This document shows positions 1 to 64,000 of a stretch of 64,000 nucleotides of DNA, one piece after another; the first letter of the stretch is position 1; each line of letters opens with the position of its first letter. The notes under the pieces were generated by a model, which saw only the letters and a program-made list of their open reading frames with translations, made no database searches and had not been told where the DNA came from. This DNA is from Psammoneis japonica (lineage: Eukaryota). Both the position numbers and the translations under genes were made by a program. The DNA is taken from contig QPGO01000006.1 of assembly GCA_008632985.1 (NCBI GenBank), positions 62,001 through 126,000 of the forward strand. The letters run 5' to 3'.

Positions 1-229
1 GAAGACCTGACAATATAAAGAACAGGGAAACCGCCTGGAGGTACTCGAATCCAACATTAACATCAAGAAACAAATCAGTTTGATGGCCGAGGAAAATTGC
101 CATGGCGCAAACACCACGAAGGCCATTCAGTGGAACCATGTCGCGTAGCTGCGCGTTTCTGTCATGGGTTCCATGGTCATTCTGAGTGTTTTCAATGCGT
201 TGCGAGAAAGCTTTCTTTGTCTCTGTCAT
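1..229 (-). CDS. 5' end of an acyltransferase family 3 (OafA-like) membrane protein; runs off the window
   Basis: Manual translation from ATG at 229: MTETKKAFSQRIENTQNDHGTHDRNAQLRDMVPLNGLRGVCAMAIFLGHQTDLFLDVNVGFEYLQAVSLFFILSGL. It contains the LxGLRG...H...AVxxFFxLSG signature of Acyl_transf_3. Not in the ORF track. Confidence 0.75.
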   Translation of the reverse strand, partial: MTETKKAFSQRIENTQNDHGTHDRNAQLRDMVPLNGLRGVCAMAIFLGHQTDLFLDVNVGFEYLQAVSLFFILSGL

Positions 230-2299
230 ATGATAATGCTAAAGCTATGCACAAAGGAAATACACAACAGACCACAAACACGCCATTGTCAGCCAACGAG
301 CAACGAGGCAGCAACAGGCCGCAGAACGACACTGAGATTTAGTCGTGAATGACGTCATTCTCATTCGTTTGTTGAAAGTTCCAATCGGATTTGCCACTCT
401 TGGGATTCTACTGGGTAGTTTCCCTAACCACTAAACAGCCGCTTACACTTCACGCTTCACTTTGCCACCGACAGCGCACTGTCTCCCGACCTTTGCCACG
501 TCTGAAATTCTCCCTTGCATTTGCCACTGGTGTCAATGTCGCCACAATTTTGCAGGCACCTGCTGCGATGAGATCGTGGATGTGTCAAAAATTGCGCGCA
601 CCACACCACCGTCGTTTGACAGACACAACAATGGCACACCTGCCTGACAGAGCTTGGAAGCTGGAAGTGAAGGAGACAGTGGTTTTTGTCTGTGTTTTCA
701 AGAGGGGATGCACCCAACTGGTTGGACTGTGAAATGTTGAAAAGGTGCATCAGCTGCAACCGTGGCATGAATTGCCAGAGCATGATCTCTGTTTTTTGAT
801 GCTCTTGGGGGCACATCTCACAGAGACATGGCCCTCTCTTGAGGTGGAGGACACAGTGCAACAAATCAGGGTTGGCATCACCACCATGAGTCGGGCAAAC
901 CAAAATGACATGTGCAGCAGGAAGACAGATTTCTGCTGGGTGAGTGAAGGATGGGCACACTCAATGTTTGAATTGAAGAGCAAGTGTGCATCATCATCAG
1001 TGCTCTGCTTCAAAAAATTTAAAACAATGACAATGCATGCCAGATTCATAAAATTTCTGAAGGGGTGATGCAGAAAACTGCTGCATCCAGCACAATGCTG
1101 TTGGGCACATCTGTGCATGATTGCACCTGGCACCACTGTGATCACAATGCACCGCATCAACAAAAAAGCCTCGCTTCTCCAGAAAAAACAGCAAAATGCA
1201 AACCCTTGGCCATGATGCAGCTGGGGTTGAACCAACGAGCAAACCAAACATTCCAAAGCCCCACAAGTGATGAGGTGAGCAACAGTGTTCACAACACTCG
1301 GGCACCTTGCTCTGAACTCACTGGCTTTGTGACAGGCAGTGAAATGAGCAAGCACCACACAGGGAGAGTGCCAGAGATGGGGATGGATCCACCGATGTCA
1401 ATGGCAGTGCAAGAAATGAGCGGGGGTTGGTTGCACAACAAATGGGACTCTGACCTCCTCAGCCATTGATGAAGAAGCAGACAGAACAAGTGACAAACAA
1501 AAGAAAGAATGATGAGTGACAGGGAACATCATGCTTTTCCATGTCAGCACAAGTTTCTCAGCCAACAACAAGGCCATGGCAGGCCGGTGCAGCTGACCCA
1601 GCAGATTTCAATGAACCGGGACCCAAGTGCCAGTGTGCAGGTTGAACCTTCATGGAAAATTCAGGTGTTGTCCACATGATTCCAGCAAGCCCCAGCCAAA
1701 TTGCCCCCACCTGTGATGCACAGGAGTGTGATGAGCACCTGCTTCTTGCTGTGTCTCCCAAAAAATTCCAGACACACAATTGAAATGACCATCCAGAAAA
1801 GGCTGGTGCCATCAAAGTGGGAGGTTGCAGCATTTTGATGCGTGAGAATTTTTTTGACACAAAAATGAGGGACATTTTGACCCAAATGGTTGTGTGAAGA
1901 CATTTGCGCTGTTGCAGATTTGAGTGAGGAGACCAGGACAAGTTTCTCACAGTTGGGTGTCTCTTGTTGTGTCTGTGTGTGGAGAAGTGCATTTGTGTTT
2001 GTCATTTCTCAGTCTTGCAGTTTCTCCTCAAAAAGAATTTTGACATCTGTGGGGCCGCACAGTTCTTTTTCAGGAAAGCTTTTCAGGAAAGCACAAAACT
2101 CAATGAATTCTGTGCCCCTTCAATGCCCTTGTGTTGCAAAACAAAAGAACTGGGATGCAGCCTCTCTGGCAAAAGGTTTTTGCTGATCATGCACAGTCTC
2201 CTCTCTTCAGCTTTGAAACACCCTCTGCAACAACAAATCCAGTTGCCCTTTCCCAAAAGCAGCAACAGGTTGCAGATGAGATGCCGCTTCTTCCATTGC

Positions 2300-3560
2300 T
2301 TCAACTCAGTGAGGCATCATGGGAAAGTCCACATTCTTTTTGCAGACCAGCTCCTTGTTCAGGTGGGCCATGTGCGGTTGTTTTGTTGAGCAATGCCAGC
2401 CCATCTTGAGCTTGGCACGTTGTCAGCAAACCAAGGGACACAGCCCTTGACATTTTCTTGGGCACAAATGCTCTGTTCATCCAGTTGAGGAAGCCAAGCC
2501 TCTGCAACATTAAGACATTTGTCTGCATTGAGCTCACAAAGGTCCAGATGCTTCTCCCATCTTGATTGCTGTGCATGCTCAGCACTGCCAGTGCCGCCAG
2601 TTTGTTGTGGGCAAGCACTGCTTGCTTTGGGGGCAAGACCAAGTTGAGATTGAAGGTGCAGCTGATCAGAGCAAGTTGCAAGAGTTCTTTGCAGAGCTCC
2701 AGCTGTTGCTTTGACCACTTGCTGGAGTCATTGGCTTGGTTGGGGCCCAACAAGCCCAAGCTTTGATGTGATTTGAGACATTTGAGCCAAAGTTGCTGAT
2801 CACCAGCAGCAGTGGTGTGCAGGCAGCAAAACAAGAGAAACCTGTCTGCTTTTTCTTCCATTCAGATGATCTTCAACAGGTCAAGGTTGGCCACAACAGG
2901 ATTCTTGCTCAGCTTCAAAAACTTTGCAGTGGCCAGCAGGCTGTTCAGAGGGGGTGCGCCGCCACCCCCATTGCTCATTTCAAGCGCACATGTCTCCTCG
3001 GCATTCAAGAGCACCTGGGTGTTGGAACTTGGTGCAGCGCTTGCCAGTGGAAGCTGGGTTGACATCATTTGAAACAAATCGGGTTCACCTTTTGACCTTG
3101 AGCAGCAGGTTTTTTTTGAGTGGGTGCCTGGAAAAATGAGATGTGCCAGGTGGTGGGAGACAGCCCACTCAAATGTCAGCAAGCCTTGACTGTCAGCCTG
3201 CTTCAAGTGGAAAGTGCAGTGCAGCAACACAACAGAGATTTGCAGCCACTTTCCAAGAAGGCTCCTCTTGTAGAAAAAGAGCACATTCATGTTGGGTTGC
3301 TGGCACAGGATGAGGAGAATGGGGGCACACTCAGTGCCAGAGTCAAAAAGATGCTTTGGAAAGAGTCAGGCACAGCGGTTTCTCCAAAACAGCCCAGTGT
3401 TTGCCAGGAGAGCCCAGTTTGTTCACATGCAAACACCAAACCAAGGGAAGACCTGACAATGCAATGAACAGGGAAACTGCTCAATTCTTGATGCTGGGGA
3501 GATTCACAAGGCTTCCCCCGCACAGTGATTGAGATGAGTGGAATTCTTGAAATGTAGATC
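2300..3560 (-). pseudogene. Decayed, TA-depleted copy of an acyltransferase-3 gene (limits approximate)
   Basis: 3447-3480 (gaagacctgacaatgcaatgaacagggaaactgc) aligns to 1-34 (gaagacctgacaatataaagaacagggaaaccgc) and reads AVSLFIALSGLPL on the minus strand. Downstream frames are broken. Confidence 0.5.
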
Positions 3561-4043
3561 ACAGCTCCAAACTCAGTCTTTGCAACACTGCAACAGAGAG
3601 AATCACACTGGAACCAAAACAAAGTGTCGCGGGGAGAGCTGTTGTTTCTCAACTTCTCTGAAAAGAGCGCCTGCCCCCCCAATGTCCCCAGTTGGGTGGC
3701 GGGTGGCTTCTTGAATTCATCCTCCTTTTTCTCTGGAACTGCTGGGGGCATTGCAGCAGTGGGCCATGGCGGCACTGTCGAGGTGTCGTTGACTCCATGT
3801 TGTTTCATTTGACTGCAACAGGAATGAAGTGAAAAAAAAAGTGAAGCACAGATGTTCGTTTTAGACGAAAAATGGCAAAAGCACTGTCGTCTGAAATCTT
3901 GGAACAACAACTGAATGCGATGATGGCCAACGCCACACAGATTTCTGCGTGTCTTGTGCCACGGCGCCTCCATTGCAGACAGAATCTCTTCTCGTTCGAG
4001 TGCTCTCACAATTTCTGAATTGCTCGTCAGTTCACAGTCCATC

Positions 4044-5381
4044 ATGAAAATCATGAACTTTGTCCTTGCCATCATTGCTGCCATGAGCGCTGGCGCCATC
4101 ATCAGCCCTCTCTCTGCCTCGTTTGTTGGTGCGACAAAGCGCTGCGTCAGCGCCTTGTCGATCAAGGCTGCCACGGCGACCGACAGCATCGCCACGTTCA
4201 ACCAAGAGCTCCTGCGCAAGTTTTTGGACAACAACAGTTGCTCAGATGTCGATGCTGCCTCCAGCTGCTGCCATGACATCATCAGCAATGCTGCTCCCAG
4301 CACTGTTCCCGAAAACGCCATCATCACTTCCAGCTTTTGCGTTTGTTTTGATGATGGCGACAAGTCTCCGAGTCATGTCCAAGACCTCCTGCGCAACACC
4401 ACGCCCACGATTGCACCAGAAGACGATGCTGACGAGCATTGTGTCTATGACCATTTTGTGCCGGACAACAATGGCGACTCCAACGGCAGCCTCCAGCAAC
4501 TTTTTCTCAACACTGCTCCCGACAGCACGATTCAGACCAAGGGAGTCCCGTTCCAAGATGCGTTCACGATGTTTTTGGAGATCCAGTCGGCCATCTTGAC
4601 GGACACGTGCAGCACTTTTTTGCAATCCAAGTCGGAAGCTTTTCAGCTTTGGTGGAAACTTGCAGACGTATTTTCGAACGACGTCATCGCGCAAATCCAG
4701 GCTCAGGCTCGCGTTCTGCAGGAACGCGACATTTTTTTGCCTTTTTGGAACCCGCTCTTGTCCAACAATCTCTCTGAGATCAAATCGAGTGTTGGACATT
4801 GGGGAAAGAGAGTTGTGGAGATTGCAAAGACTCGGACGAACCTGCCACATGAAGAGGTGTCGCCACTCTGGAACCCAATTTTGTCTGACTGTCGCTCTGC
4901 GATTGAGTGGAAAGCCAAATGTTGGGGGACGAGAGTTTTAGATGCGTTGATTCATGCAATGAACGTTCTTCAAGATTCTGTGCCATTTGTGAAACCCTGC
5001 GAAGAAACCAAGAATGTTGTTGTTGAGGTTCTGGCACCTGCCATTGGAAGTTGGGTCATGACATTGAAACAAACCAGGCTCGCCTTTCGAATCGGTGCTT
5101 TTCAGCACCCGGAAAAATTAGAATGTCAGTTGGGAGGCAATGCAATCGAGACGTCAGTGAGTCTTGATTGGCATCGAGGGGACACATGTTGTTGGTTAGA
5201 TTCAAGCAGAAAGTGTGGTGCAAAATTGCAATTGTCGTTTGCTTGTCTGCAGAAAGTGTGGCACAATGTTGCAATTGTCGATCGCTTTTCTACCGCAGAG
5301 TTTTGCCGCTTCAACCACTGGTCCCAACACCACTTTGTGCAGCCATCGCTCTACCGAGACAGAGTGGAGCTAGGACATTAG
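4044..5381 (+). CDS. Hypothetical protein or partly mutated gene copy with a signal-peptide-like N terminus
   Basis: Long ORF starting MKIMNFVLAIIAAMSAGAII with an internal repeat (PFWNPLLS...WGKRV / PLWNPILS...WGTRV). It has only 2 Tyr and lies in a TA-poor block, so its length may be inflated. Confidence 0.35.
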   Translation: MKIMNFVLAIIAAMSAGAIISPLSASFVGATKRCVSALSIKAATATDSIATFNQELLRKFLDNNSCSDVDAASSCCHDIISNAAPSTVPENAIITSSFCVCFDDGDKSPSHVQDLLRNTTPTIAPEDDADEHCVYDHFVPDNNGDSNGSLQQLFLNTAPDSTIQTKGVPFQDAFTMFLEIQSAILTDTCSTFLQSKSEAFQLWWKLADVFSNDVIAQIQAQARVLQERDIFLPFWNPLLSNNLSEIKSSVGHWGKRVVEIAKTRTNLPHEEVSPLWNPILSDCRSAIEWKAKCWGTRVLDALIHAMNVLQDSVPFVKPCEETKNVVVEVLAPAIGSWVMTLKQTRLAFRIGAFQHPEKLECQLGGNAIETSVSLDWHRGDTCCWLDSSRKCGAKLQLSFACLQKVWHNVAIVDRFSTAEFCRFNHWSQHHFVQPSLYRDRVELGH

Positions 5382-5600
5382 GTGGGAGATGATGCAATCG
5401 AGACGACAGTGAGTCTCAATTGGCGTCAAGGGGATTTATGTTGCCAGTTGGCGTTGAGCAGAAAGCACAGCACAGCGCATTGATCATCATCGTTCTCTTT
5501 TCTGCCATAGAGTTTTCACTTCGACCACCATTCCCAACACCACTTTGTGTGGCTGCAGCTCCAGCCAGTCAGAGGAGAGCCACCAGACCATGGCAGCTAG
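5133..5600. repeat. Diverged tandem duplication, period about 250 bp
   Basis: atgcaatcgagacg-cagtgagtct...gcagaaag...cccaacaccactttgtg occurs near 5140 and again near 5392. Confidence 0.7.
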
Positions 5601-5863
5601 AAGTGGAAGCCACCCTTTAGCGAGTTGCATGTGTGCGCCGCACTCACAATTGCCAGCATGCCATCAAGGGCAAATCATGTGTGTGAAAGGGAAATGGTGC
5701 TCCTGCATTCCCCAGCAAGTGCTTGCACTGCAGTTGGTGAAGGGCCGCTGCAGAACAGCAGCCATGGGAAAATCCGAATCAACAGCAACAATGATTTAAA
5801 CTGTGGTGTTGTTTTTCACACACATCAAATTACAGTGCCGCTCAACGCAATTCACCGCGTGTG

Positions 5864-6908
5864 TCAATTCCAGTGGCCAGTCTGCACAGAACGTGCTTCC
5901 GAAAATTCATCCACATAGATTTCTTCTCTTGGTTTGGGATGATGATGCTGACTCAAACAACCGGCAAAGCATTTGGGATTGATTTCAAATCGTGGCTCGC
6001 CAAATTGGCCCTCCCACAATCGTCGGTTGTTGCATCTGCAGATTTGAACCTCGACATCGCGATTGTTGACACACTCCAAACAAAAGTTGGTTCTGACAAT
6101 TTTGACTTGAACGGTGCTGCAAGATTGAGGTAAAGAGAGAAACTCTGTTGAAGCAATCCCGCACTCGTCCACAACAATGAGTGCGCCAACACGACGACAG
6201 GGATCACAGTCCATGCACCAAGGAATTTTGGCATGACAATCTTGCCAACCATGACATTGCTTTCAACAGAGCTTTGGGAAAAAAGAATCGTTGGCACCGA
6301 AGCTTTTGATCAAAGCCAAAGGATCGCAGTCGGAATCGTCACAACAACAATCAAAGCTTGGCGCTCCATGTGCAGCCTCGGCAACCAGGAATTTCATTGC
6401 AGATGCCGCTGCACTGACAACATTTCAAAGAGCCCTTGCACTCCAGGTTTGTGTTGCAATCACCTTGACAACGACAAAGCGGGGCAAGAGGGGGGTTTGC
6501 CACGTGTTGCAACACAACCTTGCAGTCCTGGGCATCACAACAAAAGACAGCCAGAACCAACAATTCCTTGTCCATGCAACCTGGAATGCAAGCAGCACTC
6601 CCTCCATCACGCTGAAAGGAAACAAGATCTCCACAGCAATCGTTGTTGCAGCTGCAAGTGCAAATGTGCATCAAATCATGGGACCATGACAACAGCAGTG
6701 AGTGAGGAAAGCACAAACAAAAGCCACGGCATTGAAAAAAGACAAAGACTTGCTCTCCCTCGCAATGATCCAATGGAGAACTGGGATCATTGCCTGACCA
6801 ACGCAATGGCATGATGGGATTGTCATTTCCAACATCACCCTCGGGATCATGGCAATGACCAGCATTCTCAGAATCGCACCCCACAACAGTGTCAACCCTC
6901 ACGAGCAT
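5864..6908 (-). pseudogene. Decayed secreted protein with frustulin-like Cys-rich (ACR) repeats followed by a ricin-B-like domain
   Basis: Fragments DCCGDLVSFQRDG...IPGC, LCRCQGDCNTNLECKGSLKC...EIPGC, KLC*KQCHGWQ...WCMDCD and CLSQHHHPK...EEIY resemble diatom frustulin-type proteins (from recall). Stops and frameshifts are present. Confidence 0.65.
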
Positions 6909-7437
6909 GGCACTGCAATTGTGGTCGCCATCACGGCTGTTCGAGTCGGGAAAAGAAAAACAAGTGCTCCATCACAAAGGAGTGCAACTCAACAAAACGT
7001 GGGGTGGGGCACCATTGCCACGAGCCAAATCAGAAACAAACAAACAATGAGTTTCGCGTGCGACCTCAATGGAAATTGTGTCAAATCCACAAATGAAATT
7101 AACGCTCATGACCAAGTCGTGAATGACGTCATCCTTGTTTGTTTGACGGTGGAAAGGGGCAGCTGATCATCGCGGTGAACAGGCAGGGAAGCAGTTGTTG
7201 TTGTTGTTCATGTTGGATGTTGGTGTTGAGAGTTGAGATGAGGCCAGCGAATTGTGGGATGGCACTTTTTCTTTTGCACGCCACAAGTGCAAACTCATGC
7301 AGGGTTCTACGTGCGTCATTCTGTGCGCCGGTGGCATGTTGCAAGATCTGAAAAGACACCAAAGATGCAACTTGAACTTGGACATTTTATTTTGTGTGCG
7401 CATCCCAATTTTTCACACATGCACACGTCACAGGACT

Positions 7438-7712
7438 GTCACTGGAAAACGTGGGAACGTCGCTGGAAAACGTGGGAACGTCACTGGAAAACGTGGGAAC
7501 GTCACTGGAAAATGTGAGAACGTCACTGGAAAACGTGTGGACATCATGACATCCATTCGTGTCCAGCTCTCGGTGCAAACATTGCGTGCATTCTACACAT
7601 GTAGAGTGCATTCCAGAAATCATGTGCAAACTTCAACCATGGGACGTCACTGGAAAATGTGGGAACGTCACTGGAAAACGTGTGGACGTGCATCACTGGA
7701 AAACGTGCAGAC
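7438..7712. repeat. 21-bp minisatellite (gtcactggaaaacgtgggaac), five units plus three more units
   Basis: Directly visible at 7438-7542 and about 7646-7712, with no spacers. Confidence 0.9.
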
Positions 7713-7823
7713 GTCATGCATTCTGCACGTGCGCTGCATGCGCACAGACAGCACCGGTGGCCCACTGCACCAGAAATCATGCACAAATTTCAAAACATCA
7801 CCCATGCGTGCATCACCAGCACG

Positions 7824-8062
7824 CCTCCTTGCACCCAAGTTCAGATGGAGATGAGCCGTGCGATGCAAGACCTCTCATCGGAAAATGTCCTGAGACTTGT
7901 GCCTCTTCCAGAAGTGGGTGCTTCTGGCCCAAGATGGCTGGTCACGGAGACCGGTCAAACCTGTCGGCGTTTTGTCACTCTCACTTTTCCATCTTTGTTG
8001 AGACAGGAACCCTGATCAACGTGACTGGATCATTCCAAAGCATTGGAAAAGCGATTTTTTGC
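7824..8062 (+). repeat. Split direct repeat A1
   Basis: cctccttgcacccaag...aagcgattttttgc, near-identical to 16017-16255. Confidence 0.9.
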
Positions 8063-8082
8063 TCCCTCTCCCTCTCCCAACC

Positions 8083-10559
8083 ATGTCCGACTGCTTCTCC
8101 TCTGGCATTGATGATGGTGCCTTCGTCAACGTGGCTCGCACTCTCGAGTCCGATGTCATTTCTCCATTTTCGGCACAGTCTCCCGCGTTGCCTGCTTCTC
8201 GGGCCCCACCCTCTGCGGTGGGTCATCAGGGGGGTGTTGAAGGCGCAAGCCCCTCTCTTGGGGGCTTAAATCTTGAAGGAATGACTGGTGACATGGGACA
8301 TTCAGACATCGAGCGTGCGGAGCTGGGGGAAGTCATTTCCCCTGACCCGGATTCTGCATTCGATGCCTTGCTCTCGAGAACAGAAAGCGCTCCCCGCGTT
8401 GATTTTTTCGCGGCGAAGGATGGGGGAGCGGGTCGAGGTGCATCTGGCTCGATGGAGGAAGGTGCGTCTCCTTCGTCTGATGCACCTCGTTTTCATGTCG
8501 CCTGGATTGAAGGTGCCGATAACTCCCGTTGCCTTGGGGTTGCCGGGGGTGGAGCCATGTTCTGTTTCAAGAAAGCTGAGGATTGCAAGGTGAAACACAA
8601 GGGCTCGAAGAAGGTCATTCCTTCGGACGGCATGGTGTTGATTCTCAAGACACCAGACACGGCTTTTTGCCAGCCTGCTTTGGATGGCTCGTTTGTCTCG
8701 GCAGACGTTCTGGTTAGCTGGGAAGCGAGTGCCAATGCTTTGGCAGGGTGGCGTCAGAAGTTTCTGGCTCTCGGGAACAGCGACACTTGCTGTCCTACGG
8801 AGGAAGAACATTGGGAGTCTTTGAAGGAGTACAAAGTCGCCGCGGCTTGCAAGACGCCGGCAAAGGGCAAGGATCCCCACAGCAAGGAATTTCCTGGGCC
8901 ACTTTTCAGACACTTCACACCCCACCAGCGGGTTGTTTCCACCACCCCAGCGCAATTTCTGGCCGCGAACAAAAGTCCCGCGGCCCTGGCTGGAGTTGTT
9001 CAGTCCCTGGAAAGAAACTTGACAGAGACCGGCAACACGGTGGTGGAGATGGGCAACAAGGCATGCGTGCACTTCAAGGAATTGAACTCCTCAGTCAATG
9101 TCCTTGGCCGCAAGCTGGAGCAGCTGGGTGCAACTCTCGGTTCTCCTCCACCTGAATTCAATCAGCGAGTGGAAGCCCCTGCGATTTGGGGAACACTTGC
9201 CAATCTGTCAACAGTCGGCTCACCCGAGCGCCCTCCCAGAGACTTGTCCGTGGATTTGGCACAGATGGAGTCGAACATTCATGCCGGTTCCAACAGACTG
9301 GCGTCAAATGTGAACACTGCCATCCAGAACTTGCAAAACAAAATTTCTGGGTTGGCAGCCAAGCACGACATGGACTCTCTGAGGACAGGCATGCTCAAAG
9401 TTTGCAACCAGTTGATTGGCAGAGTTCAGAATCTTGAAAATGCGGGAGCCTCGCTTGGAGGCGCGATTAGATCTGGAAGCGGATTGGGGTTTACAGGGGT
9501 CGGAAGCTTGAGCACCATGGACCGACAGACACGGGATCTGAGCCAAGCGGTGAACGAGTTGAAGTCCAAGTCAGACACTTCGGCTGTCAAGTTCTCTGGG
9601 GTCGGTGTCTCGTCTTTTGGAGAATGTCAAGCCTGGATGGTACAACATTTTTCCTCCAGGGTGCATGGCTGCCTCACAGATGCAAATTTGTCATTGGATC
9701 GAATCACGGGCACGGAACCAGTGGCTTCGCACCATTTTTTGGCTGGTCTGGCTAAGCGCATGGACTTAAAGATCAGCACGGAAGAGGATGCAAGGACTCT
9801 GGCGAGTTTTCAGCACAGCATGCCGAGGATTTTGGATTCGGGCTCGGCAAAAGGAGCGCAGTCGGCGGGCCTCCACCCGTCGTTCTTGGACAAGACAGCC
9901 TCCCATGATCACTGGTCCACTGGCTCAACGGGGACCAAGCATTTTATCATGGATAAAATTGGGACGGTCGAGCGAAATGTTTTGAGCAACATTGCTCAGC
10001 GAATCCCGGGGGGGGGGGGCCGTTTGAAGGCCAGGTGGTTCGAGATGCCCTGTCGAAGTCAGTGGCATTTATTCGGGGTTTGATTCAGTTTATGGATGAA
10101 ACTTGCGAGAACCTGGTGCAACTGAGCAAGTTCTCTCAAAAGCAGGCGTGGTCCTTGACTTCGAAATTGGTGCACAGAATCTTTGATGATCTCAATCAGG
10201 TTCGCTCCGGCATCTTCACATCAATCAAGGGAGCCGATCCGGATGTGGTGTGCAGCCAGATTCTTTGGGCAATTTTTCGGTCTCACGACGTCATGGCCGA
10301 GCACACAGCTCACAACTTCAGGGACCACCCCTCCATGGCATCGGAGCATGTGAAATTTCTGGCTACGAACTCCGGCTTTGAAGCTGTCACTGCTTTGCAA
10401 GCTGCAGTGACGACGCTGGCGGAAAAGGCGAAAAACGCTGGAACCGAAGCTAAGTCGGCGCAGGCTAGAGCTGACACGGCGCACCAGGGGGTGAACAAAC
10501 TGAAAACGGAACTCAAAGAGGTCAACAGGCGTCTGAAAGCGACAGAATCCAAGAAATGA
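8083..10559 (+). pseudogene. ORF1 (gag-like) of the YR retrotransposon, frameshifted at a G12 run
   Basis: Track ORFs 8059-10083 and 10035-10559 join across G12 at 10008-10019. There is a Cys/His knuckle (C...FC...C..KH), coiled-coil-like segments and a C-terminal FRDHPSMASEHVKFL block. Confidence 0.7.
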
Positions 10560-10562
10560 AAC

Positions 10563-13500
10563 GTGGAGGGGGTGGACTCACTGGTGCTCAAAAATGTGGG
10601 GCTTGTTGTTCACGGTCGCAAATTGTTTTCGTTCCACGGGTCTTGCTTGATTATTTCCACCGGCCCCCCCATTTGGCTCCTGGCGTCTGGGCCATCTGAG
10701 TGGCCTCGTGTCGCACTGTGTTGTGTGAACGACCCTCCCACCCCGTTGGAGTGTGCCATCATCCACCTCTGTGAGGGTCAAGAGGGCGCATCTCTTCAAC
10801 ACATCCCATTCTCAGGGATTGGCGATTTGGCGGCTGCCAGTGATGTGGCACTGGTGTCTGGGGACCCGGCATGCTTGGAGAGGATTTCACGATTGGAGTG
10901 CAATGTTCTGACGCACTTGGCCCCGGTCGGCAAGATGTCAAGACGTGGCTTGAAAGGGCTTCAGCACTTGTGTCACGTCGGCCTGCCCCATTCAGCGGTT
11001 GGCAGCGTCACGTCCTTTCGGACGACACTTTTCTGTGTCGGGGGCTCTCTCCCAGATTTTAGGGGGGGGCTGTGTTGCACAATTGGCCACATCATTGACT
11101 GTGAACTGGCAGGACAGCCATGCCCCGCAGAACCTTTGGGGGTGCATTGCAGGGAGGGCGATCACGTGAGCCCACAAGTCACACACCGGCCAGTGTCATG
11201 TCAGTCTTGCCGGTCCCATGCAGGGTGGATCCTCAGGGAGTTGAGTGACGATGAACTCCCAGCCGCGTGGGATTTCCCACTTCGATTCCGGACTGGGGAG
11301 ATGATGGATTTGCTCTCCAGGGAGGTGTGGAGTCAGTTGATCCCACTGAATCTACTTGCCGCGGTCGTGGACCACGTCATTGAGCAGCGCTCAACTGCCA
11401 CCCGGCCGGCGGCCCTCGATCCTTCTTTGGGTCCTTCAGAACCTGCCATTGAGCCGGCTACGGCCACTTGGCTGCCTGGGCTTGGTCGGCATTTGCCTCA
11501 CGAATGGATTGACCTGTCCCTTGTCACTGCCAAGGCGGCAAAAGGGGATTCGGTGTTGCCGCCTTTTCGTTCATGGGACAAGTGGGTTGCGCTTTTGTTT
11601 CCTGTGTTTGGGCCCGTCCTTCCAGCTTTGCGTTTGATGGCTCTTTGGTGGTGGCGCCGCCGTTTGACTCGATCGTTCTTGGGGTGTGTGAGTCGATGCC
11701 ACGGGTGGGAATGGGTTCCTCAGCTGCTGGGCTTGCAACAACGGTTTGGGGACTCTTTGTTGAGTCATCAGGGGGGCTTGCATAGAGACCCACCACTCCC
11801 AGTGTCACTGTTGGACGGGAATCTTGGCGCTGACGTTCTAACCCAAACTTTGGCAAGTTCCTGGTGGAGCTGGGACCGGGGCTCTTCTCTTTTCTTCTGG
11901 CGCTGGCCCCCGCCTGAGCAACGCCAGGCAGCACGCGATGGCCTTCCGATTTTCGTGAGAGGCACGCCACCCAGGAACCGCAAGCGGCAGCGGGTTCGCG
12001 GCTCTGGAAACGAAATGCAGCATGTGGCAACCAAAATCCAGAAGGTCCGAGACCATGGACACATTGAGCGTGGTCCAGTTTCGAGCCTTGCAGACCATTT
12101 TTGGGTCCCTGAGGCTGTGTCTTTGGTCCCGAGGTCTGACAGGAGGATGGAGGAAGTGGTCGAGGACATCCGGATGGTGCACAATGGCACCTCATCTGGT
12201 CTAAATGACGCTCTCTGGGCTCCTTCTTTCTTCCTTCCAACTGCAGCATCGGTCTTGGGGCGCATGACCGAATCAACTTTCTCTGTCGATTTGGATCTGG
12301 GGGGCATGTTTCTAAATTTTTTCATGGACCCACGGATTCGACCTTTTGCCGGCATTGATCTCACTCCACTCCGCAACCACCTCCCATGGCCCTTGGCGAC
12401 TGAACTTCCTGTTGGCATGGAGCGTTGGAACCGTCTGTTTGTGGGAATGAAGCCCAGCCCTTGCAACGTGGTGCGGACGCATTGTTGGGCTGACGAAGTG
12501 GCCCGAGGGGATCCCAGCCGTCCGGGGAACCCTGTGGGCTTCGACAAAGTTCTTTTTAACCTCCCAGGGGATCCCAATTACAAGGTTCAAGACCCACTCG
12601 TGATCAAATGGAACTCCATCCTGCAGATCATCGCTGGAGACATCAAAACCTTCGTAGATGACTTGCGAGGCATGGGAGCCAGTGAAGAAGAGGCGTGGCA
12701 AGTGGCACATCAGATGGCTGCCAGGCTTCAGCATCTCGGACTCCAGAACGCCCCGCGCAAAGTTCAGCCCCCATCCCAGCAGGAGACAGGTGCCTGGGCT
12801 GGTGCCATTTTCCGGGTGCTTGCCCGCAATGTCACCCAATCTCTTTCACAGGCCAAGTGGGACAAGGGCAAGGGCATGATTGAGTCCCTTCTAAGTCATT
12901 ACGATGGAATGGGTGAACTCGGCCTCCCCGAGTGCAACTTTAAGGACCTCGAGCGAAAGCACGGGTTTCTTGTCCATGCCGCCATGACTTGCCCCTTTTT
13001 GACGCCCTTCCTCAAAGGGATTCACCTGACACTGGACAGTTGGTGCCCAAACCGAAAGGTGGACGGATGGGCCATGTCGGACAAGGAGTGCGCAGCATGG
13101 ATCCATCACGAGGCCGACAAGCTTGGTGTTGATCCGTGCGAGCTCGGTGAGAACCTTCAGGACGGCAAGCACCCTGAGACCGTGTGTGCAGCACCTCGGT
13201 CATTCTCCGACTTGCGGGCTTTGCGACGGATCATGGAACCGGATGAGCCCACTGCTGGAATCATCCGCTCCTCCAAGGCAGTGGTGGTTCTGTGCGGATT
13301 CGCTGATGCGTCTGGGAAGGGCCTCGGTTCTTCCGTCCAGACTAAGGATGGGGCAATCGTGTTTCGGATTGGGATCTGGGGCGACGATGATCAATCCAAT
13401 TCATCAAATTGGAAGGAACTTTCGAATGCAATCGATGCAGTCCAGGAGCTGGCTGAGTCGGGGGAAATGGATGGCGCCACTCTCTGTTTTTTCACTGACA

Positions 13501-14363
13501 ACTCAGTCTCAGAGATTGCAGTCTACAAAGGAACCTCGTCGAATCCGATGCTCCTGGAGCAGGTGACACATTTGCGGGTGCTCGAGGCCAAGCACGGGTT
13601 TGTTCTCCACTTGGTTCATGTCTCGGGCAAACGCATGACAGCCCAAGGCACAGATGGGGTTTCTCGAGGCGTCCTCACGGAAGGGGCATTGAACGGGGCC
13701 AAGATGCTCTTGTTTGTTCCTTTGCACTTGGCAGCGACTGAGCGGGCTCCTCTGCTGTTCGATTGGATCCGTTCCTGGGCAGGATTGCCGATGGCCGAAA
13801 TCCTTTCTCCCATCGATTGGTTCCAGAAGGGCCGCGACATGTCTGAGTGGCACTGCCCGCCCTGCGAAGAAGTTGAGATGCCGGTGTTCTGGTCAGGCAC
13901 TTGGGTCTGGGCCCCACCGCCCACCGTGGCTAGAACAGCTCTCGAAGAACTCCGCATCGCCCGCCTCAAGCGCCAGAGATCGTTCCACATTTTTGTTTGT
14001 CCGTGCCCAATGACTCCGGAGTGGCAGAAACAATTGCACAAGGCGGCGGACCTCATCTTTCCGGTGCCGACGGGAGCTGGGGCGTTCTGGCCTGAAGAAA
14101 TGTTTGAACCTTTGCTCATCAGTCTTGTTTTCCCCTTCATCTCTCACAGTCCGTGGCAGCTCCGAGGGACGCCAAAGATGTGCTCTGTGGACTGGGCGTT
14201 GCGAAAAGTGTGGGAGGAGGCTGAAGTGGACGCGAGGGACATTTTGCACAAATTTTGTGCACAGTGTTGGAGATTGGCCTCTGTGTCACAGAGCGTGGTG
14301 TCCAGGGTGTTGTGCTTTGAGCGCAAGCATCACCTTCCACTTGGGCAGGATCCTCCCGGATGA
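10563..14363 (+). CDS. ORF2: reverse transcriptase / RNase H polyprotein of the YR retrotransposon (heavily missense-mutated)
   Basis: RT motifs DLDLGGMFLNF, GMKPSP and FVDD. RNase H motifs FADASGKGLG, SSNWKEL, FTDNSV, HVSGKRM and DGVSRG. Only 3 Tyr in 1266 aa. Confidence 0.85.
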   Translation: MEGVDSLVLKNVGLVVHGRKLFSFHGSCLIISTGPPIWLLASGPSEWPRVALCCVNDPPTPLECAIIHLCEGQEGASLQHIPFSGIGDLAAASDVALVSGDPACLERISRLECNVLTHLAPVGKMSRRGLKGLQHLCHVGLPHSAVGSVTSFRTTLFCVGGSLPDFRGGLCCTIGHIIDCELAGQPCPAEPLGVHCREGDHVSPQVTHRPVSCQSCRSHAGWILRELSDDELPAAWDFPLRFRTGEMMDLLSREVWSQLIPLNLLAAVVDHVIEQRSTATRPAALDPSLGPSEPAIEPATATWLPGLGRHLPHEWIDLSLVTAKAAKGDSVLPPFRSWDKWVALLFPVFGPVLPALRLMALWWWRRRLTRSFLGCVSRCHGWEWVPQLLGLQQRFGDSLLSHQGGLHRDPPLPVSLLDGNLGADVLTQTLASSWWSWDRGSSLFFWRWPPPEQRQAARDGLPIFVRGTPPRNRKRQRVRGSGNEMQHVATKIQKVRDHGHIERGPVSSLADHFWVPEAVSLVPRSDRRMEEVVEDIRMVHNGTSSGLNDALWAPSFFLPTAASVLGRMTESTFSVDLDLGGMFLNFFMDPRIRPFAGIDLTPLRNHLPWPLATELPVGMERWNRLFVGMKPSPCNVVRTHCWADEVARGDPSRPGNPVGFDKVLFNLPGDPNYKVQDPLVIKWNSILQIIAGDIKTFVDDLRGMGASEEEAWQVAHQMAARLQHLGLQNAPRKVQPPSQQETGAWAGAIFRVLARNVTQSLSQAKWDKGKGMIESLLSHYDGMGELGLPECNFKDLERKHGFLVHAAMTCPFLTPFLKGIHLTLDSWCPNRKVDGWAMSDKECAAWIHHEADKLGVDPCELGENLQDGKHPETVCAAPRSFSDLRALRRIMEPDEPTAGIIRSSKAVVVLCGFADASGKGLGSSVQTKDGAIVFRIGIWGDDDQSNSSNWKELSNAIDAVQELAESGEMDGATLCFFTDNSVSEIAVYKGTSSNPMLLEQVTHLRVLEAKHGFVLHLVHVSGKRMTAQGTDGVSRGVLTEGALNGAKMLLFVPLHLAATERAPLLFDWIRSWAGLPMAEILSPIDWFQKGRDMSEWHCPPCEEVEMPVFWSGTWVWAPPPTVARTALEELRIARLKRQRSFHIFVCPCPMTPEWQKQLHKAADLIFPVPTGAGAFWPEEMFEPLLISLVFPFISHSPWQLRGTPKMCSVDWALRKVWEEAEVDARDILHKFCAQCWRLASVSQSVVSRVLCFERKHHLPLGQDPPG

Positions 14364-15235
14364 CCAACAAAACGACGACGGGGCCCAGTCAGGTGAGGAT
14401 GCGGCGTGAATTGAAGACAACATTTGGTTTCGAAAGCCCCAGGACAGGAACAAGTTCACCCAAGCTCGTGCTGGGGACCATCTGATGGTGGCTTTCGAGT
14501 GCAACTCTTGCATTTTTCACAAGTTGCATTGCAGAGACCCTATCCCGACCTCTCCACATGATGAGGTGGCACTGGCTTGCATCAGGCGGATCAATTTGGA
14601 TGCATTCTGGAGTGGAGAAAGTTCTGCGGTGGAGAACAACGCGTCCAAGGTGGCTCGGGGATTGGCCCCATTGGATCGTCCAGGTCTTCATGGCCCTCAT
14701 CTGGAACCAGGCCCCTTGCCTCCGCACGATCACTGCGGATGTGAGGTGGCAATGCAAACAGTCTTGGCATTGACATCCCCCGGTCGCTGTTCAGGCTCGC
14801 ACTCCCAGCTTGACACCGTCAGGAAGCTTCGAACAGCTTGCTCAAACCAGGTCAGGGCATCAGCCTCCGCCAACTCCCGGGCCCTTGCATTGGCGGATCT
14901 TGAAGGCAAGCAATGCCTTCGGACATGCGAGGACCCGTGTGCTTCCTTGTGGTTTCAAAGGTTCATGACTGGATGCAAGAGACGAGTGGGCCAGGATTGG
15001 AGGCCGGACAGGGCAATTTCTGTTCAAATCATGCAACATCTGCTGCCAAGGCTTGAAGACAAGTTTCTTTGAGCCACAAACGCCGGGGATCGGTTCAGGT
15101 TTCTAACCAGGGGCTTCTGTTTTGCAGCGAGCTTTGCCTTGTCCCTTCGTGGGCCAGAGGGATTGCTTGTCGATTTGGGGGCGTTGCGGGAACACCTCCC
15201 TCTCCACAACTCACATGTCATGATCCCACCCGGCT
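14280..15235 (+). pseudogene. ORF3: tyrosine recombinase, disrupted and C-terminally truncated
   Basis: ARAGDHLMVAFEC..C, IRRINLDAFWS, then after TGA at 15070 ALSLRGPEGLLVDL (candidate catalytic Arg). No HxxR/Tyr region was recognisable downstream. Confidence 0.65.
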
Positions 15236-15571
15236 CTGTTCGGTGCCGACATCACTTCTCACGGCGACATCGAAGAGAAGCACGATGTGAGCAGATCGTT
15301 CCGTCTTGGGTCTGACTCGCGAGCTGTTTCCCGGAATGTGTCGGGAAGATGACATCGACGCAGTGAATCAATGGAAAAAGAAGGAGCGAGCTGGGGCCGC
15401 TCGGCCCTCACACAAGATGAGGCAACACTGTGCCGACATCTCTCTCCTCCTTCCCTCTTTCCTGAGACACACACAGGAAATGTGAGACAAGCTTCACGGC
15501 CTGCCTCTTCTTCGTTGGATCTCAAGATTCCTTTTTTCAGGTGGCCACTACCTGGGAGTTCTCATCGGGGG

Positions 15572-16721
15572 GGATTTTGCGCTCAACTTTGCTGTTGGAC
15601 CACGGGAGTCCACCTGTAAAGTCTGGATCAGGTTCCTCGACAATCTGCTTTAGACGACGCATCAGCTGCAAAGTCACAGGAACAGCGTCGGGCGTTGTCT
15701 TTGATTCCAAGTCTGAGAGTCATCTAGCATGGGGTTCCGATGTTGCGAAATGCCGGAGGCACCTCCCACTGGTCTTGATTGGAAGCGCCATGAGCAGATC
15801 CTAGAGTTTCCTGATTGCGAGCCCTCAAGTTTTGCTCGAGACCCTGTGGAGGGCATGGGTTTTACCCAACCCCCCCTTGTGCGGAGTAGAGTGTCACCGA
15901 AAGCTCCACTCTGTGAGACTCCCAAGCATTCTAACACCAAGTTTCTTCTCAGTGGTTCTTGGGCTGGCAGTCCAGGACTTTTGTCGGATGTGGATCGGCA
16001 CCTCACATCATCGAATCCTCCTCGCACCCAAGCCCAGATGGAGACGAACCGTGCAATGCAAGACCTCTCATCAGAAAATGTCCCAAGACTCATGCCTCTT
16101 CCAGAAGCGGGTGCTTCTGGCCCAAGATGGCTGGTCACGGAGACCGGTCAAACCTGTCGGCGTTTCATTGCTCTCACTTTTCCATCTTTGTTGAGACAGG
16201 AACCCTGGTCAACGTGACTGGATCATTCCAAAGCATTGGAAAAGCGATTTTTTGCACCCACCCACCACTCCCTGGATTTTGCGCTCAACTTTGCTGTCAG
16301 ACCACGGGAGTCCACCTGCAAAGTCTGGATCAGGTTCCTCGACGATCTGCTTCACAGACGACGCATCAGCTGCGAAGTCATGGGAACAGCATCGGGCATT
16401 GTCTTTGATTCCAAGTCTGAGAGTCATCTAGCATGGGGTTCCGACGTTGCGAAATGCCGGAGGCACCTCCCACTGGTCTCGATTGGAAGCGCCATGAGCA
16501 GATCCCAGGGTTTCCTGATCGCGAGCCCTCGAGTTTTACTCGAGACCCTGCGGAGGGCATGGGTTTTACCCAACCCCCCTTGTACGGAGTAGAGTGTTGC
16601 CGAAAGCTCTACTCTATGAGACTCCTAAGTATTCTAACACCAAGTTTCTTCTTAGTGGTTCTTGGGCTGGCAGTCTAGGACTTTTATCGGATGCGGATCG
16701 GCATCTCACATCATCGAATCC
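15572..16721 (+). repeat. Split direct repeats B1 (15572-16018), A2 (16017-16255), B2 (16274-16721)
   Basis: ggattttgcgctcaactttgctg...cacatcatcgaatcc occurs twice, flanking the A copy. Confidence 0.9.
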
Positions 16722-16949
16722 AACTGTCCACGAGGATTTACCGTGTTATTTTTTCTGGGCCGTCATCGCCAGCACTGCTTCTAGCCCTACGTTGACACGA
16801 CTCTGAACTCACTCGAAGCACATCGCTCTTCACGCATCAATTCTCGCACACCGAAACTGAAAACAGTCAACTTTCGCAGTTATGTCTGCTGCCGACATGA
16901 TTTGCGCAGCGACACCGTCTAAAAAGGATTGCACAGAAGCAGCAAATCA

Positions 16950-18050
16950 ATGAGGCTCACCTTGACGAGCCTTCTCATCGCGACGCTGTTGAAGGTTCCG
17001 CCCACGACTGCCGCCGACGACGTGCTTCAGTTTCAGCTTTTCTTTGGAGCACAAGACGTTGCGTTTTGGGCTGGATTGAAACAAGGATTTTTTTCGGAAC
17101 AGAATTTAGACGTTAATTATACGTACACGACTAGTGGTGGAAAAATACGAGGCAATCTAGTCGATGGGACCATTGATATGGCCATGGCTGCTGCAGACAA
17201 TAGTGTTGCAATTGCTAAAGAAGGATCACTCATTCTCACGGGAGGAGACTCGAGTTTGAATGAATTTATACTGCAACCACAAGTGAATGGACTGGAAGAT
17301 ATGAAGAATAAGACGTTGATTGTTGATTTTCCAACCACAGCCTATGCCTTGCAGGCATACAAGGCTTTGGATCTGGCCAACGTCAGTCAGGGAGATTATG
17401 ACGTTGTCATCAAGGGAGCGACAAACCTGAGGTATCAGGCAATGGTCAATGCTTCCAACCGAGACCAATTTCATGGAACTCCATTGTATCCCCCCTTTTC
17501 GATCCTTGCAACAGAACGTGATGGACTCAAGAGTGCTGGAAGAATGGTCGATTTGGTTGGAGGATACCAGGCCTCGTGCTTGTTTGCCATGCGACAGTGG
17601 CTCCAGCAGGATGTATCGAATGCTGACAAGGCAATTCGATTTATTGCAGGCTTTGTCAACTCCTTGCGGTGGACCATGGACATGGACAATATGGATTCTG
17701 TTATTGACATTCTCATGGATGAGCTCGAGATTGACGAGGACGTTGCCATGAAAACCTACGATTTGCTCATGGAGCCTGGATTTGGCCTCGAAAAGGACAT
17801 GGAATTCTTGCAAGACGGTTTTTCAACTGTGCTAGGAATTCGAGATCAGTTCGAAGGTGGTGGGCCCTTTGTCTCATCCGATTTTGTGGATTTCAGCTAT
17901 TACAATGCCGCCATGGCAATTGTAAATGGCAAGAACGAGAGCGTGACACAGGCCCCGTCGCCTGCAGGAAAGCTACACTTACTTTCAAATGGCGCACTTG
18001 TTGTTGGCATTGGTGTCATGCTGTCTCTCACTTTCAATGTCGTGCTGTAA
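16950..18050 (+). CDS. Secreted or surface-anchored NMT1/THI5 (SsuA/TauA-like) solute-binding protein
   Basis: Intronless ORF with signal peptide MRLTLTSLLIATLL, motif G(LKQ)GFFSEQNLDV, LEDMKNKTLIVD..TTAYAL, and a C-terminal hydrophobic tail after an S/P linker. Normal TA content. Confidence 0.8.
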   Translation: MRLTLTSLLIATLLKVPPTTAADDVLQFQLFFGAQDVAFWAGLKQGFFSEQNLDVNYTYTTSGGKIRGNLVDGTIDMAMAAADNSVAIAKEGSLILTGGDSSLNEFILQPQVNGLEDMKNKTLIVDFPTTAYALQAYKALDLANVSQGDYDVVIKGATNLRYQAMVNASNRDQFHGTPLYPPFSILATERDGLKSAGRMVDLVGGYQASCLFAMRQWLQQDVSNADKAIRFIAGFVNSLRWTMDMDNMDSVIDILMDELEIDEDVAMKTYDLLMEPGFGLEKDMEFLQDGFSTVLGIRDQFEGGGPFVSSDFVDFSYYNAAMAIVNGKNESVTQAPSPAGKLHLLSNGALVVGIGVMLSLTFNVVL

Positions 18051-18240
18051 CGTTTATGTTTCATAAACCATAATCTAGCACTTCATTCCGAACATTGCCG
18101 AGTCGAAAGGTCTCGGGGACAAATCATTTGATTCTGACGTGTCGCGACTTAATCCATTATGGAAGATTTTGTTCGGGTGTGGAGTCGGTTTACTTTTTGG
18201 AACTATATTTTATGCCATTCACGTGTACACGCATTGGGCT

Positions 18241-19176
18241 TTAAACATCAACCATACCCAGACGTGACTTTAGAACTTCGTGAAACCGCTCAGGATCCGA
18301 AACAAAGAGGCACACTTTTCTTCTACTTGAAGGAGCATGTTCTTCCTCTCCATCATCATCACTGTCGGGCATTTCTTCATCGTCTGGCTGGTGTTCTATT
18401 TCGACATAGAAACAAGTCCTATGGATAAAATCTCGAATGCAAACGTTGTTACCTCCTCGGAGAATTTTTGTCTCTTTAAGCTCCACGTTGGTTATACTCC
18501 GAAAAAATACCTCGTTATGCTCATACATTGGACAGTCCGTGGGAGGGAAGGGATTTCGCAACCCTTGAGCTAGAATCCAAACTCCTTTGCACAACAAGCT
18601 TGGACACCAATCCGGGGCATCTGGATGGGCATTATGTTCTGTAGGGAGAATCAGTTTCGAATATGTGATTGAAATAGCTGAAACAAGAATCTCTTGTTTT
18701 AGGCTGGGGTATTGCTCGTTGAAACGTATCCAACAAGTCTTGCGATACCAGTTTCCGATGGAGATGAGTGATATTAACATCCAGATAACTGCCAATGAAA
18801 TCCACTCTCCCGCATCAACGTATTCCGGAAACCTTACGCTCAACACATGATTTAAGACAACGAGGGATATGGAGCATATGAACGGATAAACGACGAATCT
18901 CAAAGACAAGTGTGTCGACCACGCTAAAACGCCGTTGTCAAAAGATGGATCGTAGCAAAAGACGTCGATTTTCTCATCAACAATATCTCCGTTGCATTCC
19001 ACAGGTGCAGTCTCTGTAGCCATCGCTACGACCATATCGTTGCACCCGGAGTTTCTTGCGCCGTGGCTCGCCGACAAATAATGATAAGAACCTTTCCACT
19101 GCTGCCACTTATTCAAAAGACGGTTTGGTTGTGCGATGAAGGGAGTGTTTATGCCGCGGTCCGCGGTCGTCCTCAT
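18241..19176 (-). CDS. Hypothetical membrane protein (start uncertain)
   Basis: 311-aa ORF in normal-composition DNA with two or three hydrophobic segments and an acidic patch. Convergent with the upstream gene. Confidence 0.55.
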   Translation of the reverse strand: MRTTADRGINTPFIAQPNRLLNKWQQWKGSYHYLSASHGARNSGCNDMVVAMATETAPVECNGDIVDEKIDVFCYDPSFDNGVLAWSTHLSLRFVVYPFICSISLVVLNHVLSVRFPEYVDAGEWISLAVIWMLISLISIGNWYRKTCWIRFNEQYPSLKQEILVSAISITYSKLILPTEHNAHPDAPDWCPSLLCKGVWILAQGLRNPFPPTDCPMYEHNEVFFRSITNVELKETKILRGGNNVCIRDFIHRTCFYVEIEHQPDDEEMPDSDDDGEEEHAPSSRRKVCLFVSDPERFHEVLKSRLGMVDV

Positions 19177-19334
19177 TCATGCAATGACCGGGATTGACAA
19201 ATAAGATGACCGGGATTGATGCGTATTGTACGTACGTGATGCCGACGTGACTCAAACGCGACCATTTGATAATTTTCACTTTTCCTCGTTCGTGACATGA
19301 ATGAAACCAGGTGTCTACATCATGATTGATTTGA

Positions 19335-22300
19335 GATGCCAATGATGATGGTGGCTTTTTTCCAATTGCTAATCGCTGTGCGCCCCCAGCAACAAACCCC
19401 CAACAAAGCTGCTGCAAACATCAAAAAGATCCACACAGAGTCTGTGGGAGTTGGCACACTGATCCAGCCCACACAAGGAAATGAAGTGGCGGTGCAAGGA
19501 AGTGAATGTCAGCACAGCTCCACATGCTGGTGCACACTCCAGGAGCCCCAAAGGCAGGTGTGGTGCTGGGCTTGCAAATTTTGCATTTGTGCTGGCTCTG
19601 CAGAAAAGCCGTTGGGCCGCAAATGGGTCGACGACTGCCAGCAGAAAAAGAGGCAGTGCCCGAAGTGCGCCAGCTCCTCTGCTGTGCTCAGGCACTTTCT
19701 TGCTCTCTCCAGACACTGAAGAAAATGTCTGGCGCCAATCTTTGTTCTCAGGAACAGCTGAGAGTGAGGTTTTCACTCATTTGCAAAAGGGAGGATGATG
19801 GTGATTTTTGAAAAGGATTGCTCACAAAAATGAGCGTGTGGCTTTTGTGCGGCGCATGACCAAAAAACCCTTTGTTGCAGCCCAGCAGCAGCCCACGAAG
19901 GTGTGCAAACACTTGTCAGCTGCAGAGCTGTTGTTTGCACTGAGAGTCAATGGCAAGCACCACCCTTTTCAGGCAAAGTGCACAAGGCCAGAGAGGAGTT
20001 TCTGCATGGAGCACAGCAGGGCTGGGGGTTCTTGACCAAGCATGTTTTTCACCAGCATGAGCAGCTGGAAAACAGGCTGCACAAGATTTTCACCCAGGTG
20101 GCATGGGGCAGACTGTTCAAGAAGACAGCAGCAGAGCTCTGCAGGAGTGTCAATGGTGCCCGACTCTCTGCAGCCACAAGGCTGCCAAGTGTGCAGCAGA
20201 TGAAATGAGAAACATGCCCCTCCTCTTTCTCTTTGATGGAAAATGTTTCCACTGTCATTGCCACTGCAAAAGAGAGTGCAGCCAACAAAATGAATGGGCA
20301 CCAATCAAGTTGTGCTTGCACTGCAGGCCGCACAATGCCAGTCATTTGCAGCCTGACAACCACCCTGGAAAAGCGTTCCACAGATGGAGACAACATGCTG
20401 AGCTCCCCTTGGTTGTTGGCAATCAACATGATCTGAGAGCAGCCAGCTTTGTTGGTGTCCAAGGGATGAAGTCATCAAATTGGGTCAAAAGCACTTTTAA
20501 AAAAGGTGAGGTCAGTGCCAAACTTGTGCTTGTGGGCAGCAAACTGCAGCAGCTGCTCTTCAAAGGTGGCTCTTGTCTCTGTGCACAACATGCAACTGGG
20601 CTGGACTTTGGGCAGCCTGAGGCTCTGTTTGCAAGCAAGGTGCTTGTTTGGAGAACTCAGTCTTTGTCTTGTGTGGCCAGGCTGAGTTGCTTGACAACAT
20701 GAGTGCAACTCTCTGCACACCTCCAACGGAGGAAATGACAAGCTTGTTTTCTCACTGCATCTTTGAAAGCACATTCAAAGAGTTCCCGGCTGCTTTTGTT
20801 CATGCCACACATTGCGCAAAAGAGAGGACAGAGTCTTTTGGTGTGCTGTTGGAGGATGTTGTTTTTGCTCTTTTGAGAGACATGAGCCTCAACATGTCAG
20901 CAAACACAAGGAGCTTGCAAGCAGCCACCCAGGCAATTGAGGCGCAAGCTGACAAACTCTGTGGTCTTCAACAAAAGCAACAAAGACTTCAAACTCAACA
21001 TTTGCCTCACTTTCAAAGCAGTCCAGAGCACATTTTGTCTTGTTTCATCATTGATGCATGGTGCTTGTTTGGGAGCATGGCTGGCAGCAACACCCACTTG
21101 TGCCCCAGCTCCAAAGTGGCACCAAATTCAGAGACACAACAAGGGCAGCATTGTTCTGCAGACAGAGTGGCACATTCTCAAGTGTGCTCAAAGCACAACA
21201 TGAGGCCAACCAGCAAACTCATGAGGTGTCAGCCACATCTGCAGGGAGGGACATTTCTGTGATGTGCAAGCTGTGGATGTTTTTGCAGGCCTTGAAATGT
21301 TTCTTTCTCCCACAGATGGCAACAAATGGCAGCATCTGGCATTCAACTTTCCTCGAGGCCACGTTTGTTCAAATCATGTTGTTCTGTTGAAAGACACACT
21401 GCTTCAAATGTCAACTTTGTGTTTTGAAATCTGCCAAAGTGAAGTGCCATGGGGCAGTGTTGGCCCAACAAATCCTGCAAAATCGCTCATGATGGCTGTG
21501 GAGGGGACACTGCTTGCTGCTTCAACAGATGCCAAATGTGGACAAAGTTGTCATGAAAGCTGGTCCTCTGTGCGGGGCTCTGTTGTTGCCAGCTTGTGTC
21601 AAAATTTGTGGGGATGACCCCCCCCCCCCCTCCAGCAGCAAGCAACAGCAACAGTGGCGCACATGGCAGTTTTTGCTTGTCAGCAAAGACACATCAGCTG
21701 ACCTGGCGCCAGACTTGCCCACATTCAAGGGAGGTCATTTGCTGCTTTTTGAAGCTCAAATTTGACCAAACAGCTTGTGGTTTGAATGATTTTTCCTGAA
21801 TTTCACTGTGCTTCACCATGGCAAAAACATCAAGCCACAAGTCTGTGATGGAGGCAGTCCATCTGTCAACTCTCATTTGTTTTGTGTTTGTTGTGTGTCA
21901 AAGGTCACGCGTGCATCAAATTTTTGAGAACAGACTGCTGTGTTTTGGAGCCACATCAATTTTGCCATCATTGCCGTGCTTTGATCACGGCACCTGATGT
22001 TCTTGTTTTTGTGCATGGTCACGGGCGAGTGCAGACAAGCTCTGCTTTTAAAAACAAACACCACAAATGTCCTCATTCAAATGCCAATTTTCTCACATGA
22101 CTTCACAAAACAGCCAAACAGGTTGAGCTTGGTGGCAGCTTGAAAAGTGCGGCAAAGCCCAGCTTTAAAGAAGTTGAGAGAGGGGCGGTCACTGGCAACC
22201 TGAAAAAATGAAGAAATTCAGCACATTGACAGTGTGACACATGCACACAAGATGCGCAGAAATGTGCCAAATCTTGGAATCTTTTGTTGCTGTCTGTCAC

Positions 22301-22990
22301 ATCATCACTGCAAAGTGCTCTCTGTGCAAGTTTCTTGCAGCGGCAGCAGCGTGAGGGCCGCCACACGGCACAGCACACAAAAGGGGATGAGAGAGATCTG
22401 GCTCTGCCTTTGGCATTGGAGCAGCAACCACCAGAGCTGGCTGCTTGCAATGAGCAGCCCTGAAATGTCCACAACATCCCAGCGTGCCCCCAGCTCTGGA
22501 TGGCTCTGATGCCCAGAAGCCTTGCAGCCGCCAGCTGGCACAAGCTCTGGTCTCCAGAGCTGGCAATGCTTGCACATCCAGTGAGGTGCATGTTCAGAAT
22601 TTTTTCAAAGAAAAAGAAGATTGAGCAGCAGCCCAGTGACCAAGGAGGTTCCGTGAGGTGTGCCCGCCCAGCGACCAAGGAGGCTCTGCTGCTGCGCAGG
22701 GGAGCGAGAAGGAGCTGGGGCGCGCAAGAAGCTGTTGCCCCCCCTTCTTGCACACAACTTGCTCAGGAGTGAAACTGCACAGAAATTGCTCCTTGCTGGC
22801 CATGGACTGCATCAATTGATGCCAGTGCCACTTGTTCACCAGCAGTCCTGTTTGCACAGAACCCATCATCTGGTGCACCGGCGCACTGCTGCACAGTGCG
22901 AAGGAAACCATCACATTTTTTTGTCCAATGATCGGAAAGTGTCAACCGCGCAGCAATGCCTGCAGGTCACTTTCGCAAAGTCACGGTCAC
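19335..22990. mobile_element. Highly degenerate TA-depleted repeat block of unidentifiable origin
   Basis: Only about four TA dinucleotides seen in 3.6 kb. TG/CA-rich, with no coherent ORF. Confidence 0.5.
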
Positions 22991-23234
22991 ATGCCGCATC
23001 GATCTGATAGATCGGAAGAGTGGAATTATGGTTTCCCCTCACATTTTCGCAAAAAATTGTGCGTCGCGTTGCTCTGCGAGAGCTGCGAACTCCGTGTACA
23101 GCACCGTGATTTTCAGACCGATCCAAGACGCTGCACTTCTTTTCTTGGAACTATTTTATTGAAACAGGAAGTCGTCGACAAGATAGTATTGAGTTTCCTA
23201 CCAATGGTTCACGTCGGTTGTTGGTCAATTTAGT

Positions 23235-24152
23235 ATGTTTGTCAAGAAACGCCACAGGGTTTCCCAAGACCGGTGGGTTTTACTATCATCACTGATGATT
23301 GCCTTTCTACTCGGATGCTATGTGCGGGGATTGACTGCCTATATACGCGAACTTTCGTTCGAACTTGCACGCTCACAAAGCGCCCCCGACGTAAACGTCA
23401 ATACACCTGAAGCATCGACGACGAAGGCGCTCGGGGATGGGTGTTTTCATATCTTTCTGGATGTCGGAGCGAACATGGGAGTACACGGGCGATTCTTGAT
23501 GGAGCCTCAAAAATATCCCTTGGCGACCACTAGCCGTGATATTTTCGAAAAGGAGTTTGGTGTAGAGAGCAAAAGAGATAATCGGGACTTTTGTATCTTT
23601 GCTTTCGAGCCTAATCCAAGGCACGAAAGCAAATTACAAGAAAATGCCCGGGCATACCAGGCCATGGGTTGGCGATATCATGTCATCCATGCGGGTGTCG
23701 GGACAGAAACGGGTGTTCTTCCCTTTTACTCAAAAAAAGAATCCAATCAAAATGACTTTCGTGCCCAACCGATGAAAGGCGCAGCGACCATTACTAATGT
23801 GACTGTCCTTCACTTTTCATCATGGCTCAACGAAAATATTTACGGACGCGACGTTCCAACAGAGACCTATGGAACCTACCCAACCAGCCACAAGAAACCC
23901 AAGATTGTGATGAAGATGGACATAGAGGGTTTTGAATTTGAAGTTCTCCCCGATATGTTGGCCAGCGGTGCTCTGTGCCAAATTGATTTTGCCTTCATAG
24001 AACTTCACGGATCGAGACCTGAGCATTCAAAAATAAAGCAGGCTTTGGACACAGTCTACGCCAATGCGAGGGTGTGCAAGAAATTCAGATACCGAAATGT
24101 GGATGATGAAACTTATGCGCTTGACGGCATTCCTCTTCCGAAGAAGGACTAA
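23235..24152 (+). CDS. FkbM-like SAM-dependent methyltransferase with N-terminal membrane anchor
   Basis: IFLDVGANMG, FAFEPNP, KMDIEGFEFEVL and IELH motifs, plus an N-terminal TM segment. Confidence 0.85.
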   Translation: MFVKKRHRVSQDRWVLLSSLMIAFLLGCYVRGLTAYIRELSFELARSQSAPDVNVNTPEASTTKALGDGCFHIFLDVGANMGVHGRFLMEPQKYPLATTSRDIFEKEFGVESKRDNRDFCIFAFEPNPRHESKLQENARAYQAMGWRYHVIHAGVGTETGVLPFYSKKESNQNDFRAQPMKGAATITNVTVLHFSSWLNENIYGRDVPTETYGTYPTSHKKPKIVMKMDIEGFEFEVLPDMLASGALCQIDFAFIELHGSRPEHSKIKQALDTVYANARVCKKFRYRNVDDETYALDGIPLPKKD

Positions 24153-24525
24153 AGAGTATGAAAACGTTTCTCTCGACGAGAACTAAAATGAAGCTTTTGG
24201 AAAAAATAATAGAAGCTGCACCGTGAGGTATGCTGTCATAAGCTCTGACCCATATGCCGCAATCCGGTTGTAGACATCGTATGAGCAATGCATGCTTGCG
24301 CAATACTATGCAAATAACGTCTGACCTGTAGCTAAGGTTATCGAGAATCTGCATCCAAGTTTTATTTTCCATGCGACTTTATAATGGCTCATTTTCAATA
24401 TACATACGAACACAAAACCTCCAGCCAAACGAGCGCATTGCTAAATGACATGAACGTTTCTCTCTCATTCAGGATCGTCGAGGAATCGTCGTGAAACCTC
24501 AAGCTACATCGATGGATACATACTA

Positions 24526-25758
24526 CTACACTTTTGCAGGGACATTGACCACTCCTTTATGAAGCTGTAAATTGTATCGGCGATGGTCGGATGTATGACT
24601 TTCAGCATACGAACGAGCCCAATTCCAGGGCAAATGGACGTAATAGTTGGGAATTCCCAGCGAGCTTTTCATAGCTGGATCATCAAAATACTGAGGAGTT
24701 TCGTTCCAGTATGGCCCCATGGAATCTCCCCCGCCATTATAATGAATCATACCCAACTTCGGAAATGACTGAGGAAATCGATTTTGATGAATCCAGGCTC
24801 CATTAGCAATACTCACGTCCCATTCCTTGGGTAGCGGACCCGCCCATTGGGCATGTTGCTCGTCAATAGCTAAAAAGATAATTTGGTCCGTGACATCTTG
24901 ACCAGAAACTTTCGTTACGTTTTCGAGATCAATAGTCTCAGCAAGTTTCCATAATTGCGGCAGTTTGGGGATATTCAAAACCATGAAACCACTGCATTGT
25001 CTTTTTCCCCACTGAAAACCGTATTGACTATCGAATTCACGGACGAGCTTCTCCAGGTTTGCCATCACCACCACGTCCACGTCCATGTACACGGCGGATA
25101 CTACATTTTTTGGCAAAATATCACTTGCAAACAGTCGAAACCAGGCTCCCAGGGTGTGCTTGGTATATTGTTTGCCTTGAAGACCCGTCTTGCGCATGAG
25201 ATGTTGAACACGCTCTTCCCAAGGTAGGACGTATCGCTCAATGTTGTATGAATAAAGGCTAATGGGACTCCGCGACTGCCAACTTGTAATATTGATTCGA
25301 TCGAATAAATCATCCATGGCATCATAGGCAGGCTGGTCTGCCAAAAAGTGGACTGTCAAATTTCGTTCTAGAGGAGCATTCATCAAGACACTCTTGAGTG
25401 AGACTTCCAATTCCGCGATGAAGCCGGGGTGATTCCCGGACAGTCCAAAAAAGACATGTAAAGGTTCATTTGTTTCATATTCATGATTTCGATCTTGTCG
25501 TGTCTGCTCTTTTCCGAATGACGATACTGTGAACATGTTCGGCAGCGAATGCACTTCGATACACACAAACGCAAGCGACAAAAGCAGGAGCGAGTAGAAT
25601 GCTCTAACTCTCTGATTAGTCATCTCAGTTTTGCTTTTGGATTCGACCCGCCCATGGGAAGGTGACACATTGTTGTCATTTGACCACATTGAAGAGTCGA
25701 CCCAAGAGAAAGATCGATTTCGAGATGATGATTCTGTTCGGTCGACACCAACCAGCAT
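24526..25758 (-). CDS. Glycosyltransferase family 8-like type II membrane protein
   Basis: VSLKSVLMNAP, RLFASDILP, YMDVDVVV (DxD), SGFMVLN, TDQ and HYNGG motifs, with a TM segment near the N terminus. Confidence 0.85.
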   Translation of the reverse strand: MLVGVDRTESSSRNRSFSWVDSSMWSNDNNVSPSHGRVESKSKTEMTNQRVRAFYSLLLLSLAFVCIEVHSLPNMFTVSSFGKEQTRQDRNHEYETNEPLHVFFGLSGNHPGFIAELEVSLKSVLMNAPLERNLTVHFLADQPAYDAMDDLFDRINITSWQSRSPISLYSYNIERYVLPWEERVQHLMRKTGLQGKQYTKHTLGAWFRLFASDILPKNVVSAVYMDVDVVVMANLEKLVREFDSQYGFQWGKRQCSGFMVLNIPKLPQLWKLAETIDLENVTKVSGQDVTDQIIFLAIDEQHAQWAGPLPKEWDVSIANGAWIHQNRFPQSFPKLGMIHYNGGGDSMGPYWNETPQYFDDPAMKSSLGIPNYYVHLPWNWARSYAESHTSDHRRYNLQLHKGVVNVPAKV

Positions 25759-25839
25759 TTCATTGTGTCCAATAAGCGGCGAACCGAACCTCAGTCGTGA
25801 GTCGAGAATGAAATGACCGAGACATTTTTTTTTTATGGC

Positions 25840-28800
25840 AGTTTTCTGTCATTGTTGTGACATGCTGGTGGTCATGCTTTGACATTGCGCCCCATTGTCA
25901 GCTCGAATTGATTCTGTGCTCAAACAGATTCAAAGTGCAGCTCACCCTCCTCCTCTTCACCCAGAGAAGGCTTGGGCGGAAGTCAGGGGTGAATGGATTG
26001 TGCCTGCACCTGACTTTGCACCACATCATGAACGCCACAGGCCTTGACAAGATGCAACTCATGGCGCTCCAAAAACAGCTCATTGGCAGAAACTTGGCAG
26101 GGCCCCTTGAACGACTTGTGTTGCCGCATCAAGTGAGGCATTGCCGCCAATCTGCAGTCATCCTGAGTGGCATTTGAGCAGAGTTTGAGCAATCGACAGT
26201 CACTGGGATCACAGTGTGCATGGGTGGGTGGCCACAAGTGAGAAACCTGGAAAGCTTGAGCGCAGCTCTTCCAGCTTTGCAGCCACCCGCCACTGCCGCT
26301 GCTGTCGCCAATGTCCTCCTGCTGTTGTTGCTGTTCCAGCACCAAGACAGATGTGCAAAGTCACACCAAGTCAACTGCCAGTGCTTCTTTGGGGGAAGCA
26401 TGATGAGAAATCCCTTCTTCTTGTGCTTGGGATGCTGCCAGGTGTGTCGTTCATCAATGCAGCAAGAAGACATGTGACTGGCACTGGAACAAGTCAACCA
26501 CCTGTCAAGTGTTGGTGGAGGGCACACATGTGGATGCTTGAAAAGGCAGCAGTTGTGAGTCCCAACCCTTGAACAACTCCAAACTGGCGTGGCAGGCATG
26601 CCCCAAATGAGCATGTGCAGACCATCGCCATGGTGATGCCACAAGGAAAAAGAAAAAATGACCACCAACAATGGTGAAATTGATGTGGTGGATGAGGTGT
26701 CCAAACCATTGTTGCTTTGTGAACAGCTGCAGCCACTGCTTTGTCAAACTCTGTGGGTCACATGGCTGCAATTGTCCATTCGGAGACAAGCACCTCGGCA
26801 AGAATTTTGGAAAGATGCGTGCCGTTTGGGTTGTTTGTGATGCCACATCACCCGCCAATTCTTTGTGCACCTGTTGCCAGCCAGATTTCCAGCACCCACT
26901 GAGTTGAAGCCAGTGGCAATGCCAAAAAAGTCAGCAAACAAAATCAAAATGTGGTGACGCGAGACATTGCTGGCGAAGGATGTCGGGCTGGTGTGTCAAC
27001 AGAGGGCGAGATTGTGCAAGATCAGCTCTGGCCCATCACCACACAAGCAAGGGACACTGCACCAGGGTTCTCATGCACAGAGTGACTGCTTGGTGCTGAA
27101 GATTTTTTTGCGACTTCACAGAAGTGACTTCAGTGGTTCCACCCTGGCATTTTAGATTTGGGGGGAGTCAGATTGAAGAGATGAGTGAAGAGAAGGGAGT
27201 TTGTTGACAAATTCTTGGTGCGCAGTTCAAAGAAAAAGCAGTCAGCCACAAAGACAAAAATGCATTGATGCTGCCATCTCACAAAAGGAACACTCATGTG
27301 AGTGGAAGTTCTCCCCTGCATGTGTCCACTCTGGACTCTAGATTGATCTTGCAGAGATGTGAGAGCATGAAATTGTGGGTTTTGCTTCAAATCTTCATGG
27401 ATTGCATGGCACATTCTTGGCACTGAAGAGGCAAAATGTGGCTGCAATGAGGTCAGTGATGAATTGTGAAATGGTGCATGGTCATGAAATGGGTTTTGCA
27501 TTGATGCCATCATCCAGACCATCTCAGTGTTGAGAGAAAGGGTCAATTTTCCCCCTCATTGTGCCCCAAGACATGAGTCTTGGATCCAGTGTGACCCACT
27601 CATTTTCAAATTTTTTCAAAGTTTTGGCTGGGCTTTGACCCCCCATTGGAGACAGAAGTTCCCAAGATGCAAACATTGTTGGTCTCGTGCACTTGAAAGC
27701 AGTGCATTTTTCCTGACATTGTGCGTTTGAAGATGGGAGCAGCTTTTTGCTGAGCACCTTTGTTGTGCAGAGAGGGACAAATTTCAGCACAACTCTGCAT
27801 CCAACACAACTCTCTGCTTTCATTGTCACATCTTCCAAAAGGTGCAAGATCAGGCCACAAATGTTGCAGTGCTGACACCTGCAGAGATGGGGAGCCTTTG
27901 TTTGTGAAAGCTGCCAACATGAGTTGTTTCATTTTGTCAGCATGCCCAGAGCATCAGCCATCAAACTGATGGACTTGCGAGTGACTGTTTCTGATGTGGG
28001 GCATCAAGCCACTCCAAATTTTTTCATTGGCTGACTTGCCCACCTTTTTTCCTTTGGGGAAACAAAATCCAAGAATGCAGTTGATGCGCTGTGTGGTGAT
28101 TGCATGCAAATGATCCACTGCCAGACATTGCTGCTGCACATGTGCATCATTCATTGCATTGCATCATGGCAAATGCGTGCATGAAGTGTGATGTTTGGTT
28201 TTGTGTTGACAAATTTGTGGTCATTGTTTGGCACAGCTTTCTGCTGCAATTTCCCTGGGTGCCACTGAGTCACCACCCACCATCAAAATCAGAAGTTGCG
28301 CTTGAAAAATTGAAAAAGAATGCAGAGGGGATTTCTCATGAATGGCCCAGATGACAAGAGCCAGTTTGGGCAGAGCTGTGCACTTTTTTGGTGCAAATGC
28401 AAGTGCAGCAATTTCAAAAAATGCTCGTCATTCACTTTTCCTTTGAAGCCACACAACCAGTTCTGACAAAACTCAGCAAGGAAAAGACAAAATGGCAAGC
28501 CTGCTGCCAGCGGTTCATGCATTGTTGGCCAGCAGCTGGTGAGAGAGAGAGTCATCTCATGAGCTGTGCAATGAACACACTCATCTTCTCTGTGAAAAAA
28601 AAAACAACCAAGTTTGCAGCACACAGTTGTGCCTCTCAATGCCCCAGGTTTTCAAAAATCTGCCTGCCCTGCTGGTGCTGCATCAGTGTGCATTGTTTTT
28701 GTTTCCAACACACTCCAGCTCTGGGTGAGACCTCGTGCCACACTGCACTGTGACATGAAAGTTTTTCCATCACGTTGCTGAGCACAGAGAGGAGAAGAGA

Positions 28801-31800
28801 AAACAATCAAAACTGTGTAGAACTTGGTGGATGTGCACATCTGGAACAAGAGCGAAGCTCTTTGCAGAAGCAAAAGACCAACAACAAATTGGAACAAAAC
28901 AACACACTTGTGAGTGTGTTTCTGAAGTCAACCAGCAAAGCTTTTGTCATGCAATGAAAGGGACATTGCCACGCCCAATCTTCCAAGTGTTCATTTTCTT
29001 TCAAAAGCATGCCCTTCATTGCAACAAGGGTCACAAGCAACAGACCCGGGTGCTCTTGGCCAGAGAAACATGTCTGGTCAATCACTTCATTTTCAACATG
29101 GAGTTCTTGGCATTGTTTCTCAAACTCCTCTTTGTCAAACACCTTGGGCAGCTCCTTGAAGGTGACTGAAGGTTGTCCACTGTGCATTCCCCACCACCAA
29201 AACAGCTGCGGTGCAATGGTGAAATCTTTTTGGAGACTTGGCGGAGATTGTGCCTCCTTGCACAAGGCAGCTGTTTGACAAAATCCAGGCACAAGGCACA
29301 TGCATGCAGAAGTTCCTGTGGAAACATGCTGAACATGCCACAAATTTTGTCGCCGCTCAACATGTCAGAAATGACATGATGAGCCAAGTGCTGTGAAATG
29401 TCCTTCCTTGTGCCATTCACAAGCTGCAGTTGCTGCTTTGCCATGGTGCCTTTCCTCCATGGCAATGATGACAGCCTCCTCTGTGCTCTGGGTTTCCCCT
29501 TGTTCCACCAAATTGCAACAATGTGCAGGGTCATCACCAAAGCTCAAAGCATTGGGGTGTGTCTCACAGCCCCAATGACATGCATTCCAGATGTGTCACT
29601 TGAGTGTGAGCAACAATGGCAAGCCATGACATCATGGCTTTTTGTGTCACTGGTTGTCACACACAACAAAAAATGAAGACAGGAGAGCCAGGGCTGCTCT
29701 TGGAGAGGTGAAGCAACTCCCTCCACAAATGTCTCCCTCAGTGCATTGTGGCAAAACTTGATGTGTGTCTCCTTTTCAGCTGTCTCAGCTTTGGTTGTTG
29801 GTTGGCAGCTCTCTTGTTTTGGTTTTGGGGTGCAGTGGTGCCGCACTCCCAGCACAGACCAAAGGGAGTGGCTTTGGCGACACTCGTCACTGAGATTGCC
29901 CAATGTGACAACAGCTGGTTGAGCTTGCAGCAGATGACCCCCCGTGTTGTTGCAGAGAGTGGAGTCATCAAACAACGTGATGACAAGGCAAGTGACGCGT
30001 TCCAGCCCTAGGTGGGGGCTCGTAGTACTGACGTGTGACACAAATAATTTTTATCATCCGTCGTATGTTTCGCACGTAGCTTTCTACGTGTGGTATTTAA
30101 AAAAAATTGTCCAGACTCGCTGTTTTGCGAAGCCCCAGACGTTTTATATAACGAATTTATAGAAACAATAATGCGCCAGTTACATTCTTCAATGTCTGAA
30201 GAATGTAACTGGCTAAGTAAAAAATGATGTACTTCAATCATGGGCGAGTTTGTGCGTTCGCAAAATTGCCTCATTTTCTGTTGGCGATCATTGACATTTT
30301 AATTACCGTATAATTTTACTATGGAGCTCGCACGTAGAAGTCTACGGGCCCAATGTCACACGGATTCCCACCTACGTCTGGAACGCGTCAAGTGTGAAAT
30401 GTGATCCAGACTTGGCATTGAGAGATGAGTTGCAAATGTGCTCATTGCTGAGGGGACATTGTTTCTCCTCATGCCGTTGCTGGCACAACTGAACAACCAC
30501 AGAGCCACAGAGCAGCTTTCTCATGCAATGCACAAAAAAGAGCAGACATGCACCAGGGAGAACTTGGGTCTAACATGCACAGCAGAGCAGGTGCGCTCTG
30601 GCTCCAACAAAATCAGCGTGCACCTCAGGGCACCAGAGGAGCACGACAAAGACTTGCTGCACTTGCAGTTGCTGCCCTTGGCACATGTGACCCAAGATGG
30701 GGAGCCACATGCAAACCATGGGAAAGACGATTCTTTTTCATCATGGCACTCAATGCTTCCTCCAAAGAACAAAGATTGTTGGCAGAGTTTGCGCTTTTTA
30801 AAGGCCAGGGGGTCTCAAAAGTTGGGCTTTCTCCATCTCCCCCAAGCTGAGTGGATCAAAACAGCTGGCAGCAATTCTGCAGCTGTTGTTTGAGCAAGGG
30901 GAGGGAGAGTGAGAAGATGCAGAAAGCATGTCAAACTCCTCCTCCCAAGAAAGAGCCATGTCATGGAGCAGGCTGTCATCACACACCTGCTGAGCCAGAA
31001 AGCTGGCACCAATTTGCTTTGCCTCTGGGACATGTTGAAAACAACTGCTGTCATCAAACCACCACACTTGCTGCCCCGTTCATTGTCTGAGATGTGGAAG
31101 CTTTAAAAAGATGGAGAGCCAGGAGAAACAAACAAATGCCAACATGAAATCTCAACCCAGAGTGGAAAGGGGCATGAATTTGTCTGGGCTCAAGTCAAGA
31201 ACATGGTTGAGAAATCCCAACAGATCCAATGCAAGAGTGAGGTGCATTGTTCAGGCTGAGCTGCGAGAAAGAAGAACATTGAGGACACCTCTGAAAATGT
31301 CGTCAGAAAGCACATTTTTGTTGTTGTTGCAGTTGTCAAACACAAAGCCGCTGTGTTGTCAAAACAACAGATCCACAGACAAGTTGTGTGATTTGTCCAA
31401 GAAAACAAACAGAGAGAAATGCAGCAGCAGAAACACCCCAAAATACGGGCAATGAGCAATTGAGTGAAAGGTCTTTTGCACAAACAAGCTGTCTTTTAAC
31501 AACAGCTGCATTTGCAAAATGAGCAGCAGCACATTTGATGCCATTGCAGCTGTCATTCTCATGGGTGCTGACAATGGCAAAGAAAATGCCAGATGTGTGA
31601 CTTCAAACAGGAGAAAAGCAATGATTTCATTTGTGAAAATGCAGCCGCAGAACAAAGCAAAAACCCATGTTTGCAAAATTTGTGTGTGCGCGGAAATTGC
31701 AGCTGCAGCTGTGAAAATTGTGGCCATTGTTCACAGTCAAGTGATGCGCTGGAAAGCCCCACGCCACATGAGAAAACAGTGTGGGATGTTGAGTGGACAG

Positions 31801-32270
31801 CCGAAGGTGCTGCCCTCTGTGGAGCCAGAGCGGGTCTGTGCTTGAATTTTCACAGCTGCGAAGCCACAAGTCAGTTTGTCTGCTCTTGGATCAAGAAGTG
31901 GCTGTTTTTGTCTTCGCCAGCTGTGCAGTGCATGAGAGGCTGCTTGTCACTGATTTTCTCTTGACAACAACATTGCAGAGCAAGCCCCAGCTGCGAGCGC
32001 AAGGTCGCGGGCTGAGCGTGCCGTGTGCCTTGAGTGCCAGTGTGTTGCAGGACAGATGGCAGTCATTTGCACCCAAAAAACAACTGGCTGGTGTGAAAGC
32101 CATGGAGTCAATCTCTGGCAGAACAGCGCACCTGCAGAGATGGACAAAATCGCTCTCCAACAAGGGAGGTTGAGCACTCGGCTCACCACACCCGTGAAGT
32201 TGGGGCTTGAGGCAGGAAGACATTGCAGCATGTCTCTCGGTCATGTCCGTCCCTTGTGCAAAAACATGAT
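25840..32270. mobile_element. Highly degenerate TA-depleted repeat block, probably a transposon relic, interrupted by a MITE
   Basis: TA and CG are both rare. Fragmentary minus-strand coding-like stretches are present. Family not identifiable by eye. Confidence 0.5.
29994..30389. mobile_element. MITE, 396 bp, TIR gacgcgttccag...taggtggg, 4-bp TSD aagt
   Basis: Left end gacgcgttccagccctaggtggg and right end cccacctacgtctggaacgcgtc. aagt at 29990-29993 and 30390-30393. Confidence 0.9.
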
Positions 32271-32675
32271 GTAAAATCCCCACTACTATCAAAAGAGAGA
32301 GATACGTGGAAAAGTACTCAGGGCTTGTGTAGGAAAAGCGTTTCACAGAGGTCGTTTCGACGAATTTTCTTTTACTATCAGCTTCGTGTAGTTTTTTTGG
32401 TGTATATATCCTAAACCAATGAGGAACTCAAAAGCAAGTATTACATATGCGTTGGCTAGTTATTTTGTGATTAAGAATTTCCGTTGAGAATGCAGAGAGT
32501 AATTTTGGATATCTATTGCTTTTGCGCCAAAAATTTGAAGAGCACATCTTCATACTGTACTACATACATAGAGTCGTACGGTACATAGTAAAGTAAAAAA
32601 GGGAGAAAACGGAGTCTCGCGACGAGAGCAACGAGAGAGACGAGACAGAAGCATGGAATCCCTCCAATTTGCAAG

Positions 32676-34175
32676 ATGATGTTTGCGTTGTGGATAGTAC
32701 AGTATTTGCTGAGTGTCTCGTCCCACGTGTATGCCGAGAATTTGTTTCATCGAAAGCGAATGAGCATAAAAGTGAGAGCTGAAAATGAGCATCGTGGAAA
32801 AGTGGGCTTCCCCAATGTGGAAGATGACCTAGAGGACATCTCGCTTGGTAAACTTTTGCAGTTGTCCATGCCAACCACCGCGCCAGGAGAGACGCCAGCA
32901 CCGTCCCCTGGAGGGACGCCGCCAGGTGGGACGCCAGCACCGTCCCCTGGAGGGACGCCGCCAGGTGAGACGCCTGCACCATCAGCAGGAGGCACTCCGG
33001 CGAATTCTCAGACACCAACTCAGATAAATGGGACGGAAAATACAATCCTCAATGTCATCGCAGGATCTGATGTCCATAGGACCCTCCGGGATGCCTTGCT
33101 TGCAGCTTCAGTTGAAATAAACTCAGGATTGAGTAATCCAACGGCAACCATTACCTTCTTTGCCCCGACGGATTCGGGTTTTAGTCAACTGCCTAATGGC
33201 ACCGTGGAACTCCTCACCTCTGATCCTTGGCAGCCGCATCTTGATTGTGTTCTTTTAGGGCACATTCACACCGATGCTGTCATTTTGTCCACTGACATAA
33301 CAGGTCCTTTGACGGTGGAATCGGCCGAAGATGATTATGATTTAAACATGGATCTGGATGGAACTAACGTCACGGTAAATGGGGTTACCGTGGAGGTCGC
33401 CGACATTCTTGCCGATAACGGAGTTGTCCATAGTATCCCAGAAGTTCTTCTCCCACCATGCATTACAAGGAACATATTTGAAGTCCTCCAAGAAGATGAC
33501 ATCTTTTCGCCACTGGTCCAGTTGCTGACTGATGCTAACTTGGTAGATGCCCTTACCGCCCCCCCCACCCCCGAGGGACTCACTCTTTTTGCGCCCATTG
33601 AATTCCCAGAGGAAGTCTTAACTTTCCTCGCTAGCAACACAACGGCCTTAACTGAGGTTCTTACTTATCATGCCGTTCCAGAAAACACCATTCCGGATGT
33701 CTCGGGGTCTTTGACTACCGTCCAAGGTGAAGACATTGATGTCACAGTTGAAGGGGACGGCGTCGACCGGTCCATCACCCTGAATGGTAACAGCAAGGTG
33801 CTAGGTGAAGAGCTCGCATCCAATGGTATTGTTCTCGCAATTGATACAGTTCTGATCCCACCAAGTTTGGAGCTGCCGGGAACTACCACAGGGGCACCCA
33901 CCACTGCCGCATCTAGTAGTGCCGCTCCTAGTCCTGCAACTACACCTGAATCATCGGCTTCCGTCCCCACGGTCCAACCCACGGCCGAACCTACCGCTGA
34001 ACCCCAGGCTGATGCTGTTTCAGGAGCTCGCATTTCGGATGTGGGACCTGCGGTTGTGCGAGCTGCCCCCACTGAACCCAGTTCCGGAGTAGCAGGACGT
34101 AGCCTCGTTGCATCTGTGGCGGTGGGCATCATCTCTGTTTTCTTGTTGAACCTGGGGGGAATACAACTTAATTAA
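32676..34175 (+). CDS. Fasciclin (two FAS1 domains) cell-surface protein with Pro/Thr linkers and C-terminal anchor
   Basis: TFFAPTD, NGVVHSIPEVLLP, TLFAP, LTYH and NGIVLAIDTVLIP motifs, signal peptide, TPAPSPGG repeats and a hydrophobic C terminus. Confidence 0.92.
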   Translation: MMFALWIVQYLLSVSSHVYAENLFHRKRMSIKVRAENEHRGKVGFPNVEDDLEDISLGKLLQLSMPTTAPGETPAPSPGGTPPGGTPAPSPGGTPPGETPAPSAGGTPANSQTPTQINGTENTILNVIAGSDVHRTLRDALLAASVEINSGLSNPTATITFFAPTDSGFSQLPNGTVELLTSDPWQPHLDCVLLGHIHTDAVILSTDITGPLTVESAEDDYDLNMDLDGTNVTVNGVTVEVADILADNGVVHSIPEVLLPPCITRNIFEVLQEDDIFSPLVQLLTDANLVDALTAPPTPEGLTLFAPIEFPEEVLTFLASNTTALTEVLTYHAVPENTIPDVSGSLTTVQGEDIDVTVEGDGVDRSITLNGNSKVLGEELASNGIVLAIDTVLIPPSLELPGTTTGAPTTAASSSAAPSPATTPESSASVPTVQPTAEPTAEPQADAVSGARISDVGPAVVRAAPTEPSSGVAGRSLVASVAVGIISVFLLNLGGIQLN

Positions 34176-35002
34176 AACGTGTGATGAATCTGTACGATCT
34201 CTGACTGGAGTCTAGAATTTGATATGTACTCCAATGTGTCTCCACCACCGCTAAAGAGAGAGGATAGACGTGATGGCGAAATAAGTACCATACTAGTTTG
34301 ATAGTTTTTTCTACAGTACGTAACGGAATCTTGCATGGGCCAGTAAAGGGTGAAGTTAGCAAACTTAGAACACAAACCTAGTGTACCATGTCAAAACGAA
34401 ATACTGTGGGCGACAGACGTAGCTTTTGTCTCTGGAGTAGTACATGTTTTGGAGCAATTTTGGGGTTAATCTGAGTTTTGGTACTGCGCCATCTACCAAC
34501 AAGCTCAACGAACAAAAAAAGGGCGACCGTTGCGGAGCCTATCTTTATGGACAAAGTAAAGCGGGCTTGAATTGCCGGAATCTTCTTTGGTTGCAGCTGC
34601 TGCTCTCTCTCAGTCAAGGCGTATGAGCGGAGAATAAATAGAATTCAATGAGGCAAGAACTCTTTCAATTATGACTCGCCATGCACTTGCGTGCGGGCTA
34701 GTAAAAATCAAACCGCTCTTTCTACAATGACAAGTGCAGGGCGAATAAAATCTGTAATAGTTTCACGAGACCATACAAGATGTTTTGGGCTGTGCACTTT
34801 GGGAATGCCATTATCCGCCTCCTTACTGGTACTTTTAGCTGTAAAGCGATACCATGTAACATAGTTGCAAAAGAGACAGAAGTGCTTGTTACCAGTGTTA
34901 CTCATAGGTCTGCGTAATCAGCATTACTCTACAATAGGCCTACGTTCTCTAATTCTACGTGATAACACGTAAAAAATGGATCAAAGTAGCGAATCATCCA
35001 AT

Positions 35003-35900
35003 CTATTTCCTGGGAGGAATAGTGAGAGGGTTTCGGAGCAAGTTGTAGGGATTGTATTTGGTCATGATGGTTTGAAGCTTTTCGTCCAACCAGGACTTAG
35101 CGTCGTAGTCGTAGTAAGCACCCTTGACATCCTTCAACGGTTCCATCGAGTTGGTATGACCGGACTAGTAGTTCTTGCTATAGCGAGGATCAAAAATGTA
35201 CTCGCGAAGATCCTGCTCATAATACTCCAAGTCTTTGAGCTTGCCACTTCCCTCCTTTTTAACCTCAACGAGTAAGACATCACCAGGCGAATAGCGCTAG
35301 CCATAGGCCGTGTTCTCATTCTTGGTATCCATGGGACGAGGATCATGAATTTGCTTGTGCATTTCAGATGCAACCTTGGTCAATAGGCCCTCTGTCCATT
35401 CCATGTCGGCCTTGCGAGAGTCAATGGCACCGAAAACGTCACGTCCAGCCGCAATGAGCTGATGAACGTCTACGGCAGTAGAGTGCCAAGACGATTGTTT
35501 TGGGCAAGGCAGGCCAAGCCCACTTTGTCCTTGAAAACGTTCCACATTTTGCGACCCTTGACGATATCCTCGCCAGTCCAACAGCACCGCCGAGCCTGAC
35601 TTCATTAGGCTCGAGCCTGCAAGAGAAAAAGCCAAGCACCAAACTCGGGATTGCCCTCGCCCCATTATGATACTTGGCCAACGTACTGAGAAGACGCACC
35701 CCATCGTTGGGGACACCAGGCAACTTACAGTAGGTCTCAACCGACATTAGACTTTGGGAGGCACGGCATATGACGGTCCAAGAGCATTTCAGTGACAATG
35801 CCATAGTTTCCCGCACCAATCGACTTGATCTTGATTCCCGCTCTTCCGTCTGTATTCATTGACACATCCAGTGACAACATTAAAATGCATTGCATGCTTT
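35003..35900 (-). pseudogene. FAD-linked oxidoreductase (berberine-bridge-like) pseudogene
   Basis: GAGNYGIVTE, TAYG*R and AYYD...KLQTIMTKYNPYNLLRNPLTI. In-frame TAG at 35297 and 35165, plus frameshifts. Confidence 0.7.
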
Positions 35901-37149
35901 GTAAAGAAAAATGGGGCATTGTGCAATTGATGAATCCTTTCCGATTTGGATAACGACACCATCTTGGAAAATGCCGAGAGGTTGAATTGGAAATCACAAG
36001 AGCGAATCAAGACGTTGGAGCAATTGTGAAAACAACTCGCTAGAGTGTGATTGACACGAAATGACAAAATGAATGGATTCGAGATATTGTCACCAAGAAT
36101 CGTCTTGTCGTTCGAATCGAAAGCAAATCAATCAAGAGCCCGAGAGAGCGGTGCAACAATGAAAATGTTTCGCTTCTTTTGTTTTCGTTTGACTGTACCG
36201 ATTCCAACACGCACTCCAAAAGAGATACAGTCCCCAAAGGTACAATCCGAAGAAACTTTGTTTAGCTTTTTTTTCGAGTACAGCAAACTCACGTCGACTA
36301 CCACCGCTGGCGAGTTTGTGTTCCAACTCTATACGCCACGAGACGAACAAATCGTCTTCAATTAAAAACAAGACTGGTCGATTTTGTTGTGTGTTCAAAG
36401 TCGTGCTCCCCCCAAAAGCGCGAATCTAGAACGTTGTTATCAGAACGCATGTACTCGTTTCGTCTTTCGAAAATCGGTAAATGTACCAAACGATGCTTCA
36501 CGACATGTCGTCGTCGTCGTGAGTAGTTCCAAGAAATAACAGCCTTTTTTCCAATTCGCATCACTTGAAAATTGATGCAGTAGAAATGGCAACGCGACCT
36601 TGTGCAAATCACCCCACTGTTCACTGCGTTGCGGATGACACAGCTGCAACCTGCTGAATGGCACGCGACATGAAATTCTTGAATCTCGCTTTTGTAAGTT
36701 TTTGTTGGGTGCAGATCAAGAGAGAGAATTGCAGACATGATGATGATGCTGGTAGGGCCCTCTGCTAGTAGTAGAGACAAACCCTAAGCCAAAGCATCAA
36801 GATCTTTGCGGAACACCAACAAGAGAAAAGATACCGCGAAGATCTTTGCGCTACTGTATTTGCGCGCAGTTGCTGACGGTCTCCTCATGTGGCGCCAAAA
36901 TCGCGGGAAATCTAATATATTCATTCATACAATCGTGAAGAATTTGAATAAGTAAGATGGGCAATAGGTCGTCCTACACAACCATGGTACATATTTCTAC
37001 GTGAAACCTGCCAATCACACAACGTCTACCTCGCAAAACCATCTGCAGATCCCACGACACGATCGTTCCCACGGACCCACGCTTTCTCGTGTAAGGGCAC
37101 ACAATTGATTCAATCGACGTATTGCATTGACTCAATTGCCTTGAAATCA

Positions 37150-38547
37150 TGGATCTGTCCGACTCTGCCATGTCCAACATCTTTCTTGCATTCATCATCG
37201 TGCACTTTGTTCTCTCGCTTCCAGTTCTTGTCGGGGGCATCGAGATCTACGTTCGCTTCTTCCATCACCATGTTTTCGGCCTCTTTCCTTGGGTGTTTCC
37301 AAAGAACTGGACGACAACGGCAAGTGAACATGACTGGCTTGTGCACCCAAGTTTTGTGCCTTGACAATCACATCTGACTGTGTTCTTGCGTTGTTGCCGC
37401 CGTGATGTAGGAGCCGGCATTTGCTGACGACCGCGATTGTGGAGAAGAGGATGTCAAGCGCTTCTGGCACACCATGCATCTCTTGGTTAGGATGTTTGCT
37501 GTCTTTTGTTGCAGCCATGCAATCGGTGTCGATGCGAAGCGGGCGTGGCGCATTTTTCGCAGCCCGACGTTCAACAGCAGTGTGTCTCTGTTGACGGGGC
37601 ACATCATTTTGGAAGCAAGCATCAATCTCTACAAAAAGCTCATTGGCACGATTCAAAAGTCCATCATCTTCTTCCGCGATCTGTCGAGTGCATTGATGGA
37701 GTCCACAGTCAAGATGGTGGGTGAAACAACTCCAATCACGGCAGCGCTTGTCAAATTCGTTTGCAAGAATGCGCTCAAGACAGTCAAAGGGTGTGCTTCC
37801 AGTGTCGGATCCAAGGAAGACCCTTTGATTTTGCTGGCGAGTGTTGACATTGGAGAAGTCGTTTGTGCCACTGACAAGAAGATTGCTGGTGTTGTGATCC
37901 ATCTGCTCGTCGCGTCGGCACACGGACTTGACGCAACACAATGCACTGGACTTGCGTCTTTGGTTTTCTGGCGCTTTGCTCCGTGGACATTCAAGTGTTA
38001 CAATGAAGGCTGTTTTGGGAAGGGACTGGAGTCAACCATTGAGTTGCTTGATTCCAAGTGCAAACGAGGACAAATTGCAATTCTCAAACAGGGTTCGGGG
38101 CATGTCGAAATGCGAGCGAAAATTCTCAAGGTGCATTTCGATGACAAGCCAGTTCCCTGTCACACCATCCTCTTGCCCAACAGAAAGGAAATTCTACAAA
38201 CGGATGAGTTGCAGTTAATGAAAGAGCTGCCTCCAACTTGTTGCAAGCATTTCGAAGACGATTTTGACGACGAGGAGGACGAATTTGAACGAAGCAGGGA
38301 AATGATGTCAGTGTGGCAAGTTTTGTTGAGCTCAAAAAGGTTCTGGCCGAAACAAATGCTGTGGTCCATGCACACGTGGCGGCCTCACCAATGTGGCAAC
38401 CTGTCGGTGAGACAACACAAAAAAGCAATCCTGTGCGCGACATTTGAGTTCTGCTTTTTGGGAAATTTAGCTGCATCGGAATGGAAAGAACTCGTCAAAA
38501 TGACACTGCGACGACACCTGCTCTGTGTGCATGCAATGCTTGTTTAG
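37150..38547 (+). pseudogene. TA-depleted copy of a hypothetical host gene
   Basis: AKILKVHFDDKPVPCHTILLP...EILQTDE resembles a recurrent diatom motif (VH.DD..PYYTI...E.QT, from recall) with YY read as CH. Confidence 0.45.
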
Positions 38548-38664
38548 CACTGATCATCTTTTGAATTCCACAGCATTTGTGGTTGATCACGTGTTCTACA
38601 TTGTACGGCAGCCGAGCGATGCTGGGCTTCCGATCATGCGACTGCTCGCACTCTGTTCTCTAGA

Positions 38665-39570
38665 CATGGATGCAACCATTGATGTTTCTTTTGGTTGTGG
38701 CATGCCGCGTGCTCTTGACAACAATGAAATTTGATGGATTTCTTGTCGCACATCCAATGGGTCTTCATCGTCGTGCAAATCACAATGCTCCGCCACGTGA
38801 TCAATGGAAAAAGACATGTCTTCTTCTTCTTCCGATGATGATGATTCTTCTTCTTGCAGGCGTTGTTGCTGTCTCGCAAGAGCCGCCATGCGACACAATG
38901 ACAATTGTCGACAGAGTGACTGTTGCATGCCACCAATGGACGACATGGAGGTGGATGTGACTTCACTTGCAGCCGTGCTGGGAGTCATGTCACTTGTCAA
39001 GCTGCATGCATCCACTCAAAGGATTCATCATCAATTGGGCGCTCACTGGAAACAACCGATGCTGCCATTGTCGCAACTGCAGCCATCTTTGCAACACTGG
39101 GGACTGTCATCCATGGCGCAGCCATTGTCATCATCTTGCTTGGATGTTTTTGTCTCGTCTTTTTGTTTCTCATTGCTCGTTTTGCTGGTCCGCGTCTGGT
39201 CTTGGGTCGTTTCTGCACTTTCCACCAAACTGCCAATGGGAGCTGACACCAACACAAGTGCCACGGCTGCCACGCAGACACCGCAACTCCTGCATTGTTG
39301 CTGCTGCATTTCTTGGAAGACTTCAATGACTTGTGCATTTGAGGCTTCTTGCAAACTTGTCGTATCGCCCAAGGCTTGTTGTTGCACCACACGCACAAAT
39401 TCTGTTTCGACGGGACTGCCTTGAAACAAAACTTGGCCCATGCACTTCAAAGTCGTTGCAGTTGTCAACAAGACTCGATTTGATTTTTGCAAGCCCAAAT
39501 CAATGCGGATGGTCTGCAGTGAACTTTGAACAAAGTGTTCCATCAAGCATTGTGAAAGGGAATCAAAACG
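38665..39570 (-). pseudogene. Partial, hypermutated copy of the membrane-protein gene at 59940-61718
   Basis: Shared peptides GQVLFQGSPVETEFVRVVQ, GVCVAAVALVLV, TSMSSIGGMQQS, RMAALARQQQR and SSSEEEEDMSFS.DHVAEH. Frameshifted. Confidence 0.92.
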
Positions 39571-39654
39571 GCCCTCATTGATTCCGGCATTCTCATCACT
39601 CTCGTGACACACTCCGACGAAAAATTGGAGCGACTTCGCCCACAACATCTTCCG

Positions 39655-41240
39655 TGCACGTGGGACTTGCAGTCACCAGTCCAGCCTCCACAAGCACGTC
39701 CAACTGATGGCATCCGTGTCGTCCAGGCCCTGGAGCAGAGTGCAGGAGGATGCCGGTGCAGCCGTGCAGGTTTGCCGACCGCTTTGAGCAGCAACCGTTG
39801 GGTGCCTTGAGGCGTTGTTGGACAAGCATCCTGACTTAGATTCAAAATTGAATGCCAAGTCCAACAAGACACTCATGCCATCGTGAAAAAAATCAGTGAG
39901 ACGCTGGCTGCAGTTCGTGAGCAAGTGACATCTTGGACAGAGAGAGTGAGTGCGAAAGCACACTTGAAAAAGCCAATGCTTCCCAAGTCCCAACAGCACA
40001 GTGTGTCTGGACCCCAGGGATCTTTTGCATCTTTGCTGCTCGCAGCATCACTTTTTAAAAATGAATCTCCTGTGTCTCTGCACAATTGGCATCTGTTGTC
40101 AAGGGTCGAAGACAAAGGGCATTGCATCCTCTCTCAGTTGATGAAAATTGAGCTGAGGGGACGTCTGCAATGCAATGCACTGCCCATCTTGCATCAGGGG
40201 TGCCAATTTTCTGTGACACCTCACTCTTCAGCCGAACTTGATGCCGACGATGGCAACAAACGGCTTCCGGGGCTTCCACTCCGCTTCATCACAAACATGC
40301 GAAACAAAAAATTGCATGAAAAAGATGCAGTCAAGTCTAGATTTCACAGAGCAAATGGCAGAGGCGGCGCTTCGTCTCCTTCTCCCTCACAGGACCGGCA
40401 AACAGACAATCACGAATCTTTGCCCCCTCAGCATCCTTGCTGCTGTCGTTGATTCAACCAAAACCAAAATCACTGGTCACCCGCAGGATTCAAAAAGGCA
40501 CCAATGCACAACAACAGAGACAAAACATGCCGTCAAGGGTGGCGACCACTTGAGACGCAACGAGACGACTCCAGAGAGCATGACAATTCTCGAGGAGAGA
40601 CGACACGACTCAAACTGACGGAGTCGACCCCACAGCTCCTGCAGAGCTTCTTTCTCGATGCCAGACTTTCCCTCTTAAGAGTGCAGCATCGATGACGACG
40701 TAACGTGGCTGCTGTCAACGCCAAGGGTAGAGTCACTTCATGCACGTGGGACTTGCAGTCACTGGTCCAGCCTCCACAAGCACGTCCAACTGACAGCATC
40801 CGTGTCGTCCAGGCCCTGGAGCAGAGTGCAGGAGGATGCCGGCACAGCCGTGCAGGTTTGCCAACTGCTTTGAGCAGCAACCGTTGGGTGCCTCGAGGCA
40901 TTGTTGGGTGCGCATCCTGACTTAGATTCAAAATTGAATGCCAAGTCCAACAAGACACTCATGCCACAATTTAAAAAAAAAACAGTGAGATGCCAACTAG
41001 CAGTTTGTGAGCGAGCAACATCTTGGATGGAGAGAGAGTGGAGAGTGAGTGCGAAAGCACATGTGAAAAAGCCAACGCTTCCCAAGTCCCAACAGTGTAG
41101 TGTGTCTGGACCCCAGGGTAAATTTTTCCTTCTTTGCCACTCGCACCATCACTCTTTCAAAGGTGTCCCCTGTCTTTTGTCATGGGATGGAAGACAACGG
41201 GCATTGCATTCTCTCTTAGATGATGAAAACAGATGGCTGG
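39655..41240. repeat. Direct repeat pair, about 39655-40150 and 40741-41240
   Basis: tgcacgtgggacttgcagtcac...gtgtgtctggaccccaggg occurs twice, with weaker similarity beyond. Confidence 0.9.
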
Positions 41241-41514
41241 ATGACGTCTTTAGGAGTCTGAAAGGGCCAAGTGGCAGAAGGTGATTTGAGCAACAGGGAA
41301 CGCAACGTCAGAATTTGGTGCACCCTCTTGAAACGCGGTGACACTTTTACGGAGCAGTGTCGATTCAGGAATGTGAAGAGGTGCCGCACCCTCCAACAAG
41401 GGGTTGCTCTTCACAGGAATGAATTGTTGTAGGACCGCGAAAAGACTCTTGGACGTTCATGACTTGCACATCATACGGTAGAACCGGCACGTGCCGAGAT
41501 TCGTCATGATTCCA

Positions 41515-41625
41515 ATCTCTCATCCGACTCTCACCCTCTCATCGAACTCTCACCGAATCTCTCATCCAAAGTTCTCACCGCTCTCATCCTGAAAAATCCA
41601 GATTTCTCACCGACTCTCACCGAAA
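41515..41625. repeat. Cluster of ctctca(t/c)c motifs, possibly transposon subterminal repeats
   Basis: About nine closely spaced tctcacc/tctcatc motifs. Confidence 0.6.
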
Positions 41626-44600
41626 AACTGAAAAAGCTGAAAGCAAAATTCCATCTGTGCACCAAAGAAAATGAGAGAACGAAAACCATCCACAAGTTTC
41701 ACGATCACTTTTTTTTACAGTAGATCAGCACACTGACCGCACGACCATGACCGAAAACAACGGTGACCCCGGGAAACGTAACACATGACCCACCATGGAA
41801 ACAACGGAGAGGTCCAAAGCATCAATTTGCTTGAACTCGGCACACTGCACTCCTCCCTATTCACATTCATGAATCGCCTGGCAATTGTTTGAAAATGAGA
41901 CCAATTTGGCGCTGTCGTTGCTGGTGCTGAGTGCAAGAGAGGATGATTCCTGCAGGGAGCTGGGCAAGATGACAAAAGTTTGTGTGCTCGCAACTTGTTG
42001 TCCAACTGCTTTTCTGGCTTCATCCCGGCAGAACTTGGCAAATCTTTTGAATCAAGAAACGCTCATGTTGCATGTGAATCGGACTGACGGGATCACACCT
42101 GCGCAGTTGGAAAGACTCAAGAAGCTGTGCAAGTGTGCTGATTGCTGATGCATGATTGCTTTCAAAACAGTCGCCACTCACTCATTTGCTTGTTCTGCCA
42201 TTTGCATTGTTGCACCGTTCCACTGGCTAGTTTTTTTTTTCCATTGAAAGGAACAAGTTAGTGGGAACAACACATTCAGATTTTACAGCTTGTGCTGGCC
42301 TCATTAGAAAGTGGTGGCAACAATGTGCTGTGTCGCTTCCGTCATGTTGATGTTGGACATGGGCGTTTCTTTTCCCACGGCCTCTTTTTGCAACTGAATC
42401 AATTCCTCTTTGTGCTTGGACATTTTTTGTCAAACGTTTCGGCTCGTCCCGTCTCCACATCAGGTGTGCCTTCCTTGGTCCAACGATCAAAGCCAGTTGC
42501 AGCGTCTCACAAGAAACTCCGCAGAGCTGGAATTCAATGGATCACATGCTGGGTGCTGTCGTGGAAGAGAGCAATTCCAACCTGAGTTTACACAGAAGAA
42601 CAAGTCTCTAGCGGCAGGCCCTCTCTGCAGCAGAGCAGAGATGCCGCAGTGACACGGTCGCTGCAAGGGATGACTCTTGAAGAATTCTCTTTAGAAAGAC
42701 ACCAAGCATGAAATCGTTGGTCACCGCTGGTGTCGCCATGGCTGCTTTTTCCTCTTGTCTTTTGCCAAAGGCACGTTCCCACCCCGACAATTTCGGCCGT
42801 AAAATGCAGGGGTCACCGATTTAGTGTTTGTTGTTTGTTGTCCCGGATGATTGCTCATTCGTTGGACTTTGTTGGCGAAGAAATGTGACAATTGCATTTG
42901 GGTGACTTTTGTTCGAACATTTAGTGTGAGTTGAACTTACGTCAATGATGATGTCACAAGGGTCTTTCTGGGTCACCACGGTTCAACTTCTACGTGCGGT
43001 GGCATTAGCGTCGAATCACATGACCAAAAATGTTTCGTGTCAATTACAGATGACATTGCAGGAATTAGGAATTCTCAGAATGAACACATGTCTTGCCAAG
43101 CACGTAGATTCTATGAGTGCCGCACCAGAAACAAAGATCGCAGTGCAAAACATTCATTTTTTTTTCTTCGACGATGAGCGAAAGCCGTTGCGCAATGTCG
43201 GGTAAAGGTGTGAAGACCCTCGGTTTGATGGCTCCACATGCCAACCTTGACACATGCCGAGCACATGTGGGAAGCCTGTGCCGAGGGTTTGAAGCGGGAG
43301 TGTTGCGAATGTCGCCGATGCATTTTTGGAATCCTGTTTCGCCATCTTCGTCTGCCAGCTGATGCGCCTTCTTTGTCGACTGTTTTGGCAAAGACTTGGT
43401 CAGCAGCAAAAAGTGTGAGCCACACTTACATTCTAACACATCCAAACTGCAGCATGAGAGCTTTGTGCCGCACAAAACCAAAAGCCATTGAGCCTTCTCA
43501 CTGTTTTCCTTGGCACCGGATGGTTTGGATCGGAGCAACGTCTTGTGTCAAACGCAGGAAGCAACAAACAAGCGGATGAACATGGTGGCACATGATGCAC
43601 CCCACGTTCTCATTCGTGAATGTCCACTTGACAATGTGAGAGCTTGCCACTGCAATGGAAGCTGACGTCAAACAAGTGCTCGCTTCTTTTTCTTCGGAGT
43701 CCACAGAGAGAAGATGTTGAAAGTAAGAATGTGCAACAAAAGGCAAAGCAAGATTTGGTCAATGCCAAACACTTCAAACCACACACTCGCATTCTTGCAC
43801 ACAATGACGACAACATGAGAGCTTTGCACCACAATGAAACGAAAAGGAAAAGGCCTTCTCACTTTCTTTCCTCGGCGCAGCGGGTGGAATCGACAGGTGC
43901 AACGACTGGTGTCAAACAGAGCAAAAAACAAACCAGCTGGGGCCAAATGTGGCAGTTGATCCACCACATTCGCATTCTTGCATTCTCATGTGACAATGTC
44001 AGACCTTGATGCTTCAACAGAAGCATCAATCAATCGAGTGCTCTTGCTTCTTCTTCAGGGTGCACAAGAGAGAAGAAATTGAAAGTGAGAAAATTGAAAA
44101 GCACGTTTCGACATTTTGGGATTGTTTTGAATTGCAATGTTCACATTTGACTCACCTTGAATGTTCGAAAGAGACAATGTTCCAGCTGTCGGTTCAACAA
44201 GATGAACAGACACGAAACCCCGCCGTGTCACTGCTTGTCGGCACCCTCAGAATGCTGCAACATTTCTTCCTGATTGTTGGCAACTGAATTTCTTTAGTTT
44301 CCGTGCAGCTTCAAGCAAACAAGCATTGCGGGATGTTCCTTCGAAGGTCAATGACACAATGAGCTGATTGTCAGCACATGACACACTTACGATGGCCGTC
44401 GAAACACTTCCAGCGTCATGGTGAAGGTTTCGGGTTGAGAAAAAAAATGTGCAATCTTCCGTTGCGGTCTTGCCGTCACAAGTCTGCACAAGATCTTGGT
44501 GCCATTTCTACGCTGGTGCTAAAAATTTCGCTCTACAGACGCAAATGTCATGGATGAACCGTGGTGGGGCAGGCGTGCGTCGGAACTGCCTGACACCGGC

Positions 44601-44656
44601 CTCGTTTGGCGTCGAAGGCTCAATTAAAACAGTGACAGATGATGTCATCAACTTAA

Positions 44657-45327
44657 CCCCACTCCCAGCGCGAACCATGCAGTGGTTCGCCGCGCGAAAT
44701 CACGGATGCGCGCGACTGTTGCCCCGAACCATAACGTGGTTCGCTGCACGCCAAAAACGACCCGATGCACAATGGTTGAAAAGGTAGAAGGTAAAGAGAC
44801 ATCTACAACAAATTTGCATCAGTCGATGCAGCAAAGTCCACTTGACAACATGCATGCTTCATTTTAGTGGTTTGCTACGTTCTTAAAAGTCTCCACACTG
44901 CTGCCGTCTTGTTCATCATCGAACCACATTTTTCTGGTGAATTTTGGCATTTGACCTGCTGGCACAAATTGCACGTAGATTTCTACGCACGTCCTCCGAA
45001 CCACATCATGGTTCGACAATTCTGCAGGGTTCTTGGCACTTGTCTACGCAGCGAACCATTGAGTGGTTCGACAACATCTTCTGGTGCTGTTCTACGGTGG
45101 TTTCTACGGGGTGATAAAATCACCGCCAACGACCATGACGGTGATTTGACGGCGACCGTGCTTCATGCACGAGTGGTTGCTGACAACACAATGCATTGGT
45201 GACGATGGCTTTTTGACTCTGTTAAAAGGTCACACATGTGCAGGTGCCACTTTATCGTGTCAGTCACGAGTTTCACGTTGCGCAAGTTGCGAACCACCAA
45301 GTGGTTCGACATTTTGCCCGAGTGGGG
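44657..45327. mobile_element. piggyBac-type non-autonomous element, 671 bp, TTAA TSD
   Basis: ttaa|ccccactc ... gagtgggg|ttaa (TTAA at 44653-44656 and 45328-45331). Five internal CGAACCA-N5-TGGTTCG palindromes. Confidence 0.8.
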
Positions 45328-47056
45328 TTAAGCAGGAAAATGTCTGACGTGTCTTCATGTCTCACGGATTTCATTTGTGAAAATGACAAACACTGCATTT
45401 GCGGTCAAACACAGAAACAAAATCACTTGGATTCGTTGGCAATGCAATGCTCGTGGAAACAATGCGAAAAACAATGAACACTGGATGTGCGCGCTGCGCG
45501 ATTTTGATTAGATCAGCGATGCCTGCAAATGTTTTCATTCTGCACAAAATTCCTGTAGAAACTCTCGTACAAGAAAAATCGCACGTCTGTTTTCCATCCG
45601 CCAATTTACAGATCAGCCAATTTCATGTTCAGCGGCTGTCTCTTGCGGCCTCGCATCATCACTGCACGCGAGAAATCCAGCAATCCGTTTGTTTTTCCCA
45701 GTGATCAGCGTTTTTTCTGGAACAATGTGCTGGATTGGAATTTTTTAATGGATTGATTGCTGGATGAGGCATTTTGGGTAAAATGATGACCCAATTGCTG
45801 GGACATTCCAGAAAACGACCTTTTTTTACCGGAGTTGTTTCTGGATGCCTTGCATCGTCCGTTTTTCCGTTGGATGACGCGACAATGTCAACGGTCATCA
45901 TTGCGCACCTGTGCTTGCACCATGATGACAAAAGCTGCAGCCTCATTCTTTGTCTCTTTCGTTGCTGTGTTCCGTTTGATGCAAACAATGACAGAATGAC
46001 AAAGCGTTGGCTCTGCAAGCATTTTTTATTTCTTTGGCTGTCAGTGCATCTTCGATGAGGGCGAGTTGTTGCACCATCATGCCGTGCAGCGAGCGAGAAC
46101 ATGCGCAGCGGCATGGATGTGGCGACTCCCTGGCCTTCAATGACAGAGCATGGAACACCTGTTTTTGTCATCTTCTTCATGGATGGTGAGTGAATGTTTT
46201 GAGGCGGATCGTGCTCTGCTCTCACATTGTGTGCTTGCCAGCCCCGTCGTGTTCTCTCCATGTCTTCATGTGGCGCGCCCACATGCTTCACTCCGCAGCG
46301 AGGCAAGCATTGTGGTGATTGATGGCCCTGTTCCACCCAAGTTCCCAAGAAAGCCATCTCCTGAGCTTTTGTTTTTCGCGCATTGTGGTGGTCCCCTTCT
46401 CTCATGGCAAGGATCTACGATGGTGCACACATCCGCGGGGCTCCGTGCTTCTGCGTTCCGTTGTGCACACGGCGGACGCAGTGATTGGCATCTCCCCACC
46501 ACCAATGCATCCAAGAAAGACCGTGGTCATGCCACACTTTTTTCATCAGTGGGAGCTACATCGGTCCATCGGTCCAATGATTTGCGTCAGCCGATGCGAG
46601 TGCAGTGTCGCTCCATCCTTGTCCCCATCCGCGGTGGCGGTGTCACGCAACGTGACGATTGATGCCACACATCTGCCTCACCTTCTGGCTCTCCCAACTC
46701 TTGGTCTGTCACCCAGAGGACTGCTGTGCCTTCATCAGCTTGTCCCACAGCATTTGTCCATCGTCTGATTTGGGCGGTGCACCGAGTGAAGCTCTGTGCG
46801 GAGGCCCCACTGACGAACCTTCTAGTGCCATCCCTCTGATGATGCGTGCCAAGCCAATGTCCAACCGGCGAATCTAGTGTGGCACCGTCTTTTTCCTCAT
46901 CAACAGCACACCCAGTGACGTTCCCACATTGTTGCCCTTTGCTCGTTGGATCCCTTTCAGTTGTGATGATGAACTCGGTTCCTCTAGGACGCAAAATGTG
47001 CATGGTGCGCACCAAACTGTTGTGTGTCATTTGTTTTGCCAGTTCTCACACATTTT

Positions 47057-47608
47057 CTAACACGTGTGGCATGCTTTTGGCTTTGCAATTTCCCCTGCGC
47101 AGTCCATCTCCCTCCACTCCGAGGTCACAACATGGCAATCTCTTGGTGATTCATCATCTGGACTTGTGATGTGCTCTTTTAGCCGCGGCAAGAAGAGGCA
47201 CTTGTGGAGAATGTCTTCTGCCGTGAAGTCGCCGCATGCATTGTCACAGACCGCCGCCGCAGTGCACTCTGTCCACCCAAAGTGCGTTGCCCCGAAAATT
47301 TCCTCTCCCTCATCTTGCACACGTTCAATCTCAATGTGCCTTTCTCCTTTTACAGGAATCCCATGCTTGCCGTTACGAAGACACAAAACAGACAGCGGCT
47401 TGTGTTTCCGAAGAGAAGCTCGAGCTTCCTCCTCATCCTTGCACAGGTGACAGGGCTTGCAGCGGATTCTTTCTTTGTAAGCATCTGAACCATTGTCGTC
47501 AGTGCCGTTGCAATCGTCTGCTTCATCTTCATCAAACTCGACCTCAACTTGTTCTGTTTCGCCTTCGCCCTCGCCTCCATCTTCCTCCATCTTGGTTGGC
47601 TCTGACAC
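47057..47608 (-). pseudogene. Coding relic, possibly the C-terminal part of a transposon protein
   Basis: Acidic tract followed by a globular-looking segment (CLFLPRL...DCHVVTSEWREMD) in a TA-poor block. Family not assigned. Confidence 0.3.
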
Positions 47609-48149
47609 TCTCTTTTTTACACCCTAGGGTGCAAATTTGACAGCGAGTGAAGGAAACATCAAGGGTGTGTCATGCTTGAACAACAACACATCACTTGCTG
47701 GGAGGGTGTCTCGCGTCATTCCCACTCTGACGCAGGTGAGTGTTCTCGTCTAGATTCAGTTTTTGTTGTTGAGAGTTGGCCCAGACACTCTCTTCCAGAC
47801 ACCCTAGAATGCAAATTTGACAGAGTGCAGGAAACATCAAGGCCATGTCATGCTTGAATGACAATGCAAAGGTCACAGAGAAGGGTGCGGATCGGGATTG
47901 TTTTGTTGTGGGAGTCGCGTTGAGTTGTTCAGGAGTGCCAGTGCATCAAATGTGTTGAAACATTAAATCTAAATGACTGACAAAGTTCTGTGCATTTGCT
48001 CTAGATGACTGCCACAGAATGGTTTCCATTGTTTGCTGCCACAGAGAGGAGCTGCCATTTGCTGCGGAATTTGCTGTGAAGTGTGTCTGTTGATGAGAGT
48101 GGGCGGAGAAAGTCATGGCCGCGGCGGCTGTCACTCCACATAGATTGAT

Positions 48150-48890
48150 GGCACCAACCAACCCAACAACTGCAGCCAGAGCACATTGGGGGTCTTTGGT
48201 GGACCCCAGGCAGGCTTTGAGAACTGTGGTTGATGCTTTCAAGGCCACTCTGGCACAGTTGTTGCCCCAGTCACTTTACACCACAATGAGGGTGAGACTT
48301 GAAATCCCAACTCCACAGTGAAAGAATGCCATGAGTGCACCAGCCAACCCAACAACTGCAGCCAGAGGGCACTGGGTGCCTTTGGTGGACCCCATGCAAT
48401 GCTTTGAGAACTGCGGTTGAGAGTTGCAAGGCCACCCTGGCTCAGCTGTGGCCCATGTTGCTTCAGCCCACACCACACCAAGGGCGAGACTTGAAATCCC
48501 AAGTCCACAGTGAAAGGACACCATGAGTGCACCAAACAATCCAACAACTGCAGTCAGAGGGCATTGAGGGTCTTTGGTGGACCCAAGGGGACACTTTGAG
48601 AGCTGTGATTTTGAGAGTTGCAAGGCCAGCACCCTGGCTCAGCTGTGGCCCCGGCCGTGTCACTTCACACTGGGCCCATGCCAAGGGTGAGACTTGAAAC
48701 CCCAACTCTGCAGTGGAAGGATGCCATGAATGCACCAACCAAGAACCCAACAACTGCAGCCAGAGGGCATGGGGGTCTTTGGCAGTTCCCAGGGAACACT
48801 TTGAGAACTCTGTGGTTGAGTTTTGCAAGGCTGTTCTGGTGCAGTTGTTGCCCCCATGTCACTTCACACCACTCCAAGGGTGAGACTGGA
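48150..48890. repeat. Satellite family 1, about 190-bp unit, four copies
   Basis: gcacca...ccaacaactgcagccagag...gtctttggtggaccc...ctttgagaactg...gagacttgaaatcccaa recurs near 48151, 48337, 48529 and 48732. Confidence 0.85.
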
Positions 48891-48929
48891 TGAGCACCTC
48901 AATTGTGTCACAAAAAAGTCATCAGCTGA

Positions 48930-50135
48930 GAGCTCTGGCCATTTTGCTGTTCTCCTTGGGTGGATTTTAAGAGCTTTCAATGTGGTTGGCTTGGTTCATC
49001 TGGTGTTGTTTTGGCCCAACATTGCCCAAGACCAGCACAAGACAGACTTGATCACTTCATTTGGACAATGGATGAACACCTCAGTGCAACAAACTGACTG
49101 TGCAGTTGTCAACCAAGGGTTCTGGCCTGCTCACTGTGTCCCTGAGCTGGTTTTTAAGAGCATTGATTGTGGTCAGAAAGGTTCATCTGTCGTTGTTTGG
49201 GTCAAAATCTTGCTCAAAGCTGGCAACAGACAGACTCATTTTTTGTCTGCTGGACAATGGATGGGTGCCTCAAGCATGGCAAATGAACCAAACAGCAGTT
49301 GCTTGCAGAGGGCTCCAGACAACTCAATGTGACCCAGGGGTGGACTTCAAGAGTGGTGGTTGGCTTGGCTCATCTTGTGTTGCAGTGTTGGCCCAACATC
49401 AGCACCCCAGCAGTCTGCAGACAGACTCATTTTCTGTCTGGACAATGGACAGATGCCTCAAGCATGGCAAACAAACCAAACAGCAGTCATTTGCTTGTGG
49501 AGGGCTCCAGATGACTCAATGTGACACAGGGGTTGACTTCAAGAGTGGCAGCTGGCTTGGCTCATCTTGTGATGCAGTGTTGGCCCAACATCACCCCAGC
49601 AGTCTGCAGACAGACTCATTTTCTGTCTAGACAATGGACAGATGCCTCAAGCATGGCAAATGAACCAAACAGCAGTTGCTTGCAGAGGGCTCCAGACAAC
49701 TCAATGTGACCCAGGGGTGGACTTCAAGAAAGGTGGTTGGCTTGGCTCATCTTGTGTTGCAGTGTTGGCCCAACATCACCCCAGCAGTCTGCAGACAGAC
49801 TCATTTCCTGTCTGGACAATGGACAGATGCCTCAAGCATGGCAAACAAACCAAACAGCAGTCAGTTGCTTGCAGAGGGCTCCAGACAACTCAATGTGACC
49901 CAGGGGTGGACTTCAAAAGTGGCACTTGGCTTGGCTCATCTTGTGTTGTTGTTTTGGCAAAACATCACCCCCCAGCAGTCTGCAGACAGACTTGTTTTCT
50001 GTGTCTGGACAACACACACCAAACAGTTGCCAGCAAAGGGCTCCAGCCAACTCAATGTGACCCAGGAGTTGACTTCAAAAGCGGCACTTGGCTTGGCTCA
50101 TCTTGTGTTGTTGTTTTGGCCAAACATCACCCCAA
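48930..50135. repeat. Satellite family 2, about 188-bp unit; degenerate relatives at about 52250-52900
   Basis: caactcaatgtgacccaggggtggacttcaa...ggcttggctcatcttgtg...gcagacagactcattt...ggacaatgg repeated at least five times. Confidence 0.9.
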
Positions 50136-50219
50136 TCTGGGATCTGGTGCAGATGCCTCCTCCTCTTCCTCACTCAAGAACACTGTTTGCATCCAAAGGA
50201 CCAACATCTTGAAGGGTTG

Positions 50220-52150
50220 AGCACAGTTTAGGTGGCTTGCTCAACTGCAGTTGTGGTGGCAAAGCAGCCTCCTCTGGGAAGTGTGCAAGGCAATTTGCCT
50301 GGTTGTGGTGGCAGAGCAGCCTCTGTGAGTGCAGAGCTGCACATTGGCCAGGTGTCAGCCAGCAGAAAAGTCACTTGTGACAAAGAGTTTGCAGCTTTTT
50401 CTTTTGAGCACACTCTTCATGTCCCAAGACACAACCTCAATGTGTTGAGCACAGTTTGGGTGGTTTGCTTGACTCTGCAGTTGTGTTGGCACCAGAGCAA
50501 AGTCTGGGAAGCATGTGGAGAAACCTGGTGGCACCAAGGTTTTGGCTGCCAGAAAAAGTTGCTTCTGCCAAACCTTTTGCACTCTCAGCTTCTGAGCACA
50601 CTCTTCACATCTCAATGCACAAACTCAAATGTTTGAGCACAGTTTGGGACGCGTTCCAGCCCTAGGTGGGACTCCGTGTGACATTTGGCCCGTAGAATTC
50701 TACGTGCGAGCTCCGTAGTACGAGAATTTAATTAATGGATATATTTATCTTCAACATCAAATAAACGGCCAAGTTTGTGGTACAATTATGCCTCTTACCA
50801 CTCGACGTTTTTGCAAATGCACCTGCCCTACGCGATTCTTAAGACATTATAGAATCGCGCTGTAACAAAAAATGTCAAAAGTTTTTGGACGGATCGCTCA
50901 ATAAGTGTACCGTAAAATGACACAAAATATCAAAAAATCACGTAGAATTCTACGTGCGCGACATACGACGAGATTCAAAAAACTATCGATGTCACAGTTC
51001 AGTAGTACGAGGTCCCACCTAGACCTGGAACGCGTCTTGGGTGGGTTTCTTGGTTGTGGTTGTGCTGGCAGAGCAGCCTCTGGGTGTGCAGAGAACCCTG
51101 GTGGTGAGGTGTCAGCCAGCAGAAAAAGTCACTTCTGCACAAGTGTTTGCAATCTTGTCTGCTGAGCTTGCACTCTGTCCATGTCCCAAGGGACTGTCTC
51201 AAAGGGCTGAGCACAGTTTGGTTGGTTTGGTGGGGAGTGTGGCTGTGGAGCTCGAGCAAAGTCTGGGGAGCCTGCAGAGAAACCTGGTGGCACCAAAGTT
51301 TTGGCCACCAGAAAAAGTCACTTTTGCCAAACCTTTTGCACTCTCACCTTCTGAGCACAATCTTCACATCTCAATGCACAATCTTGAAGGCTTGGGCACA
51401 GTTTGGGTGGGTTTTTTGGATGTGGTTGTGCTGGCAGAGCTGCCTCTGGGTGTGCAGCAGAGAATCCTGGTGGCGGTGAAGTGTCAGCAAGCAGAAAAAA
51501 TCACTTCTGCCAAGTGTTTGCAGTCTTGTCTTCTGAGCTCACTGTCCATGTCCCAAGGAACAGTCTCAAAAGGCTGAGCACAGTTTGGGCAATTTGGTGG
51601 AGTGTGGCTGTGGAACTGGAGCAAAGACTGGGCAGCCTGCAGAGAAACCTGCGGTGGCACCAAAGTTTTGGCCACCAGAAAAAGCAACTTCTGCCAATTC
51701 TTTTGCACTCTCAGCTTCTGAGCACACTCAATCTCAAAGGCTTGGACACAGTTTGGGTGGGTTTTTTGGCTGTGGTTGTGCTGGCAGAGCAGCCTCTGGG
51801 TGTGCAGAGAACCCTGGTGGTGAAGTGGCTCTGTCAGCCAGCAGAAAAAATCACTTGTGCTAAAGTTTTTGCAGTCTTGTCTTCTGAGCTCACTGTCCAT
51901 GTCCCAAGGAATGGTCTCAAAGGGCTGAGCACAGATTGGGCTGGTTCTTTCTTGACTGAGGTTGTGGTGGCAGGGCAGCCTCTGTGTGTGCAGAGTTCTT
52001 GTTGTGTGATGGCCAGGTGTCAGCCAGTGGAAAAAGTTGCTTCCAACTGATGCAACAAATGGTTTGCACCCCAAGCTTCTGAGCACACTCTTCTGTCCCC
52101 AGGCACAATCCCAAAGCATTGAAGAACAAGTGTTGGCCAGCAGCAGAAAA
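50220..52150. repeat. Satellite family 3, about 350-bp unit, interrupted by a MITE
   Basis: gcacagtttgggtggg...gtgctggcagagcagcctctgggtgtgcag...gtcagccagcagaaaaa...catgtcccaagg repeated. Confidence 0.85.
50648..51036. mobile_element. MITE, 389 bp, same family as 29994-30389 in opposite orientation, 4-bp TSD ttgg
   Basis: gacgcgttccagccctaggtggg...cccacctagacctggaacgcgtc, with ttgg at 50644-50647 and 51037-51040. The empty site cacagtttgggtggg is seen in neighbouring satellite units. Confidence 0.93.
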
Positions 52151-54959
52151 AGCTCCCTCTGACAAATTGTCTGCACTCTCAGTTTCCTCCACTCTCACCC
52201 ACAGGCACAAACTTCTTGAGCTGCTGACCACAGCTTGGTTGGGTTGGTTTTAGCCACAATTGTGGAGTGGCAGTTGGCTTGAGTTGTCTTGTGTTGTTTT
52301 GGCTTAACATCACCCCAGCCTGACAGCAGAGGCAGACTTGATCTTTCCATCTGGACAATGGCGGACACCCCAACAAGTCATCAGCTGGGAATTCTGAGGA
52401 CCAACTCACTGTGACCCAGGGGCAGAATTTAAGAGCATTTGTTGTGGTTGGCTTGGCTCATCCTCTGGTGTTTTTTTGGCCCAACATTGCCCCAGACCAA
52501 GAGCAACAAACAAATCAAATGGCCATCAGCTGAGAGTTCTGGCTGACTCACTGTGTGACCCAGAAGCATGCTTTCAAAGTCTGCCCCTTGAGAGAATTCA
52601 TTGCAGTTGCCTTGGCTCATCTGGAGTTTTTTTTTTTTTGGCCTGGCATTGCCCCAGGCTGCAAGCAGATGATTTTCCACCTGGACAACAGATGGGCACC
52701 CCAAGTGTGAGGACAAAGAAACCAAACTTTTGTCAGCTGAGGGGTCTGTCCAGATTGCTGCATCCCTGAGGGTTCCAGCCAATTTGCCAATTTGCTGTGA
52801 CCCAGGGGTGATGGGCTTTAAGATCATTCATTGCAGCTGCCTTGGTTTGTCCTGTGGTGGTGTTTTGGCCACAAGATGCCCCAGCCCAGCAGCAGATGCA
52901 ACAGAACATTCCCCCTTTCAAGTGTTGAACACCTCAAGAGGCAATGAAGTTTGCTGACATGCAGCAACTGTGTTTGCCTTGTTCTTTCCAACCAAAAAGA
53001 ATGTGCAGTTTTTGGAAAAATGGAGGAATTCAACCACACTTGCAATGTTCTGAAACAATGGCAGAGATGGGACACCACATTGCATCAACTCAATGCTGAG
53101 CTTTGGAGACAGACAACCACAGGTTGGCCCTCAGAAAGGCTGGGAAGACAGGTGTTGCTTGAGAGTCATCATCTTTGCACTTGTGCTCTGAGGCACCTTG
53201 CTTCAACCTGGATTCTTTCATTCAGTTTAGTCACAAAATGATCCCAAGGTGAGCTTTGCTTGATTTTTCTTCTTTCAGGGAATTTCCATCAACCACCAAC
53301 AACTTGCCAATTGGAGCGAGCATGCACCACACATGATGCCACTCCTCCAAACATCAAGCACACAAAAGACAAGTGATCCCATCAACTTCAAATGTTTCAA
53401 CAGCTTCTTTGTGCAGCTCTTGACCATTTCTTTCTGTGCAAAACACATGCAAGCCAACAGCACCTGTGTCAGATGGGTTCATTGAGATTGGAGAAGAGGC
53501 AACGTGAGCTCCCCTCCAGAAGTCAGAAAGTCAGCAACAACATCGTCAATTCTGATGCTCTTTGTGAACTTTTGGGTGGAGAATGTTCTCCAAGATGAGG
53601 CCATTTTAGTTGCCTGTCCTTTGTGATCTGATTTGCCCAAGAGTTGTTGGCACTGCAATTGTGGTGGTGAAGATGGGGGCAATGTCCCCCCAAAAGCCAT
53701 CGCAGCTCTTGTGCCCATTGGCTGGGAATCATGTGAAGACATGCCAACTTGCTTTTCTGGCTTTTGTTGTTCCTGCCGGTGATCTGCTCTTGCCTGCTTT
53801 CTTTCCAGGCCCTGGCTCTTTGATCCTTGCCTTCAACTTCTCAATTTCAGCAAACCTGACTTCTCTGCCTTTTTGCCAAGCCAGGTGTCTCTTCTGTTCA
53901 GTGACCCGTCCAAAGACATTTGCCATCTGGCTCCACTTTTGATCTGAAAGACTTGCATCAAGCTGAGCCACCTGCTGCAGGTGCGGGTGCAGTTGGGCAT
54001 CCTTGTCTGAAGCGCCACTCTCCCAGCCTGTGTGCCATCATGAAACACAGTGGCTGATGCCAAGATTTTGTTTGCTGGTGCTCTTTCTGGAAAAATGTTC
54101 TGCTGGCATCCCTTTCACAGTTTGAGGAGTCTGGTGGGTGAGTCAAGAACCCCCCCCCCCCCCCCCCTCTCTGGCACTCCAAGGGACAACCAAATGAAGA
54201 AAGTTGGCAGCAGTGTGTGCCTCCCATCTCTCTGGCTCTGACTCTCATCTGGCTGTTGCCCACATGGGGGCAGTGCTGGCTTGGTGGAGGAGGGTTCCCC
54301 CATCTGCAGAGCCTGGGCATGCCCTCTGGTTCTGGTGCCTTTGTCTGTGTCCAGCCGTGTTTGCCTCACACAAACAATGCAGGGGTGCCAGGCTGAACTT
54401 CGCATTTTTGACAACTCGCCTCCTGTTTGCGCCAGCTGCACATTTTCTGTGGTCACCCACAACATGTGCCCTGTCATCCCTTTGAGCAAACCCACCACAG
54501 ATCACCTTGTGGCAGCAAGTCAAGAGCTCTGGACAGTGCCAAAATGGGTTGTCATCACCGTTCACACATGCTGTGCTGAGACGGGATGTCTTGAGCAGAG
54601 GGGGTCTGGGACGGACGAGCAGCACTCTGTCTTGCCTGCACGTTCCTTGCAACCGTTGAGGGAAGATAAATTAAAATCCTGGTTGAATACACAACTTATT
54701 CAAACGCTCGTCACCCTCGATTTTTGAGAGGTGTCAATACATTCCGCATTGAAAATATCCATGTAATTGGGTATCCACACATTAATACAGATAAACATAA
54801 TTTCAAATTACCAAAATTTTGAATATAAATTTATATGTCCTTGAAAATATAATACTAAATTTTGACCCAAGAAAAACGAAAAACCATCCAAAAAGCACAA
54901 GACCATCATAATCCAAGAAGCAGCTATACCATGGCCTCGGGATCCGTTGTTTGGCCGCA

Positions 54960-55900
54960 GATCCAGGAAAGCACTGTTTGATTTGCTTCAGCAAGTTCAT
55001 TGCATTATTGTTATTGCTGTTGCAGCTATTGAATCTAATTCTTTATGGTGTGCCTTTCATTTATGCAGAGCAAAGGAGAGAGCACGCGACGGTCAAGAGG
55101 CTTCTTTTTCGCGTGGCGTAGCGAACCTCGCTGTCAATAACGTTCCTACTAATAGGAATACGGGAACCCAAGAAATGGAAGAAGGGGTAAGCATAGTTTG
55201 GTGTTGTTATTGCTATTCCAGCTATTGAATCTAATCATTTCGTTTTTGCGTGCTTTTCAATTATGCAGATGGAGGAGCGAGCGACAATAGCCAAGAGGCT
55301 TCTTTGTCACTTGGCATAGTGTACCCCGACGCCAACAACATTACTACTAGTAGGAATACTTGAACCCAAGAAGTGGTAGAGCCCTTCATGGCAGGGGCAG
55401 TGAATGGATGTCGGGGTGAAGTGGACGAAGAGAACAATGTTGACGAAAGGAAGGGCGAAAAAGACGAGATGGCTACAACTCAACATATCAACTAAAAGAA
55501 GACAACAAGGTGAGCAACATCACGTATGTACTGGCTTGGTTTTTCTTGGTATGTATATCCTTTTCCAAGTATCCTCAATAGTTCTGCCTTTTGCGTTTCA
55601 GCGGAGCCGAGAGGAGACGACGCAATAGACCGCAAACGGGAACATTCGGTAAGTCGTTTTAAGAATAGTTCTCTTTTCCTTTTCTGGCGACTCACACCAA
55701 TTGTTCTTCCCTCTTACATACACTGCCACAGAGCATCCGATGAGGTACAAAAGAACAATGTATGCGACCACCATTCTTGCAGCCAGAGCCATAATGAATC
55801 CTTTACGAACAAGTCTCAGGATGATGGCGCGTACTACAAGACGGAGACGCACCTCTAATAGGCCTAGTAGGGCAAGAAAACCGAGGAGACTTGACGATTA
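54960..55900 (+). pseudogene. Spliced gene relic with a duplicated intron-exon unit
   Basis: GTAAG...CTAAT...TGCAG intron at about 55188-55268. cagctattgaatctaat...ttatgcag...caagaggcttcttt...taggaatac...aacccaagaa occurs twice. Further gtatgt/gtaagt...cag pairs and in-frame stops are present. Confidence 0.4.
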
Positions 55901-57479
55901 AAAGTTTGTTTTCTGCATTGAGAATCGCGAACTGCGTGGTGGAGTGCTAGTTTGTTTTTAATTGTATCTTTTAATTGATTCTCTATTGATATCATAGTTG
56001 TCAGTACCGTAGCATTTAAATGCGCTGCACCATAGTTGAGAACAATGCTCTACCAGAAACATAGTCCAGGAATAGAGAGCACCGATTCCTGGTGTTCCAG
56101 AAATGGGCCGTCCCCAGAAGATTGGAGGAACCTTCAAACCCAGAAATGTATGACAGTAATTTGGCGTCCAGGAATGAAAACCAGTAATCTCCGAGAAGGA
56201 CGACCCAGCAATTGACCCAGGAAAAGGTGAAAATTCCAGTAATGTGTCCAGCAAAACCCTGTTTCTCCAGTAATTCCTCCAGAAAACGCGCCATGCCGCA
56301 TCCAAAGTCACGCGCAACGAAGTGCGCGCAGAAAATCCAGAAACAGGAGGAAATTTACTGGAACTTTCGCGTGCAGTGATCCCATGCACCAAATCCAAAA
56401 TAGGCTTACAACATAGGCATGCAACGCATACTCACTTTTTGAATATCGCCTTCATTTTCGACCGATCTCGGTAAACTCAGGGTCGTTTCCGACTAAGTTT
56501 GTTACGTCGGATTCAGCGATGGCACTGAAATGGGCAAAGGTGCTGTCCTTGCGGGTCAAATAACCCGTTTTATAGGCGTGTTTGGGTTACACGACATGGT
56601 CAAAATGCCGAAAAATTGCATTTTCGTCGTCAGCCATCCTCGGTAAGGGCCGACACAAGACCGGAATGCCGAGCTGTAATCGAGGGAGGGGAAGGACATG
56701 CGTGGTTGCATGAAAATGAGAGGTGGTGGTGGTTTTTTTGCCATGTTAGAATTTGGGGAATTGCCAAAATCTACGTTATCACGGCCTTCTTTCCGATTCC
56801 AAGCCTTTTGTGGAGGTCAATAGCAACGCAGAGACTCTTGTTGTTATTGCGGAACAGTTGGTAGCTCGCAAGTGGTTAGAATCTGTCCGAAAGAAACTGT
56901 CCGTATCTCGCAAGAGAGACGTGGAATTGATGCTGATGAATCTTCTCACGAATGATGGGTGGCTATGACGCTCCGACAATGCTCCCCCGTCACCTGAGCA
57001 CCAAGATGCAAATCTGTATGCTAGTTTTGTTCTCGACGTCTCTGAACCTTGGTTTTCCTTTCTTACCGGATCTGCGAGTCTTGTTGCGGGCTCGAGAAGA
57101 AGACTTGTTCAGAAGACACAAGAGAATGATAAGCTTTTGTATGCAATCAAGATGAAGTTGAATCTTACCAAGAAGAGACAACAACCTGGGGACACAAATT
57201 CAGACATGACGAAACAGGAACATTTTGACGACTCATCCATGACGAACGAGGAATGCTCGAAGCTGCGTCGTCGTCTTCAAAACGAAAATGGAACTGTTTT
57301 ATCCAGCTCGACCGATGTGTTTCAGTTCCTGAATGATGCTCGCGGTGTGCTAGATGACTCGACCTTTGACCTTTGACCAGCTTGTTTTGTTGTCCTCGTG
57401 GATCGCCTCCCTCATTGACTTTGACGATTTGCACGATTGTCTACTTGCTTTCAACATTGACCTGTCTCATTGTGTTGTT

Positions 57480-57850
57480 TCTTATGTGTCTGTGACACAG
57501 GCCTTCATTTATCCAATGTCAAGGCTCATCAAAGTAATGGTGGAAGAAAAGGAAACGCGAACGACAGAGACTTTCTTTATCTTGGGCGTTCGCGCCTGGG
57601 TGCACTGGTTGTCTTGGATCATTTCTTCACTTGGTGTTTTCCTCATCATTGCAGTCTTGGTGTCGTATACGCTGAACAAAGGCGTCCTCAAGTATCCATT
57701 GGCGTTCAACTTATTCTGGTTTATTGGACTCTTTTCTCCCGCAACTGTGGGATTTTCCTTTTTCATTGCAGACTTTCTCGCATGTCAAGCTAGCCGCGGT
57801 GATTGGTCCCGTGGCGCGTTTGGCAACCCTCTTGCAGCCAATTTCAGATT
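57480..57850 (+). pseudogene. ABCA-family transporter gene fragment
   Basis: YPMSRLIKVMVEEKETR..E...ILGV..WVHWLSW is the ABCA transmembrane-domain signature. It is frameshifted and has no nucleotide-binding domain. Confidence 0.7.
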
Positions 57851-59046
57851 TCTCGTTCGGCCTCGCTCATCACCATGCACCAAATAGGCTTAAATGTAAC
57901 GGACGCTTGGTTTTATTGGACTCTCAAGACCGAGGGCGGCGCCTTTGCGGAGTGGGATTTTTTGCGTGGACTCCACGAGGGATGGATGACGGTTCCAACG
58001 TCTTCTGCCCAGCAAGAGTTTGGGAACTGTGATGAAATAATGTTGGATACCACGGACAATTATAGCATTTTGCACGAGCATCCCAATGCTTCCTTGCTGT
58101 ATCCCAGCAATTGGCAAGGCGCGGATATTGATGTCGATGATGATGTTGTCATGTCACACGGAGAGTCCTTGTTGACAAAGAACCATACTAATACCAGTTT
58201 TGCTCGTCCTGGAGACGAGCATGATGATTCGGATGATGATGTTCCAGTCAATCATTTCGACAATGACACGACCCCTGTCACCACCAGTCAAACGCCACCA
58301 CACCATCATCATTGGTGCTCGAGGTTTGTTCCTGCACCTTAAACAATCCCACCAAGGAAATGCTCTACCAACCAACCTCGCACGCGATCAAGCACAAGGC
58401 ATAGTCTTGGATTGATACAGTGTCTTTGGTGCACGCGCAAGCAAGCAAGGTAACTGCAAGCTCGTCGCATGCTTGTTGCCTCGAATGTGGTGAAGGATGC
58501 TCACATCTCTATCCCTCAAATCCGATTTACGCAAATGCCTCCTTTGCTCACGCAGCAGTGCAGGTCGAGATTCCTTTTGCCGACAAGATCCATCCCTCAA
58601 CCCGGGGCTAACAGCATTCCATCAACAGCATAACAACTTTTCTCATCGCTAGAGCCAGAGGTCTACCGTCGTTTCATTGGTCGTATGAGTACACAAGCAG
58701 CCGTTCAGCTCTCGTGTCCATCTATTTGTGCTGTTGTCGTTGTCTCGTAAATGTTGATTTGATCTCAACGCGCTGTCGTCCTTTCGGAATCTGGGCCGCA
58801 CCGAGGCCGAACCCGAGGCGGAGGGCTCCGCCCGACCCCGAGGGTGATGCCGAGGTAAAGGGTAAAGGCCCAGATTCCGACAGGACGCTGGGTGCTTTCT
58901 ATGGACAACAACACGAAACAACTACAACCAACTTTGAGTATTCTTACTCATGTGTAAGTCTTTTGTATCACTGCCCATGTTCTCTCTGTAAGGCGACCCT
59001 TTTTTACGTTGATTTGCGTGCACATACTACGAGAAGACATGCCACG

Positions 59047-59676
59047 ATGACGATACAGCCGAAACGAAATCCGACACGTCCTCCGGTATGGAGGATACGG
59101 ATTGGTTTGGATGCGAAAGGTCCGAGTTTGGCAAAAGTCCGATGCCAACTCGTTCTCTGGCATGTATCGAACGAGCTGTTTGGAAGAGGTTCGCAGGAGT
59201 CCAACACTCTGGTCAGAAGACAAAGACCCGGTGTCATCACACGCCAATTTCCCGGATGCAAACGATTCTGCCACAACTCAAAGAGAAGACAGTTACCGCT
59301 TAGCAGATCTACAAGCAGCTCGATGAAGAAGCTATGTTCAAAACGAGAAAAGCTTTGGACGGTTCCGTTGTTGCGTATTAATAGTCCCGACAACAATGTC
59401 ATAGAGAAAAGCTTCTTGTCTGCACAAAATATCGCTTGTCCTTTTTTCGCGCCAAAACCGCCCCAACAAGCACCGGGGTCAATATTTGTGGTTGATAATG
59501 GGTTCTACAGAGTACGACAGCTCTACTACGACGGTGACGCGCCGGAGCGATGCTGTGCTTGTCCGACCTTACAGTACGATACCACCTCGTACTCTACTCT
59601 AGTCGTCGATGTCATGAGCGAGACCTGCACCGATCCAAATCATGAACCGCGCAATATTGCACAAGCTGTAGAATGA
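59047..59676 (+). CDS. Hypothetical protein (start uncertain)
   Basis: Part of a 320-codon ORF in normal-composition DNA. The C-terminal half looks globular. No family recognised. Confidence 0.4.
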   Translation: MTIQPKRNPTRPPVWRIRIGLDAKGPSLAKVRCQLVLWHVSNELFGRGSQESNTLVRRQRPGVITRQFPGCKRFCHNSKRRQLPLSRSTSSSMKKLCSKREKLWTVPLLRINSPDNNVIEKSFLSAQNIACPFFAPKPPQQAPGSIFVVDNGFYRVRQLYYDGDAPERCCACPTLQYDTTSYSTLVVDVMSETCTDPNHEPRNIAQAVE

Positions 59677-59939
59677 ATCGCAATATACCCATGGTAGGTG
59701 GTCTTGTTATTGGCTCCGTCTTGCAATGAACAAACAACAACAAACGTTACTCTACATGGTAGCTCGGCACTATATACCCACGGTAGAAACCCAGTTCTTC
59801 TTTTTTATGGAATTGTATCTTTTGATCCTCTTGGATTCTACAACTAGAGTTTTAGACAGTAAACATTAAATGTGTATCGATTCTCTGTTATATTCTTTTA
59901 ACTACCTTCCTATAGTGTCGTCGAAACCCTTGCATTGTT

Positions 59940-61718
59940 TTATTTTTTGTTTCGTTGCGATTGTTTGGCACGTCGTCGTTCTCTTAAAAAATTGGATAAA
60001 TTATCACGATCCTCCATGATTTCACCCTCTTGTGTAGAGGGTCGTTTGGGTTGTGGTGGTGTTTTGTTGTTATGGCTTGTTCCATTCTTCTTGGCCGATT
60101 GCACTCGTGGTGCTGCTTTGGTTTTGGTTGGCAATGGATCCCTTGCGGATGGTTTCACAACCACTTCATCCCACGGAATATCATTGGTACTAGTACTCGC
60201 ATTGGATGACGATACAACCTTGAAGGTTTCTTTTGGCATACTACTGCGTGCTCTTGACGACGATGAAACTGGATTGATGTTTTGTTGTTGTTGTTGTTGC
60301 TGCTGCATTGGGACGACATTGTCATCGTGTAAATCATAATGTTCCGCCACGTGATCAAACGAAAACGACATGTCTTCTTCTTCTTCTGACGATGATATTT
60401 CTTCTTGTTGTCGTTGTTGTTGTCTCGCAAGAGCCGCCATGCGATACGATTGTTGTCGATAAGGTGACTGTTGCATACCACCAATCGATGACATGGAAGT
60501 GGATGTCATTTCACTAGCCGCCATGCTGGGTGTCATTTCACTTGCCAAACTGTACGCATCGACATCAAAGGATTCATCACCATCCCTCTGTTGCACCGAT
60601 GCTGCCATTGTGGACGCAGCCGCCATGTTGGCAACACTATCGTCCATGGCATAACTGTTGTTGCCATTGTTGTCTTGTTTGGATATGTTTGTTGCGCCGT
60701 CTTTTTGTTTTGCATCACTCGCTTTATTGCTACTATTCCGCGTCGTCGCCTTGGGTCTCTTTAACACTTTCCACCAAACTGCCAATAATACCAAGACAAG
60801 TGCCACGGCTGCCACACAAACACCGACAATGATTCCCGTATTGTTATTATTACTGCCACTGTTCTTGTTGGAAGCTTCTTCTTGTTCTTTGGCATATTTC
60901 ACTTCAACGACTTGTACAGTATTCAAGGCTTGTTGCAAACTCGTCGAATCGCCCAAGGCTTGTCGTTGTACCACGCGTACAAATTCCGTTTCAACAGGAC
61001 TGCCTTGAAACAACACTTGGCCTTTATAATTCAAAGTATTAGTAGCTTCCAATAACAATCGATTGGATGATTGCAATTCCAAATCGATGCGGAGTGTTCG
61101 TGGTAAACTTCGAACAAAGGATTCCATCAAGTACTGCGAGAGGGAATCGGTAATTTCTGCAGAATTAATGTTGCCCGACGACAATTCCAACGAAAACGGA
61201 TCGAGCGGAGAGGAATAAATTTTTGGAACAGCCGTGGGAGCCATGGTAGTGGGATTAGTGGTGATGGCAACTGGTTGTGCTGTAGTAGTGGGTACTTCCG
61301 GCGTGGTGGTAATAAAGGTTGGTTCACTCGTTGTCGAAAGAATGGGAACTGCAGTTGGTGCACGTGTCGCGTCTGGAATTGTCGGTGCCAGTGTCGGGCG
61401 CAAGGTTGGAGCAACCGTTGTGGCAGCAACCGTAGGTGATGGGGTAGGTGCAAACGTGGGCGCTTTAGTCGGCATTTTCGTGGTGGGAGACGGAGTGTCT
61501 TCTTCTTCCTCCTCCTCTTCTTCTTCCTCCTCTTCTTCTGGATCATCCTGCTTCAATCGACGTCGTCGCTGCTCAACAACAGGAAAAGAAGCAGCAGCAT
61601 CACGACGAGCTTCACCACGTACACCAGAAGATGATTCAACACAACATGTTGTCATGACAAGAAGGAAAAGTAATAGCAAACATGATACAAGTCCTTGTCG
61701 AGTTCTTGTTGTTGTCAT
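59940..61718 (-). CDS. Type I single-pass membrane protein with Pro/Thr-rich ectodomain
   Basis: 592-aa ORF with signal peptide, RRRRLK, poly-Glu, T-x-A-P-T repeats, a globular segment, TM (GIIVGVCVAAVALVLVLLAVWW) and a low-complexity tail. Confidence 0.88.
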   Translation of the reverse strand: MTTTRTRQGLVSCLLLLFLLVMTTCCVESSSGVRGEARRDAAASFPVVEQRRRRLKQDDPEEEEEEEEEEEEEDTPSPTTKMPTKAPTFAPTPSPTVAATTVAPTLRPTLAPTIPDATRAPTAVPILSTTSEPTFITTTPEVPTTTAQPVAITTNPTTMAPTAVPKIYSSPLDPFSLELSSGNINSAEITDSLSQYLMESFVRSLPRTLRIDLELQSSNRLLLEATNTLNYKGQVLFQGSPVETEFVRVVQRQALGDSTSLQQALNTVQVVEVKYAKEQEEASNKNSGSNNNNTGIIVGVCVAAVALVLVLLAVWWKVLKRPKATTRNSSNKASDAKQKDGATNISKQDNNGNNSYAMDDSVANMAAASTMAASVQQRDGDESFDVDAYSLASEMTPSMAASEMTSTSMSSIGGMQQSPYRQQSYRMAALARQQQRQQEEISSSEEEEDMSFSFDHVAEHYDLHDDNVVPMQQQQQQQQNINPVSSSSRARSSMPKETFKVVSSSNASTSTNDIPWDEVVVKPSARDPLPTKTKAAPRVQSAKKNGTSHNNKTPPQPKRPSTQEGEIMEDRDNLSNFLRERRRAKQSQRNKK

Positions 61719-62049
61719 GGCGGCAACAACAATATACCTCTAGAGAGTATGATGCATGCAACAAACAGTAACCTTAGCAACAACACAGTTTCCTCTCCGA
61801 TCTACCGTTGGTTTGCAGCACAGCAAGCGCACCCCGCGAAAAATGACACGCGTGGGAATCGTACGAATTCAACGCATGCTTTTTATATACACGAAGACGA
61901 ACATATTTCCGTTGAGAATCGTTTTTTGAATGACGTAACAAGATGCCATATCTTTCATTCTATTTCTACAGACACGAATGCGTCATTGGTTGGAAGAACC
62001 AAAAAGATGCCACGTCGCAATGCTCATTTTTCCCTCACAAAATTCAACG

Positions 62050-64000
62050 CAAATTGAATCATGGCACCGCAAGTCCTTGCAACAACATGAGAGTGGTCCC
62101 TTTGACGAGGTGGAAATCAGCAATGAAACAACGCTGGAGTCAGGAACTTTCAAGGAAGATGTTTTTGCAAACAAGTCTGTTGCAGCGCACCCCACCAGCA
62201 TCTGACGAAAACAACAAAACACCCTTTTGGCGACGCCGCACGTTTGCCACCGGCAGACTCAACCGGTCCCACCGGCTGACTGATGGGTGCTCACTGGAAT
62301 CAGCATGCAGCCCTGTGCACAAGCCACCGTGATAGATGAGTTTGAGAGTGCCGCCACAAAACAATGACAACGCAAAGCGACTTCTTCCCGAAGGACATGC
62401 GACACAGTCCTGCCCTTGAAGAAAGCTAGAATGTCAGAAGCTGCACAATCACATCTCTAAAGAACAACAAAATGCCACAAGTTGGTGTCACAAATGTGTG
62501 TGATCATGTGGTTTTGTTGGTCTGTCCATCGAACGATTTTTGATTTTGCAGGCTTGCATGGTTGAACTTCAACTTGCACAGATGCCCTGCAGAAATGTGC
62601 ACAAAAACACACCAAAATCAAAATTTCAAAATCGTGAGGTGGAGAAGTGAAACCACTCTTTCTTCCCTGCACCATCTCGTGGCGACTCCAGCAGATTGTG
62701 ACAACAATGACGATGATTGAAAATGTCGCTTGCATGTGTTGAATGTGCTGAGGAGCAAGAAAGAGTGCATCGTCACTCTCTGACTCCTTGTGGCCACAAA
62801 ATTTGTCTTCACTGCATGGTTTGTTTGCCAGCAGAAAAGACATCCAAAAAAATAAAACCAAATCTGCTGCATTTACGGTGCTGTCACTCCTTTGCCAGCC
62901 AAGCCGGCGCATTGTGGTCAATGCGTCTCGCACCATCCAAAAGAGAAATCATGAATCAGAAAAAAGTGAAGTCGATTGTGAATGCCCAGCTCCTGTCAAG
63001 AAAAAGAAAAAGAGGAACCCCACCAAGTCATGAATGTTGGAATGCCTCCGAGAGAAACAAAACGACGGTTTTTGGCACCAGCTGTGATTGCAGCGGATGG
63101 CCTGCCACTCACAGAGCAAGAGGTGGTTGAAACAGATGAGGATGGCAACATCCCACACACTCCAGTTGGACATGCAGCAGTCAACAGAAAAGGAGACACA
63201 GCTGCCGATGACAACCAAACCAAAATTGCTGTCGCAAACATCTTCAAGAACATGTCATCCGTGCTCTCACCTGTGGTTACAACAGGAAAGAGTGCAGAGC
63301 CAATGAGCCCAAAAAATGCACTCAATCACCTCATGTCAGAAGAAAACAGCACAGCCATGCTTCCATCTATTTTTGCTTTTGACGCCAATGGCACTGACAT
63401 GAATGCTTTCATGGAGACAATGAAGAAGCATGGGAGACAAGGCGACTCATCGGCATTGGCTGTGGGGATGATGACGGCTTTAATTGTGAGAGTTTCAAGT
63501 CAAAATGAGGTGGGGGCTGCCATCAAACGTGTGTCCAATGTTTTCACAACTCAAAAGAGATTCTGTCGTTGGAGATGCTCTTGCCAATTTCAAAGCAACA
63601 ACATCTGCATTGGCCACTGGCATTGCAAAGGCTTCTGAGTGCACTGCAGCCTGCCTTGAACCCAAGGCAAAATTGTTGGCACCTGAGGATGGGGCAATGC
63701 TGACAGCCGACAATGCAGAATTGAAAACAACACATGCTAAAGATGCAGGAGGGTTTGGCAGAATTCAAGGAAGATGCTGTGTTTTGAGTGCTCTGGGGGG
63801 GAAGACCTCAGTTGAGGAGCATTCAGCTGAGCCAGATTGGTCATTCCATTTGACCAATGTCAACAATGTTGTGCTCACTGGTCATGGAAAAGAAGCACAA
63901 CAGCCACATGCTGCGAAATCAGCTCATGTCTCGATTTTTGACATTGACAAAATTTGCACTGCTCACTGGAACAACAGAACAGCCAATTGACAGATGCAGC
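62050..64000 (+). mobile_element. TA-depleted degenerate block with a RING-finger-like coding relic
   Basis: CVEC...PCGHKICLHC at about 62735-62815, followed by broken frames. TA is rare. Confidence 0.4.

Follow-up and report, generated by a model that had tools for sequence, protein, structure and literature searches.

Near-saturating TpA transitions in sharp-edged stretches of a genomic window that appears to derive from a diatom

The 64,000 bp of DNA analysed here (the window) carry near-saturating TpA transitions in discrete, sharp-edged stretches, and the adjoining gene islands are spared. The TA depletion was confirmed to be real and extreme, with an observed/expected ratio (o/e) of 0.25 over the whole window, and the affected DNA comprises a multi-copy Ngaro-type retroelement, satellite arrays, a decayed gene copy and other DNA. 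The best reading, to which we give a probability of roughly 60%, is a chromatin- or foreignness-directed deamination of adenine in DNA, alongside CpG decay. The sequence suggests that the host is a diatom; if so, it would be the second lineage with the process described in Bigelowiella natans.

Dinucleotide signature of the window

A two-state segmentation assigned eight segments, 44,632 of the 64,000 bp (~70%), to the depleted state (Table 1). Pooled, they hold 193 TA (o/e 0.07) and have o/e values of 0.49 for CG, 1.58 for TG and 1.64 for CA, compared with 0.61, 0.99, 1.20 and 1.18 for TA, CG, TG and CA in the other 19,368 bp, the gene islands. Many 1-kb windows had a TA o/e of 0.00-0.08 and a TG/CA o/e of 1.5-2.08, and the longest TA-free run measured 1,550 bp; the chance of one such run at the TA rate of the gene islands is ~1.6e-30. 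The switch between TA-poor and normal DNA takes place within about 20-40 bp. In 128 windows of 500 bp the TA o/e was correlated negatively with the TG/CA o/e (Spearman -0.81) and positively with the CG o/e (+0.75), and per position the joint deficit of TA and CG (0.0612) was largely recovered as a surplus of TG and CA (0.0537). The first-pass annotation had described TA-poor, TG/CA-rich blocks beside gene islands of ordinary TA content; the segmentation reproduced its coordinates to within about 20-90 bp, and the sliding-window analysis, for this window, bore out the strong TA loss with TG/CA gain. Block 2 contains a short high-copy repeat near 21750-21990, and in block 3, which is split by the MITE-like copy a, the continuous TA-free run begins at 25835. 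About 3 kb of gene island 3 is devoid of long ORFs and still has normal TA.

Table 1 Features of the window. Segments called by the two-state segmentation are marked "called"
Feature	Position	Strand	Properties
Depleted block 1 (called)	445..16536		16,092 bp; 73 TA; o/e TA 0.08, CG 0.62, TG 1.41, CA 1.55
Hypermutated Ngaro-type retroelement	7824..16721	+	self-BLAST and alignments
Element repeat A1	7824-8078
Element ORF1	8002..10080	+	693 aa stop to stop; Tyr 0.14%
Element ORF2	10563..14363	+	1266-aa RT/RNase H-like polyprotein; frame open but mutated
Element repeat B1	15572-16018
Element repeat A2	16017-16272
Element repeat B2	16274-16721
Gene island 1	16537..19370		o/e TA 0.54, CG 0.98
ORF, gene island 1	16929-18050	+	tail to tail with next
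ORF, gene island 1	18241-19176	-
Depleted block 2 (called)	19371..23007		3 TA in 3,637 bp; o/e TA 0.01, CG 0.26
Gene island 2	23008..25617		o/e TA 0.61, CG 1.05
FkbM-type methyltransferase ORF	23235-24152	+	gene island 2
GT8 glycosyltransferase ORF	24526-25758	-	gene island 2
Depleted block 3	25618..32271		o/e CG 0.26-0.31
Block 3 segment (called)	25618-30008		o/e TA 0.02
MITE-like insert, copy a	29994..30389	+	about 396 bp; 12-bp perfect terminal inverted repeats; 4-bp flanking duplication AAGT
Block 3 segment (called)	30374-32271		o/e TA 0.04
Gene island 3	32272..37120		o/e TA 0.66
Fasciclin-domain ORF	32676-34175	+	gene island 3
Depleted block 4	37121..54666		split by 607-bp partly normal stretch (44509-45115) and MITE-like copy b
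Block 4 segment (called)	37121-44508		o/e TA 0.12, CG 0.74
Mutated, frame-broken gene copy	38669..39564	-	copy of 59940-61718 ORF; 71.6% identity
Block 4 segment (called)	45116-50662		o/e TA 0.10, CG 0.43
Tandem arrays, block 4	48151-48831, 49227-50012, 51087-51946		units about 182-192 bp; all TA-poor
MITE-like insert, copy b	50648..51036	-	about 389 bp; in inverted orientation with respect to copy a; 4-bp flanking duplication CCAA
Block 4 segment (called)	51021-54666		o/e TA 0.03, CG 0.10
Gene island 4	54667..61967		o/e TA 0.58, CG 0.99
ABC-2 transporter fragment	57354-57884	+	gene island 4
ORF, gene island 4	58714-59676	+
Intact ORF, unmutated paralog	59940..61718	-	592 aa; gene island 4; 60211-61148 aligns
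Depleted block 5 (called)	61968..64000		9 TA; o/e TA 0.06; continues past window end

Direction, strand and context of the transitions

At the level of sequence comparison, TA was lost through directional A:T>G:C change at TpA, seen as TA>TG on one strand and as TA>CA on the other. The retroelement in block 1 has the repeat order A1-ORFs-B1-A2-B2, the same as the order A-pol-B-A-B by which Ngaro elements are defined as summarised in PMC3783388, and it is multi-copy, since its contig depth of 157-737 exceeds the depth of about 60 of unique DNA. ORF1 gave no Pfam match. ORF2 has 150 homologs (best E 5e-268, 40% identity, 98% coverage), and the predicted model of one relative (P0029, pLDDT 81.7) matched the reverse transcriptases of foamy virus, CaMV and Ty3 (E 1.9e-13 to 4e-13, probability 1.00). 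Only 3 of the 1266 residues of ORF2 are Tyr (0.24%), compared with 1.35-3.79% in all 120 homologs listed. At the 11 columns with at least 60% Tyr among 30 homologs, nine codons now encode Cys (TGT/TGC, four) or His (CAC/CAT, five), the other two being TTT (Phe) and TAC (Tyr); 13 of 47 conserved Arg columns were C, W, Q or H. TA is present at ordinary levels (o/e 0.40-0.78) in each of the 78 metagenomic relatives of the element. Both strands are affected, as Tyr>Cys (4) and Tyr>His (5) are found side by side.

A second reference for polarity was the intact ORF of gene island 4 and its mutated copy in block 4, whose frames are spread over three minus-strand ORFs. The intact copy has 37 TA and the mutated copy 1; the 32 aligned TA of the former became 10 TG and 15 CA (25/32) and none was retained. 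The strands were evidently mutated about equally and without strand-coordinated runs, the string of TG and CA events having 14 runs, by hand count, with 13 expected. A>G changes were found at 10/32 adenines after T, 6/59 after A, 10/63 after C and 2/46 after G, and T>C at 16/31 thymines preceding A, which marks TA, and not AA or WA, as the target. The claim of the first-pass annotation that A:T>G:C changes occur at TpA on both strands, distinct from CpG decay, thus holds for the Tyr columns as for the paralog pair, and so does its statement that the direction is opposite to that of fungal RIP.

Duplicates within the window had also been said to differ by TA versus TG or CA, and the repeats B1 and B2 do: their 30 differences comprise 12 of TA<->TG/CA, 10 of CG<->TG/CA, 6 in TG<->CA doublets, for which an ancestral CG is possible as well as an ancestral TA, and 2 others. 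Over its outermost ~185 bp, B2 still carries TA at places where B1 has lost it, and the right edge of block 1 lies about 185 bp inside B2. By these comparisons, mutation acted in place on DNA, after insertion or duplication. The TG<->CA doublet was also the most frequent adjacent double difference between units of the tandem arrays, and at 9692/9693, 21822/21823 and 21855/21856 the window has CA and other genomic copies TG. Decay of CpG to TpG/CpA evidently affected the same blocks, but more slowly (10 events over 27 CpG sites in B1/B2 vs 12 over 16 TA sites) and to an uneven degree; TA loss is therefore not its by-product.

TA appears to mutate faster with a pyrimidine 3' of the adenine (5'-T-A-Y). 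YTAR makes up 98/193 of the TA surviving in blocks vs 137/850 in islands, and RTAY 8/193 vs 254/850, counts to which new TAG/CTA from C>T at CAG/CTG could have added. At polarised sites with differing strands the mutated A lay on the Y-T-A-Y strand in 16 cases vs 2 (p 0.0013), so that the rule is based on 18 informative events and the survivor counts.

Targeting and precedent

The process had been called repeat-targeted in the first-pass annotation, a claim that is weakened because certain TA-free blocks are single-copy. In contigs of run X1, at 80% likeness, the TA-depleted stretches 19371-21139 and 22474-23007 have the single-copy depth of the gene islands (about 60-65), vs 1416-1812 for 21140-22473 within the same block. 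Two MITE-like repeat copies are unmutated inside TA-free DNA (TA o/e 0.90 and CG 1.42 for copy a, 0.93 and 1.64 for copy b); therefore, the process is inconstant, or blind to them, or the copies are recent. The only block identified as a mobile element is that of the Ngaro-type retroelement, and a Pfam scan of 140 stop-to-stop ORFs gave no match at gathering score for depleted-block ORFs of at least 120 aa.

The first-pass annotation knew of no description of such a process in diatoms. A 2026 bioRxiv preprint on the chlorarachniophyte B. natans, an unrelated alga (10.64898/2026.01.13.699255), describes exactly this TpA>TpG/CpA signature. As reported there, mutation-accumulation lines acquired 231 mutations in two integrated viral regions, 230 of them A>G or T>C and all of these 230 on TpA; the rate was about 6e-7 per site per generation. 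A single-copy region is among the two, and adenine deamination by an ADAT2 homologue is proposed. Literature searches aimed at diatoms and other precedents found no prior report of TpA hypermutation in diatoms. As for the host, the GT8 protein finds its best named relatives in diatoms (42% and 36% identity), and relatives of the retroelement include Cylindrotheca-labelled ones.

Candidate mechanisms

A TadA/ADAT-like adenine deaminase, one of the candidates named at first pass, would remain the most economical mechanism. A putative TadA/ADAT2-like enzyme would turn A into hypoxanthine at T-A-Y in DNA, which replication would fix as G; a TadA-8e A48E editor is described in a review (PMC13109818) as working in a "YAC" context. 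What directs the enzyme to silenced or foreign DNA may be a chromatin mark or guide and not copy number, which would explain both the saturation of single-copy DNA and the sharp edges. All Tyr and many Ile, Leu and Val codons of mobile elements would be destroyed and the elements killed, with the dead ORFs staying open because a change at TpA makes no TAA or TAG stop.

The polarity and context counts would be fitted equally by chemistry on the thymine side, which we consider unlikely: a TET/JBP-type enzyme would oxidise the T of TpA in silent DNA to 5-hydroxymethyl- or 5-formyl-uracil, and since oxidised thymine mispairs with G, T>C would follow. A>G and T>C on opposite strands are identical in sequence, and the T-A-Y rule would become R-T-A for the modified T. 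To our knowledge, however, there is no TpA-specific thymine oxidase. The proposal in the B. natans preprint is adenine deamination instead. Less probable still is a biased mismatch correction, in which a TDG/MBD4-like glycosylase takes T from T:G mispairs in silent methylated DNA as if 5mC had been deaminated, giving T:A>C:G with a chance preference for TpA. Such glycosylases have neighbour preferences, and the correlated loss of TA and CpG from the same blocks suggests methylated DNA, but blocks of near-normal CpG such as 37121-44508 are already TA-poor, B1 and B2 changed at a larger share of TA than of CpG sites, and the B. natans rate given in the preprint seems higher than replication errors left uncorrected would give.

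The other first-pass candidate, a polymerase-eta-like enzyme carrying out error-prone repair synthesis in methylated DNA, is very unlikely. A>G at TA belongs to the signature of polymerase eta, A>G at WA, but A>G in the paralog pair was about as rare after A as after C, and the blocks show no shortage of AA or TT (o/e 1.25 and 1.28). Just as improbable is editing before integration, by an ADAR-like A-to-I activity on element RNA or by deamination of cDNA, followed by insertion of mutated copies. Sparing is strongest at TAG here, the opposite of what the 3' G preference of ADARs would give; editing of sense RNA would yield coding-strand A>G only, whereas the strands are equal; B1 and B2 differ at TA sites, with the outer end of B2 spared; and satellite arrays and the decayed gene copy are TA-free too. 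In its favour, the mutated unit that stands out most clearly is a retroelement, block edges are sharp like insertion ends, and ADARs prefer a 5' U according to the Discussion of the preprint (10.64898/2026.01.13.699255). The least probable explanation involves no mutation process at all, but an assembly or base-calling artefact of modified bases, or foreign DNA that is natively TA-free or selected against TA. The stretch is present in a single run (X1), and since the assembly may have been made from that same run, it does not count as an independent platform for the proposed check of raw reads. On the other hand, selection against TA would not turn conserved Tyr into TGY/CAY codons or degrade a gene copy, the relatives of the element all have ordinary TA, and contigs built independently from the reads support the TG/CA bases: a Logan contig of 5,126 bp, from raw reads and an independent assembler, agreed base for base with 16692-21817 (0 differences), and one of 5,193 bp had 4 differences from 21879-27069, at a normal unique depth of about 60.

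Extent and limits of TA depletion

Across the whole window TA reached 0.25 of its expected frequency (observed/expected, o/e). Entire kilobases had TA o/e values of 0.00-0.08 together with TG and CA values of 1.5-2.08 (1-kb windows); TA o/e was below 0.25 in 86 of 128 windows of 500 bp and inversely related to CpA+TpG (Spearman -0.81, 128 windows of 500 bp). A two-state segmentation on TA occurrence defined eight depleted segments (Table), which confirms the TA-poor, TG/CA-rich blocks described in the first-pass annotation and places its block limits correctly to within about 20-90 bp. The longest TA-free runs measured 1,550 bp, and a single such run would have P ~1.6e-30 at the TA rate of the gene islands, the remainder of the window with ordinary TA. 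At the edges 19371, 23007, 25835, 32271 and 54666, a density of 1-3 TA per 20 bp gave way to none over a distance of 20-40 bp. The shortfall of TA and CG (0.0612 per position) was mostly recovered in the surplus of TG and CA (0.0537). Further, AT was lost (-0.0205) and GC gained (+0.0199), a shift compatible with TAT>TGT and TAC>TGC and confounded by the original composition. The fourth block of the first-pass annotation includes a 607-bp stretch (44509-45115) in which TA is intermediate (o/e 0.44) and CpG is normal (1.09); this stretch is not a copy of the MITE-like element listed in the Table.

Table. Depleted segments, repeats of the retroelement and other repeats in the window
Feature	Position	Basis	TA o/e	CG o/e	Details
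Depleted segment 1	445-16536	two-state segmentation	0.08	0.62	
Depleted segment 2	19371-23007	two-state segmentation			
Depleted segment 3	25618-30008	two-state segmentation			
Depleted segment 4	30374-32271	two-state segmentation			
Depleted segment 5	37121-44508	two-state segmentation	0.12	0.74	
Depleted segment 6	45116-50662	two-state segmentation			
Depleted segment 7	51021-54666	two-state segmentation	0.03	0.10	
Depleted segment 8	61968-64000	two-state segmentation			
Depleted segments, total	44,632 bp		0.07	0.49	TA n=193; TG o/e 1.58, CA o/e 1.64
Rest of window	19,368 bp		0.61	0.99	TA n=857; TG o/e 1.20, CA o/e 1.18
Element repeat A1	7824-8078	self-comparison and alignment			followed by the ORFs
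Element repeat B1	15572-16018	self-comparison and alignment			
Element repeat A2	16017-16272	self-comparison and alignment			
Element repeat B2	16274-16721	self-comparison and alignment			
MITE-like copy a	29994-30389		0.90	1.42	flanking duplication AAGT
MITE-like copy b	50648-51036		0.93	1.64	inverted relative to copy a; flanking duplication CCAA
Satellite-like arrays	48151-48831, 49227-50012, 51087-51946				182-192-bp units, 3.5-4.8 copies, 64-88% matches

Contigs built from raw reads by another assembler matched the window with 0 differences over 16692-21817 and 4 differences over 21879-27069, and the word depth of the matching contigs (~60) equalled that over genes. The stretch was found in one public run, possibly the source of the assembly itself, and in none of the listed RNA runs. 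All contigs came from that run and from the same platform; within that scope, the base-for-base match at gene-like depth counts against an artefact of assembly or polishing. The codon replacements described in the following section lend the bases internal support that is independent of any sequencing problem.

Direction, context and targets of the substitutions

The depleted DNA includes a hypermutated Ngaro-type retroelement (7824-16721, plus strand), whose ORF 10563-14363 encodes an RT/RNase H-like polyprotein of 1266 aa with 150 database homologs (best E 5e-268, 40% identity, 98% coverage). Tyrosine made up 3 of the 1266 residues (0.24%), versus 1.35-3.79% in all 120 homologs listed. In an alignment with 30 homologs, tyrosine was present in at least 60% of the homologs in 11 columns; the window carried Cys in four of these (TGT/TGC), His in five (CAC/CAT), Phe in one and Tyr in one. 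Other conserved columns of this alignment were largely unchanged (Trp 30/34, Gly 44/52, Pro 40/47). Conserved Arg was unchanged in 27/47, and another 13/47 were now Cys, Trp, Gln or His, the signature of CpG decay. Since TA was ordinary in every one of the element's 78 metagenomic DNA relatives (o/e 0.40-0.78, with TG and CA near 1.0-1.3), the family is not natively TA-poor. The same direction was seen in a pair of paralogs with 71.6% identity, an intact ORF in a gene island (59940-61718, minus strand) and a frame-broken copy in a depleted block (38669-39564, minus strand), which contained 37 and 1 TA, respectively. The 32 aligned TA of the intact paralog corresponded to TG in 10 cases, CA in 15 and other dinucleotides in 7, and none was kept. 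With 25 of 32 paralog TA and 9 of 11 conserved Tyr codons changed in this way, the A:T>G:C change at TpA that the first-pass annotation had proposed holds in direction and specificity; the dependence on repeats and the candidate role of polymerase eta that it had attached to this change found no support, as detailed below.

Within the paralog pair, A was replaced by G in 10/32 positions after T, 6/59 after A, 10/63 after C and 2/46 after G, and T was replaced by C in 16/31 positions before A, 2/55 before C, 9/84 before G and 12/94 before T. The target is TA, not WA. The TA that survived in the depleted blocks were YTAR in 98/193 cases, versus 137/850 in the islands, and RTAY in 8/193 versus 254/850; ATAT was found 0 times among block survivors and 65 times in islands, TTAG 32 and 25 times, counts to which C>T at CAG/CTG could contribute new TAG/CTA. 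Of 18 polarised events in which the contexts of the two strands differed, 16 had the mutated A on the Y-T-A-Y strand (p 0.0013); in the paralog pair, C or T came next after the mutated A in 23 of 24 events. Survivors and polarised events point to an additional bias towards a pyrimidine 3' of the adenine (5'-T-A-Y). This +1 rule alone fits both; under a rule at position -2, YTAR should have been the first context to go.

The two copies of the element repeat B differed at 30 sites, of which 12 were TA<->TG/CA, 10 were CG<->TG/CA, 6 lay in TG<->CA doublets and 2 were of other kinds; thus, 28 differences of the TA/CG type stood against 2 others. The outer ~185 bp of B2, which adjoin a gene island, retain TA that are absent from B1, and at 9692/9693, 21822/21823 and 21855/21856 the CA of the window is TG in other genomic copies of the repeats. 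From these three observations it follows that mutation occurred in place, separately in each copy. Both strands were mutated, with Tyr>Cys 4 versus Tyr>His 5 in the element ORF and TG 10 versus CA 15 in the paralog. A search for strand-coordinated clusters among the paralog-pair events found none (14 runs versus 13 expected, hand count). Taken as proof of ancestral TA, the TG<->CA doublets were rejected because ancestral CG yields the same doublets. In sum, the process is an in-place, TA-specific A:T>G:C change on both strands with sharp domain limits.

CpG decay was found in the same blocks as TA loss, with CG o/e down to 0.10; among the 500-bp windows whose TA o/e was below 0.25 (n=86), CG o/e ranged from 0.00 to 1.07 (median 0.57). 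The two are separable, their extents varying independently between segments. The repeats B1 and B2 showed 12 events over 16 TA sites versus 10 over 27 CpG sites, which places TA loss ahead of CpG loss. A shared T-context was not seen for the CpG changes, the base before the mutated C being T in 12/25 cases versus 70/180 in the background.

The first-pass annotation had described the process as repeat-targeted. The element is indeed multi-copy (contig depth 157-737 at 80% likeness), but 19371-21139 and 22474-23007 had a unique depth of ~60-65 at 80% likeness, a level at which older copies that were lost, or that fell below this likeness through divergence, would escape. Our arithmetic suggests that saturating loss of TA and CpG would separate two copies by only ~10%, so sister copies should remain detectable at 80% likeness. 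The otherwise single-copy, TA-free block at 19371-23007 has a short high-copy repeat embedded in it (21140-22473, core about 21750-21990; summed contig depth 1416-1812, at most 52 contigs at one site). Conversely, both copies of the MITE-like element (roughly 390 bp, perfect 12-bp terminal inverted repeats, 4-bp flanking duplications) lie inside TA-free DNA and keep ordinary TA and high CpG. About 100 bp are conserved at each end of the two copies, and their interiors are unrelated. Targeting of repeats was therefore not borne out: blocks that are single-copy at 80% likeness are saturated and a two-copy element is unmutated, and a target of silent or foreign DNA, marked by other means, is the better fit. 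Either the process works intermittently or, for these blocks, it is over.

Known systems and possible mechanisms

A similar process has very recently been described in the chlorarachniophyte B. natans (Rhizaria). According to the preprint (10.64898/2026.01.13.699255), two integrated viral regions acquired 231 new mutations in mutation-accumulation lines, of which 230 were A>G or T>C, all of these on TpA; they were seen to arise de novo at ~1000-fold the background rate, one of the regions was single-copy, and the genome has TpA-poor, CpA+TpG-rich clusters in which reverse transcriptase and DDE domains are over-represented. By that account both cases share A:T>G:C change at TpA only and on both strands, and clusters in which TpA is depleted and CpA+TpG is enriched. 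Foreign or mobile DNA is affected in B. natans and the rest of its genome is normal; the affected DNA may be of this kind here too, given that the gene islands are normal and one block includes an RT element, the other blocks showing no recognisable domains. In both cases single-copy DNA is affected as well (here at 80% likeness), and the process looks intermittent, with only some lines affected there and unmutated MITE copies in mutated DNA here. Unlike B. natans, the present host appears to be a diatom (Stramenopila), judging from few named relatives, and its depletion comes close to saturation (in 70% of the window, o/e 0.01-0.12, versus 0.45 in the B. natans giant-virus region). CpG decay alongside, the +1 pyrimidine bias and edges sharp to ~20-40 bp also set the present case apart from the one described, and the evidence here is comparative, whereas mutation was watched arising in B. 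natans. The main text of the preprint makes no mention of trinucleotide, flanking, downstream or diatom, and its supplements may carry context data. A search of the literature for a report of TpA hypermutation in diatoms or elsewhere found none for diatoms. We rate the window as a second case of this hypermutation, in a different eukaryotic supergroup from B. natans. Its host would be the first stramenopile, and the second lineage overall, to show A:T>G:C hypermutation directed at TpA, which is far more advanced here than in the described case; this suggests a process widespread among algae rather than the curiosity of one species. The saturated natural substrates in the window lend themselves to finding rules such as the T-A-Y preference, base-sharp edges and independence of copy number.

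Fungal RIP is likewise a dense, transition-only mutation of mobile or duplicated DNA that spares neighbouring genes and inactivates elements. RIP requires duplication; here, blocks that are single-copy at the 80% level are saturated and the two-copy MITE-like element is untouched. Its direction is also the opposite: RIP is C:G>T:A, mostly at CpA, and thus creates TpA (RIPCAL), whereas TpA was destroyed and TG/CA created in the depleted segments (TA 0.07, TG 1.58, CA 1.64). The 5-methylcytosine decay of CpG that is seen in methylated transposons is present in the same blocks, with 10/30 of the B1/B2 differences and 13/47 of the conserved Arg codons. CpG decay cannot remove TA. Hyperediting by ADAR, whose substrate is repeat-derived double-stranded RNA and which prefers a 5' U, also produces clusters of A>G in repeats, but ADAR acts on RNA, whereas the changes here are fixed in DNA, on both strands and in DNA other than retroelements too. 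ADAR would change the transcribed strand only and favour a 3' G; Tyr>Cys and Tyr>His were found 4 and 5 times, and YTAR, TAG included, was the context most spared.

The first candidate of the first-pass annotation is the favoured one: a TadA/ADAT2-like enzyme may deaminate adenine in DNA, the inosine then being read as G. The natural ADAT target, A34 in tRNA, has U33 as its 5' neighbour. An engineered TadA variant is described to edit adenines in DNA within YAC (PMC13109818), a context that resembles T-A-Y, and an ADAT2 homologue has been proposed for B. natans on similar grounds (Mettrop et al., 10.64898/2026.01.13.699255); as cited in that preprint, amphioxus ADAT2 is the only natural ADAT reported to act on adenines in DNA. 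Oxidation of thymine instead of deamination of adenine would leave the same sequence, by which the two cannot be told apart. Biased correction of T:G in methylated DNA is weakened by the loss of TA ahead of CpG. Polymerase eta is disfavoured: its WA signature is A>G at AA as well as TA, and AA was unaffected (6/59), compared with 10/32 for TA and, on the opposite strand, 16/31. If RNA or cDNA had been edited ahead of integration, this would suit a retroelement, but the symmetry of the strands, the sites at which B1 and B2 differ and the targeting of DNA other than retroelements speak against it. An artefact or a native composition is also disfavoured, given the replaced Tyr codons, the read-built contigs and the ordinary TA of 78/78 relatives.

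The case would point to a natural DNA-adenine-editing enzyme, of interest for base editing. As a tentative reading, to which we give a probability of only about 0.3, diatoms and chlorarachniophytes would share a programmed defence in which a nuclear T-A-Y DNA adenine deaminase, with a specificity like that for the tRNA anticodon loop, is guided to silent or foreign DNA whatever its copy number, stops within tens of bases of active genes and outpaces the decay of methylated CpG. If so, RIP and APOBEC, which write A:T, would have an ancient SAR-wide counterpart that writes G:C; it would also be a natural adenine editor acting in a double-strand context.

Content of the blocks and neighbouring genes

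The repeats of the element follow the A-pol-B-A-B order by which Ngaro-type retrotransposons are defined in PMC3783388; among nine metagenomic relatives examined, this order was clear in L065 and probable in L027. The predicted model of a protein relative (P0029, pLDDT 81.7) matched the reverse transcriptases of foamy virus, CaMV and Ty3 with E ~1e-13, and Pfam RVT_1 gave weak matches only, in 6/24 relatives (best E 0.0021). Judged by this model, the polyprotein has the RT/RNase H character expected of an Ngaro-type element. Such an element would also be expected to have a tyrosine recombinase in place of a DDE integrase; Pfam and PDB sequence searches, the latter with the protein relative P0001 and with a profile, gave no match of any kind. 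No relatives of the element were found in viral_contigs. The family is large and unrecognised by Pfam, with 509 confirmed metagenome matches on contigs of mostly 6-10 kb; its members have a polyprotein of ~1250 aa whose RT/RNase H nature is visible by fold only. Named relatives come from Cylindrotheca fusiformis, and since several named members stem from a Cylindrotheca transcriptome, the family seems active in diatoms.

Besides the element with its RT, the recognisable content of the blocks comprised the satellite arrays and the decayed gene copy; other blocks were without recognisable domains. The three satellite-like arrays are TA-poor and nearly CpG-free (CG o/e 0.02-0.13 in 1-kb windows). 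Of 140 stop-to-stop ORFs of at least 120 aa that were scanned, those in the depleted blocks gave no Pfam match at gathering score, and transposon or viral Pfam domains were found in the depleted blocks neither with a first set of 14 ORFs nor with the 140. ORF 3954-5381 had no homolog among 5,356 word-sharing candidates scored, and ORF 37474-38544 had 4 weak, uninformative matches (best E 7.8e-06). tRNA and Rfam scans found nothing. Such blank blocks are expected, since TA-free DNA is without Tyr codons or TAA/TAG stops, and decayed genes stay open while becoming unlike their families. Tyr accounted for 0.14-0.56% of four long depleted-block ORFs versus 0.8-3.9% of six island ORFs. The window contained 28 ORFs of at least 200 aa, and throughout the depleted blocks long open frames overlap one another on either strand, for example 3954-5381 and 37474-38547, many of them without homolog. 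For annotation, the missing TAA/TAG stops and Tyr codons mean long false ORFs and transposons hidden from homology searches; gene callers would report the frames as orphan proteins, rich in Cys/His and without Tyr.

The gene islands had normal TA and CG, with ORFs uninterrupted over 300-590 codons. One of the protein families, GT8, was confirmed by the protein atlas, and its closest named relatives were diatoms (Epithemia clementina, 42% identity; Thalassiosira sp., 36%). The best identity among the matches listed was 51% for GT8 and 40% for the element ORF, none being identical. The genes at 16929-19176, 23235-25758 and 32676-34175 form small islands of tail-to-tail pairs. Block edges lie about 77-405 bp upstream of start codons (edge 19371 and ATG 19176, 23007 and 23235, 25835 and 25758, 32271 and 32676), so that the blocks occupy the head-to-head intergenic spaces.

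Follow-up and report, generated by a model that had tools for sequence, protein, structure and literature searches.

In Neurospora and other ascomycetes, mobile or repeated DNA is subject to RIP, a dense, dinucleotide-specific and transition-only mutation of both strands that converts CpA to TpA, so that TA becomes enriched and stop codons are made from CAA, CAG and TGG. The retroelement described here, which is located in a diatom-like nuclear genome, is similar in its genomic dinucleotide-specific transitions on both strands and in its strong dinucleotide skew, but the polarity is the opposite one (TpA to CpA/TpG), and whereas RIP creates stop codons, the process acting on the element creates none. 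RIP, for its part, also requires duplicated DNA and a sexual phase. For the analysis of RIP, RIPCAL has been described (PMC2621366).

We found the present signature described in print only once, for Bigelowiella natans, in a preprint of 2026 (Mettrop et al., bioRxiv 10.64898/2026.01.13.699255). According to its main text, mutation-accumulation lines were used to measure a TpA-only hypermutation from A:T to G:C, with integrated giant-virus and virophage DNA as its targets, and an ADAT2-like deaminase was proposed as the candidate enzyme; reverse-transcriptase and transposase domains were overrepresented in clusters poor in TpA and rich in CpA plus TpG. The change exclusively from TpA to TpG/CpA, on either strand, and its regional character, with the rest of the genome spared and foreign DNA as the target in that organism, are common to both cases. 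However, the host there is a rhizarian, while that of the element is diatom-like (the word "diatom" is absent from the text of the preprint at hand). The main target in B. natans showed a TA observed/expected ratio of 0.45, with the virophage region undepleted, compared to 0.00 to 0.2 in blocks of the window (the whole stretch of 64,000 nucleotides analyzed here). What is hit there is viral DNA; here it is a retrotransposon, a dead gene copy and further repeat-like DNA, with CpG decay alongside. A per-generation rate was measured in B. natans, while the window sequence yields none. Loss of Tyr, stop-neutrality and flank preference are absent from the abstract, Results and Discussion of that preprint.

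A single insertion occupies the region. It is a tyrosine-recombinase retroelement of the split-direct-repeat type, whose parts follow one another on the forward strand in the order A1, gag-like gene, RT/RNase H polyprotein, recombinase gene and B1-A2-B2. Terminal repeat A1 (7824 to 8066) is 93% identical to internal repeat A2 (16017 to 16259), and internal repeat B1 (15572 to 16018) is ∼93% identical to terminal repeat B2 (16274 to 16721). ORF1 (8083 to 10083; 666 amino acids [aa] from the first Met over 8083 to 10080, 693 aa stop to stop) is the N-terminal part of the gag-like gene, and ORF2 (9957 to 10559; 200 aa stop to stop over 9957 to 10556) is the C-terminal part of the same gene in another frame. 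ORF3 (10560 to 14363; 1,267 aa over 10560 to 14360) carries the RT/RNase H core, with approximate limits of 12000 and 13560, and ORF4 (14410 to 15069; 220 aa stop to stop) belongs to a tyrosine-recombinase gene remnant (14014 to 15485). ORF3 has 280 homologues at an E value of ≤1e-3 (40 to 49% identity), and ORF1 is 22 to 25% identical to the ORF upstream of the RT in three related loci (L018, L001, and L004). The named relatives are diatoms only (Fragilaria crotonensis and Cylindrotheca fusiformis), the others being environmental.

None of the element's proteins was recognized by Pfam at the gathering score; ORF1 gave no Pfam family, and RVT_1 gave only below-cutoff matches with the relatives of ORF3. 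An AlphaFold model of the relatives' RT core (pLDDT of 88.3) matched the reverse transcriptases of MMLV, CaMV, HIV-1, and Ty3 in Foldseek (E value of 5e-13, probability of 1.00). For its part, the model of the recombinase family (pLDDT of 78.6) matched XerH, Cre, and lambda Int (probability of 1.00), and, as modeled, the fourth-gene family does have a tyrosine-recombinase fold. The element shares with Ngaro and with the PAT group of DIRS, as classified in PMC4157794, the A1...B1-A2-B2 layout, in which the recombinase gene precedes the internal repeats, and the presence of gag-like, RT/RNase H and tyrosine-recombinase genes all on one strand; it differs in that its proteins reach no Pfam gathering score. 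PAT and Ngaro are separated by a methyltransferase-like domain, for which the conserved C-terminal ∼250 aa of ORF3 are a candidate only.

The original prediction held that the four ORFs had been emptied of Tyr, and both this and their coordinates and content were borne out, with slight differences in length. They contained 4 Tyr in 2,353 aa (0.17%; 1 in the 666 aa of ORF1, 3 in ORF3, and none in ORF2 and ORF4), in comparison with 12 in the 305 aa of a host FkbM-type methyltransferase used as a control (23193 to 24149, forward strand; Pfam PF05050, E value of 1.7e-10; TA observed/expected ratio of 0.56). From the homologue median of 2.13% (range, 1.35 to 3.44%; n = 120), about 27 Tyr would be expected in ORF3, and the deficit exceeds chance (Poisson probability of ≤3 Tyr, about 7e-9). 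The homologues were not equally poor in Tyr (0 of 240, with minima of 1.35% and 1.44%). The strings in which Cys or His had been thought to replace Tyr, all of them in ORF3, indeed stand opposite Tyr in the relatives: RMVHNG versus RMVYNG, LQHLG versus LQYLG, SPCNVVRTHCW versus SPYNAVRYFYW, and VLCGFADAS versus V.YGFGDAS.

When the proteins were aligned with 240 homologues (columns with a majority of at least 60% and at least 20 relatives), Cys (11 columns) or His (8 columns) was found opposite 19 of 20 mostly-Tyr columns, and 1 Tyr was kept, while each of the other residue classes was kept in 50 to 94% of cases. In ORF3 alone, 1 of 11 Tyr columns was kept, 5 had become Cys and 5 had become His. 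Similarly, all five columns with ≥70% Tyr held Cys (3) or His (2) when 78 homologues of ≥1,000 aa were aligned, and 14 Tyr columns taken by tblastn from the DNA of 80 related loci held 1 Tyr, 5 His, 5 Cys, and 3 Phe. A catalytic-Tyr recombinase had also been named among the proteins that would be disabled. The fold of the family agrees with such an enzyme, and its C-terminal Y450 and Y463 (P0121 numbering) are invariant in 45 of 45 relatives and conserved as Tyr in 103 of 104 at each column; opposite them (15429 to 15470) the element has Cys (TGT at 15429) and His (CAC at 15468).

Tyr was lost because TpA was lost from the DNA, and the proposed change of TA to TG or CA accounted for all of the substituted columns, with a TGY or CAY codon in 19 of 19. 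The TA observed/expected ratio of the element was 0.10, with 1.43 for CA and 1.24 for TG, whereas the 80 related loci ranged from 0.43 to 0.81 for TA, none being below 0.3; judged by these sequences, low TA and low Tyr are not a family trait. ORF3 contained 4.5 TA per kb, compared to 36.4±7 in 15 relatives, and its loss of about 32 per kb (∼121 sites) was balanced by gains of 16.9 CA and 13.2 TG per kb. The same direction was observed in a dead host-gene copy (38600 to 39650) compared with a gene fragment at 60140 to 61230, in which 0 of 39 TA were kept (17 had become CA and 12 TG), while other dinucleotides were kept at 40 to 71%. Both Tyr codons contain TA, as do ATA, TTA, CTA, and GTA and each T|A codon junction, and its conversion turns Tyr into Cys or His, Ile into Met or Thr, Val into Ala, Leu into Pro or Ser, and A-initial residues into G-initial ones. 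The predicted NTG or NCA codon was found in 14 of 18 Ile, Val, and Leu substitutions. The proposed test of Ile (ATA) to Met/Thr was positive, the five Ile changes being three ATG and two ACA, and ATA made up 0 of 83 Ile codons in the element versus 28 of 133 in host genes. Among first-position A-to-G substitutions, 11 of 19 were preceded by T, as were only 2 of 77 kept A-initial residues. Both strands were affected, as seen in the proportions of Cys to His and of CA to TG given above.

We consider it very probable that the element underwent, after insertion and in place, a regional mutation of TpA to TpG/CpA on either strand; restricted to certain regions, such conversion would have removed about nine tenths of its TA. 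The surviving sites suggest a preference for 5'-TAY, since YTAR accounted for 64 of 121 surviving TA in depleted blocks, while the gene islands had it at 114 of 722 (chi-square of 83, P of 7e-20), and in asymmetric contexts the affected strand fitted 5'-TAY in 11 of 12 cases in one comparison and in 4 of 5 in another. Trinucleotide bookkeeping supported TAC to TGC (+11.5 per kb) and did not clearly support TAT to TGT (+3.8 per kb). The flank rule was not significant in the Tyr codons (6 His to 5 Cys after a purine, 2 His to 6 Cys after a pyrimidine; Fisher P of 0.35). As to the chemistry, we tentatively favor, at somewhat under even chances, a TadA/ADAT-like polynucleotide deaminase that would convert the adenine of 5'-TA, preferably of 5'-TAY, into inosine. 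The palindromic nature of TA makes A-to-G and T-to-C changes indistinguishable, and all counts would fit equally well a primary change of T to C, with a flank preference then reading R-T-A, if an enzyme modified the thymine of TpA (for example, if a TET/JBP-type enzyme hydroxylated it to 5-hydroxymethyluracil) and the modified base were then mispaired or replaced by C on repair. In dinoflagellate DNA, 5-hydroxymethyluracil favors TpA. This variant of the same phenomenon is nonetheless unlikely, as no sign of thymine modification was found within the window and the one paper on the signature, in the text at hand, proposes adenine deamination with an ADAT2-like candidate.

The regional mutation was not aimed at the transposon alone; most of the window DNA outside gene islands was affected, including the dead partial host-gene copy. 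Along the window, the 1-kb profile of TA observed/expected alternated between 0.00 to 0.2 and 0.45 to 0.86, and the neighboring gene islands retain even synonymous TA. Thus, TTA plus CTA made up 17.1% of Leu codons in host ORFs versus 3.4% in the element, GTA 14.0% versus 1.2% of Val codons, and T|A codon junctions 17.1% versus 3.9%. A genome-wide bias that removed TA everywhere, with protein selection keeping the rest and repeats not being targeted, would agree with a window that is mostly TA poor outside gene islands. It is, however, highly improbable, given that the TA retained in host ORFs could have been removed synonymously, that ORF-free stretches between host genes within the islands have TA observed/expected ratios of 0.41 to 1.00, and that the outer 185 bases of B2 (16537 to 16721), adjoining a host gene, keep TA where their internal counterpart in B1 has lost it. 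Whether this regional mutation is targeted by silent or methylated chromatin instead of sequence homology is, in our estimate, an even question, and we are evenly divided between a defense against mobile DNA and a by-product.

The repeat pairs date the change. A1 and A2 differed by 13 events, including 5 of CG versus TG/CA and 4 TG versus CA doubles, and B1 and B2 by 33, including 11 of TA versus CA/TG (B2 carrying the TA in 9), 10 of CG versus TG/CA, and 3 TG versus CA doubles; 12 TA were found in B2 between 16537 and 16685, and 3 in the matching stretch of B1. Since differences of TA versus CA/TG, and others of TG versus CA, separate the copies of these pairs, the change took place in the DNA, in place and after insertion. 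In other genomic copies of the element TA was mostly missing at the same places (only 2 TA versus TG/CA differences among 34 events listed of 410 places), and therefore part of the loss could predate this insertion. These TA-poor copies, and replication through RNA as indicated by the RT fold, would also be expected if the element's RNA were A-to-I edited in a UA context before reverse transcription and the changes inherited at insertion. That explanation is hardly tenable, as the strands are affected about equally, terminal repeat copies within one insertion differ, DNA other than retroelements (including the dead host-gene copy) changed likewise, and the mutated tract ends inside B2.

The letters of the window are real: the stretch is covered by contigs of a public run, whose exactly matching pieces measure 290 to 5,126 bases. 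A sequencing or assembly artifact, in which a modified base in repeat DNA was misread so that TA appeared as TG or CA, may be entertained because the single run with the stretch (X1) has an unrecorded library type and may be the window's own source sample, which makes it weak as independent support. Such an artifact is barely conceivable, since the independently built contigs match the window exactly over those lengths, variant letters occur at about the depth of one copy (52 to 67 versus ∼60 for unique sequence) and at only some of the former TA sites, a misread that depended on the strand would not fix a single outcome at each site, and for another alga the available preprint text bases its calls of this signature on Illumina reads. 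As for low TA and Tyr being the adapted composition of a still functional family, the open ORF3 would fit, but the chance is negligible, with 0 of 80 related loci below a TA observed/expected ratio of 0.43, near-universal Tyr replaced (conserved in 110 of 111, 118 of 120, and 103 of 104 relatives), and two of three genes broken.

That conversion of TA to TG/CA makes no stop from a sense codon was confirmed by enumeration of all codon pairs, which returned an empty set; it would instead destroy TAA and TAG. By the same enumeration, CpG decay makes a stop only from CGA (to TGA), and RIP-type change from CAA, CAG, and TGG. TGA made up ∼89 to 95% of the stops in depleted blocks (e.g., 248/280 and 245/258), compared to ∼50% in gene islands (e.g., 262/523). 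As no stops arise, a gene saturated with damaging missense changes can still read as a long ORF. The expectation that the frames stay open held for the 1,267 codons of ORF3 and failed for the other genes, the four ORFs being three genes, two of them broken by ordinary lesions. The ORF1-like and ORF2-like parts form one frame in the relatives L001 and L018, which places a frameshift in this copy, and an X1 contig lacks 5 letters at 10008, which by frame arithmetic would join the two frames. The recombinase gene has in-frame TGA codons at 14407 to 14409 and 15070 to 15072, lacks ∼63 codons, and changes frame twice. With a frameshift, stops, and a deletion present, missense is not the sole lesion, and the death of the element need not come from it; the missense load alone would likely inactivate the RT and the recombinase. 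ORF3, the longest of the genes, thus has an intact appearance but is probably dead.

A slower decay of CpG to TpG/CpA accompanies the TpA conversion. In methylated transposons, CpG decay results from deamination of 5-methylcytosine, and changes of CG to TG/CA occurred likewise in the element, with 15 such events between repeat pairs and with His, Cys, and Trp in 4, 3, and 2 former Arg columns, respectively. Methylation of diatom transposable elements has been described (PMC9998398). The two processes are nevertheless distinct, since CG still stands at 55 per kb in the element, close to the 52 of its relatives, whereas its TA is nearly gone. Some blocks of the window had CG observed/expected ratios of 0.02 to 0.2, and low CG with normal TA was found in related loci, such as L066 (0.29 for CG and 0.74 for TA).

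The four open reading frames of the element (ORF1 to ORF4) encode only 4 tyrosines in 2353 amino acids, against 12 in the 305 amino acids of a host FkbM-type methyltransferase (23193-24149), as the original prediction had it. Intact homologues are not equally poor in tyrosine: contents ranged from 1.35 to 3.44% (median, 2.13%) in 120 homologues of ORF3 and from 1.44 to 3.90% in 120 homologues of the recombinase, and ORF3 retains 3 tyrosines compared to the approximately 27 expected from its homologues. The deficit is confirmed and lies well beyond chance.

Three separate alignments agreed in placing cysteine or histidine where tyrosine would be expected. When the element was aligned with the 78 long homologues, the five columns with at least 70% tyrosine held cysteine (3) or histidine (2) in every case. 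In the alignment with all 240 proteins, 20 columns had a tyrosine majority, and the element showed cysteine in 11, histidine in 8 and tyrosine in 1, other residue classes being kept at 50 to 94%. At the DNA level, the 80 related loci, found by an alignment-based metagenome scan, gave 14 tyrosine columns, with histidine in 5, cysteine in 5, phenylalanine in 3 and tyrosine in 1; a metagenome scan with a single protein, P0001, had confirmed none of 28 stretches. Codons of other residues carried the same trace. Thus, isoleucine-to-methionine replacements were written ATG in 3/3 cases and isoleucine-to-threonine replacements ACA in 2/2, and none of the 83 isoleucine codons of the element was ATA, an outcome that the original prediction had proposed as a further test. 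Similarly, valine-to-alanine replacements used GCA in 5/7 cases and leucine-to-proline replacements used CCA in 3/4. For their part, substitutions of A by G at the first codon position (e.g., Ile to Val or Lys to Glu) had a preceding T in 11 of 19 cases, compared to 2 of 77 for A-initial residues that had been kept.

The loss of tyrosine is caused by a loss of TpA in the DNA itself. Observed/expected ratios in the element were 0.10 for TA, 1.43 for CA and 1.24 for TG. ORF3 contained 4.5 TA per kb, compared to 36.4 (standard deviation, 7) in its 15 longest relatives, and this loss, approximately 121 TA within 3.8 kb, was offset by gains of 16.9 CA and 13.2 TG per kb. The median TA ratio of the 80 related loci was 0.60 and none fell below 0.43, so that the family as such is not low in TA. 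Decay of CG to TG or CA was also present but weaker, with 42 of 64 arginine columns kept and replacements that included histidine (4), cysteine (3) and tryptophan (2). The two losses were separable, since CG ratios were 0.02 to 0.2 in some of the TA-depleted blocks of the window versus 0.6 to 0.8 in the element, and four metagenome relatives (L066, L025, L030 and L041) showed CG ratios of 0.29 to 0.40 beside normal TA ratios of 0.61 to 0.74.

The element is a single retroelement insertion (7824-16721) bounded by split direct repeats in the order A1, genes, B1-A2-B2. A1 (7824-8066) and A2 (16017-16259) are 93% identical, and B1 (15572-16018) and B2 (16274-16721) approximately 93%. In a published classification, this arrangement is the hallmark of Ngaro elements and of the PAT group of DIRS elements (PMC4157794). 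With the reverse transcriptase (RT)/RNase H, the recombinase and the split direct repeats all present, the element is a tyrosine-recombinase retroelement of the DIRS order, with the Ngaro/PAT layout.

Since the repeat copies of this one insertion differ mainly at TA- and CG-derived dinucleotides, the mutations occurred in the genome, after insertion and on both strands. A1 and A2 differ by 13 events, including 5 of CG versus TG or CA and 4 doubles of TG versus CA, and B1 and B2 by 33, including 11 of TA versus CA or TG, 10 of CG versus TG or CA, and 3 doubles. If the two strands of a palindromic ancestral dinucleotide were mutated independently, one copy should show TG where the other shows CA. 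As a rough ratio, most TA in the repeat pairs had mutated, compared to approximately 6 other substitutions in 685 aligned positions. An ADAR-like editing of RNA, which would change A to G on the transcribed strand alone and be fixed at reverse transcription, is ruled against by these two-strand hits and by the differences within A1/A2 and B1/B2; moreover, the 11:8 proportion of cysteine to histidine indicates no strand preference, which counts against RNA editing prior to reverse transcription.

A before-and-after pair outside the element gave the same result for mutation of the DNA. A dead copy of a host gene, located in a depleted block (38600-39650), aligned with the gene at 60140-61230, in a normal block, with 73% identity over 994 aligned bases. 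The host ORF behind it spans 59943-61739 on the minus strand, and only part of it was copied. Of the 39 TA dinucleotides of the gene, none was kept in the dead copy, where 17 had become CA and 12 TG, whereas other dinucleotides were kept at 40 to 71%.

The 1-kb profile of TA observed/expected along the window was a mosaic of values of approximately 0.00 to 0.2 and of 0.45 to 0.86. The Pfam test covered 45 of the 71 ORFs of at least 150 amino acids in the window; all five Pfam-supported host ORFs lay in normal blocks, and a Pfam family was found in none of the 34 depleted-block ORFs submitted. Codon usage followed the same division, with host and element values of 17.1% and 3.4% for leucine TTA plus CTA, 14.0% and 1.2% for valine GTA, 21.1% and 0% for isoleucine ATA, and 17.1% and 3.9% for T|A junctions between codons. 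Stretches of the gene islands without any ORF had TA ratios of 0.41 to 1.00. The process is thus regional and not a general bias, host genes retaining TA that could be removed at no cost. The proposal of a transposon inactivation is therefore to be modified: the element has indeed lost nearly all of its TA, but the process is regional and not specific to it.

The limits of the mutated tract were in agreement with this. The outer end of B2 (16537-16721), approximately 185 bases that adjoin a host gene starting near 16923, kept 12 TA, whereas its counterpart in B1 had lost most of them, so that the boundary of the mutated tract does not coincide with the edge of the element. We infer that the end of the tract inside B2 fits a chromatin-like targeting of domains better than recognition of whole repeats. 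Repeats internal to the window account for 9711 of its 64,000 bases, and most depleted blocks are single copy within it. The segment 48151-52500 is made up of tandem and interspersed repeats with a spacing of approximately 190 to 370 bases and 66 to 87% identity; TA and CG are nearly absent there (CG observed/expected, 0.02 to 0.13), and CA and TG reach 1.8 to 2.0.

Enumeration of all codon pairs bore out that a change from TA to TG or CA converts no sense codon into a stop, while TAA and TAG themselves are removed. By the same enumeration, CpG decay creates a stop only from CGA (to TGA), and changes of the type produced by fungal repeat-induced mutation (RIP) create stops from CAA, CAG and TGG. 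Accordingly with the enumeration, TGA made up 89 to 95% of six-frame stops in depleted blocks (248/280 and 245/258) versus about half in gene islands (262/523 and 201/407), and all the stops bounding the four ORFs are TGA, except for a TAA upstream of ORF2. The calculated six-frame stop density was approximately 2.3 to 2.7% in depleted blocks versus 3.3 to 3.7% in gene islands, ORF inflation being modest because TGA increases while TAA and TAG decrease. Many depleted-block ORFs (e.g., 460-1397, 6152-6971, 20061-21259 and 26132-26743) occur on both strands and encode 150 to 485 amino acids, with 0 to 2 tyrosines, 3 to 14% cysteine and no Pfam family. They are probably relics or spurious frames, which gene finders might annotate.

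Composition does not account for the length of ORF3, since 1267 open codons at 2.3% stops would arise with a calculated chance of approximately 1e-13; ORF3 is therefore a young gene whose damage has been almost entirely stop-neutral. The idea that proteins would be disabled while their frames stay open is partly supported. Its logic holds and ORF3 fully illustrates it, but the other two genes, the gag-like gene and the recombinase gene, also carry conventional, frame-breaking lesions.

All four ORFs are present at the places predicted, although they correspond to only three genes. ORF1 (8083-10083) and ORF2 (9957-10559) form a single gag-like gene; two related loci, L001 and L018, have it as one unbroken frame, so that this copy carries a frameshift. 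A contig of the public sequencing run X1 lacks 5 letters at 10008, a change by which, according to frame arithmetic, the two frames would rejoin; the genome may therefore contain a copy of the element with an intact gag-like frame, as far as these reads suggest. Over 9729-10211 that contig shows 9 letter differences in addition to the 5-base gap, and represents another copy of the element or an allele.

ORF3 (10560-14363) encodes the RT/RNase H polyprotein and is 40 to 49% identical to its relatives over the RT core. The recombinase and the RT were assigned by their folds because sequence profiles gave nothing useful: Pfam found no family in ORF1, ORF3 or ORF4 of the element and, among ORF3 and its relatives, only a weak sub-threshold RVT_1 in the latter; the recombinase family likewise reached no Pfam threshold. 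The profile search of the PDB yielded no hits for the ORF3 relatives, and the single match for the recombinase family was an unrelated protein of 13 kDa (E value of 0.08). For the RT core, modeled with AlphaFold from 37 relatives (pLDDT, 88.3), the best Foldseek matches were the RTs of MMLV, CaMV, HIV-1 and Ty3 (E value of 5e-13; probability, 1.00). The N-terminal part of ORF3 (10560-12000; approximately 480 amino acids) and its C-terminal part (13560-14363; approximately 250 amino acids) are conserved among relatives, with many invariant Trp, Gly and Pro residues, and belong to no Pfam family. The C-terminal part could be a methyltransferase-like domain, which DIRS/PAT elements have and Ngaro does not (PMC4157794).

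Recombinase relatives are 410 to 470 amino acids in length. The model of the family (pLDDT, 78.6) gave XerH, Cre, lambda Int, XerD and Tn1549 Int as best Foldseek matches (probability, 1.00; E values from 4e-4), a predicted fold consistent with the tyrosine recombinase that had been anticipated. The window contains only a damaged copy, with in-frame TGA codons at 14407 and 15070, two frame changes and approximately 63 codons missing. Of the two C-terminal tyrosines that were invariant in 45/45 relatives, neither remains: the codon at 15429 is TGT and that at 15468 is CAC.

TA dinucleotides that survive in depleted blocks lie preferentially in a YTAR context (64/121, versus 114/722 in gene islands; chi-square of 83, P value of 7e-20), and ATAN, GTAN and NTAT are nearly gone. 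In terms of the adenine-bearing strand, this survival pattern implies that TA followed by a 3' pyrimidine is lost first. At sites with TAY on one strand only, the outcome fitted this rule in 11/12 cases for the pair of gene and dead copy and in 4/5 for B1 and B2; a test on tyrosine codons pointed in the same direction but was not significant (P value of 0.35). When trinucleotides were tallied in depleted against normal blocks, TAC to TGC was favored, while TAT to TGT was ambiguous. In ORF3, the codon for Tyr674 (TAC at 12579-12581) lies in a tyrosine-majority column that is still tyrosine. As its context differs from YTAR, this TA has simply escaped mutation so far, or was recreated.

Fungal RIP produces C:G-to-T:A transitions, chiefly from CpA to TpA, thereby enriching TpA. 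RIP is a functional analogue, but the polarity found here is the opposite, with TA depleted to 0.10 and CA and TG enriched; furthermore, RIP often makes stops, whereas here none is possible and ORF3 has stayed open over 1267 codons. RIP is also triggered by sequence duplication; here the element is multicopy, whereas most depleted blocks are single copy within the window. A closer likeness is found in Bigelowiella natans, where, according to one preprint, an integrated giant virus and virophage undergo A:T-to-G:C changes exclusively at TpA, at approximately 1000 times the background, in mutation-accumulation lines, and an ADAT2-like deaminase is proposed as a candidate (Mettrop et al., bioRxiv 10.64898/2026.01.13.699255). 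As in that alga, the TpA changes here are confined to TpG and CpA (dead copy, ORF3 balance and B1/B2), either strand is mutated (11 Cys versus 8 His; 17 CA versus 12 TG), and foreign or silent regions are affected while ordinary genes are spared. The host alga of that study is unrelated to the present diatom, and the preprint makes no mention of diatoms (Mettrop et al., bioRxiv 10.64898/2026.01.13.699255). A literature search for a TpA-loss signature in diatoms found no description. Among the literature found, this kind of process is known from that one preprint only, and the variant described here is new.

In bacteria, the substrate of the tRNA adenosine deaminase TadA is a UAC within the anticodon loop, and a conserved U precedes position 34 in tRNAs. 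A tentative proposal, to which we give rather less than even credence, is that diatoms have a dedicated, chromatin-guided DNA mutator, a TadA/ADAT-like adenine deaminase preferring 5'-TAY. Such a "reverse RIP" would saturate newly silenced mobile DNA with A:T-to-G:C changes at TpA, killing proteins through their Tyr, Ile, Leu and Val codons and never making stops. As the signature is common to a rhizarian alga, the mutator may be ancient and common to the SAR lineages. If the proposal were true, nature would have its own adenine editor of DNA. A natural A:T-to-G:C activity on double-stranded genomic DNA at a set dinucleotide would be of interest to research on both genome defense and base editing, and the flank preference provides a testable lead towards the enzyme.

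The window offers a clean protein-level readout of a DNA mutation process, saturated, on a stramenopile retrotransposon. It also reveals a practical trap. In such DNA, where TAA and TAG disappear and new stops do not arise, the frames of dead transposon genes remain open, as do even random ones, and gene finders will call "intact" ORFs with ruined Tyr, Ile and Val/Leu positions. A simple diagnostic is an ORF that is poor in tyrosine, rich in cysteine and histidine, and accompanied by TGA stops only.

With respect to the letters themselves, 85% of the words sampled from the stretch occur in run X1, whose contigs are identical to the window over segments of 290 to 5126 bases. The support is limited, as X1 may itself be the sample from which the window derives and has no recorded library type. 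At 354 of the 410 places where other copies of the element differ, the change is a transition, and the 34 events listed included 15 of CpG type, 5 doubles of TG versus CA and 2 of TA type. Contig depth, approximately 100 to 1000 compared to approximately 60 for a host gene, indicated that the element is multicopy. Those homologues of its proteins that carry a species name belong to two diatoms, Fragilaria crotonensis and Cylindrotheca fusiformis. Directly upstream of the element, 7433-7687 contains six copies of a tandem repeat with a 21-base period (GGAACGTCACTGGAAAACGTG-like units), also poor in TA.

Follow-up and report, generated by a model that had tools for sequence, protein, structure and literature searches.

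Two copies of one repeat, both belonging to a single retroelement in a diatom genome, differ at sites where one reads TA and the other TG or CA, and the question raised by this locus is in which direction, when and on which template such changes were made. The element occupies positions 7824-16721 of the window, i.e. of the whole 64-kb stretch of DNA that was analysed, and self-alignment resolves it into split direct repeats in the order A1-ORFs-B1-A2-B2. Its parts are as follows (o/e, ratio of observed to expected dinucleotides; RT, reverse transcriptase).

7824..8078, + strand: A1, left split direct repeat, pairing with 16017-16272
8002..10083, + strand: ORF1 frame of 693 codons from stop to stop, putatively gag-like, TA o/e 0.12
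10560..14363, + strand: ORF2 frame of 1267 codons, decayed RT/RNase H-type protein as judged by its homologues
13945..15485, + strand: ORF3 remnant, decayed tyrosine recombinase gene, found by tblastn with ORF3 of the related element L019
15572..16018, + strand: B1, internal copy of the right split direct repeat, entirely within a TA-poor block, 7 TA left
16017..16272, + strand: A2, internal copy of the left repeat, 0 TA
16274..16721, + strand: B2, terminal copy of the right repeat, 13 TA left, containing a block border

The end of B2 at 16721 is exactly the point of the B1/A2 junction, B1-A2 match the joined ends, and the related element L019 has the identical repeat layout. No further copy of the element was found in the 64-kb window besides the A and B pairs. 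The ORF2 frame has 198 homologues at E <= 1e-3 (top identity 48%), the named ones coming from the diatoms Fragilaria and Cylindrotheca; among the 120 listed of these 198, 2 have a PF00078 entry, and F-V-D-D and D-A-S motifs can be read by eye in the frame. A Pfam scan of the window ORF2 frame and of six RT homologues gave no match, nor did Pfam match ORF1, the ORF3 pieces or 14 ORFs from TA-poor blocks, and an RT profile found nothing among PDB sequences. With ORF3 of L019 as query, tblastn finds a match of 417 columns in the window (39% identity, E 1e-88), interrupted by 3 in-frame stops, and a second homology piece lies at 15348-15485. Relatives' ORF3 found nothing among PDB sequences, and their structure model (mean pLDDT 78) resembles Cre, XerH and lambda integrase (Foldseek E 5e-5, probability 1.00). 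The segment 7824-16721 is thus a dead retrotransposon of the DIRS (tyrosine-recombinase) order with the split-direct-repeat layout, for which the names PAT-like or Ngaro-like are presumably appropriate. It shares with this order the split repeats, three frames, of which the second is putatively RT/RNase H-like, and, in relatives, a recombinase fold in the third, but departs from it in that Pfam is blind to the window RT, its six homologues and the recombinase, and the subgroup is named by layout only. The long ORF1 and ORF2 frames had suggested an intact young element; this was dropped, since frames stay open where TAA and TAG are erased.

B1 and B2 are 92.65% identical over 449 columns, the 33 differing columns comprising 3 gap columns and 30 substitutions, every one of them a transition. 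A1 (7824-8078) and A2 (16017-16272) are 91.4% identical, and their 239-nt core has 17 substitutions, again all transitions, with TA absent from both copies and 4 sites reading TG in one and CA in the other. Both alignments bear out the repeat positions given in a preliminary description of this DNA, which was made from the sequence alone. Classed by dinucleotide, the mismatches of both pairs are transitions only and lie mostly at YpR: 28 of the 30 B substitutions fall within 192 YpR positions and 2 within the other 254 (Fisher p = 3e-9), and in the A pair 13 fall in 98 YpR positions versus 4 in the other 141 (p = 0.004). Even at the transition share found among family copies (454/543), 47 transitions out of 47 in A and B together have a probability of 2e-4.

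The B pair has 12 TA-versus-TG/CA sites in total. The nine at which the preliminary description had read TA in B2 and TG or CA in B1 are all present, at 15834, 15881, 15907, 15913, 15923, 15927, 15950, 15973 and 15983 of B1, as are the two where B1 has TA and B2 has CA (15617 and 15802), to which a third beside an indel at 15651 is added. The two sites described as TG in one copy and CA in the other are likewise found (15596/7 and 15895/6), with a third at 15677/8. Absent from that description are 10 sites of the B pair with CG in one copy and TG/CA in the other. In A and B together there are 7 TG-versus-CA sites against 1.2 expected if CpG decay alone were at work (P = 2e-4), an excess that fits with independent TA loss in both copies; one such site, 16598/9, falls in the part of B2 taken to be protected (see below) and counts against this protection. 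That B1 and B2 were identical when the element inserted is assumed, with support only from related elements, whose own repeats are 98-100% identical. Split-repeat elements may copy both B1 and B2 from RNA, and some differences could be inherited rather than made in place.

The preliminary description took TA to be the ancestral state, and this is borne out by the coding frames. At the 7 RT-frame columns with Tyr in at least 70% of 14 homologues, the window has His at 3, Cys at 3, Phe at 1 and Tyr at none, versus Tyr kept at 7/7 and 5/7 in two control relatives (L019 and L034, respectively) by the same procedure. Tyr makes up 0.24% of ORF2 residues, versus 1.5-3.7% in 120 homologues (120 listed of 198). 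Codon polarisation of single-step changes at a threshold of 0.7 gave 9.7 TA>TG, 8.0 TA>CA, 16 CG>TG/CA and 0 CA/TG>TA changes, i.e. a TA-loss total of 17.7 versus 0 TA-gain; at a threshold of 0.5 the figures were 27.7 TA-loss, 23 CG-loss and 0 TA-gain. In the same codon polarisation the two control relatives had TA-loss of 2.0 and 1.0. All of 80 metagenomic relatives have a normal TA content (o/e 0.40-0.77), versus 0.10 in the element interior. By the same polarisation, a decay of CpG to TpG/CpA is also present in the element, and 11 of 40 conserved Arg columns are now His, Cys, Trp or Gln. The preliminary description had further held that a family consensus of TG/CA at the sites in question would point to TA gain in B2. 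At 16584 (TA in B2, TG in B1) the consensus is indeed G, read by 1049 of 1454 family depth units in 20 contigs, 16584 being the one such site within 40 of the 543 rows of differences. Taken literally, this is the refuting outcome, but the comparison was judged invalid as a test because decay in one direction has acted on all copies alike. Simple deamination of C to T, with TA gained, was dropped as a candidate after the low TA content of the element, the near-complete depletion over several kb and the Tyr replacements had been seen.

A second pattern concerns where in the window TA has been lost. Segmentation divides the 64 kb into 44,050 bp (69%) of TA-poor sequence (TA o/e 0.01-0.12) and 19,950 bp of TA-normal sequence (0.40-0.92), with sharp block borders. 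TG/CA o/e is 1.48-1.82 in the nine TA-poor blocks versus 0.94-1.55 in the TA-normal ones, CG o/e in TA-poor blocks falls to as low as 0.09, and depletion is near complete across several kb, where both TA and CG o/e are 0.03. Three unstranded features are of particular relevance here.

451..16500: TA-poor block comprising the element and older decayed DNA on its left, TA o/e 0.08, CG 0.62, TG/CA 1.48
16501..19400: TA-normal block that takes in the last ~220 bp of B2, intergenic DNA and two host genes, TA o/e 0.54, CG 0.98
38669..39564: decayed paralogue of the host gene at 59943-61739, within a TA-poor block

One border thus falls inside B2. The final TA lost relative to B1 is at 16506 and the first TA kept in B2 and lost in B1 at 16537, which places the border near 16506-16537, about 16530, the segmentation giving 16500. 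Opposite B2 from 16530 onwards, B1 is derived (TG/CA) at 12 of 12 polarisable sites and B2 has TA or CG, versus a split of 5 to 5 between B1 and B2 upstream of about 16530; normal TA content runs from the end of B2 on into the flanking gene. Since the border lies within B2 and only B1 is derived beyond it, targeting followed position rather than homology, and this position effect supports the claim that the changes were made after integration. The accompanying claim, that they were made in DNA and that RNA editing or RT error is unlikely, is strengthened by TA depletion outside retroelements, namely in a host-gene paralogue and in satellite arrays. The paralogue (38669-39564) is 71.6% identical to 60211-61148, and the 30 TA of the normal host gene read 10 TG, 14 CA, 6 other and 0 TA in it.

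The TA-poor blocks hold the retroelement, satellite arrays of about 190 bp and the pseudogene; the TA-normal blocks hold recognisable host genes (fasciclin, GT8, FkbM-methyltransferase and NMT1-like, the last being the ORF at 16923-18050, NMT1/THI5-like by Pfam). The process thus appears to be directed at foreign or presumably silent sequence and to spare host genes. As tRNA and Rfam scans of the window gave no match, neither of the two TA-normal islands corresponds to a known RNA gene. Two TA-rich, unmutated MITE-like inserts were also seen within TA-poor blocks, and a continuous, purely positional process would have to treat them as very young.

The edited strand prefers the motif 5′-T-A-Y-3′. 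Survival of TA in TA-poor blocks is 0-0.03 for RTAY versus 0.26-0.32 for YTAR; the base 3′ of the edited A is C in 16 cases, T in 12, G in 4 and A in 2; and where TAY occurs on one strand only, the TAY strand is the edited one in 15 of 17 contexts (p = 0.002). TAA and TAG are found at 1.3 and 1.6 per kb in TA-poor blocks, versus 10.3 and 9.2 in normal blocks, and this erasure leaves long spurious open frames in decayed DNA.

The sequence itself was compared with three sequencing runs from one sample and study, none of which is on record as RNA. Contigs of run X1 show 0 differences from the TA-poor interior (10533-10840 and 13030-13319) at a depth of 52-55, the unique flank having a depth of 60.7 in the same run; this run may be the assembly's own source data and as such is no independent confirmation. 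Its k-mer contigs reach 315 kb, which indicates accurate reads. Run X2 yielded one contig only, at 16821-18890 and a depth of 372, over the neighbouring gene and uninformative on expression of the element, and run X3 yielded no contig matching the window. Altogether 532 contigs were matched to the window, and 454 of the 543 differences among family copies are transitions.

These observations bear on several other readings of the B1/B2 differences. A RIP-like C-to-T process, with TG/CA ancestral and the 3′ part of B2 having gained TA from CpA/TpG, would account for differences that are all transitions at RIP's dinucleotides and for the G in most of the family depth at 16584, but is scarcely credible given an outgroup polarisation of 0 TA-gain versus 17.7-27.7 TA-loss and the replacement of conserved Tyr by His or Cys. 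The 3′ part of B2 also has CG against TG/CA in B1 at 3 sites, so that T-to-C changes would be needed as well; its TA level equals that of the adjoining host genes; all decayed blocks in the window are TA-poor and none is TA-rich; and RIP mutates both homologous copies, whereas here the internal copy alone was changed. An artefact of base modification in silenced DNA, by which TA and CG would be miscalled as TG/CA in a truly unmutated genome, is improbable too. It would suit a pattern limited to possibly modified repeat blocks, strand-specific miscalls could yield the alternation of TG and CA, and all runs found come from one sample; however, it sits poorly with X1 contigs that are exact in the TA-poor interior at single-copy depth, with the near-complete depletion, and with the in-frame stops and transversion-level decay of ORF3. 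The same signature is moreover described from Illumina mutation-accumulation lines of another protist.

It is equally doubtful that the changes preceded integration, through ADAR-like editing of sense or antisense RNA, RT error or change in a master copy, and were inherited via separate copying of B1 and B2. The family is multi-copy (532 contigs) with mostly transition differences, TA/TG and TA/CA polymorphisms at 16584 and 16590 are common to other copies, and a preference of ADAR for U immediately 5′ of the edited A is quoted in a preprint (10.64898/2026.01.13.699255). Against this, the boundary at about 16530 runs on into the unique flank and hence follows genomic position, TA is also depleted in a host-gene paralogue and in satellite arrays, and relatives' repeats are 98-100% identical. 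Moreover, conserved residues of the RT, RNase H and recombinase frames have undergone inactivating changes, and the element's own proteins could thus not have made a copy from such a template. A different chemistry of the same process has a low but appreciable probability: an enzyme acting on thymine in 5′-R-T-A-3′, for example by oxidation or glycosylation followed by error-prone repair, would produce T-to-C changes. As the dinucleotide TA is palindromic, A-to-G in TAY is indistinguishable from T-to-C in RTA on the other strand. Nothing in the window speaks against this chemistry, and adenine is preferred only by analogy with tRNA deaminases and on the proposal made in the preprint.

We therefore favour, with a probability of about 0.8, the explanation that the B1/B2 differences in this dead DIRS-order element were produced by post-insertion, block-confined hypermutation of TA to TG/CA at the DNA level, whose polarity, dinucleotide specificity, TAY preference, block structure and position dependence are documented above. 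On this explanation, B1 and B2 would have been nearly identical at the start; after insertion, the element together with 69% of the window would have been hit by a block-confined mutation of TpA to TpG or CpA, i.e. A:T to G:C transitions on either strand, each copy mutating independently, which would confine the differences almost entirely to dinucleotides derived from TA and CG. A slower decay of CpG to TpG/CpA ends at the same border. The last ~190 bp of B2, adjoining the start of a putatively expressed host gene, would lie outside the targeted block and would for this reason have kept TA and CG. By analogy with tRNA adenosine deaminases, which act in a U-A context, adenine in DNA may be deaminated enzymatically to inosine, a TadA/ADAT2-like or other deaminase being the candidate. 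Diatom transposons are CG-methylated, and the CpG decay is probably deamination of 5-methylcytosine. Targeting would be by a silent-chromatin or methylated state and not by sequence homology.

The closest known case is that of Bigelowiella natans, in which, according to a preprint, de novo mutations are nearly all TpA to TpG/CpA in silent viral inserts, one hypermutated region is single-copy, and adenine-to-inosine deamination of DNA is proposed (10.64898/2026.01.13.699255). In both, as far as the preprint's text goes, A:T to G:C changes occur almost exclusively at TpA, yielding TpG or CpA by strand, are restricted to foreign or silent regions and do not depend on repeats, and TpA transitions go together with clustered TpA depletion and CpA and TpG enrichment, in B. 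natans in clusters with RT and DDE genes. The host here is a diatom (stramenopile) and not a chlorarachniophyte, and the targets are a tyrosine-recombinase retrotransposon, ~190-bp satellites and a pseudogene, as opposed to giant-virus or virophage inserts. Depletion of TA is deeper here (o/e 0.01-0.12 over 69% of the window, versus the 0.45 given for the B. natans NCLDV region). The TAY preference is a feature of the window, as is CpG decay with shared borders, the term "CpG" being absent from the main text of the preprint (10.64898/2026.01.13.699255). Fungal RIP is similar in being transition-only, in inactivating transposons in place and in leaving blocks of skewed dinucleotide content. In contrast, RIP makes TpA from CpA/TpG and creates stop codons, whereas the process in the window destroys TpA and removes TAA and TAG: 0 TA-gain changes were found, and the blocks are TA-poor. 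Both homologous copies are hit in RIP, but here B1 was changed and the homologous end of B2 spared (12 derived sites in B1 versus 0 in B2 from 16530 onwards), and only one of two paralogues has decayed. In the literature no report of TpA-directed A:T to G:C hypermutation was found besides the B. natans preprint, and none for diatoms.

It is tempting to speculate, at somewhat less than even odds, that diatoms, and perhaps many SAR protists, have a genome defence guided by silent chromatin and free of homology requirements, which would edit adenine in 5′-T-A-Y-3′ DNA, disable transposons through missense replacement of Tyr by His or Cys and at the same time remove TAA and TAG stops; the B1/B2 pair would then place its border, beside an active promoter, to within ~30 bp. 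The occurrence of the same signature, in much stronger form, in a diatom genome would make this a candidate for a genome defence shared across lineages and not a peculiarity of a single species. The repeat pair contributes a border within a repeat, which argues for position over homology, as well as a border common to CpG decay and the T-A-Y motif, and thereby narrows the search for the enzyme. Gene callers and judgements of ORF intactness may be misled by the long open frames that removal of TAA and TAG leaves in decayed DNA, and consensus-based ancestral states of transposon families would be biased towards TG/CA.

The B1/B2 repeat pair is one detail of a far larger pattern of TA loss. The observed/expected ratio (o/e) of TA is 0.25 for the whole window, 0.09 at 1-7400 and 0.10 in the interior of the decayed tyrosine-recombinase (DIRS-order) retrotransposon, with TG and CA at about 1.5 alongside this scarcity. 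Plotted at 500-bp intervals, TA content forms a sharp-bordered mosaic across the window, and a two-state segmentation divides it into nine TA-poor blocks (44,050 bp) and TA-normal sequence (19,950 bp). TA-normal blocks carry recognisable host genes (NMT1/THI5-like, fasciclin, family 8 glycosyltransferase, FkbM methyltransferase); TA-poor blocks contain the retroelement, ~190-bp satellite arrays, a decayed host-gene paralogue and unrecognisable DNA.

Dinucleotide o/e in the two block states
TA-poor blocks: TA 0.01-0.12; CG 0.09-0.77; TG/CA 1.48-1.82
TA-normal blocks: TA 0.40-0.92; CG about 1; TG/CA 0.94-1.55

Features compared in the window
7824-8078: A1, left split direct repeat
13945-15485: remnant of the third reading frame, 3 in-frame stops
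15572-16018: B1, right repeat, joining A2
16017-16272: A2, copy of the left repeat
16274-16721: B2, copy of the right repeat, ending exactly at the point that corresponds to the B1/A2 junction
38669-39564: decayed host-gene paralogue, within a TA-poor block
59943-61739: intact host gene, frame of 599 codons without Pfam match; 60211-61148 compared with the paralogue

TAA and TAG, at 1.3 and 1.6 per kb in TA-poor blocks versus 10.3 and 9.2 per kb in normal blocks, are about 7 times rarer there. Long open frames therefore arise on both strands of TA-poor blocks, in many frames (7000-17500, a stretch of 10.5 kb, has 34 that run for 100 codons or more), and they are no evidence for intact genes. 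The satellite-like tandem arrays at 48151-50012 and 51087-51946 have periods of 182-192 bp and lie in blocks almost devoid of TA and CG (o/e about 0.03 in 500-bp bins). CG o/e is 0.1-0.3 in some TA-poor blocks (451-3500, 19401-23000, 25651-32250) and 0.6-0.8 in others (the retroelement, 37151-44500). Two MITE-like inserts of about 390 bp with matching terminal inverted repeats (30001-30400, 50651-51050) lie within TA-poor blocks, yet their own TA is normal (o/e 0.88-0.92) and their CG high (1.40-1.48); tRNA and Rfam scans gave no match. Either they inserted after the last round of hypermutation or they are spared by it.

Repeat comparison gives the order A1, three reading frames, B1, A2, B2 for the retroelement. 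B1 and B2 align with 30 substitutions, all of them transitions, and 3 gap columns. All sites quoted in the preliminary description recur in this alignment: the nine with TA in B2 and TG or CA in B1, the two with TA in B1 and CA in B2 (a third adjoins an indel), and the two with TG in one copy and CA in the other, to which a third is added. That description lacked the sites with CG in one copy and TG or CA in the other.

Dinucleotides at aligned sites of B1 and B2
TA in both: 4
TA versus TG/CA: 12
CG in both: 17
CG versus TG/CA: 10
TG versus CA: 3

The substitutions demonstrate the specificity of the mutation: 28 of 30 fall within the 192 YpR-dinucleotide positions and 2 within the other 254 (Fisher p = 3e-9), so outside TA, CG, TG and CA changes the two copies were once nearly identical. 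Near-identity of the B (and A) repeats at insertion is supported, without proof, by related elements from metagenomes: the A...B-A-B layout recurs in L019, whose repeats are 100% identical over the 127 nt assembled, and the A repeats of two other relatives are 98-99% identical. A1 and A2 differ by 17 substitutions, again all transitions, with TA in neither copy and four TG-versus-CA sites. The seven TG-versus-CA sites of the A and B pairs compare with 1.2 expected from CpG decay alone at one rate for all CpGs (about 6-fold, P = 2e-4), and fit independent TA loss in both copies on opposite strands.

Since a pair of sequences cannot tell TA loss from TA gain, outgroups were used. The frame at 10560-14363 (1267 codons) has 198 homologues. 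At the seven columns with tyrosine in at least 70% of 14 homologues, the window has histidine three times, cysteine three times, phenylalanine once and tyrosine never; histidine and cysteine correspond to TAY to CAY and TAY to TGY changes. Tyrosine makes up 0.24% of this frame versus 1.5-3.7% in all of the best 120 of the 198 homologues. Polarisation of codons with single-step differences gave 17.7 TA losses, 16 CG losses and no TA gain at a threshold of 0.7, and 27.7, 23 and none at 0.5; two control relatives gave 2.0 and 1.0 TA losses and kept tyrosine in 7/7 and 5/7 columns. TA o/e is 0.40-0.77 in 80 of 80 related elements from metagenomes. The host-gene paralogue pair, one of whose two homologous copies was hit, has TG (10), CA (14) or another dinucleotide (6), never TA, at the 30 TA sites of the intact copy. 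These lines show the polarity of the mutation: TA is ancestral and was later lost. A RIP-like gain of TA by B2 is rejected, as the outgroups show TA loss and no gain.

The retroelement family is multi-copy, with 532 aligned contigs whose copies differ by 454 transitions and 89 transversions. The preliminary description had taken a TG/CA family consensus as grounds against TA loss, and at 16584 (TA in B2, TG in B1) G indeed accounts for 1049 of 1454 depth units. At 16590, where B1 and B2 share TA, C accounts for 1065 of 1672 (both sites are among the 40 of 543 differences listed). The consensus argument is not accepted, since a family majority does not give the ancestral state when every copy decays the same way. 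Only three runs contain this stretch; they come from one sample and one study and have no recorded library type. Contigs of one of them, X1, show no difference from the TA-poor interior at a depth of 52-55 (60.7 in the unique flank) and reach 315 kb, which argues for accurate reads rather than miscalling, with the proviso that the assembly may itself derive from X1.

The TA-poor block enclosing the retroelement stops within B2, between its last TA loss relative to B1 (16506) and the first TA that it keeps and B1 has lost (16537). If TA and CG are treated as the ancestral states, the derived sites upstream of 16530 number 5 in B1 and 5 in B2; downstream B1 is derived at 12 (9 TA, 3 CG) and B2 at none, with one further site changed in both. 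The normal TA of B2's end continues through the flank into the next gene. This border bears out the timing proposed earlier: the element mutated where it now lies, once it had inserted, and TA loss and CG loss stop at one border. Targeting is by position and not by homology, since B2 matches B1 no less well at its end than elsewhere. A contig of a second run, X2 (type not on record), has high depth and covers only 16821-18890; it begins 100 bp beyond the retroelement end and looks like the neighbouring gene's transcript.

Survival of TA (poor/normal ratio) is lowest in RTAY (0-0.03) and highest in YTAR (0.26-0.32). The paralogue and B pairs yielded 34 polarised events. Oriented on the A to G strand, these have C 3' of the edited A in 16, T in 12, G in 4 and A in 2; where T-A-Y occurs on one strand only, editing had affected that strand 15 times out of 17 (p = 0.002). 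A to G in T-A-Y is by symmetry indistinguishable from T to C in R-T-A. The adenosine that tRNA adenosine deaminases modify, A34, follows U33, and Y-A-C was the favoured context of early TadA-derived base editors; as a lead only, the T-A-Y motif would fit such adenosine-deaminase contexts.

The third reading frame is conserved among relatives, and a model of it based on 28 relatives, with a mean pLDDT of 78.3, gave structural matches to Cre, XerH and lambda integrase (Foldseek E 5e-5, probability 1.00). Near its C-terminus, a nearly invariant tyrosine column reads R-Q-R-Y in a relative and R-Q-H-C in the window. Pfam scans gave no match for a reverse transcriptase or a recombinase, and 2 of the 120 homologues listed for the frame at 10560-14363 carry a PF00078 annotation. 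This large tyrosine-recombinase retroelement family, with three frames of about 760, 1300 and 550 codons, is common in aquatic metagenomes and diatoms and almost unseen by Pfam. Directly upstream of A1, at 7433-7687, lies a 21-bp tandem repeat of five copies with a sixth 124 bp on. The nearest named relatives are diatoms both for the reverse transcriptase (Fragilaria, Cylindrotheca) and for a host gene of the window (Epithemia 42%, Thalassiosira 36%). None of the matches approaches 100% identity, and the genome, which is diatom-like, differs from the published one of Bigelowiella natans.

In Bigelowiella natans, according to a preprint, two integrated viral regions mutate in mutation-accumulation lines at a rate of ~6e-7 per site per generation, nearly always by A-to-G or T-to-C changes and always at TpA; 124 genomic clusters are TpA-poor and CpA+TpG-rich, TpA-poor genes are enriched in RT and DDE domains, and the candidate enzyme is ADAT2-like (10.64898/2026.01.13.699255). 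The main text contains none of the terms 'diatom', 'stramenopile' and 'CpG', and our literature search returned no second report, and none joining TpA, TpG and CpA with a diatom. Relative to that main text, the window represents the same kind of hypermutation in a different, diatom-like lineage, with deeper TA depletion, transposons and satellites among the sequences hit, and CpG decay, a sequence motif and a border in addition. The observation in the preliminary description is confirmed and its interpretation supported. The chemistry would be adenine deamination, and the guide may be chromatin state. TA loss seems to have been complete long before CG loss, and CG content may therefore indicate how long ago a block was silenced, in the manner of a clock.

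Follow-up and report, generated by a model that had tools for sequence, protein, structure and literature searches.

Two copies of one membrane-protein gene lie on the minus strand of the 64-kb window, as we call the whole stretch of DNA that was analysed. The copy at 38669-39564 is a frameshifted, hypermutated internal fragment. Its intact paralogue at 59940-61718 is a frame of 599 codons, open from stop to stop (first Met at 61718-61716, stop at 59942-59940), that is predicted to encode a type I membrane protein. A hydrophobic N-terminus, an acidic run, a Pro/Thr-rich stretch, a conserved module of about 90 amino acids, one hydrophobic span and a Ser/Gln-rich tail can be read from its sequence. 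Pfam returned only a weak match to Mid2 (E 0.0062, below the cut-off), and the nearest Atlas neighbours, all weak, were a Bacillariophyta cluster (score 0.90) and mucin/SEA-like clusters (0.76). A search of 5.8 billion proteins with residues 190-480 recovered no relatives, and two scans of metagenome contigs provided no outgroup for this gene.

Self-BLAST of the window aligned 38669-39564 with 60211-61148 (969 columns, 71.6% identity); when only ungapped aligned sites are counted, fragment and intact gene are 78% identical. The first-pass annotation had located the broken copy to within about 6 bases of these limits, and the five pairs of DNA strings and three peptide pairs (SQYLME/SQCLME, EHYDLH/EHCDLH, DAYSL/DACSL) that it had quoted as differences between the copies all appear in the alignment, the peptides in the translations as well. 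The fragment spans about codons 198-510 of the intact ORF; signal peptide, Pro/Thr-rich part and C-terminal end are missing from it. It carries 15 indels, six of which are not multiples of three, every sense frame contains at least five stops, and 13.7% of its sites differ from the intact copy outside the TA/CG network. The fragment is thus an old, partial duplicate.

The intact stretch (941 bases) contains 37 TA dinucleotides and the fragment only one. Thirty-two TA of the intact copy align without gaps, and 25 of these have become CA (15) or TG (10) in the fragment, the remaining seven being replaced by other dinucleotides and none being kept; the direction of change is the one proposed earlier, with TA lost from the broken copy. 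Transitions from intact to broken copy amount to 42 T>C, 28 A>G, 27 C>T and 16 G>A, and each of the seven aligned Tyr codons has turned into Cys. Across the 906 bases originally flagged, a single TA is observed, where 60.3 would be expected from base composition and 38.1 from the density of gene islands. The intact copy is untouched, as had been claimed, its TA density resembling that of other gene islands (42.1 per kb).

Loss of TA extends well beyond the duplicate, affecting about 44.5 kb of the 64-kb window (about 70%). Scanning of TA observed/expected ratios per 1-kb window, together with mapping of TA gaps, delimited a TA-free block around the fragment at 37121-54666, with ratios of 0.03-0.23 that reach 0.36-0.39 in two 1-kb windows overlapping a TA-rich MITE-like insertion, its sole interruption, and the right-hand border. 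The 48-54 kb part of this block is also CpG-free, and its right border is marked by the absence of any TA from 53607 to 54667, followed by one TA per about 10 bases. The same scan, complemented by border analysis, revealed a TA-depleted block at 601-16520 that includes most of a retrotransposon; a TA-free, CpG-poor block at 19371-23007 with TA-free gaps of 1128 and 1551 bases; another TA-free, CpG-poor block at 25835-32271, with a MITE-like insertion inside; and a TA-free block at 61968-64000 that starts about 250 bases upstream of the start codon of the intact gene. Genes sit in the TA-normal islands between these blocks, namely 54667-61967, which holds the intact gene, and the intervals at about 16.5-19.4 kb, 23.0-25.8 kb and 32.3-37.1 kb; Pfam matches were obtained for island genes. 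The block borders are sharp to tens of bases.

Per 1000 dinucleotides, the islands (18,450 bases) contain 42.1 TA, 51.7 CG and 149.4 CA+TG, compared with 5.1, 31.6 and 200.6, respectively, in TA-free DNA (44,550 bases). The pool of TA+CA+TG+CG is conserved (243.1 versus 237.2), which indicates that TA and part of CG were turned into CA/TG by transitions; about 90% of the lost TA+CG comes back in this form, and GC content rises from 0.462 to 0.504. Although TA is mildly under-represented even in the islands (observed/expected 0.58), ratios of 0.00-0.1 are sustained over kilobases elsewhere in the window, and the longest TA-free run spans 1551 bases, a length that at island density would hold about 65 TA. 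CpG observed/expected falls as low as 0.02 in some blocks, the loss of CpG being strong in only some of the TA-free blocks. By the cluster rule applied to Bigelowiella natans (at least three consecutive 1-kb windows with TpA observed/expected of at most 0.43 and CpA+TpG of at least 1.52), 32 of the 64 1-kb windows pass both thresholds, the longest run comprising 10 of them.

Satellites built of 182-192-base units and dispersed repeats occur in the TA-free blocks, the satellites being equally TA-free. None of 134 ORFs from TA-free DNA reached the Pfam cut-off; two long TA-free ORFs had no viral relatives in IMG/VR, in a search sensitive to close relatives; and Rfam and tRNA scans of the window gave no matches.

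The first-pass annotation had offered targeting by chromatin domain rather than by pairing, or else selection preserving one copy, as the reason why only one copy was hit. Selection is not a sufficient cause: within the four larger islands, TA density is 46-74 per kb outside long ORFs and 34-38 in ORFs, so TA persists in the non-coding DNA of gene islands. The TA-free state runs for kilobases through unrelated sequence on either side of the fragment, which speaks for targeting by place over pairing of the two copies. The chromatin-domain proposal stands to this extent, but in its simple, continuous form it fails to account for two TA-rich MITE-like insertions that are unmutated. One (29995-30390, plus strand, with terminal inverted repeats; its ends and 4-base flanking repeats were read by eye) lies inside TA-free, CpG-free DNA, and the second copy (50648-51036, minus strand), found by self-comparison and the TA scan, interrupts the block around the gene fragment. 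Either these insertions arrived very recently, or a purely block-wide, continuous process is the wrong picture.

The block at 601-16520 allows the direction and speed of the process to be examined in a mobile element. Positions 7824-16721 (plus strand) are occupied by an Ngaro-like retrotransposon of the DIRS order, recognized by its repeats, its homologue family and its likeness to reverse transcriptases. Two pairs of split direct repeats, A1 (7824-8078) with A2 (16017-16272; 91.4% identity) and B1 (15572-16018) with B2 (16274-16721; 92.7%), are arranged as A1-[ORFs]-B1A2B2 with B1, A2 and B2 contiguous, an order that matches the Ngaro superfamily architecture as defined in PMC8547959. Four ORFs (8002-10080, 9957-10556, 10560-14360 and 14410-15069) are still open, with Tyr contents of 0-0.2%. 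The family comprises 5972 homologues; all 12 PDB matches of its profile are reverse transcriptases, the best E-value being only 0.003, and RVT_1 matches occur in 15 of 37 family members (best E 8.8e-7), although the member tabulated scores 21.4 bits, under the 29.6-bit cut-off, and the window's own ORF has no Pfam match. RNase H is suggested by one weak match and by putative motifs. A tyrosine recombinase was detected neither by Pfam nor by PDB sequence searches with ORF1 and ORF3, which is weak evidence given that these ORFs are hypermutated and Tyr-free. The 64-kb window contains no second copy of the element.

The homologues served as outgroups. Tyr makes up 0.2% of the retrotransposon ORF and 1.4-4.2% of 36 homologues. 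At the 16 columns where at least half of these homologues have Tyr, the ORF retains two Tyr and shows four Cys and four His, compared with 381 Tyr, two Cys and 22 His among 557 residues pooled from the homologues. The ancestral state was thus TA, and the change proceeded in the predicted direction. When TA-linked changes are set aside, the ORF keeps 80% of conserved columns, within the 77-93% range of the homologues.

The B1/B2 pair, under the assumption that both were identical at insertion, by analogy with long terminal repeats, provides an internal clock. Their 30 differing positions include no transversion, and 28 are linked to TA or CG: 12 differences are TA versus CA/TG, 10 are CG versus CA/TG, three are CA-versus-TG doublets and two are other transitions. 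B1 keeps TAs that were lost in B2 and B2 keeps TAs that were lost in B1; the process acted after the element had inserted. Simple arithmetic on these counts gives per-copy losses of about 0.6 for TA, 0.23 for CG and 0.003 for other sites, which places TA loss about 3.6-fold ahead of CpG loss and TA sites about 100-300 times ahead of other sites, a ratio that is rough because A1/A2 show an excess of non-TA/CG differences (8 in 255 versus 2 in 446 for B1/B2).

The discordant sites also locate a border. Of 14 discordant sites in the second half of the B1/B2 alignment, 13 have the TA or CG preserved in B2, compared with a 4:4 split in the first half (Fisher p = 0.039), and from about 16,520 on all 13 discordant sites favour B2. 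The last 200 bases or so of the retrotransposon (16520-16721) therefore escaped, and the border of the mutated block falls inside the element, adjoining the 5' side of the gene at 16923-18047.

Retention of TA depends on its neighbours. Relative to the islands, TA-free DNA keeps 1-5% of RTAY, 5-18% of RTAR/YTAY and 26-43% of YTAR sites, an estimate that assumes that this DNA once had island composition, and the three-base retention ratios are 0.03 for TAT, 0.09 for TAC, 0.19 for TAG and 0.20 for TAA; TA before T or C has been lost most completely. At asymmetric contexts, the fate of individual sites conforms to the context rule in 11 of 12 cases in the gene pair and in four of five in the B1/B2 pair, while at ancestral Tyr columns of the retrotransposon ORF two of the five His outcomes follow a pyrimidine. 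The rule is a tendency only. Among adjacent double differences, CA-versus-TG doublets, the outcome to be expected where two copies resolved an ancestral TA separately, are the commonest class in three repeat pairs (9 of 20, 3 of 3 and 4 of 5, tandem-repeat pairs being left out of these counts).

The explanation that we favour, and consider quite probable, is a regional hypermutation of DNA outside active genes that acts in place and converts TpA to TpG or CpA. Under this scheme, DNA outside active genes would be mutated regionally on the chromosome itself by A-to-G changes on either strand, fastest at 5'-TAT and 5'-TAC, with a slower decay of CpG to TpG/CpA running alongside. TA being palindromic, hits on the two strands would yield CA or TG at random. 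The old partial duplicate lies in such a block and would have lost every TA together with its surroundings, and the intact copy lies in a gene island that would be beyond the reach of the process. Changes from TA to CA/TG can remove TAA and TAG stops and can never create a stop, so that mutated genes lose Tyr (to Cys or His) and TA-containing signals and yet keep long open frames. We infer that the agent is an enzyme serving genome defence; by analogy with the proposal for B. natans, it would most likely be a TadA/ADAT2-like polynucleotide adenine deaminase that is brought to silent chromatin. In the window, the hypermutated targets include the retrotransposon in one block and the host-gene fragment in another. 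We further propose, tentatively and at rather less than even odds, a position-targeted 'reverse RIP' defence in which essentially every TpA and, more slowly, every CpG would be erased from all DNA other than active genes, whether foreign, repeated or host-derived, with borders within about a nucleosome of gene 5' ends, silencing being achieved without stops.

Repeat-induced point mutation (RIP) offers a comparison. It needs a duplicate, mutates both copies, increases TA as well as AT content and generates stop codons. As in the window, transitions in one dinucleotide context ruin mobile or duplicated DNA and leave a strong footprint in Neurospora and other fungi, associated with silent, often methylated DNA. 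The first-pass annotation had set the process apart from RIP on the grounds that RIP usually hits both copies; the distinction holds, and the main contrast is the opposite chemistry. RIP converts CpA to TpA (PMC2621366, PMC7296669) and so makes TA and stops, whereas the window loses TA, gains GC and offers no route to a new stop: instead of C:G-to-T:A changes raising TpA, we observe a fall from 42.1 to 5.1 TA per 1000. Mutation of both copies is likewise contradicted, the intact copy being at island TA density. A homology-triggered process of the RIP type, in which the TA-free blocks would be repeats with copies elsewhere in the genome, could nevertheless draw on the content of the blocks, which hold a retrotransposon with thousands of relatives, the 182-192-base satellites, dispersed repeats and a gene duplicate, and copy numbers were counted within the 64-kb window only. 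We judge it unlikely: beyond the reversed chemistry and an untouched gene that is 78% identical to the fragment, the retrotransposon is single-copy in the window, most of the 44.5 kb is without a second copy there, the two MITE-like copies are repeats and yet unmutated, and a mutation border falls inside a repeat unit.

Three other accounts fare worse still. Deamination of the RNA or cDNA of mobile elements by an ADAR- or ADAT-like enzyme before integration is very improbable. ADAR favours G 3' of the edited A, unlike the pyrimidine favoured here; moreover, within one inserted element TA- and CG-type changes separate B1 from B2 in both directions, its last 200 bases escaped, the strands were hit about equally (15 CA to 10 TG; four Cys to four His), and satellites and a gene fragment showing no signs of retroposition are equally TA-free. 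That one block is a retrotransposon would suit such editing, and A-to-G hyper-editing of animal retroelement RNA is known, with a preference of ADAR for U before the edited A, according to the Discussion of bioRxiv 10.64898/2026.01.13.699255. ADAR and APOBEC enzymes do resemble the agent envisaged here in directing deamination at mobile nucleic acids, but they act strand-asymmetrically on RNA or single-stranded cDNA before integration, whereas in the window both strands were changed, after insertion, in satellites and a gene fragment too. We give no more credence to a sequencing artefact, by which modified T or A at TpA and 5-methylcytosine at CpG in silent chromatin would be misread. All the evidence comes from one assembly, the conversion is nearly complete with sharp borders, and the ORFs of the retrotransposon are open throughout and, once TA-linked changes are discounted, conserved about as well as the most divergent relatives. 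Modification of both strands would, however, be expected to give discordant plus and minus reads and a mixed consensus with TA and new CG; we observe instead clean CA or TG, TA down to 1-5% and a fall in CG as well, and the broken copy also shows ordinary decay (13.7% other differences, 15 indels). In B. natans, moreover, Illumina resequencing has established the same signature as real, heritable mutation. Least probable of all is that the pseudogene decayed neutrally while purifying selection maintained the intact gene, or that TA is selected against in non-coding DNA: the duplicate is old and TA is mildly low everywhere (0.58 in islands), but island non-coding DNA retains TA, CA/TG accounts for about 90% of the lost TA+CG, the 30 B1/B2 differences contain no transversion, and TA-free runs extend to 1551 bases where about 65 TA would be expected.

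The closest counterpart to the regional, in-place hypermutation that we favour comes from the chlorarachniophyte B. natans, in which a mutation-accumulation study describes A:T-to-G:C hypermutation at TpA only, at roughly 1000-fold the background, in two viral regions that have integrated (bioRxiv 10.64898/2026.01.13.699255). As presented in that preprint, the signature was obtained by Illumina resequencing of mutation-accumulation lines and is heritable, and Mettrop et al. propose an ADAT2-like deaminase (bioRxiv 10.64898/2026.01.13.699255). Both cases share changes confined to TpA that give TpG or CpA, a rate orders of magnitude over background, unaffected genes elsewhere and the presence of reverse-transcriptase-bearing sequences among the depleted DNA. 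They differ in host, probably a diatom here and a rhizarian there, and in degree: TA observed/expected is 0.00-0.1 over kilobases in the window, compared with 0.45 for the B. natans viral region and a cluster threshold of 0.43. The diatom assignment draws on one gene, whose two organism-named matches both come from diatoms, at 36-42% identity; an Atlas look-up of the glycosyltransferase yielded no taxa. About 70% of the window is covered, with a host-gene fragment, an Ngaro-like retrotransposon and satellites as targets; the 3'-pyrimidine preference, the coupled CpG decay and the borders at the 5' sides of genes find no mention in the preprint's abstract, Results or Discussion. In B. natans, de novo mutations were observed, whereas the window preserves a footprint in one assembly. 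The CpG component has its own parallel in the decay of methylated DNA through deamination of 5-methylcytosine, in which CpG likewise passes to TpG/CpA; in the window this change is slower than TA loss by our estimate and marked in only some of the TA-free blocks. Since the TpA-to-TpG/CpA signature has already been demonstrated experimentally in B. natans, the window represents a new, saturated case in a probable diatom and not a new kind of process. A literature search covering few subscription journals returned the B. natans preprint and nothing on TA-specific hypermutation in diatoms; a SPLASH preprint that also came up has no bearing on the matter.

Only one such system, that of B. natans, is in print, and its long-term footprint is faint; the window shows the footprint saturated, probably in another lineage of algae. 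Several natural experiments that the B. natans study lacked can be drawn from it: a gene can be set against its mutated fragment and a retrotransposon against outgroups, the split repeats keep time internally, one border runs through an element, and young insertions escaped. These lead to statements that can be tested: T-A-pyrimidine is the preferred target; loss of TA outpaces that of CpG several times over and change at other sites about 100-300 times; and the process exempts genes, together with a few hundred bases lying on their 5' side. Confirmation of the process would point to an adenine deaminase that acts on DNA in algae, a matter of interest to base editing. Should the tentative 'reverse RIP' proposal hold true, TpA editing would, together with Bigelowiella, be a widespread and overlooked genome defence of SAR-clade algae, and its TA-free, CA/TG-rich footprint could map silent chromatin from sequence alone. 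A practical consequence concerns annotation: TA-free DNA keeps only TGA stops, and gene finders will call long spurious ORFs there.

Self-comparison of the window aligned 38669-39564 to 60211-61148 (969 columns, 71.6% identity), and all the DNA strings and peptides cited by the first-pass annotation were found in the two sequences. The intact copy is a minus-strand ORF of 599 codons from stop to stop (59943-61739, first Met at 61718). Its product, as read from the sequence, has a hydrophobic N-terminus, an acidic run and a Pro/Thr-rich stretch, followed by a conserved module some 90 residues long, a single hydrophobic span and a Ser/Gln-rich tail; its matches were weak, to Mid2 in Pfam (E 0.0062, under the cut-off) and to an unnamed diatom family as the closest cluster in the Atlas (score 0.90). 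The broken copy (38669-39564, minus strand) covers only about codons 198-510 of this ORF, contains 15 indels, six of which are not multiples of three, and has at least five stops in every sense frame; it is a dead internal gene fragment. The aligned stretch of the intact gene has 37 TA dinucleotides and the fragment a single one, and none of the 32 TAs aligned without gaps was kept (15 became CA, 10 TG and 7 other dinucleotides), which bears out the TA loss that the annotation had described in the broken copy. Base composition alone predicts 60.3 TAs in the flagged interval, where 1 is observed, and all seven aligned Tyr codons of the intact gene read Cys in the fragment. Since 13.7% of the sites outside the TA/CG network differ between the two, the fragment would be either old or copied from a diverged paralogue absent from the window. 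Two direct repeats, 87% identical over ungapped aligned sites, adjoin it (39655-40147 and 40741-41229). The fragment may be carried by, or lie inside, some mobile element.

The duplicate-centred view of the annotation captured a real difference, but only one corner of a window-wide phenomenon, as most of the window lacks TA in the dinucleotide profile. In 200-base bins the DNA falls into two classes: islands of normal TA content, at about 1-600 and at 16.5-19.4, 23.0-25.8, 32.3-37.1 and 54.7-62.0 kb, and a TA-free remainder in which the longest gaps without any TA reach 1551 bases. Island borders are abrupt; 53607-54667, for example, contains no TA and is followed by about one per 10 bases. 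Between 18,450 bases of islands and 44,550 bases of TA-free DNA, with the dinucleotides of both strands counted, TA fell from 42.1 to 5.1 per 1000 dinucleotides and CG from 51.7 to 31.6, CA+TG rose from 149.4 to 200.6, the sum of all four was 243.1 versus 237.2, and the G+C fraction was 0.462 versus 0.504. About nine tenths of the TA and CG loss is thus regained as CA/TG, the expected result of transitions within pyrimidine-purine steps. The TA-free DNA is nearly CpG-free at 1-3, 20-22, 27-30 and 48-54 kb (CpG observed/expected 0.02-0.2) but not at 4-16 and 37-47 kb (0.6-1.0). Three adjacent satellite arrays at 48151-52122, whose 182-192-base units approach the spacing of nucleosomes, are all TA-free and nearly CpG-free (0.02-0.13).

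As no relatives of the intact gene were found, the outgroup test of the direction of change was transferred to an ORF of 1267 codons (10560-14360) inside another TA-depleted block. A library of 1.84 billion representative proteins yielded 5972 relatives of this ORF at E <=0.001 and 737 at <=1e-30, the best being 43% identical over about 1130 residues, and the 36 relatives of at least 1100 residues among the first 50 matches were aligned. The window ORF contains 0.2% Tyr, 2.8% Cys and 3.7% His, compared with 1.4-4.2%, 1.0-2.0% and 1.6-3.5%, respectively, in the 36 relatives. At the 16 columns with at least 50% Tyr it carries 2 Tyr, 4 Cys and 4 His, and the pooled relatives carry 381 Tyr, 2 Cys and 22 His among 557 residues; at the seven columns with at least 70% Tyr, for which the relatives were not pooled, it carries 1 Tyr, 2 Cys, 3 His and 1 Phe. 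Because the relatives have Tyr where the window ORF has Cys or His, Tyr (TAY) is the ancestral residue, from which Cys (TGY) and His (CAY) arose, and the annotation was right to take TA as the original state. The other ORFs of the same element contain 0-0.2% Tyr versus 0.8-4.1% in six tabulated island genes.

This element (7824-16721, plus strand) is a retrotransposon. None of eight relatives of the ORF matched Pfam at gathering level; all 12 PDB matches of a profile of 37 relatives were reverse transcriptases (best E 0.003), and RVT_1 was matched weakly in 15 of the 37 family members (best E 8.8e-7). Its split repeats are arranged as A1 (7824-8078), the ORFs, B1 (15572-16018), A2 (16017-16272) and B2 (16274-16721), the same A1-[ORFs]-B1A2B2 order as in the layout described for Ngaro retrotransposons (PMC8547959). 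We call it Ngaro-like only, since no tyrosine recombinase was detected in it with Pfam or in a PDB sequence search of ORF1 and ORF3. The family of the 1267-codon ORF seems to be without a name; its relatives lie on contigs of about 6-10 kb, with several copies on megabase contigs. The element is GC-rich (53-59%), a 21-base unit repeated 4.8 times in tandem (7438-7537) lies immediately upstream of A1, and 9957-10556 and 10560-14360 form a single reading frame but for one stop at 10557-10559, near which the relatives start.

The split repeats allow changes in the two copies of one sequence to be compared. Among the 30 differing positions of B1 and B2 there is no transversion: 12 differences set TA against CA/TG, 10 set CG against CA/TG, three pairs (six positions) set CA against TG, and two are other transitions. 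TA was kept by B1 only at three sites, by B2 only at nine and by both at four; the corresponding numbers for CG are two, eight and 17. Because each repeat retains TAs missing from the other, the changes arose independently in B1 and B2, on the chromosome, and editing of the element before its integration, the reading that these counts address, is very improbable. From the same counts the chance of loss per copy is about 0.6 for TA, 0.23 for CG and 0.003 for any other site, that is, rates about 300x and 90x those of other sites for TA and CG; with A1/A2 included (eight other differences in 255) the TA ratio falls to about 100x. In all three dispersed repeat pairs CA-versus-TG was the commonest adjacent double difference (9/20, 3/3 and 4/5), such doublets being the expected residue of one ancestral TA resolved independently in each copy.

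Loss depends on the flanking bases. Relative to island DNA, TA-free DNA retains 1-5% of TA in RTAY (ATAT, ATAC/GTAT, GTAC), 5-18% in RTAR or YTAY, and 26-43% in YTAR (TTAA 43%, CTAA/TTAG 34%, CTAG 26%), with three-base ratios of 0.03 for TAT, 0.09 for TAC, 0.19 for TAG and 0.20 for TAA. In our fit, the three classes are reproduced if the A of each strand changes independently of the other, about 3x faster before a pyrimidine. In the gene pair, YTAY became TG in 4/4 cases, RTAR became CA in 7/8 and RTAY was mixed (4 TG, 8 CA), so that the rule accounts for all seven Tyr to Cys changes; it also fits four of five asymmetric-context sites in B1/B2. A pyrimidine precedes two of the five His outcomes in the retrotransposon ORF, against the rule, which is only a tendency. 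As TA is palindromic, "A in T-A-Y" is the same as "T in R-T-A", and the pattern would fit deamination of A and a modified T pairing with G equally well. By the genetic code, TA to TG/CA converts TAA to TGA or CAA and TAG to TGG or CAG, and turns no sense codon into a stop; it removes Tyr and alters every signal that contains TA, as well as the codons ATA, TTA, CTA and GTA. For this reason the retrotransposon frames of 693, 1267 and 220 codons are still open without nearly all their Tyr, and long spurious ORFs abound in TA-free DNA. The effect on genes is the reverse of that of RIP, the repeat-induced point mutation of fungi.

Genes with recognizable products lie in the islands, as long uninterrupted ORFs. 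They include a weak NMT1-like match, an FkbM methyltransferase, a family 8 glycosyltransferase and a two-domain fasciclin protein (Pfam), as well as the intact gene of the pair; none of 134 ORFs of at least 110 codons in TA-free DNA reached the Pfam cut-off. In a collection of 5.8 billion proteins the best match of the fasciclin ORF was 51% identical, with a 34% match in the diatom Synedropsis, and that of the glycosyltransferase was 51% identical and of unnamed source, its two organism-named matches both being diatoms (Epithemia clementina, 42%; Thalassiosira sp., 36%). With its own proteins missing from that collection, the window is probably from a diatom whose proteome is not public; Bigelowiella natans, whose public proteome would be expected to match almost identically, is very probably not the source. 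In the four larger islands TA per kb is 46-74 outside ORFs of at least 110 codons versus 34-38 within them. Because the non-ORF DNA is the richer, protein-coding selection does not explain the islands' TA, and the annotation's alternative, selection preserving one copy, fails as a sufficient cause on these figures; ordinary decay with selection has hardly any probability left. The TA pattern is one of place.

The position of one border can be read within the retrotransposon. In the first half of B1/B2 the discordant sites divide 4:4, and in the second half B2 kept the TA or CG at 13 of 14 (Fisher p = 0.039 between halves), with all 13 from about 16,520 to the element end at 16,721 favouring B2. 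Since it is the end-proximal sites that B2 keeps, the last 200 or so bases of the retrotransposon, on its flank towards the 5' end of the gene at 16923-18047, lie outside the mutated block. The remaining borders lie about 80-400 bases upstream of the first Met (predicted starts) of the outermost island genes. The islands at 16.5-19.4 and 23.0-25.8 kb each hold one convergent gene pair, so that both edges are gene 5' ends, and those at 32.3-37.1 and 54.7-62.0 kb have a gene 5' end at the edge on the readable side. In this arrangement, the island edges could mark the sites at which protection sets in or, alternatively, the limits of the DNA that tolerates insertions.

A literature search found one recent precedent for TpA hypermutation, in the alga Bigelowiella natans (Mettrop et al., bioRxiv 10.64898/2026.01.13.699255). 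According to that preprint, two integrated viral regions accounted for 231 of 302 nuclear single-nucleotide mutations in mutation-accumulation lines; all but one of the 231 changed A to G or T to C, and these 230 were all at TpA. Mutations arose there at about 6e-7 per site and generation, some 1000x background, and the activity was seen in some lines only. A term search of its main text returned no flanking-base analysis, diatoms or CpG link. The signature is common to both cases, and 32 of 64 1-kb windows here pass the preprint's thresholds. The lineage is probably a different one, the depletion here is saturated, and the targets include a host-gene fragment, the Ngaro-like retrotransposon and satellites; no viral relatives of two long TA-free ORFs were found in IMG/VR, a search sensitive to close relatives only. 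The window case belongs to the B. natans kind, with a much stronger footprint, and offers new, testable particulars beyond the precedent.

With signature, direction, regional limits, action after insertion, relative speed and about equal use of both strands (15 CA versus 10 TG in the gene pair, 4 Cys versus 4 His in the retrotransposon ORF) established, the process is probably a real, enzyme-driven and position-dependent hypermutation of silent DNA. The enzyme could, more tentatively, be an adenine deaminase of the TadA/ADAT2 type, which naturally acts in tRNA anticodon loops on A34, a base that follows U33 and so already has the T-A context; a TET/JBP-type enzyme that oxidizes thymine is the main chemical alternative. 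Methylation of the same blocks may underlie the coupled CpG decay, or the hypermutating machinery could itself have a second activity; ADAT2 enzymes reportedly deaminate C in DNA, according to work cited in the preprint (bioRxiv 10.64898/2026.01.13.699255). A process triggered by repeats is unlikely; the targets do include repetitive DNA, but a two-copy repeat has been spared. That TA loss is a base-calling artefact at modified bases is very improbable.

The spared repeat, a short element with terminal inverted repeats, is present in opposite orientations at 29995-30390 and 50648-51036. Both copies, of about 390 bases, are TA-rich and without sign of mutation inside DNA that is free of TA and CpG, and so do not fit a simple picture of the process: either they arrived very recently, or they lack a needed trigger, or the process is episodic. 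They have 4-base flanking repeats, and their inner parts differ.

Follow-up and report, generated by a model that had tools for sequence, protein, structure and literature searches.

At this locus, the few TA dinucleotides left in long TA-depleted stretches stand almost always in the context YTAR, in which both strands read TAR. The question is what removed the other TAs and why these were left. The window analysed is a stretch of 64 000 nucleotides of Psammoneis japonica (contig QPGO01000006.1, positions 62 001 to 126 000 of the forward strand), and all coordinates below are those of the window. The YTAR bias is probably the footprint of a domain-restricted hypermutation that converts TpA to TpG/CpA and, more slowly, CpG to TpG/CpA.

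Residual TA sites and depleted blocks

The preliminary description had stated that the TAs surviving between 47900 and 54660 are nearly all YTAR, and this was borne out. The interval contains 46 TAs, 30 in a 393-bp insert (50644–51036) and 16 elsewhere. Outside this young inserted element, YTAR accounts for 14 of the 16 (flanking dinucleotides predict 0.356, p = 2.8e-5; the gene-island share is 0.16, p = 7e-10). The six octamers quoted as examples were all found (48968/49155, 49628, 50229, 51861, 52305 and 53607). The pattern also recurs, as had been noted, in 19335–22990 and 25840–29990 (YTAR at 4/4 and 2/3 TAs).

Seven blocks, 18 786 bp in all, are poor in both TA and CG (blocks are given without strand). 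They include 601–3500 (TA observed/expected ratio, o/e, 0.021; CG o/e 0.152), 19450–22990 (three residual TAs, all YTAR), 25850–29990 (YTAR at two of three residual TAs), 30500–32050 (four of five), 48000–50643 (tandem arrays with periods of ~189–192 bp; TA o/e 0.044, CG o/e 0.064; five of seven) and 51037–54550 (partly a tandem array with a period of ~182 bp; TA o/e 0.033, CG o/e 0.072; seven of seven). TA-poor blocks with near-normal CG (25 152 bp) include 3501–16450, which holds a hypermutated mobile element, and 37150–47900, where other copies from the same sample carry TAs at positions read as TG or CA in the window. The block 62050–64000 is TA-poor, and its CG depletion rises toward the window end.

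All NTAN tetranucleotides were counted in blocks and gene islands, as had been proposed beforehand. In the seven TA-and-CG-poor blocks, YTAR accounted for 24 of 30 TAs, 13 of these being TTAA, and exceeded the 36% expected from flanking composition (p = 8e-7); in gene islands it accounted for 137 of 847 (16%). The TTAAs at 48968, 49155 and 52430 occupy homologous positions of one repeat family, and merging them gives 22/28. A weaker excess was found in the TA-poor/CG-normal blocks (77/177 versus 0.296 expected, p = 6e-5).

TA o/e was 0.02 in the TA-and-CG-poor blocks, 0.12 in the TA-poor/CG-normal blocks and 0.60 in gene islands; CG o/e was 0.16 in the first class and 0.72 in the second, which keeps most of its CGs. 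TpG/CpA o/e in the blocks was 1.47–1.79, and per kb the loss of TA (36.4) was balanced by the gain of TG + CA (36.2). Relative to gene islands, strong trinucleotide depletion was restricted to TAN (0.006–0.28), and AAN, CAN and GAN stood at 0.63–2.27. At 19400, 23000, 25850, 54600 and 62030, a step of a single bin takes TA density from 0 to 4–9 per 100 bp. GC content is unshifted in the depleted blocks, and GC-based scans therefore miss them.

Most long ORFs in the depleted blocks are spurious. No Pfam family was found among 110 ORFs of at least 90 aa, the homologue search with ORF 37411–38544 gave no homologue, and ORF 3924–5378 had a single weak match (E = 2.6e-6). An Rfam scan of the window gave 0 families.

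Direction, timing and edges of TA loss

The direction of change is loss of TA, on both strands, after insertion or duplication. This can be read from a mobile element (7824–16721, + strand) with split direct repeats, in which 7824–8078 matches 16017–16272 and 15572–16018 matches 16274–16721. The repeat order around its ORFs, A1 ... B1 A2 B2, is that of DIRS/PAT-like retrotransposons, which encode a reverse transcriptase and a tyrosine recombinase. The RVT_1 match was weak and below the cut-off (E = 0.23 with the window ORF and 9.8e-6 with the relative P0056), the domain scan of the element gave no recombinase domain, and the Pol-like profile had no sequence match in the PDB. TA o/e of the element was 0.13, against 0.40–0.84 in 80 related metagenome loci, 0/80 of which were TA-depleted; the depletion is not a property of the element family.

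Conserved Tyr columns of the Pol-like ORF (P0035, 1267 aa, 10560–14363, + strand) now read His or Cys. At the 18 columns with Tyr in at least half of 120 homologues, P0035 reads His at 8, Cys at 7 and Tyr, Phe and Trp at 1 each. Tyr makes up 0.24% of its residues, whereas none of the 120 homologues falls below 1.44%. Both products occur on the sense strand, the 7 Cys columns reflecting TA to TG and the 8 His columns TA to CA. CG changes were seen as well (Arg to His, Cys, Trp or Gln).

The two copies of the 449-bp repeat, X and X' (X' at 16274–16721, + strand), differ at 30 positions, by transitions only. Twenty-eight of the 30 lie in YR columns (TA/CG versus TG/CA), with counts of TA/CA 8, TA/TG 4, CA/TG 3, CG/CA 5 and CG/TG 5, leaving only two other differences between the copies. 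Each copy has lost ~60% of its TAs and ~23% of its CGs. Per site, the rate of TA loss was ~3.6 times that of CG loss. The hypermutated domain ends inside X', near 16525. Beyond it, X' has lost no TA or CG that its twin keeps, and the twin has lost 9 TAs and 2 CGs kept by X'. Domain edges are sharp and common to TA and CG loss.

A hypermutated pseudogene (38669–39564, – strand) was compared with its unmutated paralogue, an intact 599-aa ORF (59940–61739, – strand) used as the reference for polarising changes. All 37 aligned TAs are gone (37/37); the pseudogene reads CA at 14 of these positions, TG at 9 (23/37 together) and TA at 0. Transversions and indels between the two copies show normal divergence.

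The 393-bp element (50644–51036, without strand) has terminal inverted repeats and normal TA and CG content. A contig of the empty site exists, joining 50643 to 51037. Copy number of the element is very high (summed contig depth ~87,000 versus ~60–700 nearby), and an exact search of metagenome contigs for its inverted-repeat motif gave 0 matches. A second copy (29996–30390, – strand) is also unmutated within another depleted block. Since the element is untouched inside depleted blocks, the process would be episodic, past, size-limited or selective.

Contigs from a public sequencing run, which is probably the assembly's own sample and thus not independent biological support, reproduce depleted stretches of 295–542 bp with 0–5 differences, which speaks against an origin of the pattern in the assembly. 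Among the 40 variants listed of 639, 34 were transitions, and 31 of these 34 interconvert TA/CG with TG/CA.

Flank-dependent rates and the base attacked

Loss rates were fitted with a model in which each strand adds a rate that depends on the base following the A, over ten strand-symmetric NTAN classes. Such a context-specific fit had been suggested in the preliminary description, and flank-dependent rates beat a single rate (likelihood-ratio chi2 114 and 59), with goodness of fit p = 0.21 and 0.55. The additive model was marginally rejected (p = 0.037) when all TA-poor/CG-normal blocks were pooled under the second of two baselines. Rate ratios hinge on the assumed ancestral NTAN distribution: kY/kR was ~4 with gene islands as the baseline and 2.1–2.7 with the 80 unmutated relatives of the resident mobile element as the second, giving TAY:TAR of 2 to 4.

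The rate at a TA is set by its flanks. An A followed by T is lost fastest, then by C, then by G or A, and T at +2 accelerates the loss further. k(TAT) was 2.05–3.57 and k(TAC) 0.92–3.21, and TAT exceeded TAC in five of five fits. Survivors are chiefly TAAA/TAGA half-sites. The same ordering was found among the clearly ancestral TAs of the partly depleted mobile element (YTAR 26/57 versus 0.259). With such flank-dependent rates, TAs with TAR on both strands persist longest or have the highest steady state, especially T-Y-T-A-R-A (TTTAAA-like).

The preliminary description had proposed that the A of TAC/TAT is preferred and that TAR is hit more slowly. The faster loss of TAY than of TAR stands; the reading needs change in that TAT is lost much faster than TAC, the +2 base matters and the target base is ambiguous. 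The parallel drawn with TadA-like enzymes and their TAC context proved weak, because TAC lags behind TAT and was barely faster than TAA in the partly depleted blocks under the mobile-element-relative baseline.

The products predicted by the model (YTAY to TG, RTAR to CA) agreed with 22 of 29 polarised cases (p = 0.004). In the subset of Tyr codons there was no strand bias, YTAY codons having become Cys in three cases and His in three (3/6). A composition-based orientation test on the mobile element gave a gain of 8.45 versus 5.30 per kb, which has the predicted direction but lies inside the range shown by the 80 baseline loci. The contrast was strong in the fully depleted blocks (30.45 versus 6.44 per kb), where products of CG loss and an unknown ancestral sequence confound it. 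Changes were not clustered in runs on one strand, as processive events would have left them (p = 0.26 and 0.70). Attack on the A of TAY is thus partly supported by the sequence comparisons, and attack on the T of RTA is supported equally, since it is the complementary description of the same counts.

All these counts would fit equally if the same hypermutation attacked the thymine of 5'-R-T-A, for example as an oxidised or modified 5-methylpyrimidine pairing with G, with a preference A-T-A > G-T-A >> Y-T-A and with CpG methylcytosine handled by the same activity. One rule would then cover both targets, a 5-methylpyrimidine with its palindromic purine on the 3' side, and the losses of TA and CG do share one edge. 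CG loss is likewise faster with A/T flanks (survival of CGA and CGT 0.11, CGC 0.37, CGG 0.26). Dinoflagellates place 5-hydroxymethyluracil preferentially at TpA; a literature search on this base in diatoms gave, as far as the retrieved records go, dinoflagellate papers only. Oxidised thymine and methylcytosine are weakly mutagenic or repaired back, which fits poorly with near-complete conversion, and the retention of most CGs in the TA-poor blocks (o/e 0.72) makes the two losses at least kinetically separate. Attack on thymine is considered unlikely.

More doubtful still is that the TA changes were collateral errors of an error-prone polymerase in repair patches, opened by recurrent deamination and repair of methylated CpG in silenced DNA. 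TA and CG changes are common to the same domains and edges, and polymerases of this class err most often by turning A into G at T-A. A parallel would be antibody hypermutation, whose A:T phase has a WA hotspot, with A mutated after either T or A. Here AAN is undepleted (AAA 0.90–1.08, AAC 0.92–0.98 and AAG 1.05–1.17 of the gene-island level) except for AAT (0.67–0.74). TAs also go ~3.6 times faster per site than the CGs that would be the trigger, and conversion is near-complete (TA o/e 0.02).

Some residual TAs may be back-mutations. Where the unit at 49628 has CTAG, the five other aligned units read TG, and this TA is more likely a back-mutation than a survivor; at least this one site looks re-created. 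Near-identical tandem units owe about half of their differences to TG–CA double flips (in one pair, four flips made up 8/16 differences), which implies short-lived TA or CG intermediates. It is very improbable, though, that the residual TAs as a whole are a steady state of back-mutation from CA/TG, with the YTAR bias arising from creation instead of removal. Fresh transitions from the abundant CA/TG predict a YTAR fraction of 0.257 against the 24/30 observed (p = 7e-10), the ordering also holds among the ancestral TAs of the mobile element, and a steady state would still require context-dependent removal to produce the bias.

An artefact of misread modified bases, or TG/CA-rich low-complexity DNA that never held TA, is the least credible reading: the window contains no unmutated ancestor of the satellite arrays and the sole run found is probably the assembly's own sample, but k-mer contigs built from the reads have single-copy depth and are identical to the window over as much as 524 bp, strand-discordant misreads would also yield TA and CG calls, of which there are none, and former TAs are evident from Tyr to His/Cys changes and from the paralogue at 59940–61739, amid normal divergence in transversions and indels. 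Two further candidates were rejected. GC-biased gene conversion was discarded because TpA alone is erased among the A/T-containing dinucleotides, as was the idea that selection alone preserves TAs in islands, because non-coding island stretches still have a TA o/e of 0.86–0.87 (34001–35000).

Proposed process, known systems and significance

The hypermutation favoured here would act on non-genic DNA (mobile element, pseudogene and satellite arrays) and spare genes with a few hundred flanking bases. Chemically, it would most simply be the work of an enzyme that deaminates adenine in 5'-T-A-[T>C>R], because the resulting hypoxanthine pairs with C and A becomes fixed as G with no additional step. 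At CpG, (methyl)cytosine may be deaminated alongside in the same silenced domain. It is tentatively proposed, as a possibility short of an even chance, that a natural enzyme deaminates adenine of chromosomal DNA at 5'-T-A-[T>C] and is aimed, together with CpG deamination, at silenced non-genic domains as a genome defence. No deaminase and no other candidate gene emerged when 154 ORFs of the window were scanned against Pfam. A literature search gave, as far as the records it returned go, no account of hypermutation that erases TpA.

The process resembles RIP of Neurospora and other ascomycetes in its saturating transition hypermutation of mobile elements and duplicated DNA, its dinucleotide target, its intact genes, its sharp edges and its bimodal dinucleotide landscape. 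RIP converts C:G to T:A at CpA, raising TpA and lowering GC, whereas here A:T becomes G:C at TpA, TpA is erased (o/e 0.02–0.12) and TpG/CpA is doubled. RIP creates TAA/TAG stops, and the process described here removes them. RIP hits both duplicated copies; here only one of the two paralogues is depleted, X and its twin X' do not fare alike on the two sides of ~16525, and the very-high-copy 393-bp element is untouched. The fate of identical repeat halves depends on where they lie, and the target is therefore not chosen by homology pairing. RIP acts before meiosis, depends on RID/DIM-2-type methyltransferases and has a fungal host; the host here is a stramenopile. Repeat hypermutation at CpG (TCG) in basidiomycetes and methyl-CpG decay also turn CG into TG/CA in silenced DNA, faster at A/T-flanked CGs, but they leave TpA alone, which is here hit ~3.6 times faster than CpG.

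TadA/ADAT enzymes and laboratory adenine base editors likewise convert A to G directly, with T/U before the target A and a favoured 3' pyrimidine, and only TAN is strongly depleted here, in keeping with a target A directly after T. Their best context is U-A-C, whereas T-A-T is far ahead of T-A-C at this locus. TadA/ADAT act on tRNA, and on DNA only after laboratory evolution. ADAR hyperediting and APOBEC share the clustered transitions that inactivate retroelements. Their signatures are one-stranded and precede integration; here both strands were changed equally (His 8, Cys 7) without strand runs, the changes followed integration (X and X' diverged inside one element), and DNA outside elements was hit too. 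A-to-G change confined to the transcript strand before integration was not found, and the 3' G preferred by ADAR is the opposite of what was seen. A very-short-patch repair bias that has been proposed for enterobacteria (CTAG to CCAG) would also change T to C at a TpA within a tetranucleotide, depleting a word that contains TA and leaving CA/TG words in excess. That bias is genome-wide, weak and limited to one word, whereas the present one is domain-restricted and saturating, with CTAG among the best survivors.

The flank rules (TAT > TAC >> TAG, TAA, with T at +2 helping) offer a handle for spotting the footprint elsewhere. TA-free DNA without TAA/TAG stops yields long false ORFs in all six frames that mislead gene callers, and mutated elements evade similarity searches. 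To our knowledge, targeted point-mutation defences against mobile DNA are known solely as cytosine-to-thymine systems (RIP, APOBEC). If the deaminase proposal is true, the system would mirror RIP in its chemistry, as a defence that erases TAA/TAG stops and Tyr codons instead of making stops, and it would be the first to rest on a natural DNA adenine deaminase. Such an agent would be relevant to base-editing technology, which had to evolve DNA adenine deamination in the laboratory. A saturating, domain-restricted conversion of A:T to G:C at TpA would represent a new genome-defence chemistry and a new force shaping algal genomes.

Depleted blocks, gene islands and former TA sites

Three kinds of DNA alternate along the window according to observed/expected (o/e) dinucleotide ratios. 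Gene islands (19,485 bp) have an ordinary dinucleotide content (TA 0.60, CG 0.98, TG/CA 1.19). Partly depleted blocks (25,152 bp) are TA-poor with near-normal CG (TA 0.12, CG 0.72, TG/CA 1.47), and fully depleted blocks (18,786 bp) are poor in both (TA 0.02, CG 0.16, TG/CA 1.79). The islands extend over their genes plus a few hundred bases and their ORFs are intron-poor. One ORF encodes a glycosyltransferase-8; among named proteins, its closest relatives belong to the diatoms Epithemia and Thalassiosira (36-42% identity), and unnamed records reach 51%. Block edges are abrupt: at 19400, 23000, 25850, 54600 and 62030, a TA density of 0 per 100 bp gives way to one of 4-9 inside a single bin. Non-coding island DNA retains its TAs (o/e 0.86-0.87 at 34001-35000), so selection alone is insufficient to explain the pattern. 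The depleted blocks lack TAA and TAG and therefore contain long stop-free frames on both strands throughout the window, especially at 501-16500, 19500-23000, 26000-32000 and 37000-54500. Stop-to-stop frames of at least 120 aa number 140 in the window. A Pfam scan of 110 frames of at least 90 aa from TA-poor blocks returned no family.

Former TAs were sought by comparison with relatives. The ORF at 10560-14363 (1267 aa) has 296 homologues at E<=0.001 (best 1e-221), including two Fragilaria crotonensis (diatom) proteins, and was compared with the best-scoring 120 of them. Tyr is shared by at least half of these 120 at each of 18 columns, and there the window ORF reads His 8 times, Cys 7 times, and Tyr, Phe and Trp once each; TAY codons have therefore become CAY or TGY. 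Tyr makes up 0.24% of this ORF, the lowest value among the 120 homologues being 1.44%. The TA o/e is 0.13 in the window element versus 0.40-0.84 in 80 related metagenome loci, none of which is TA-depleted. Depleted DNA at 38669-39564 was also aligned over 969 bp with an intact gene (60211-61148; 71.6% identical). The 37 TAs of the intact copy correspond to 14 CA, 9 TG and 14 gaps or other changes, and to no TA. Per kb, TA loss is 36.4 versus a TG+CA gain of 36.2. These comparisons show that the depleted DNA formerly contained TAs.

The depleted partner, 38669-39564, is a frame-broken, TA-free pseudogene of the neighbouring 599-aa Ser/Thr-rich ORF at 59940-61739, which gave a weak Mid2-like match. 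Copies 90-95% identical to 43400-45300, with TA at positions that read TG or CA in the window, occur on contigs of X2, another run of the same sample; this sample therefore also contains less-mutated members of the family.

The assembly was checked with reads. Depleted sequence recurs in public-run contigs over lengths of 295-542 bp, at 0-5 differences. Against paralogous contigs, 505 transitions and 107 transversions were counted. Among 40 listed of 639 reported variants, 34 are transitions, and 31 of these swap TA/CG with TG/CA. The depleted sequence is no assembly artefact. As the run probably stems from the sample used for the assembly, it rules out a consensus artefact yet provides no independent biological evidence.

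Timing and boundaries of the changes

The Pol-like 1267-aa ORF is encoded by a mobile element (7824-16721) with split direct repeats in the order A1 ... B1 A2 B2. The element family is abundant on 5-10 kb marine metagenome contigs and also occurs in F. crotonensis. It gave nothing above cut-off in Pfam (a weak RVT_1 match only) and no PDB sequence match, and it seems poorly described.

Two 449-bp repeat copies within this element, X (15572-16018) and X' (16274-16721), differ by transition at 30 positions (30/30), 28 of them in columns with a pyrimidine-purine dinucleotide in both copies. The differing columns are TA/CA 8, TA/TG 4, CA/TG 3, CG/CA 5 and CG/TG 5; 4 TA and 17 CG columns are common to both. 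Arithmetic from single versus unchanged columns gives an estimated loss per copy of ~60% of TAs and ~23% of CGs. Only 2 other differences separate the copies. The changes arose after integration, and the process amounts to hypermutation rather than a mild bias across the genome. The strands were struck about equally, judging from the His and Cys replacements, and no runs by strand were found (p=0.26, 0.70), which makes an origin at the RNA level or in single-stranded cDNA less likely.

A domain edge, at which TA loss and CG loss end together, lies at ~16525 inside X', ~200 bp before the element end; the next ORF (16923-18050) lies ~400 bp downstream of the edge. Proximal to the edge, both copies are mutated. 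On the distal side, every TA and CG kept by X is also present in X', whereas 9 TAs and 2 CGs kept by X' are gone from X. What decides is thus position rather than homology or the identity of the element.

An inserted element of ~393 bp with ~25-bp terminal inverted repeats has copies at 50644-51036 and 29996-30390. Both copies lie within fully depleted blocks yet have normal TA and CG; they are alike at their ends only. Summed contig depth of the element is ~87,000 versus 60-700 nearby, and a contig without the insertion exists. The element either inserted after the process was last active, is too short, or is exempt.

Flanking bases and residual TA sites

The preliminary description held that TAs surviving in 47900-54660 are nearly all YTAR, the sole context in which neither strand reads TAY, and proposed the A of TAY as the preferred target. 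Its six quoted octamers were all found in the sequence. Of the 46 TAs in this stretch, 30 fall in the inserted element, of normal composition; outside it, 14/16 are YTAR. Across all fully depleted blocks, YTAR accounts for 24/30 TAs (13 of them TTAA), compared with 35.6% expected from flanking dinucleotide frequencies (p=8e-7) and 16% of island TAs; residual TAs are thus not spread over NTAN contexts as flanking composition predicts. Three TTAA sites are homologous positions in one repeat family, and the collapsed count is 22/28. Partly depleted blocks have a weaker tendency in the same direction (77/177 versus 29.6% expected).

Some residual TAs may be re-created. The CTAG at 49628 reads TG in five other aligned units of the same array. 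Among near-identical tandem units (49291-50045), about half of the differences are adjacent TG-CA double transitions in either direction (in one pair, 4 flips among 16 differences). Such flips would reflect transient TA or CG intermediates that were resolved differently in different units, and residual TAs appear to be partly a steady state. Creation by transition from CA/TG predicts only 25.7% YTAR, so context-dependent removal is still required.

Survival relative to islands is TAA 0.25, TAG 0.28, TAC 0.13 and TAT 0.04 in partly depleted blocks, and 0.10, 0.05, 0.01 and 0.01, respectively, in fully depleted blocks; all other NAN trinucleotides remain at >=0.63 of island level. Rates were fitted with a Poisson model over the ten symmetric NTAN classes, in which each strand adds a hazard that depends on the nucleotide 3' to its A. 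With the island baseline, the fit was adequate (p=0.21 and 0.55) and k was TAA 0.40, TAC 1.16, TAG 0.36 and TAT 2.38 (partly) and TAA 0.58, TAC 3.21, TAG 1.28 and TAT 3.57 (fully depleted). A TAR/TAY two-class model improved on a single rate (chi2 114 and 59). TAY is lost faster than TAR, as had been proposed. When the baseline is taken from the 80 related loci (YTAR 25.9%), kY/kR drops to 2.1-2.7; TAT is prominent, and TAC is close to TAA in partly depleted DNA. T at +2 gives the lowest TA-N survival in three of four groups and nearly the lowest in TAT-N, where TATA has no survivors. A at +2 gives the highest survival in two groups (TAAA, TAGA). In fully depleted blocks, TAAA, TAGA or TAAG make up 43/60 surviving half-sites.

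CpG survival versus islands in fully depleted blocks is 0.11 for CGA and CGT, 0.26 for CGG and 0.37 for CGC, and YCGR is the CpG class with the greatest depletion.

A target A in TAY predicts YTAY -> YTGY and RTAR -> RCAR. Polarised cases, in which flanking bases may have mutated too, matched this in 22/29 instances (76%, one-sided p=0.004), close to the 0.68-0.80 expected from fitted rates. Matches were 10/11 for the pseudogene pair, 4/6 for listed read variants, 4/5 for X/X' and 1/1 for an Ile codon; Tyr codons with a preceding pyrimidine (3/6) went against the prediction. A composition-only orientation test was weak in partly depleted DNA (61-63%) and confounded in fully depleted DNA (83%).

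Mechanism and known systems

The process is domain-restricted, acts on both strands after integration and saturates; TpA becomes TpG/CpA, CpG becomes TpG/CpA more slowly, and flanking bases influence both. We infer that adenine deamination in T-A-[T>C>R] would be the simplest route to near-complete A -> G fixation. Attack on the thymine of R-T-A is a complementary description that fits every count equally. It would offer one rule under which both targets are a 5-methylpyrimidine before its palindromic purine, and A/T flanks speed CG loss as well. Error-prone patch synthesis is unlikely to have caused the TA changes, because AA dinucleotides are untouched and TA loss outpaces CG loss. No candidate gene for the process was found within the window.

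The parallel with TadA-type deaminases drawn earlier holds for the 5' T preference and fails for the 3' C preference, TAT being lost faster than TAC. Fungal RIP (repeat-induced point mutation) is the nearest known system, but its defining features fail here: direction and dinucleotide are opposite, and only one of two paralogues is mutated. Neither ADAR-type nor APOBEC-type editing fits the strand symmetry and the timing observed here. In the openly accessible literature searched, no description of TpA-erasing hypermutation was found, in diatoms or elsewhere.

Over-prediction by gene callers is expected in the depleted blocks. The process belongs to a known class, namely targeted hypermutation of DNA outside genes, and there is a real chance that its chemistry is categorically new.
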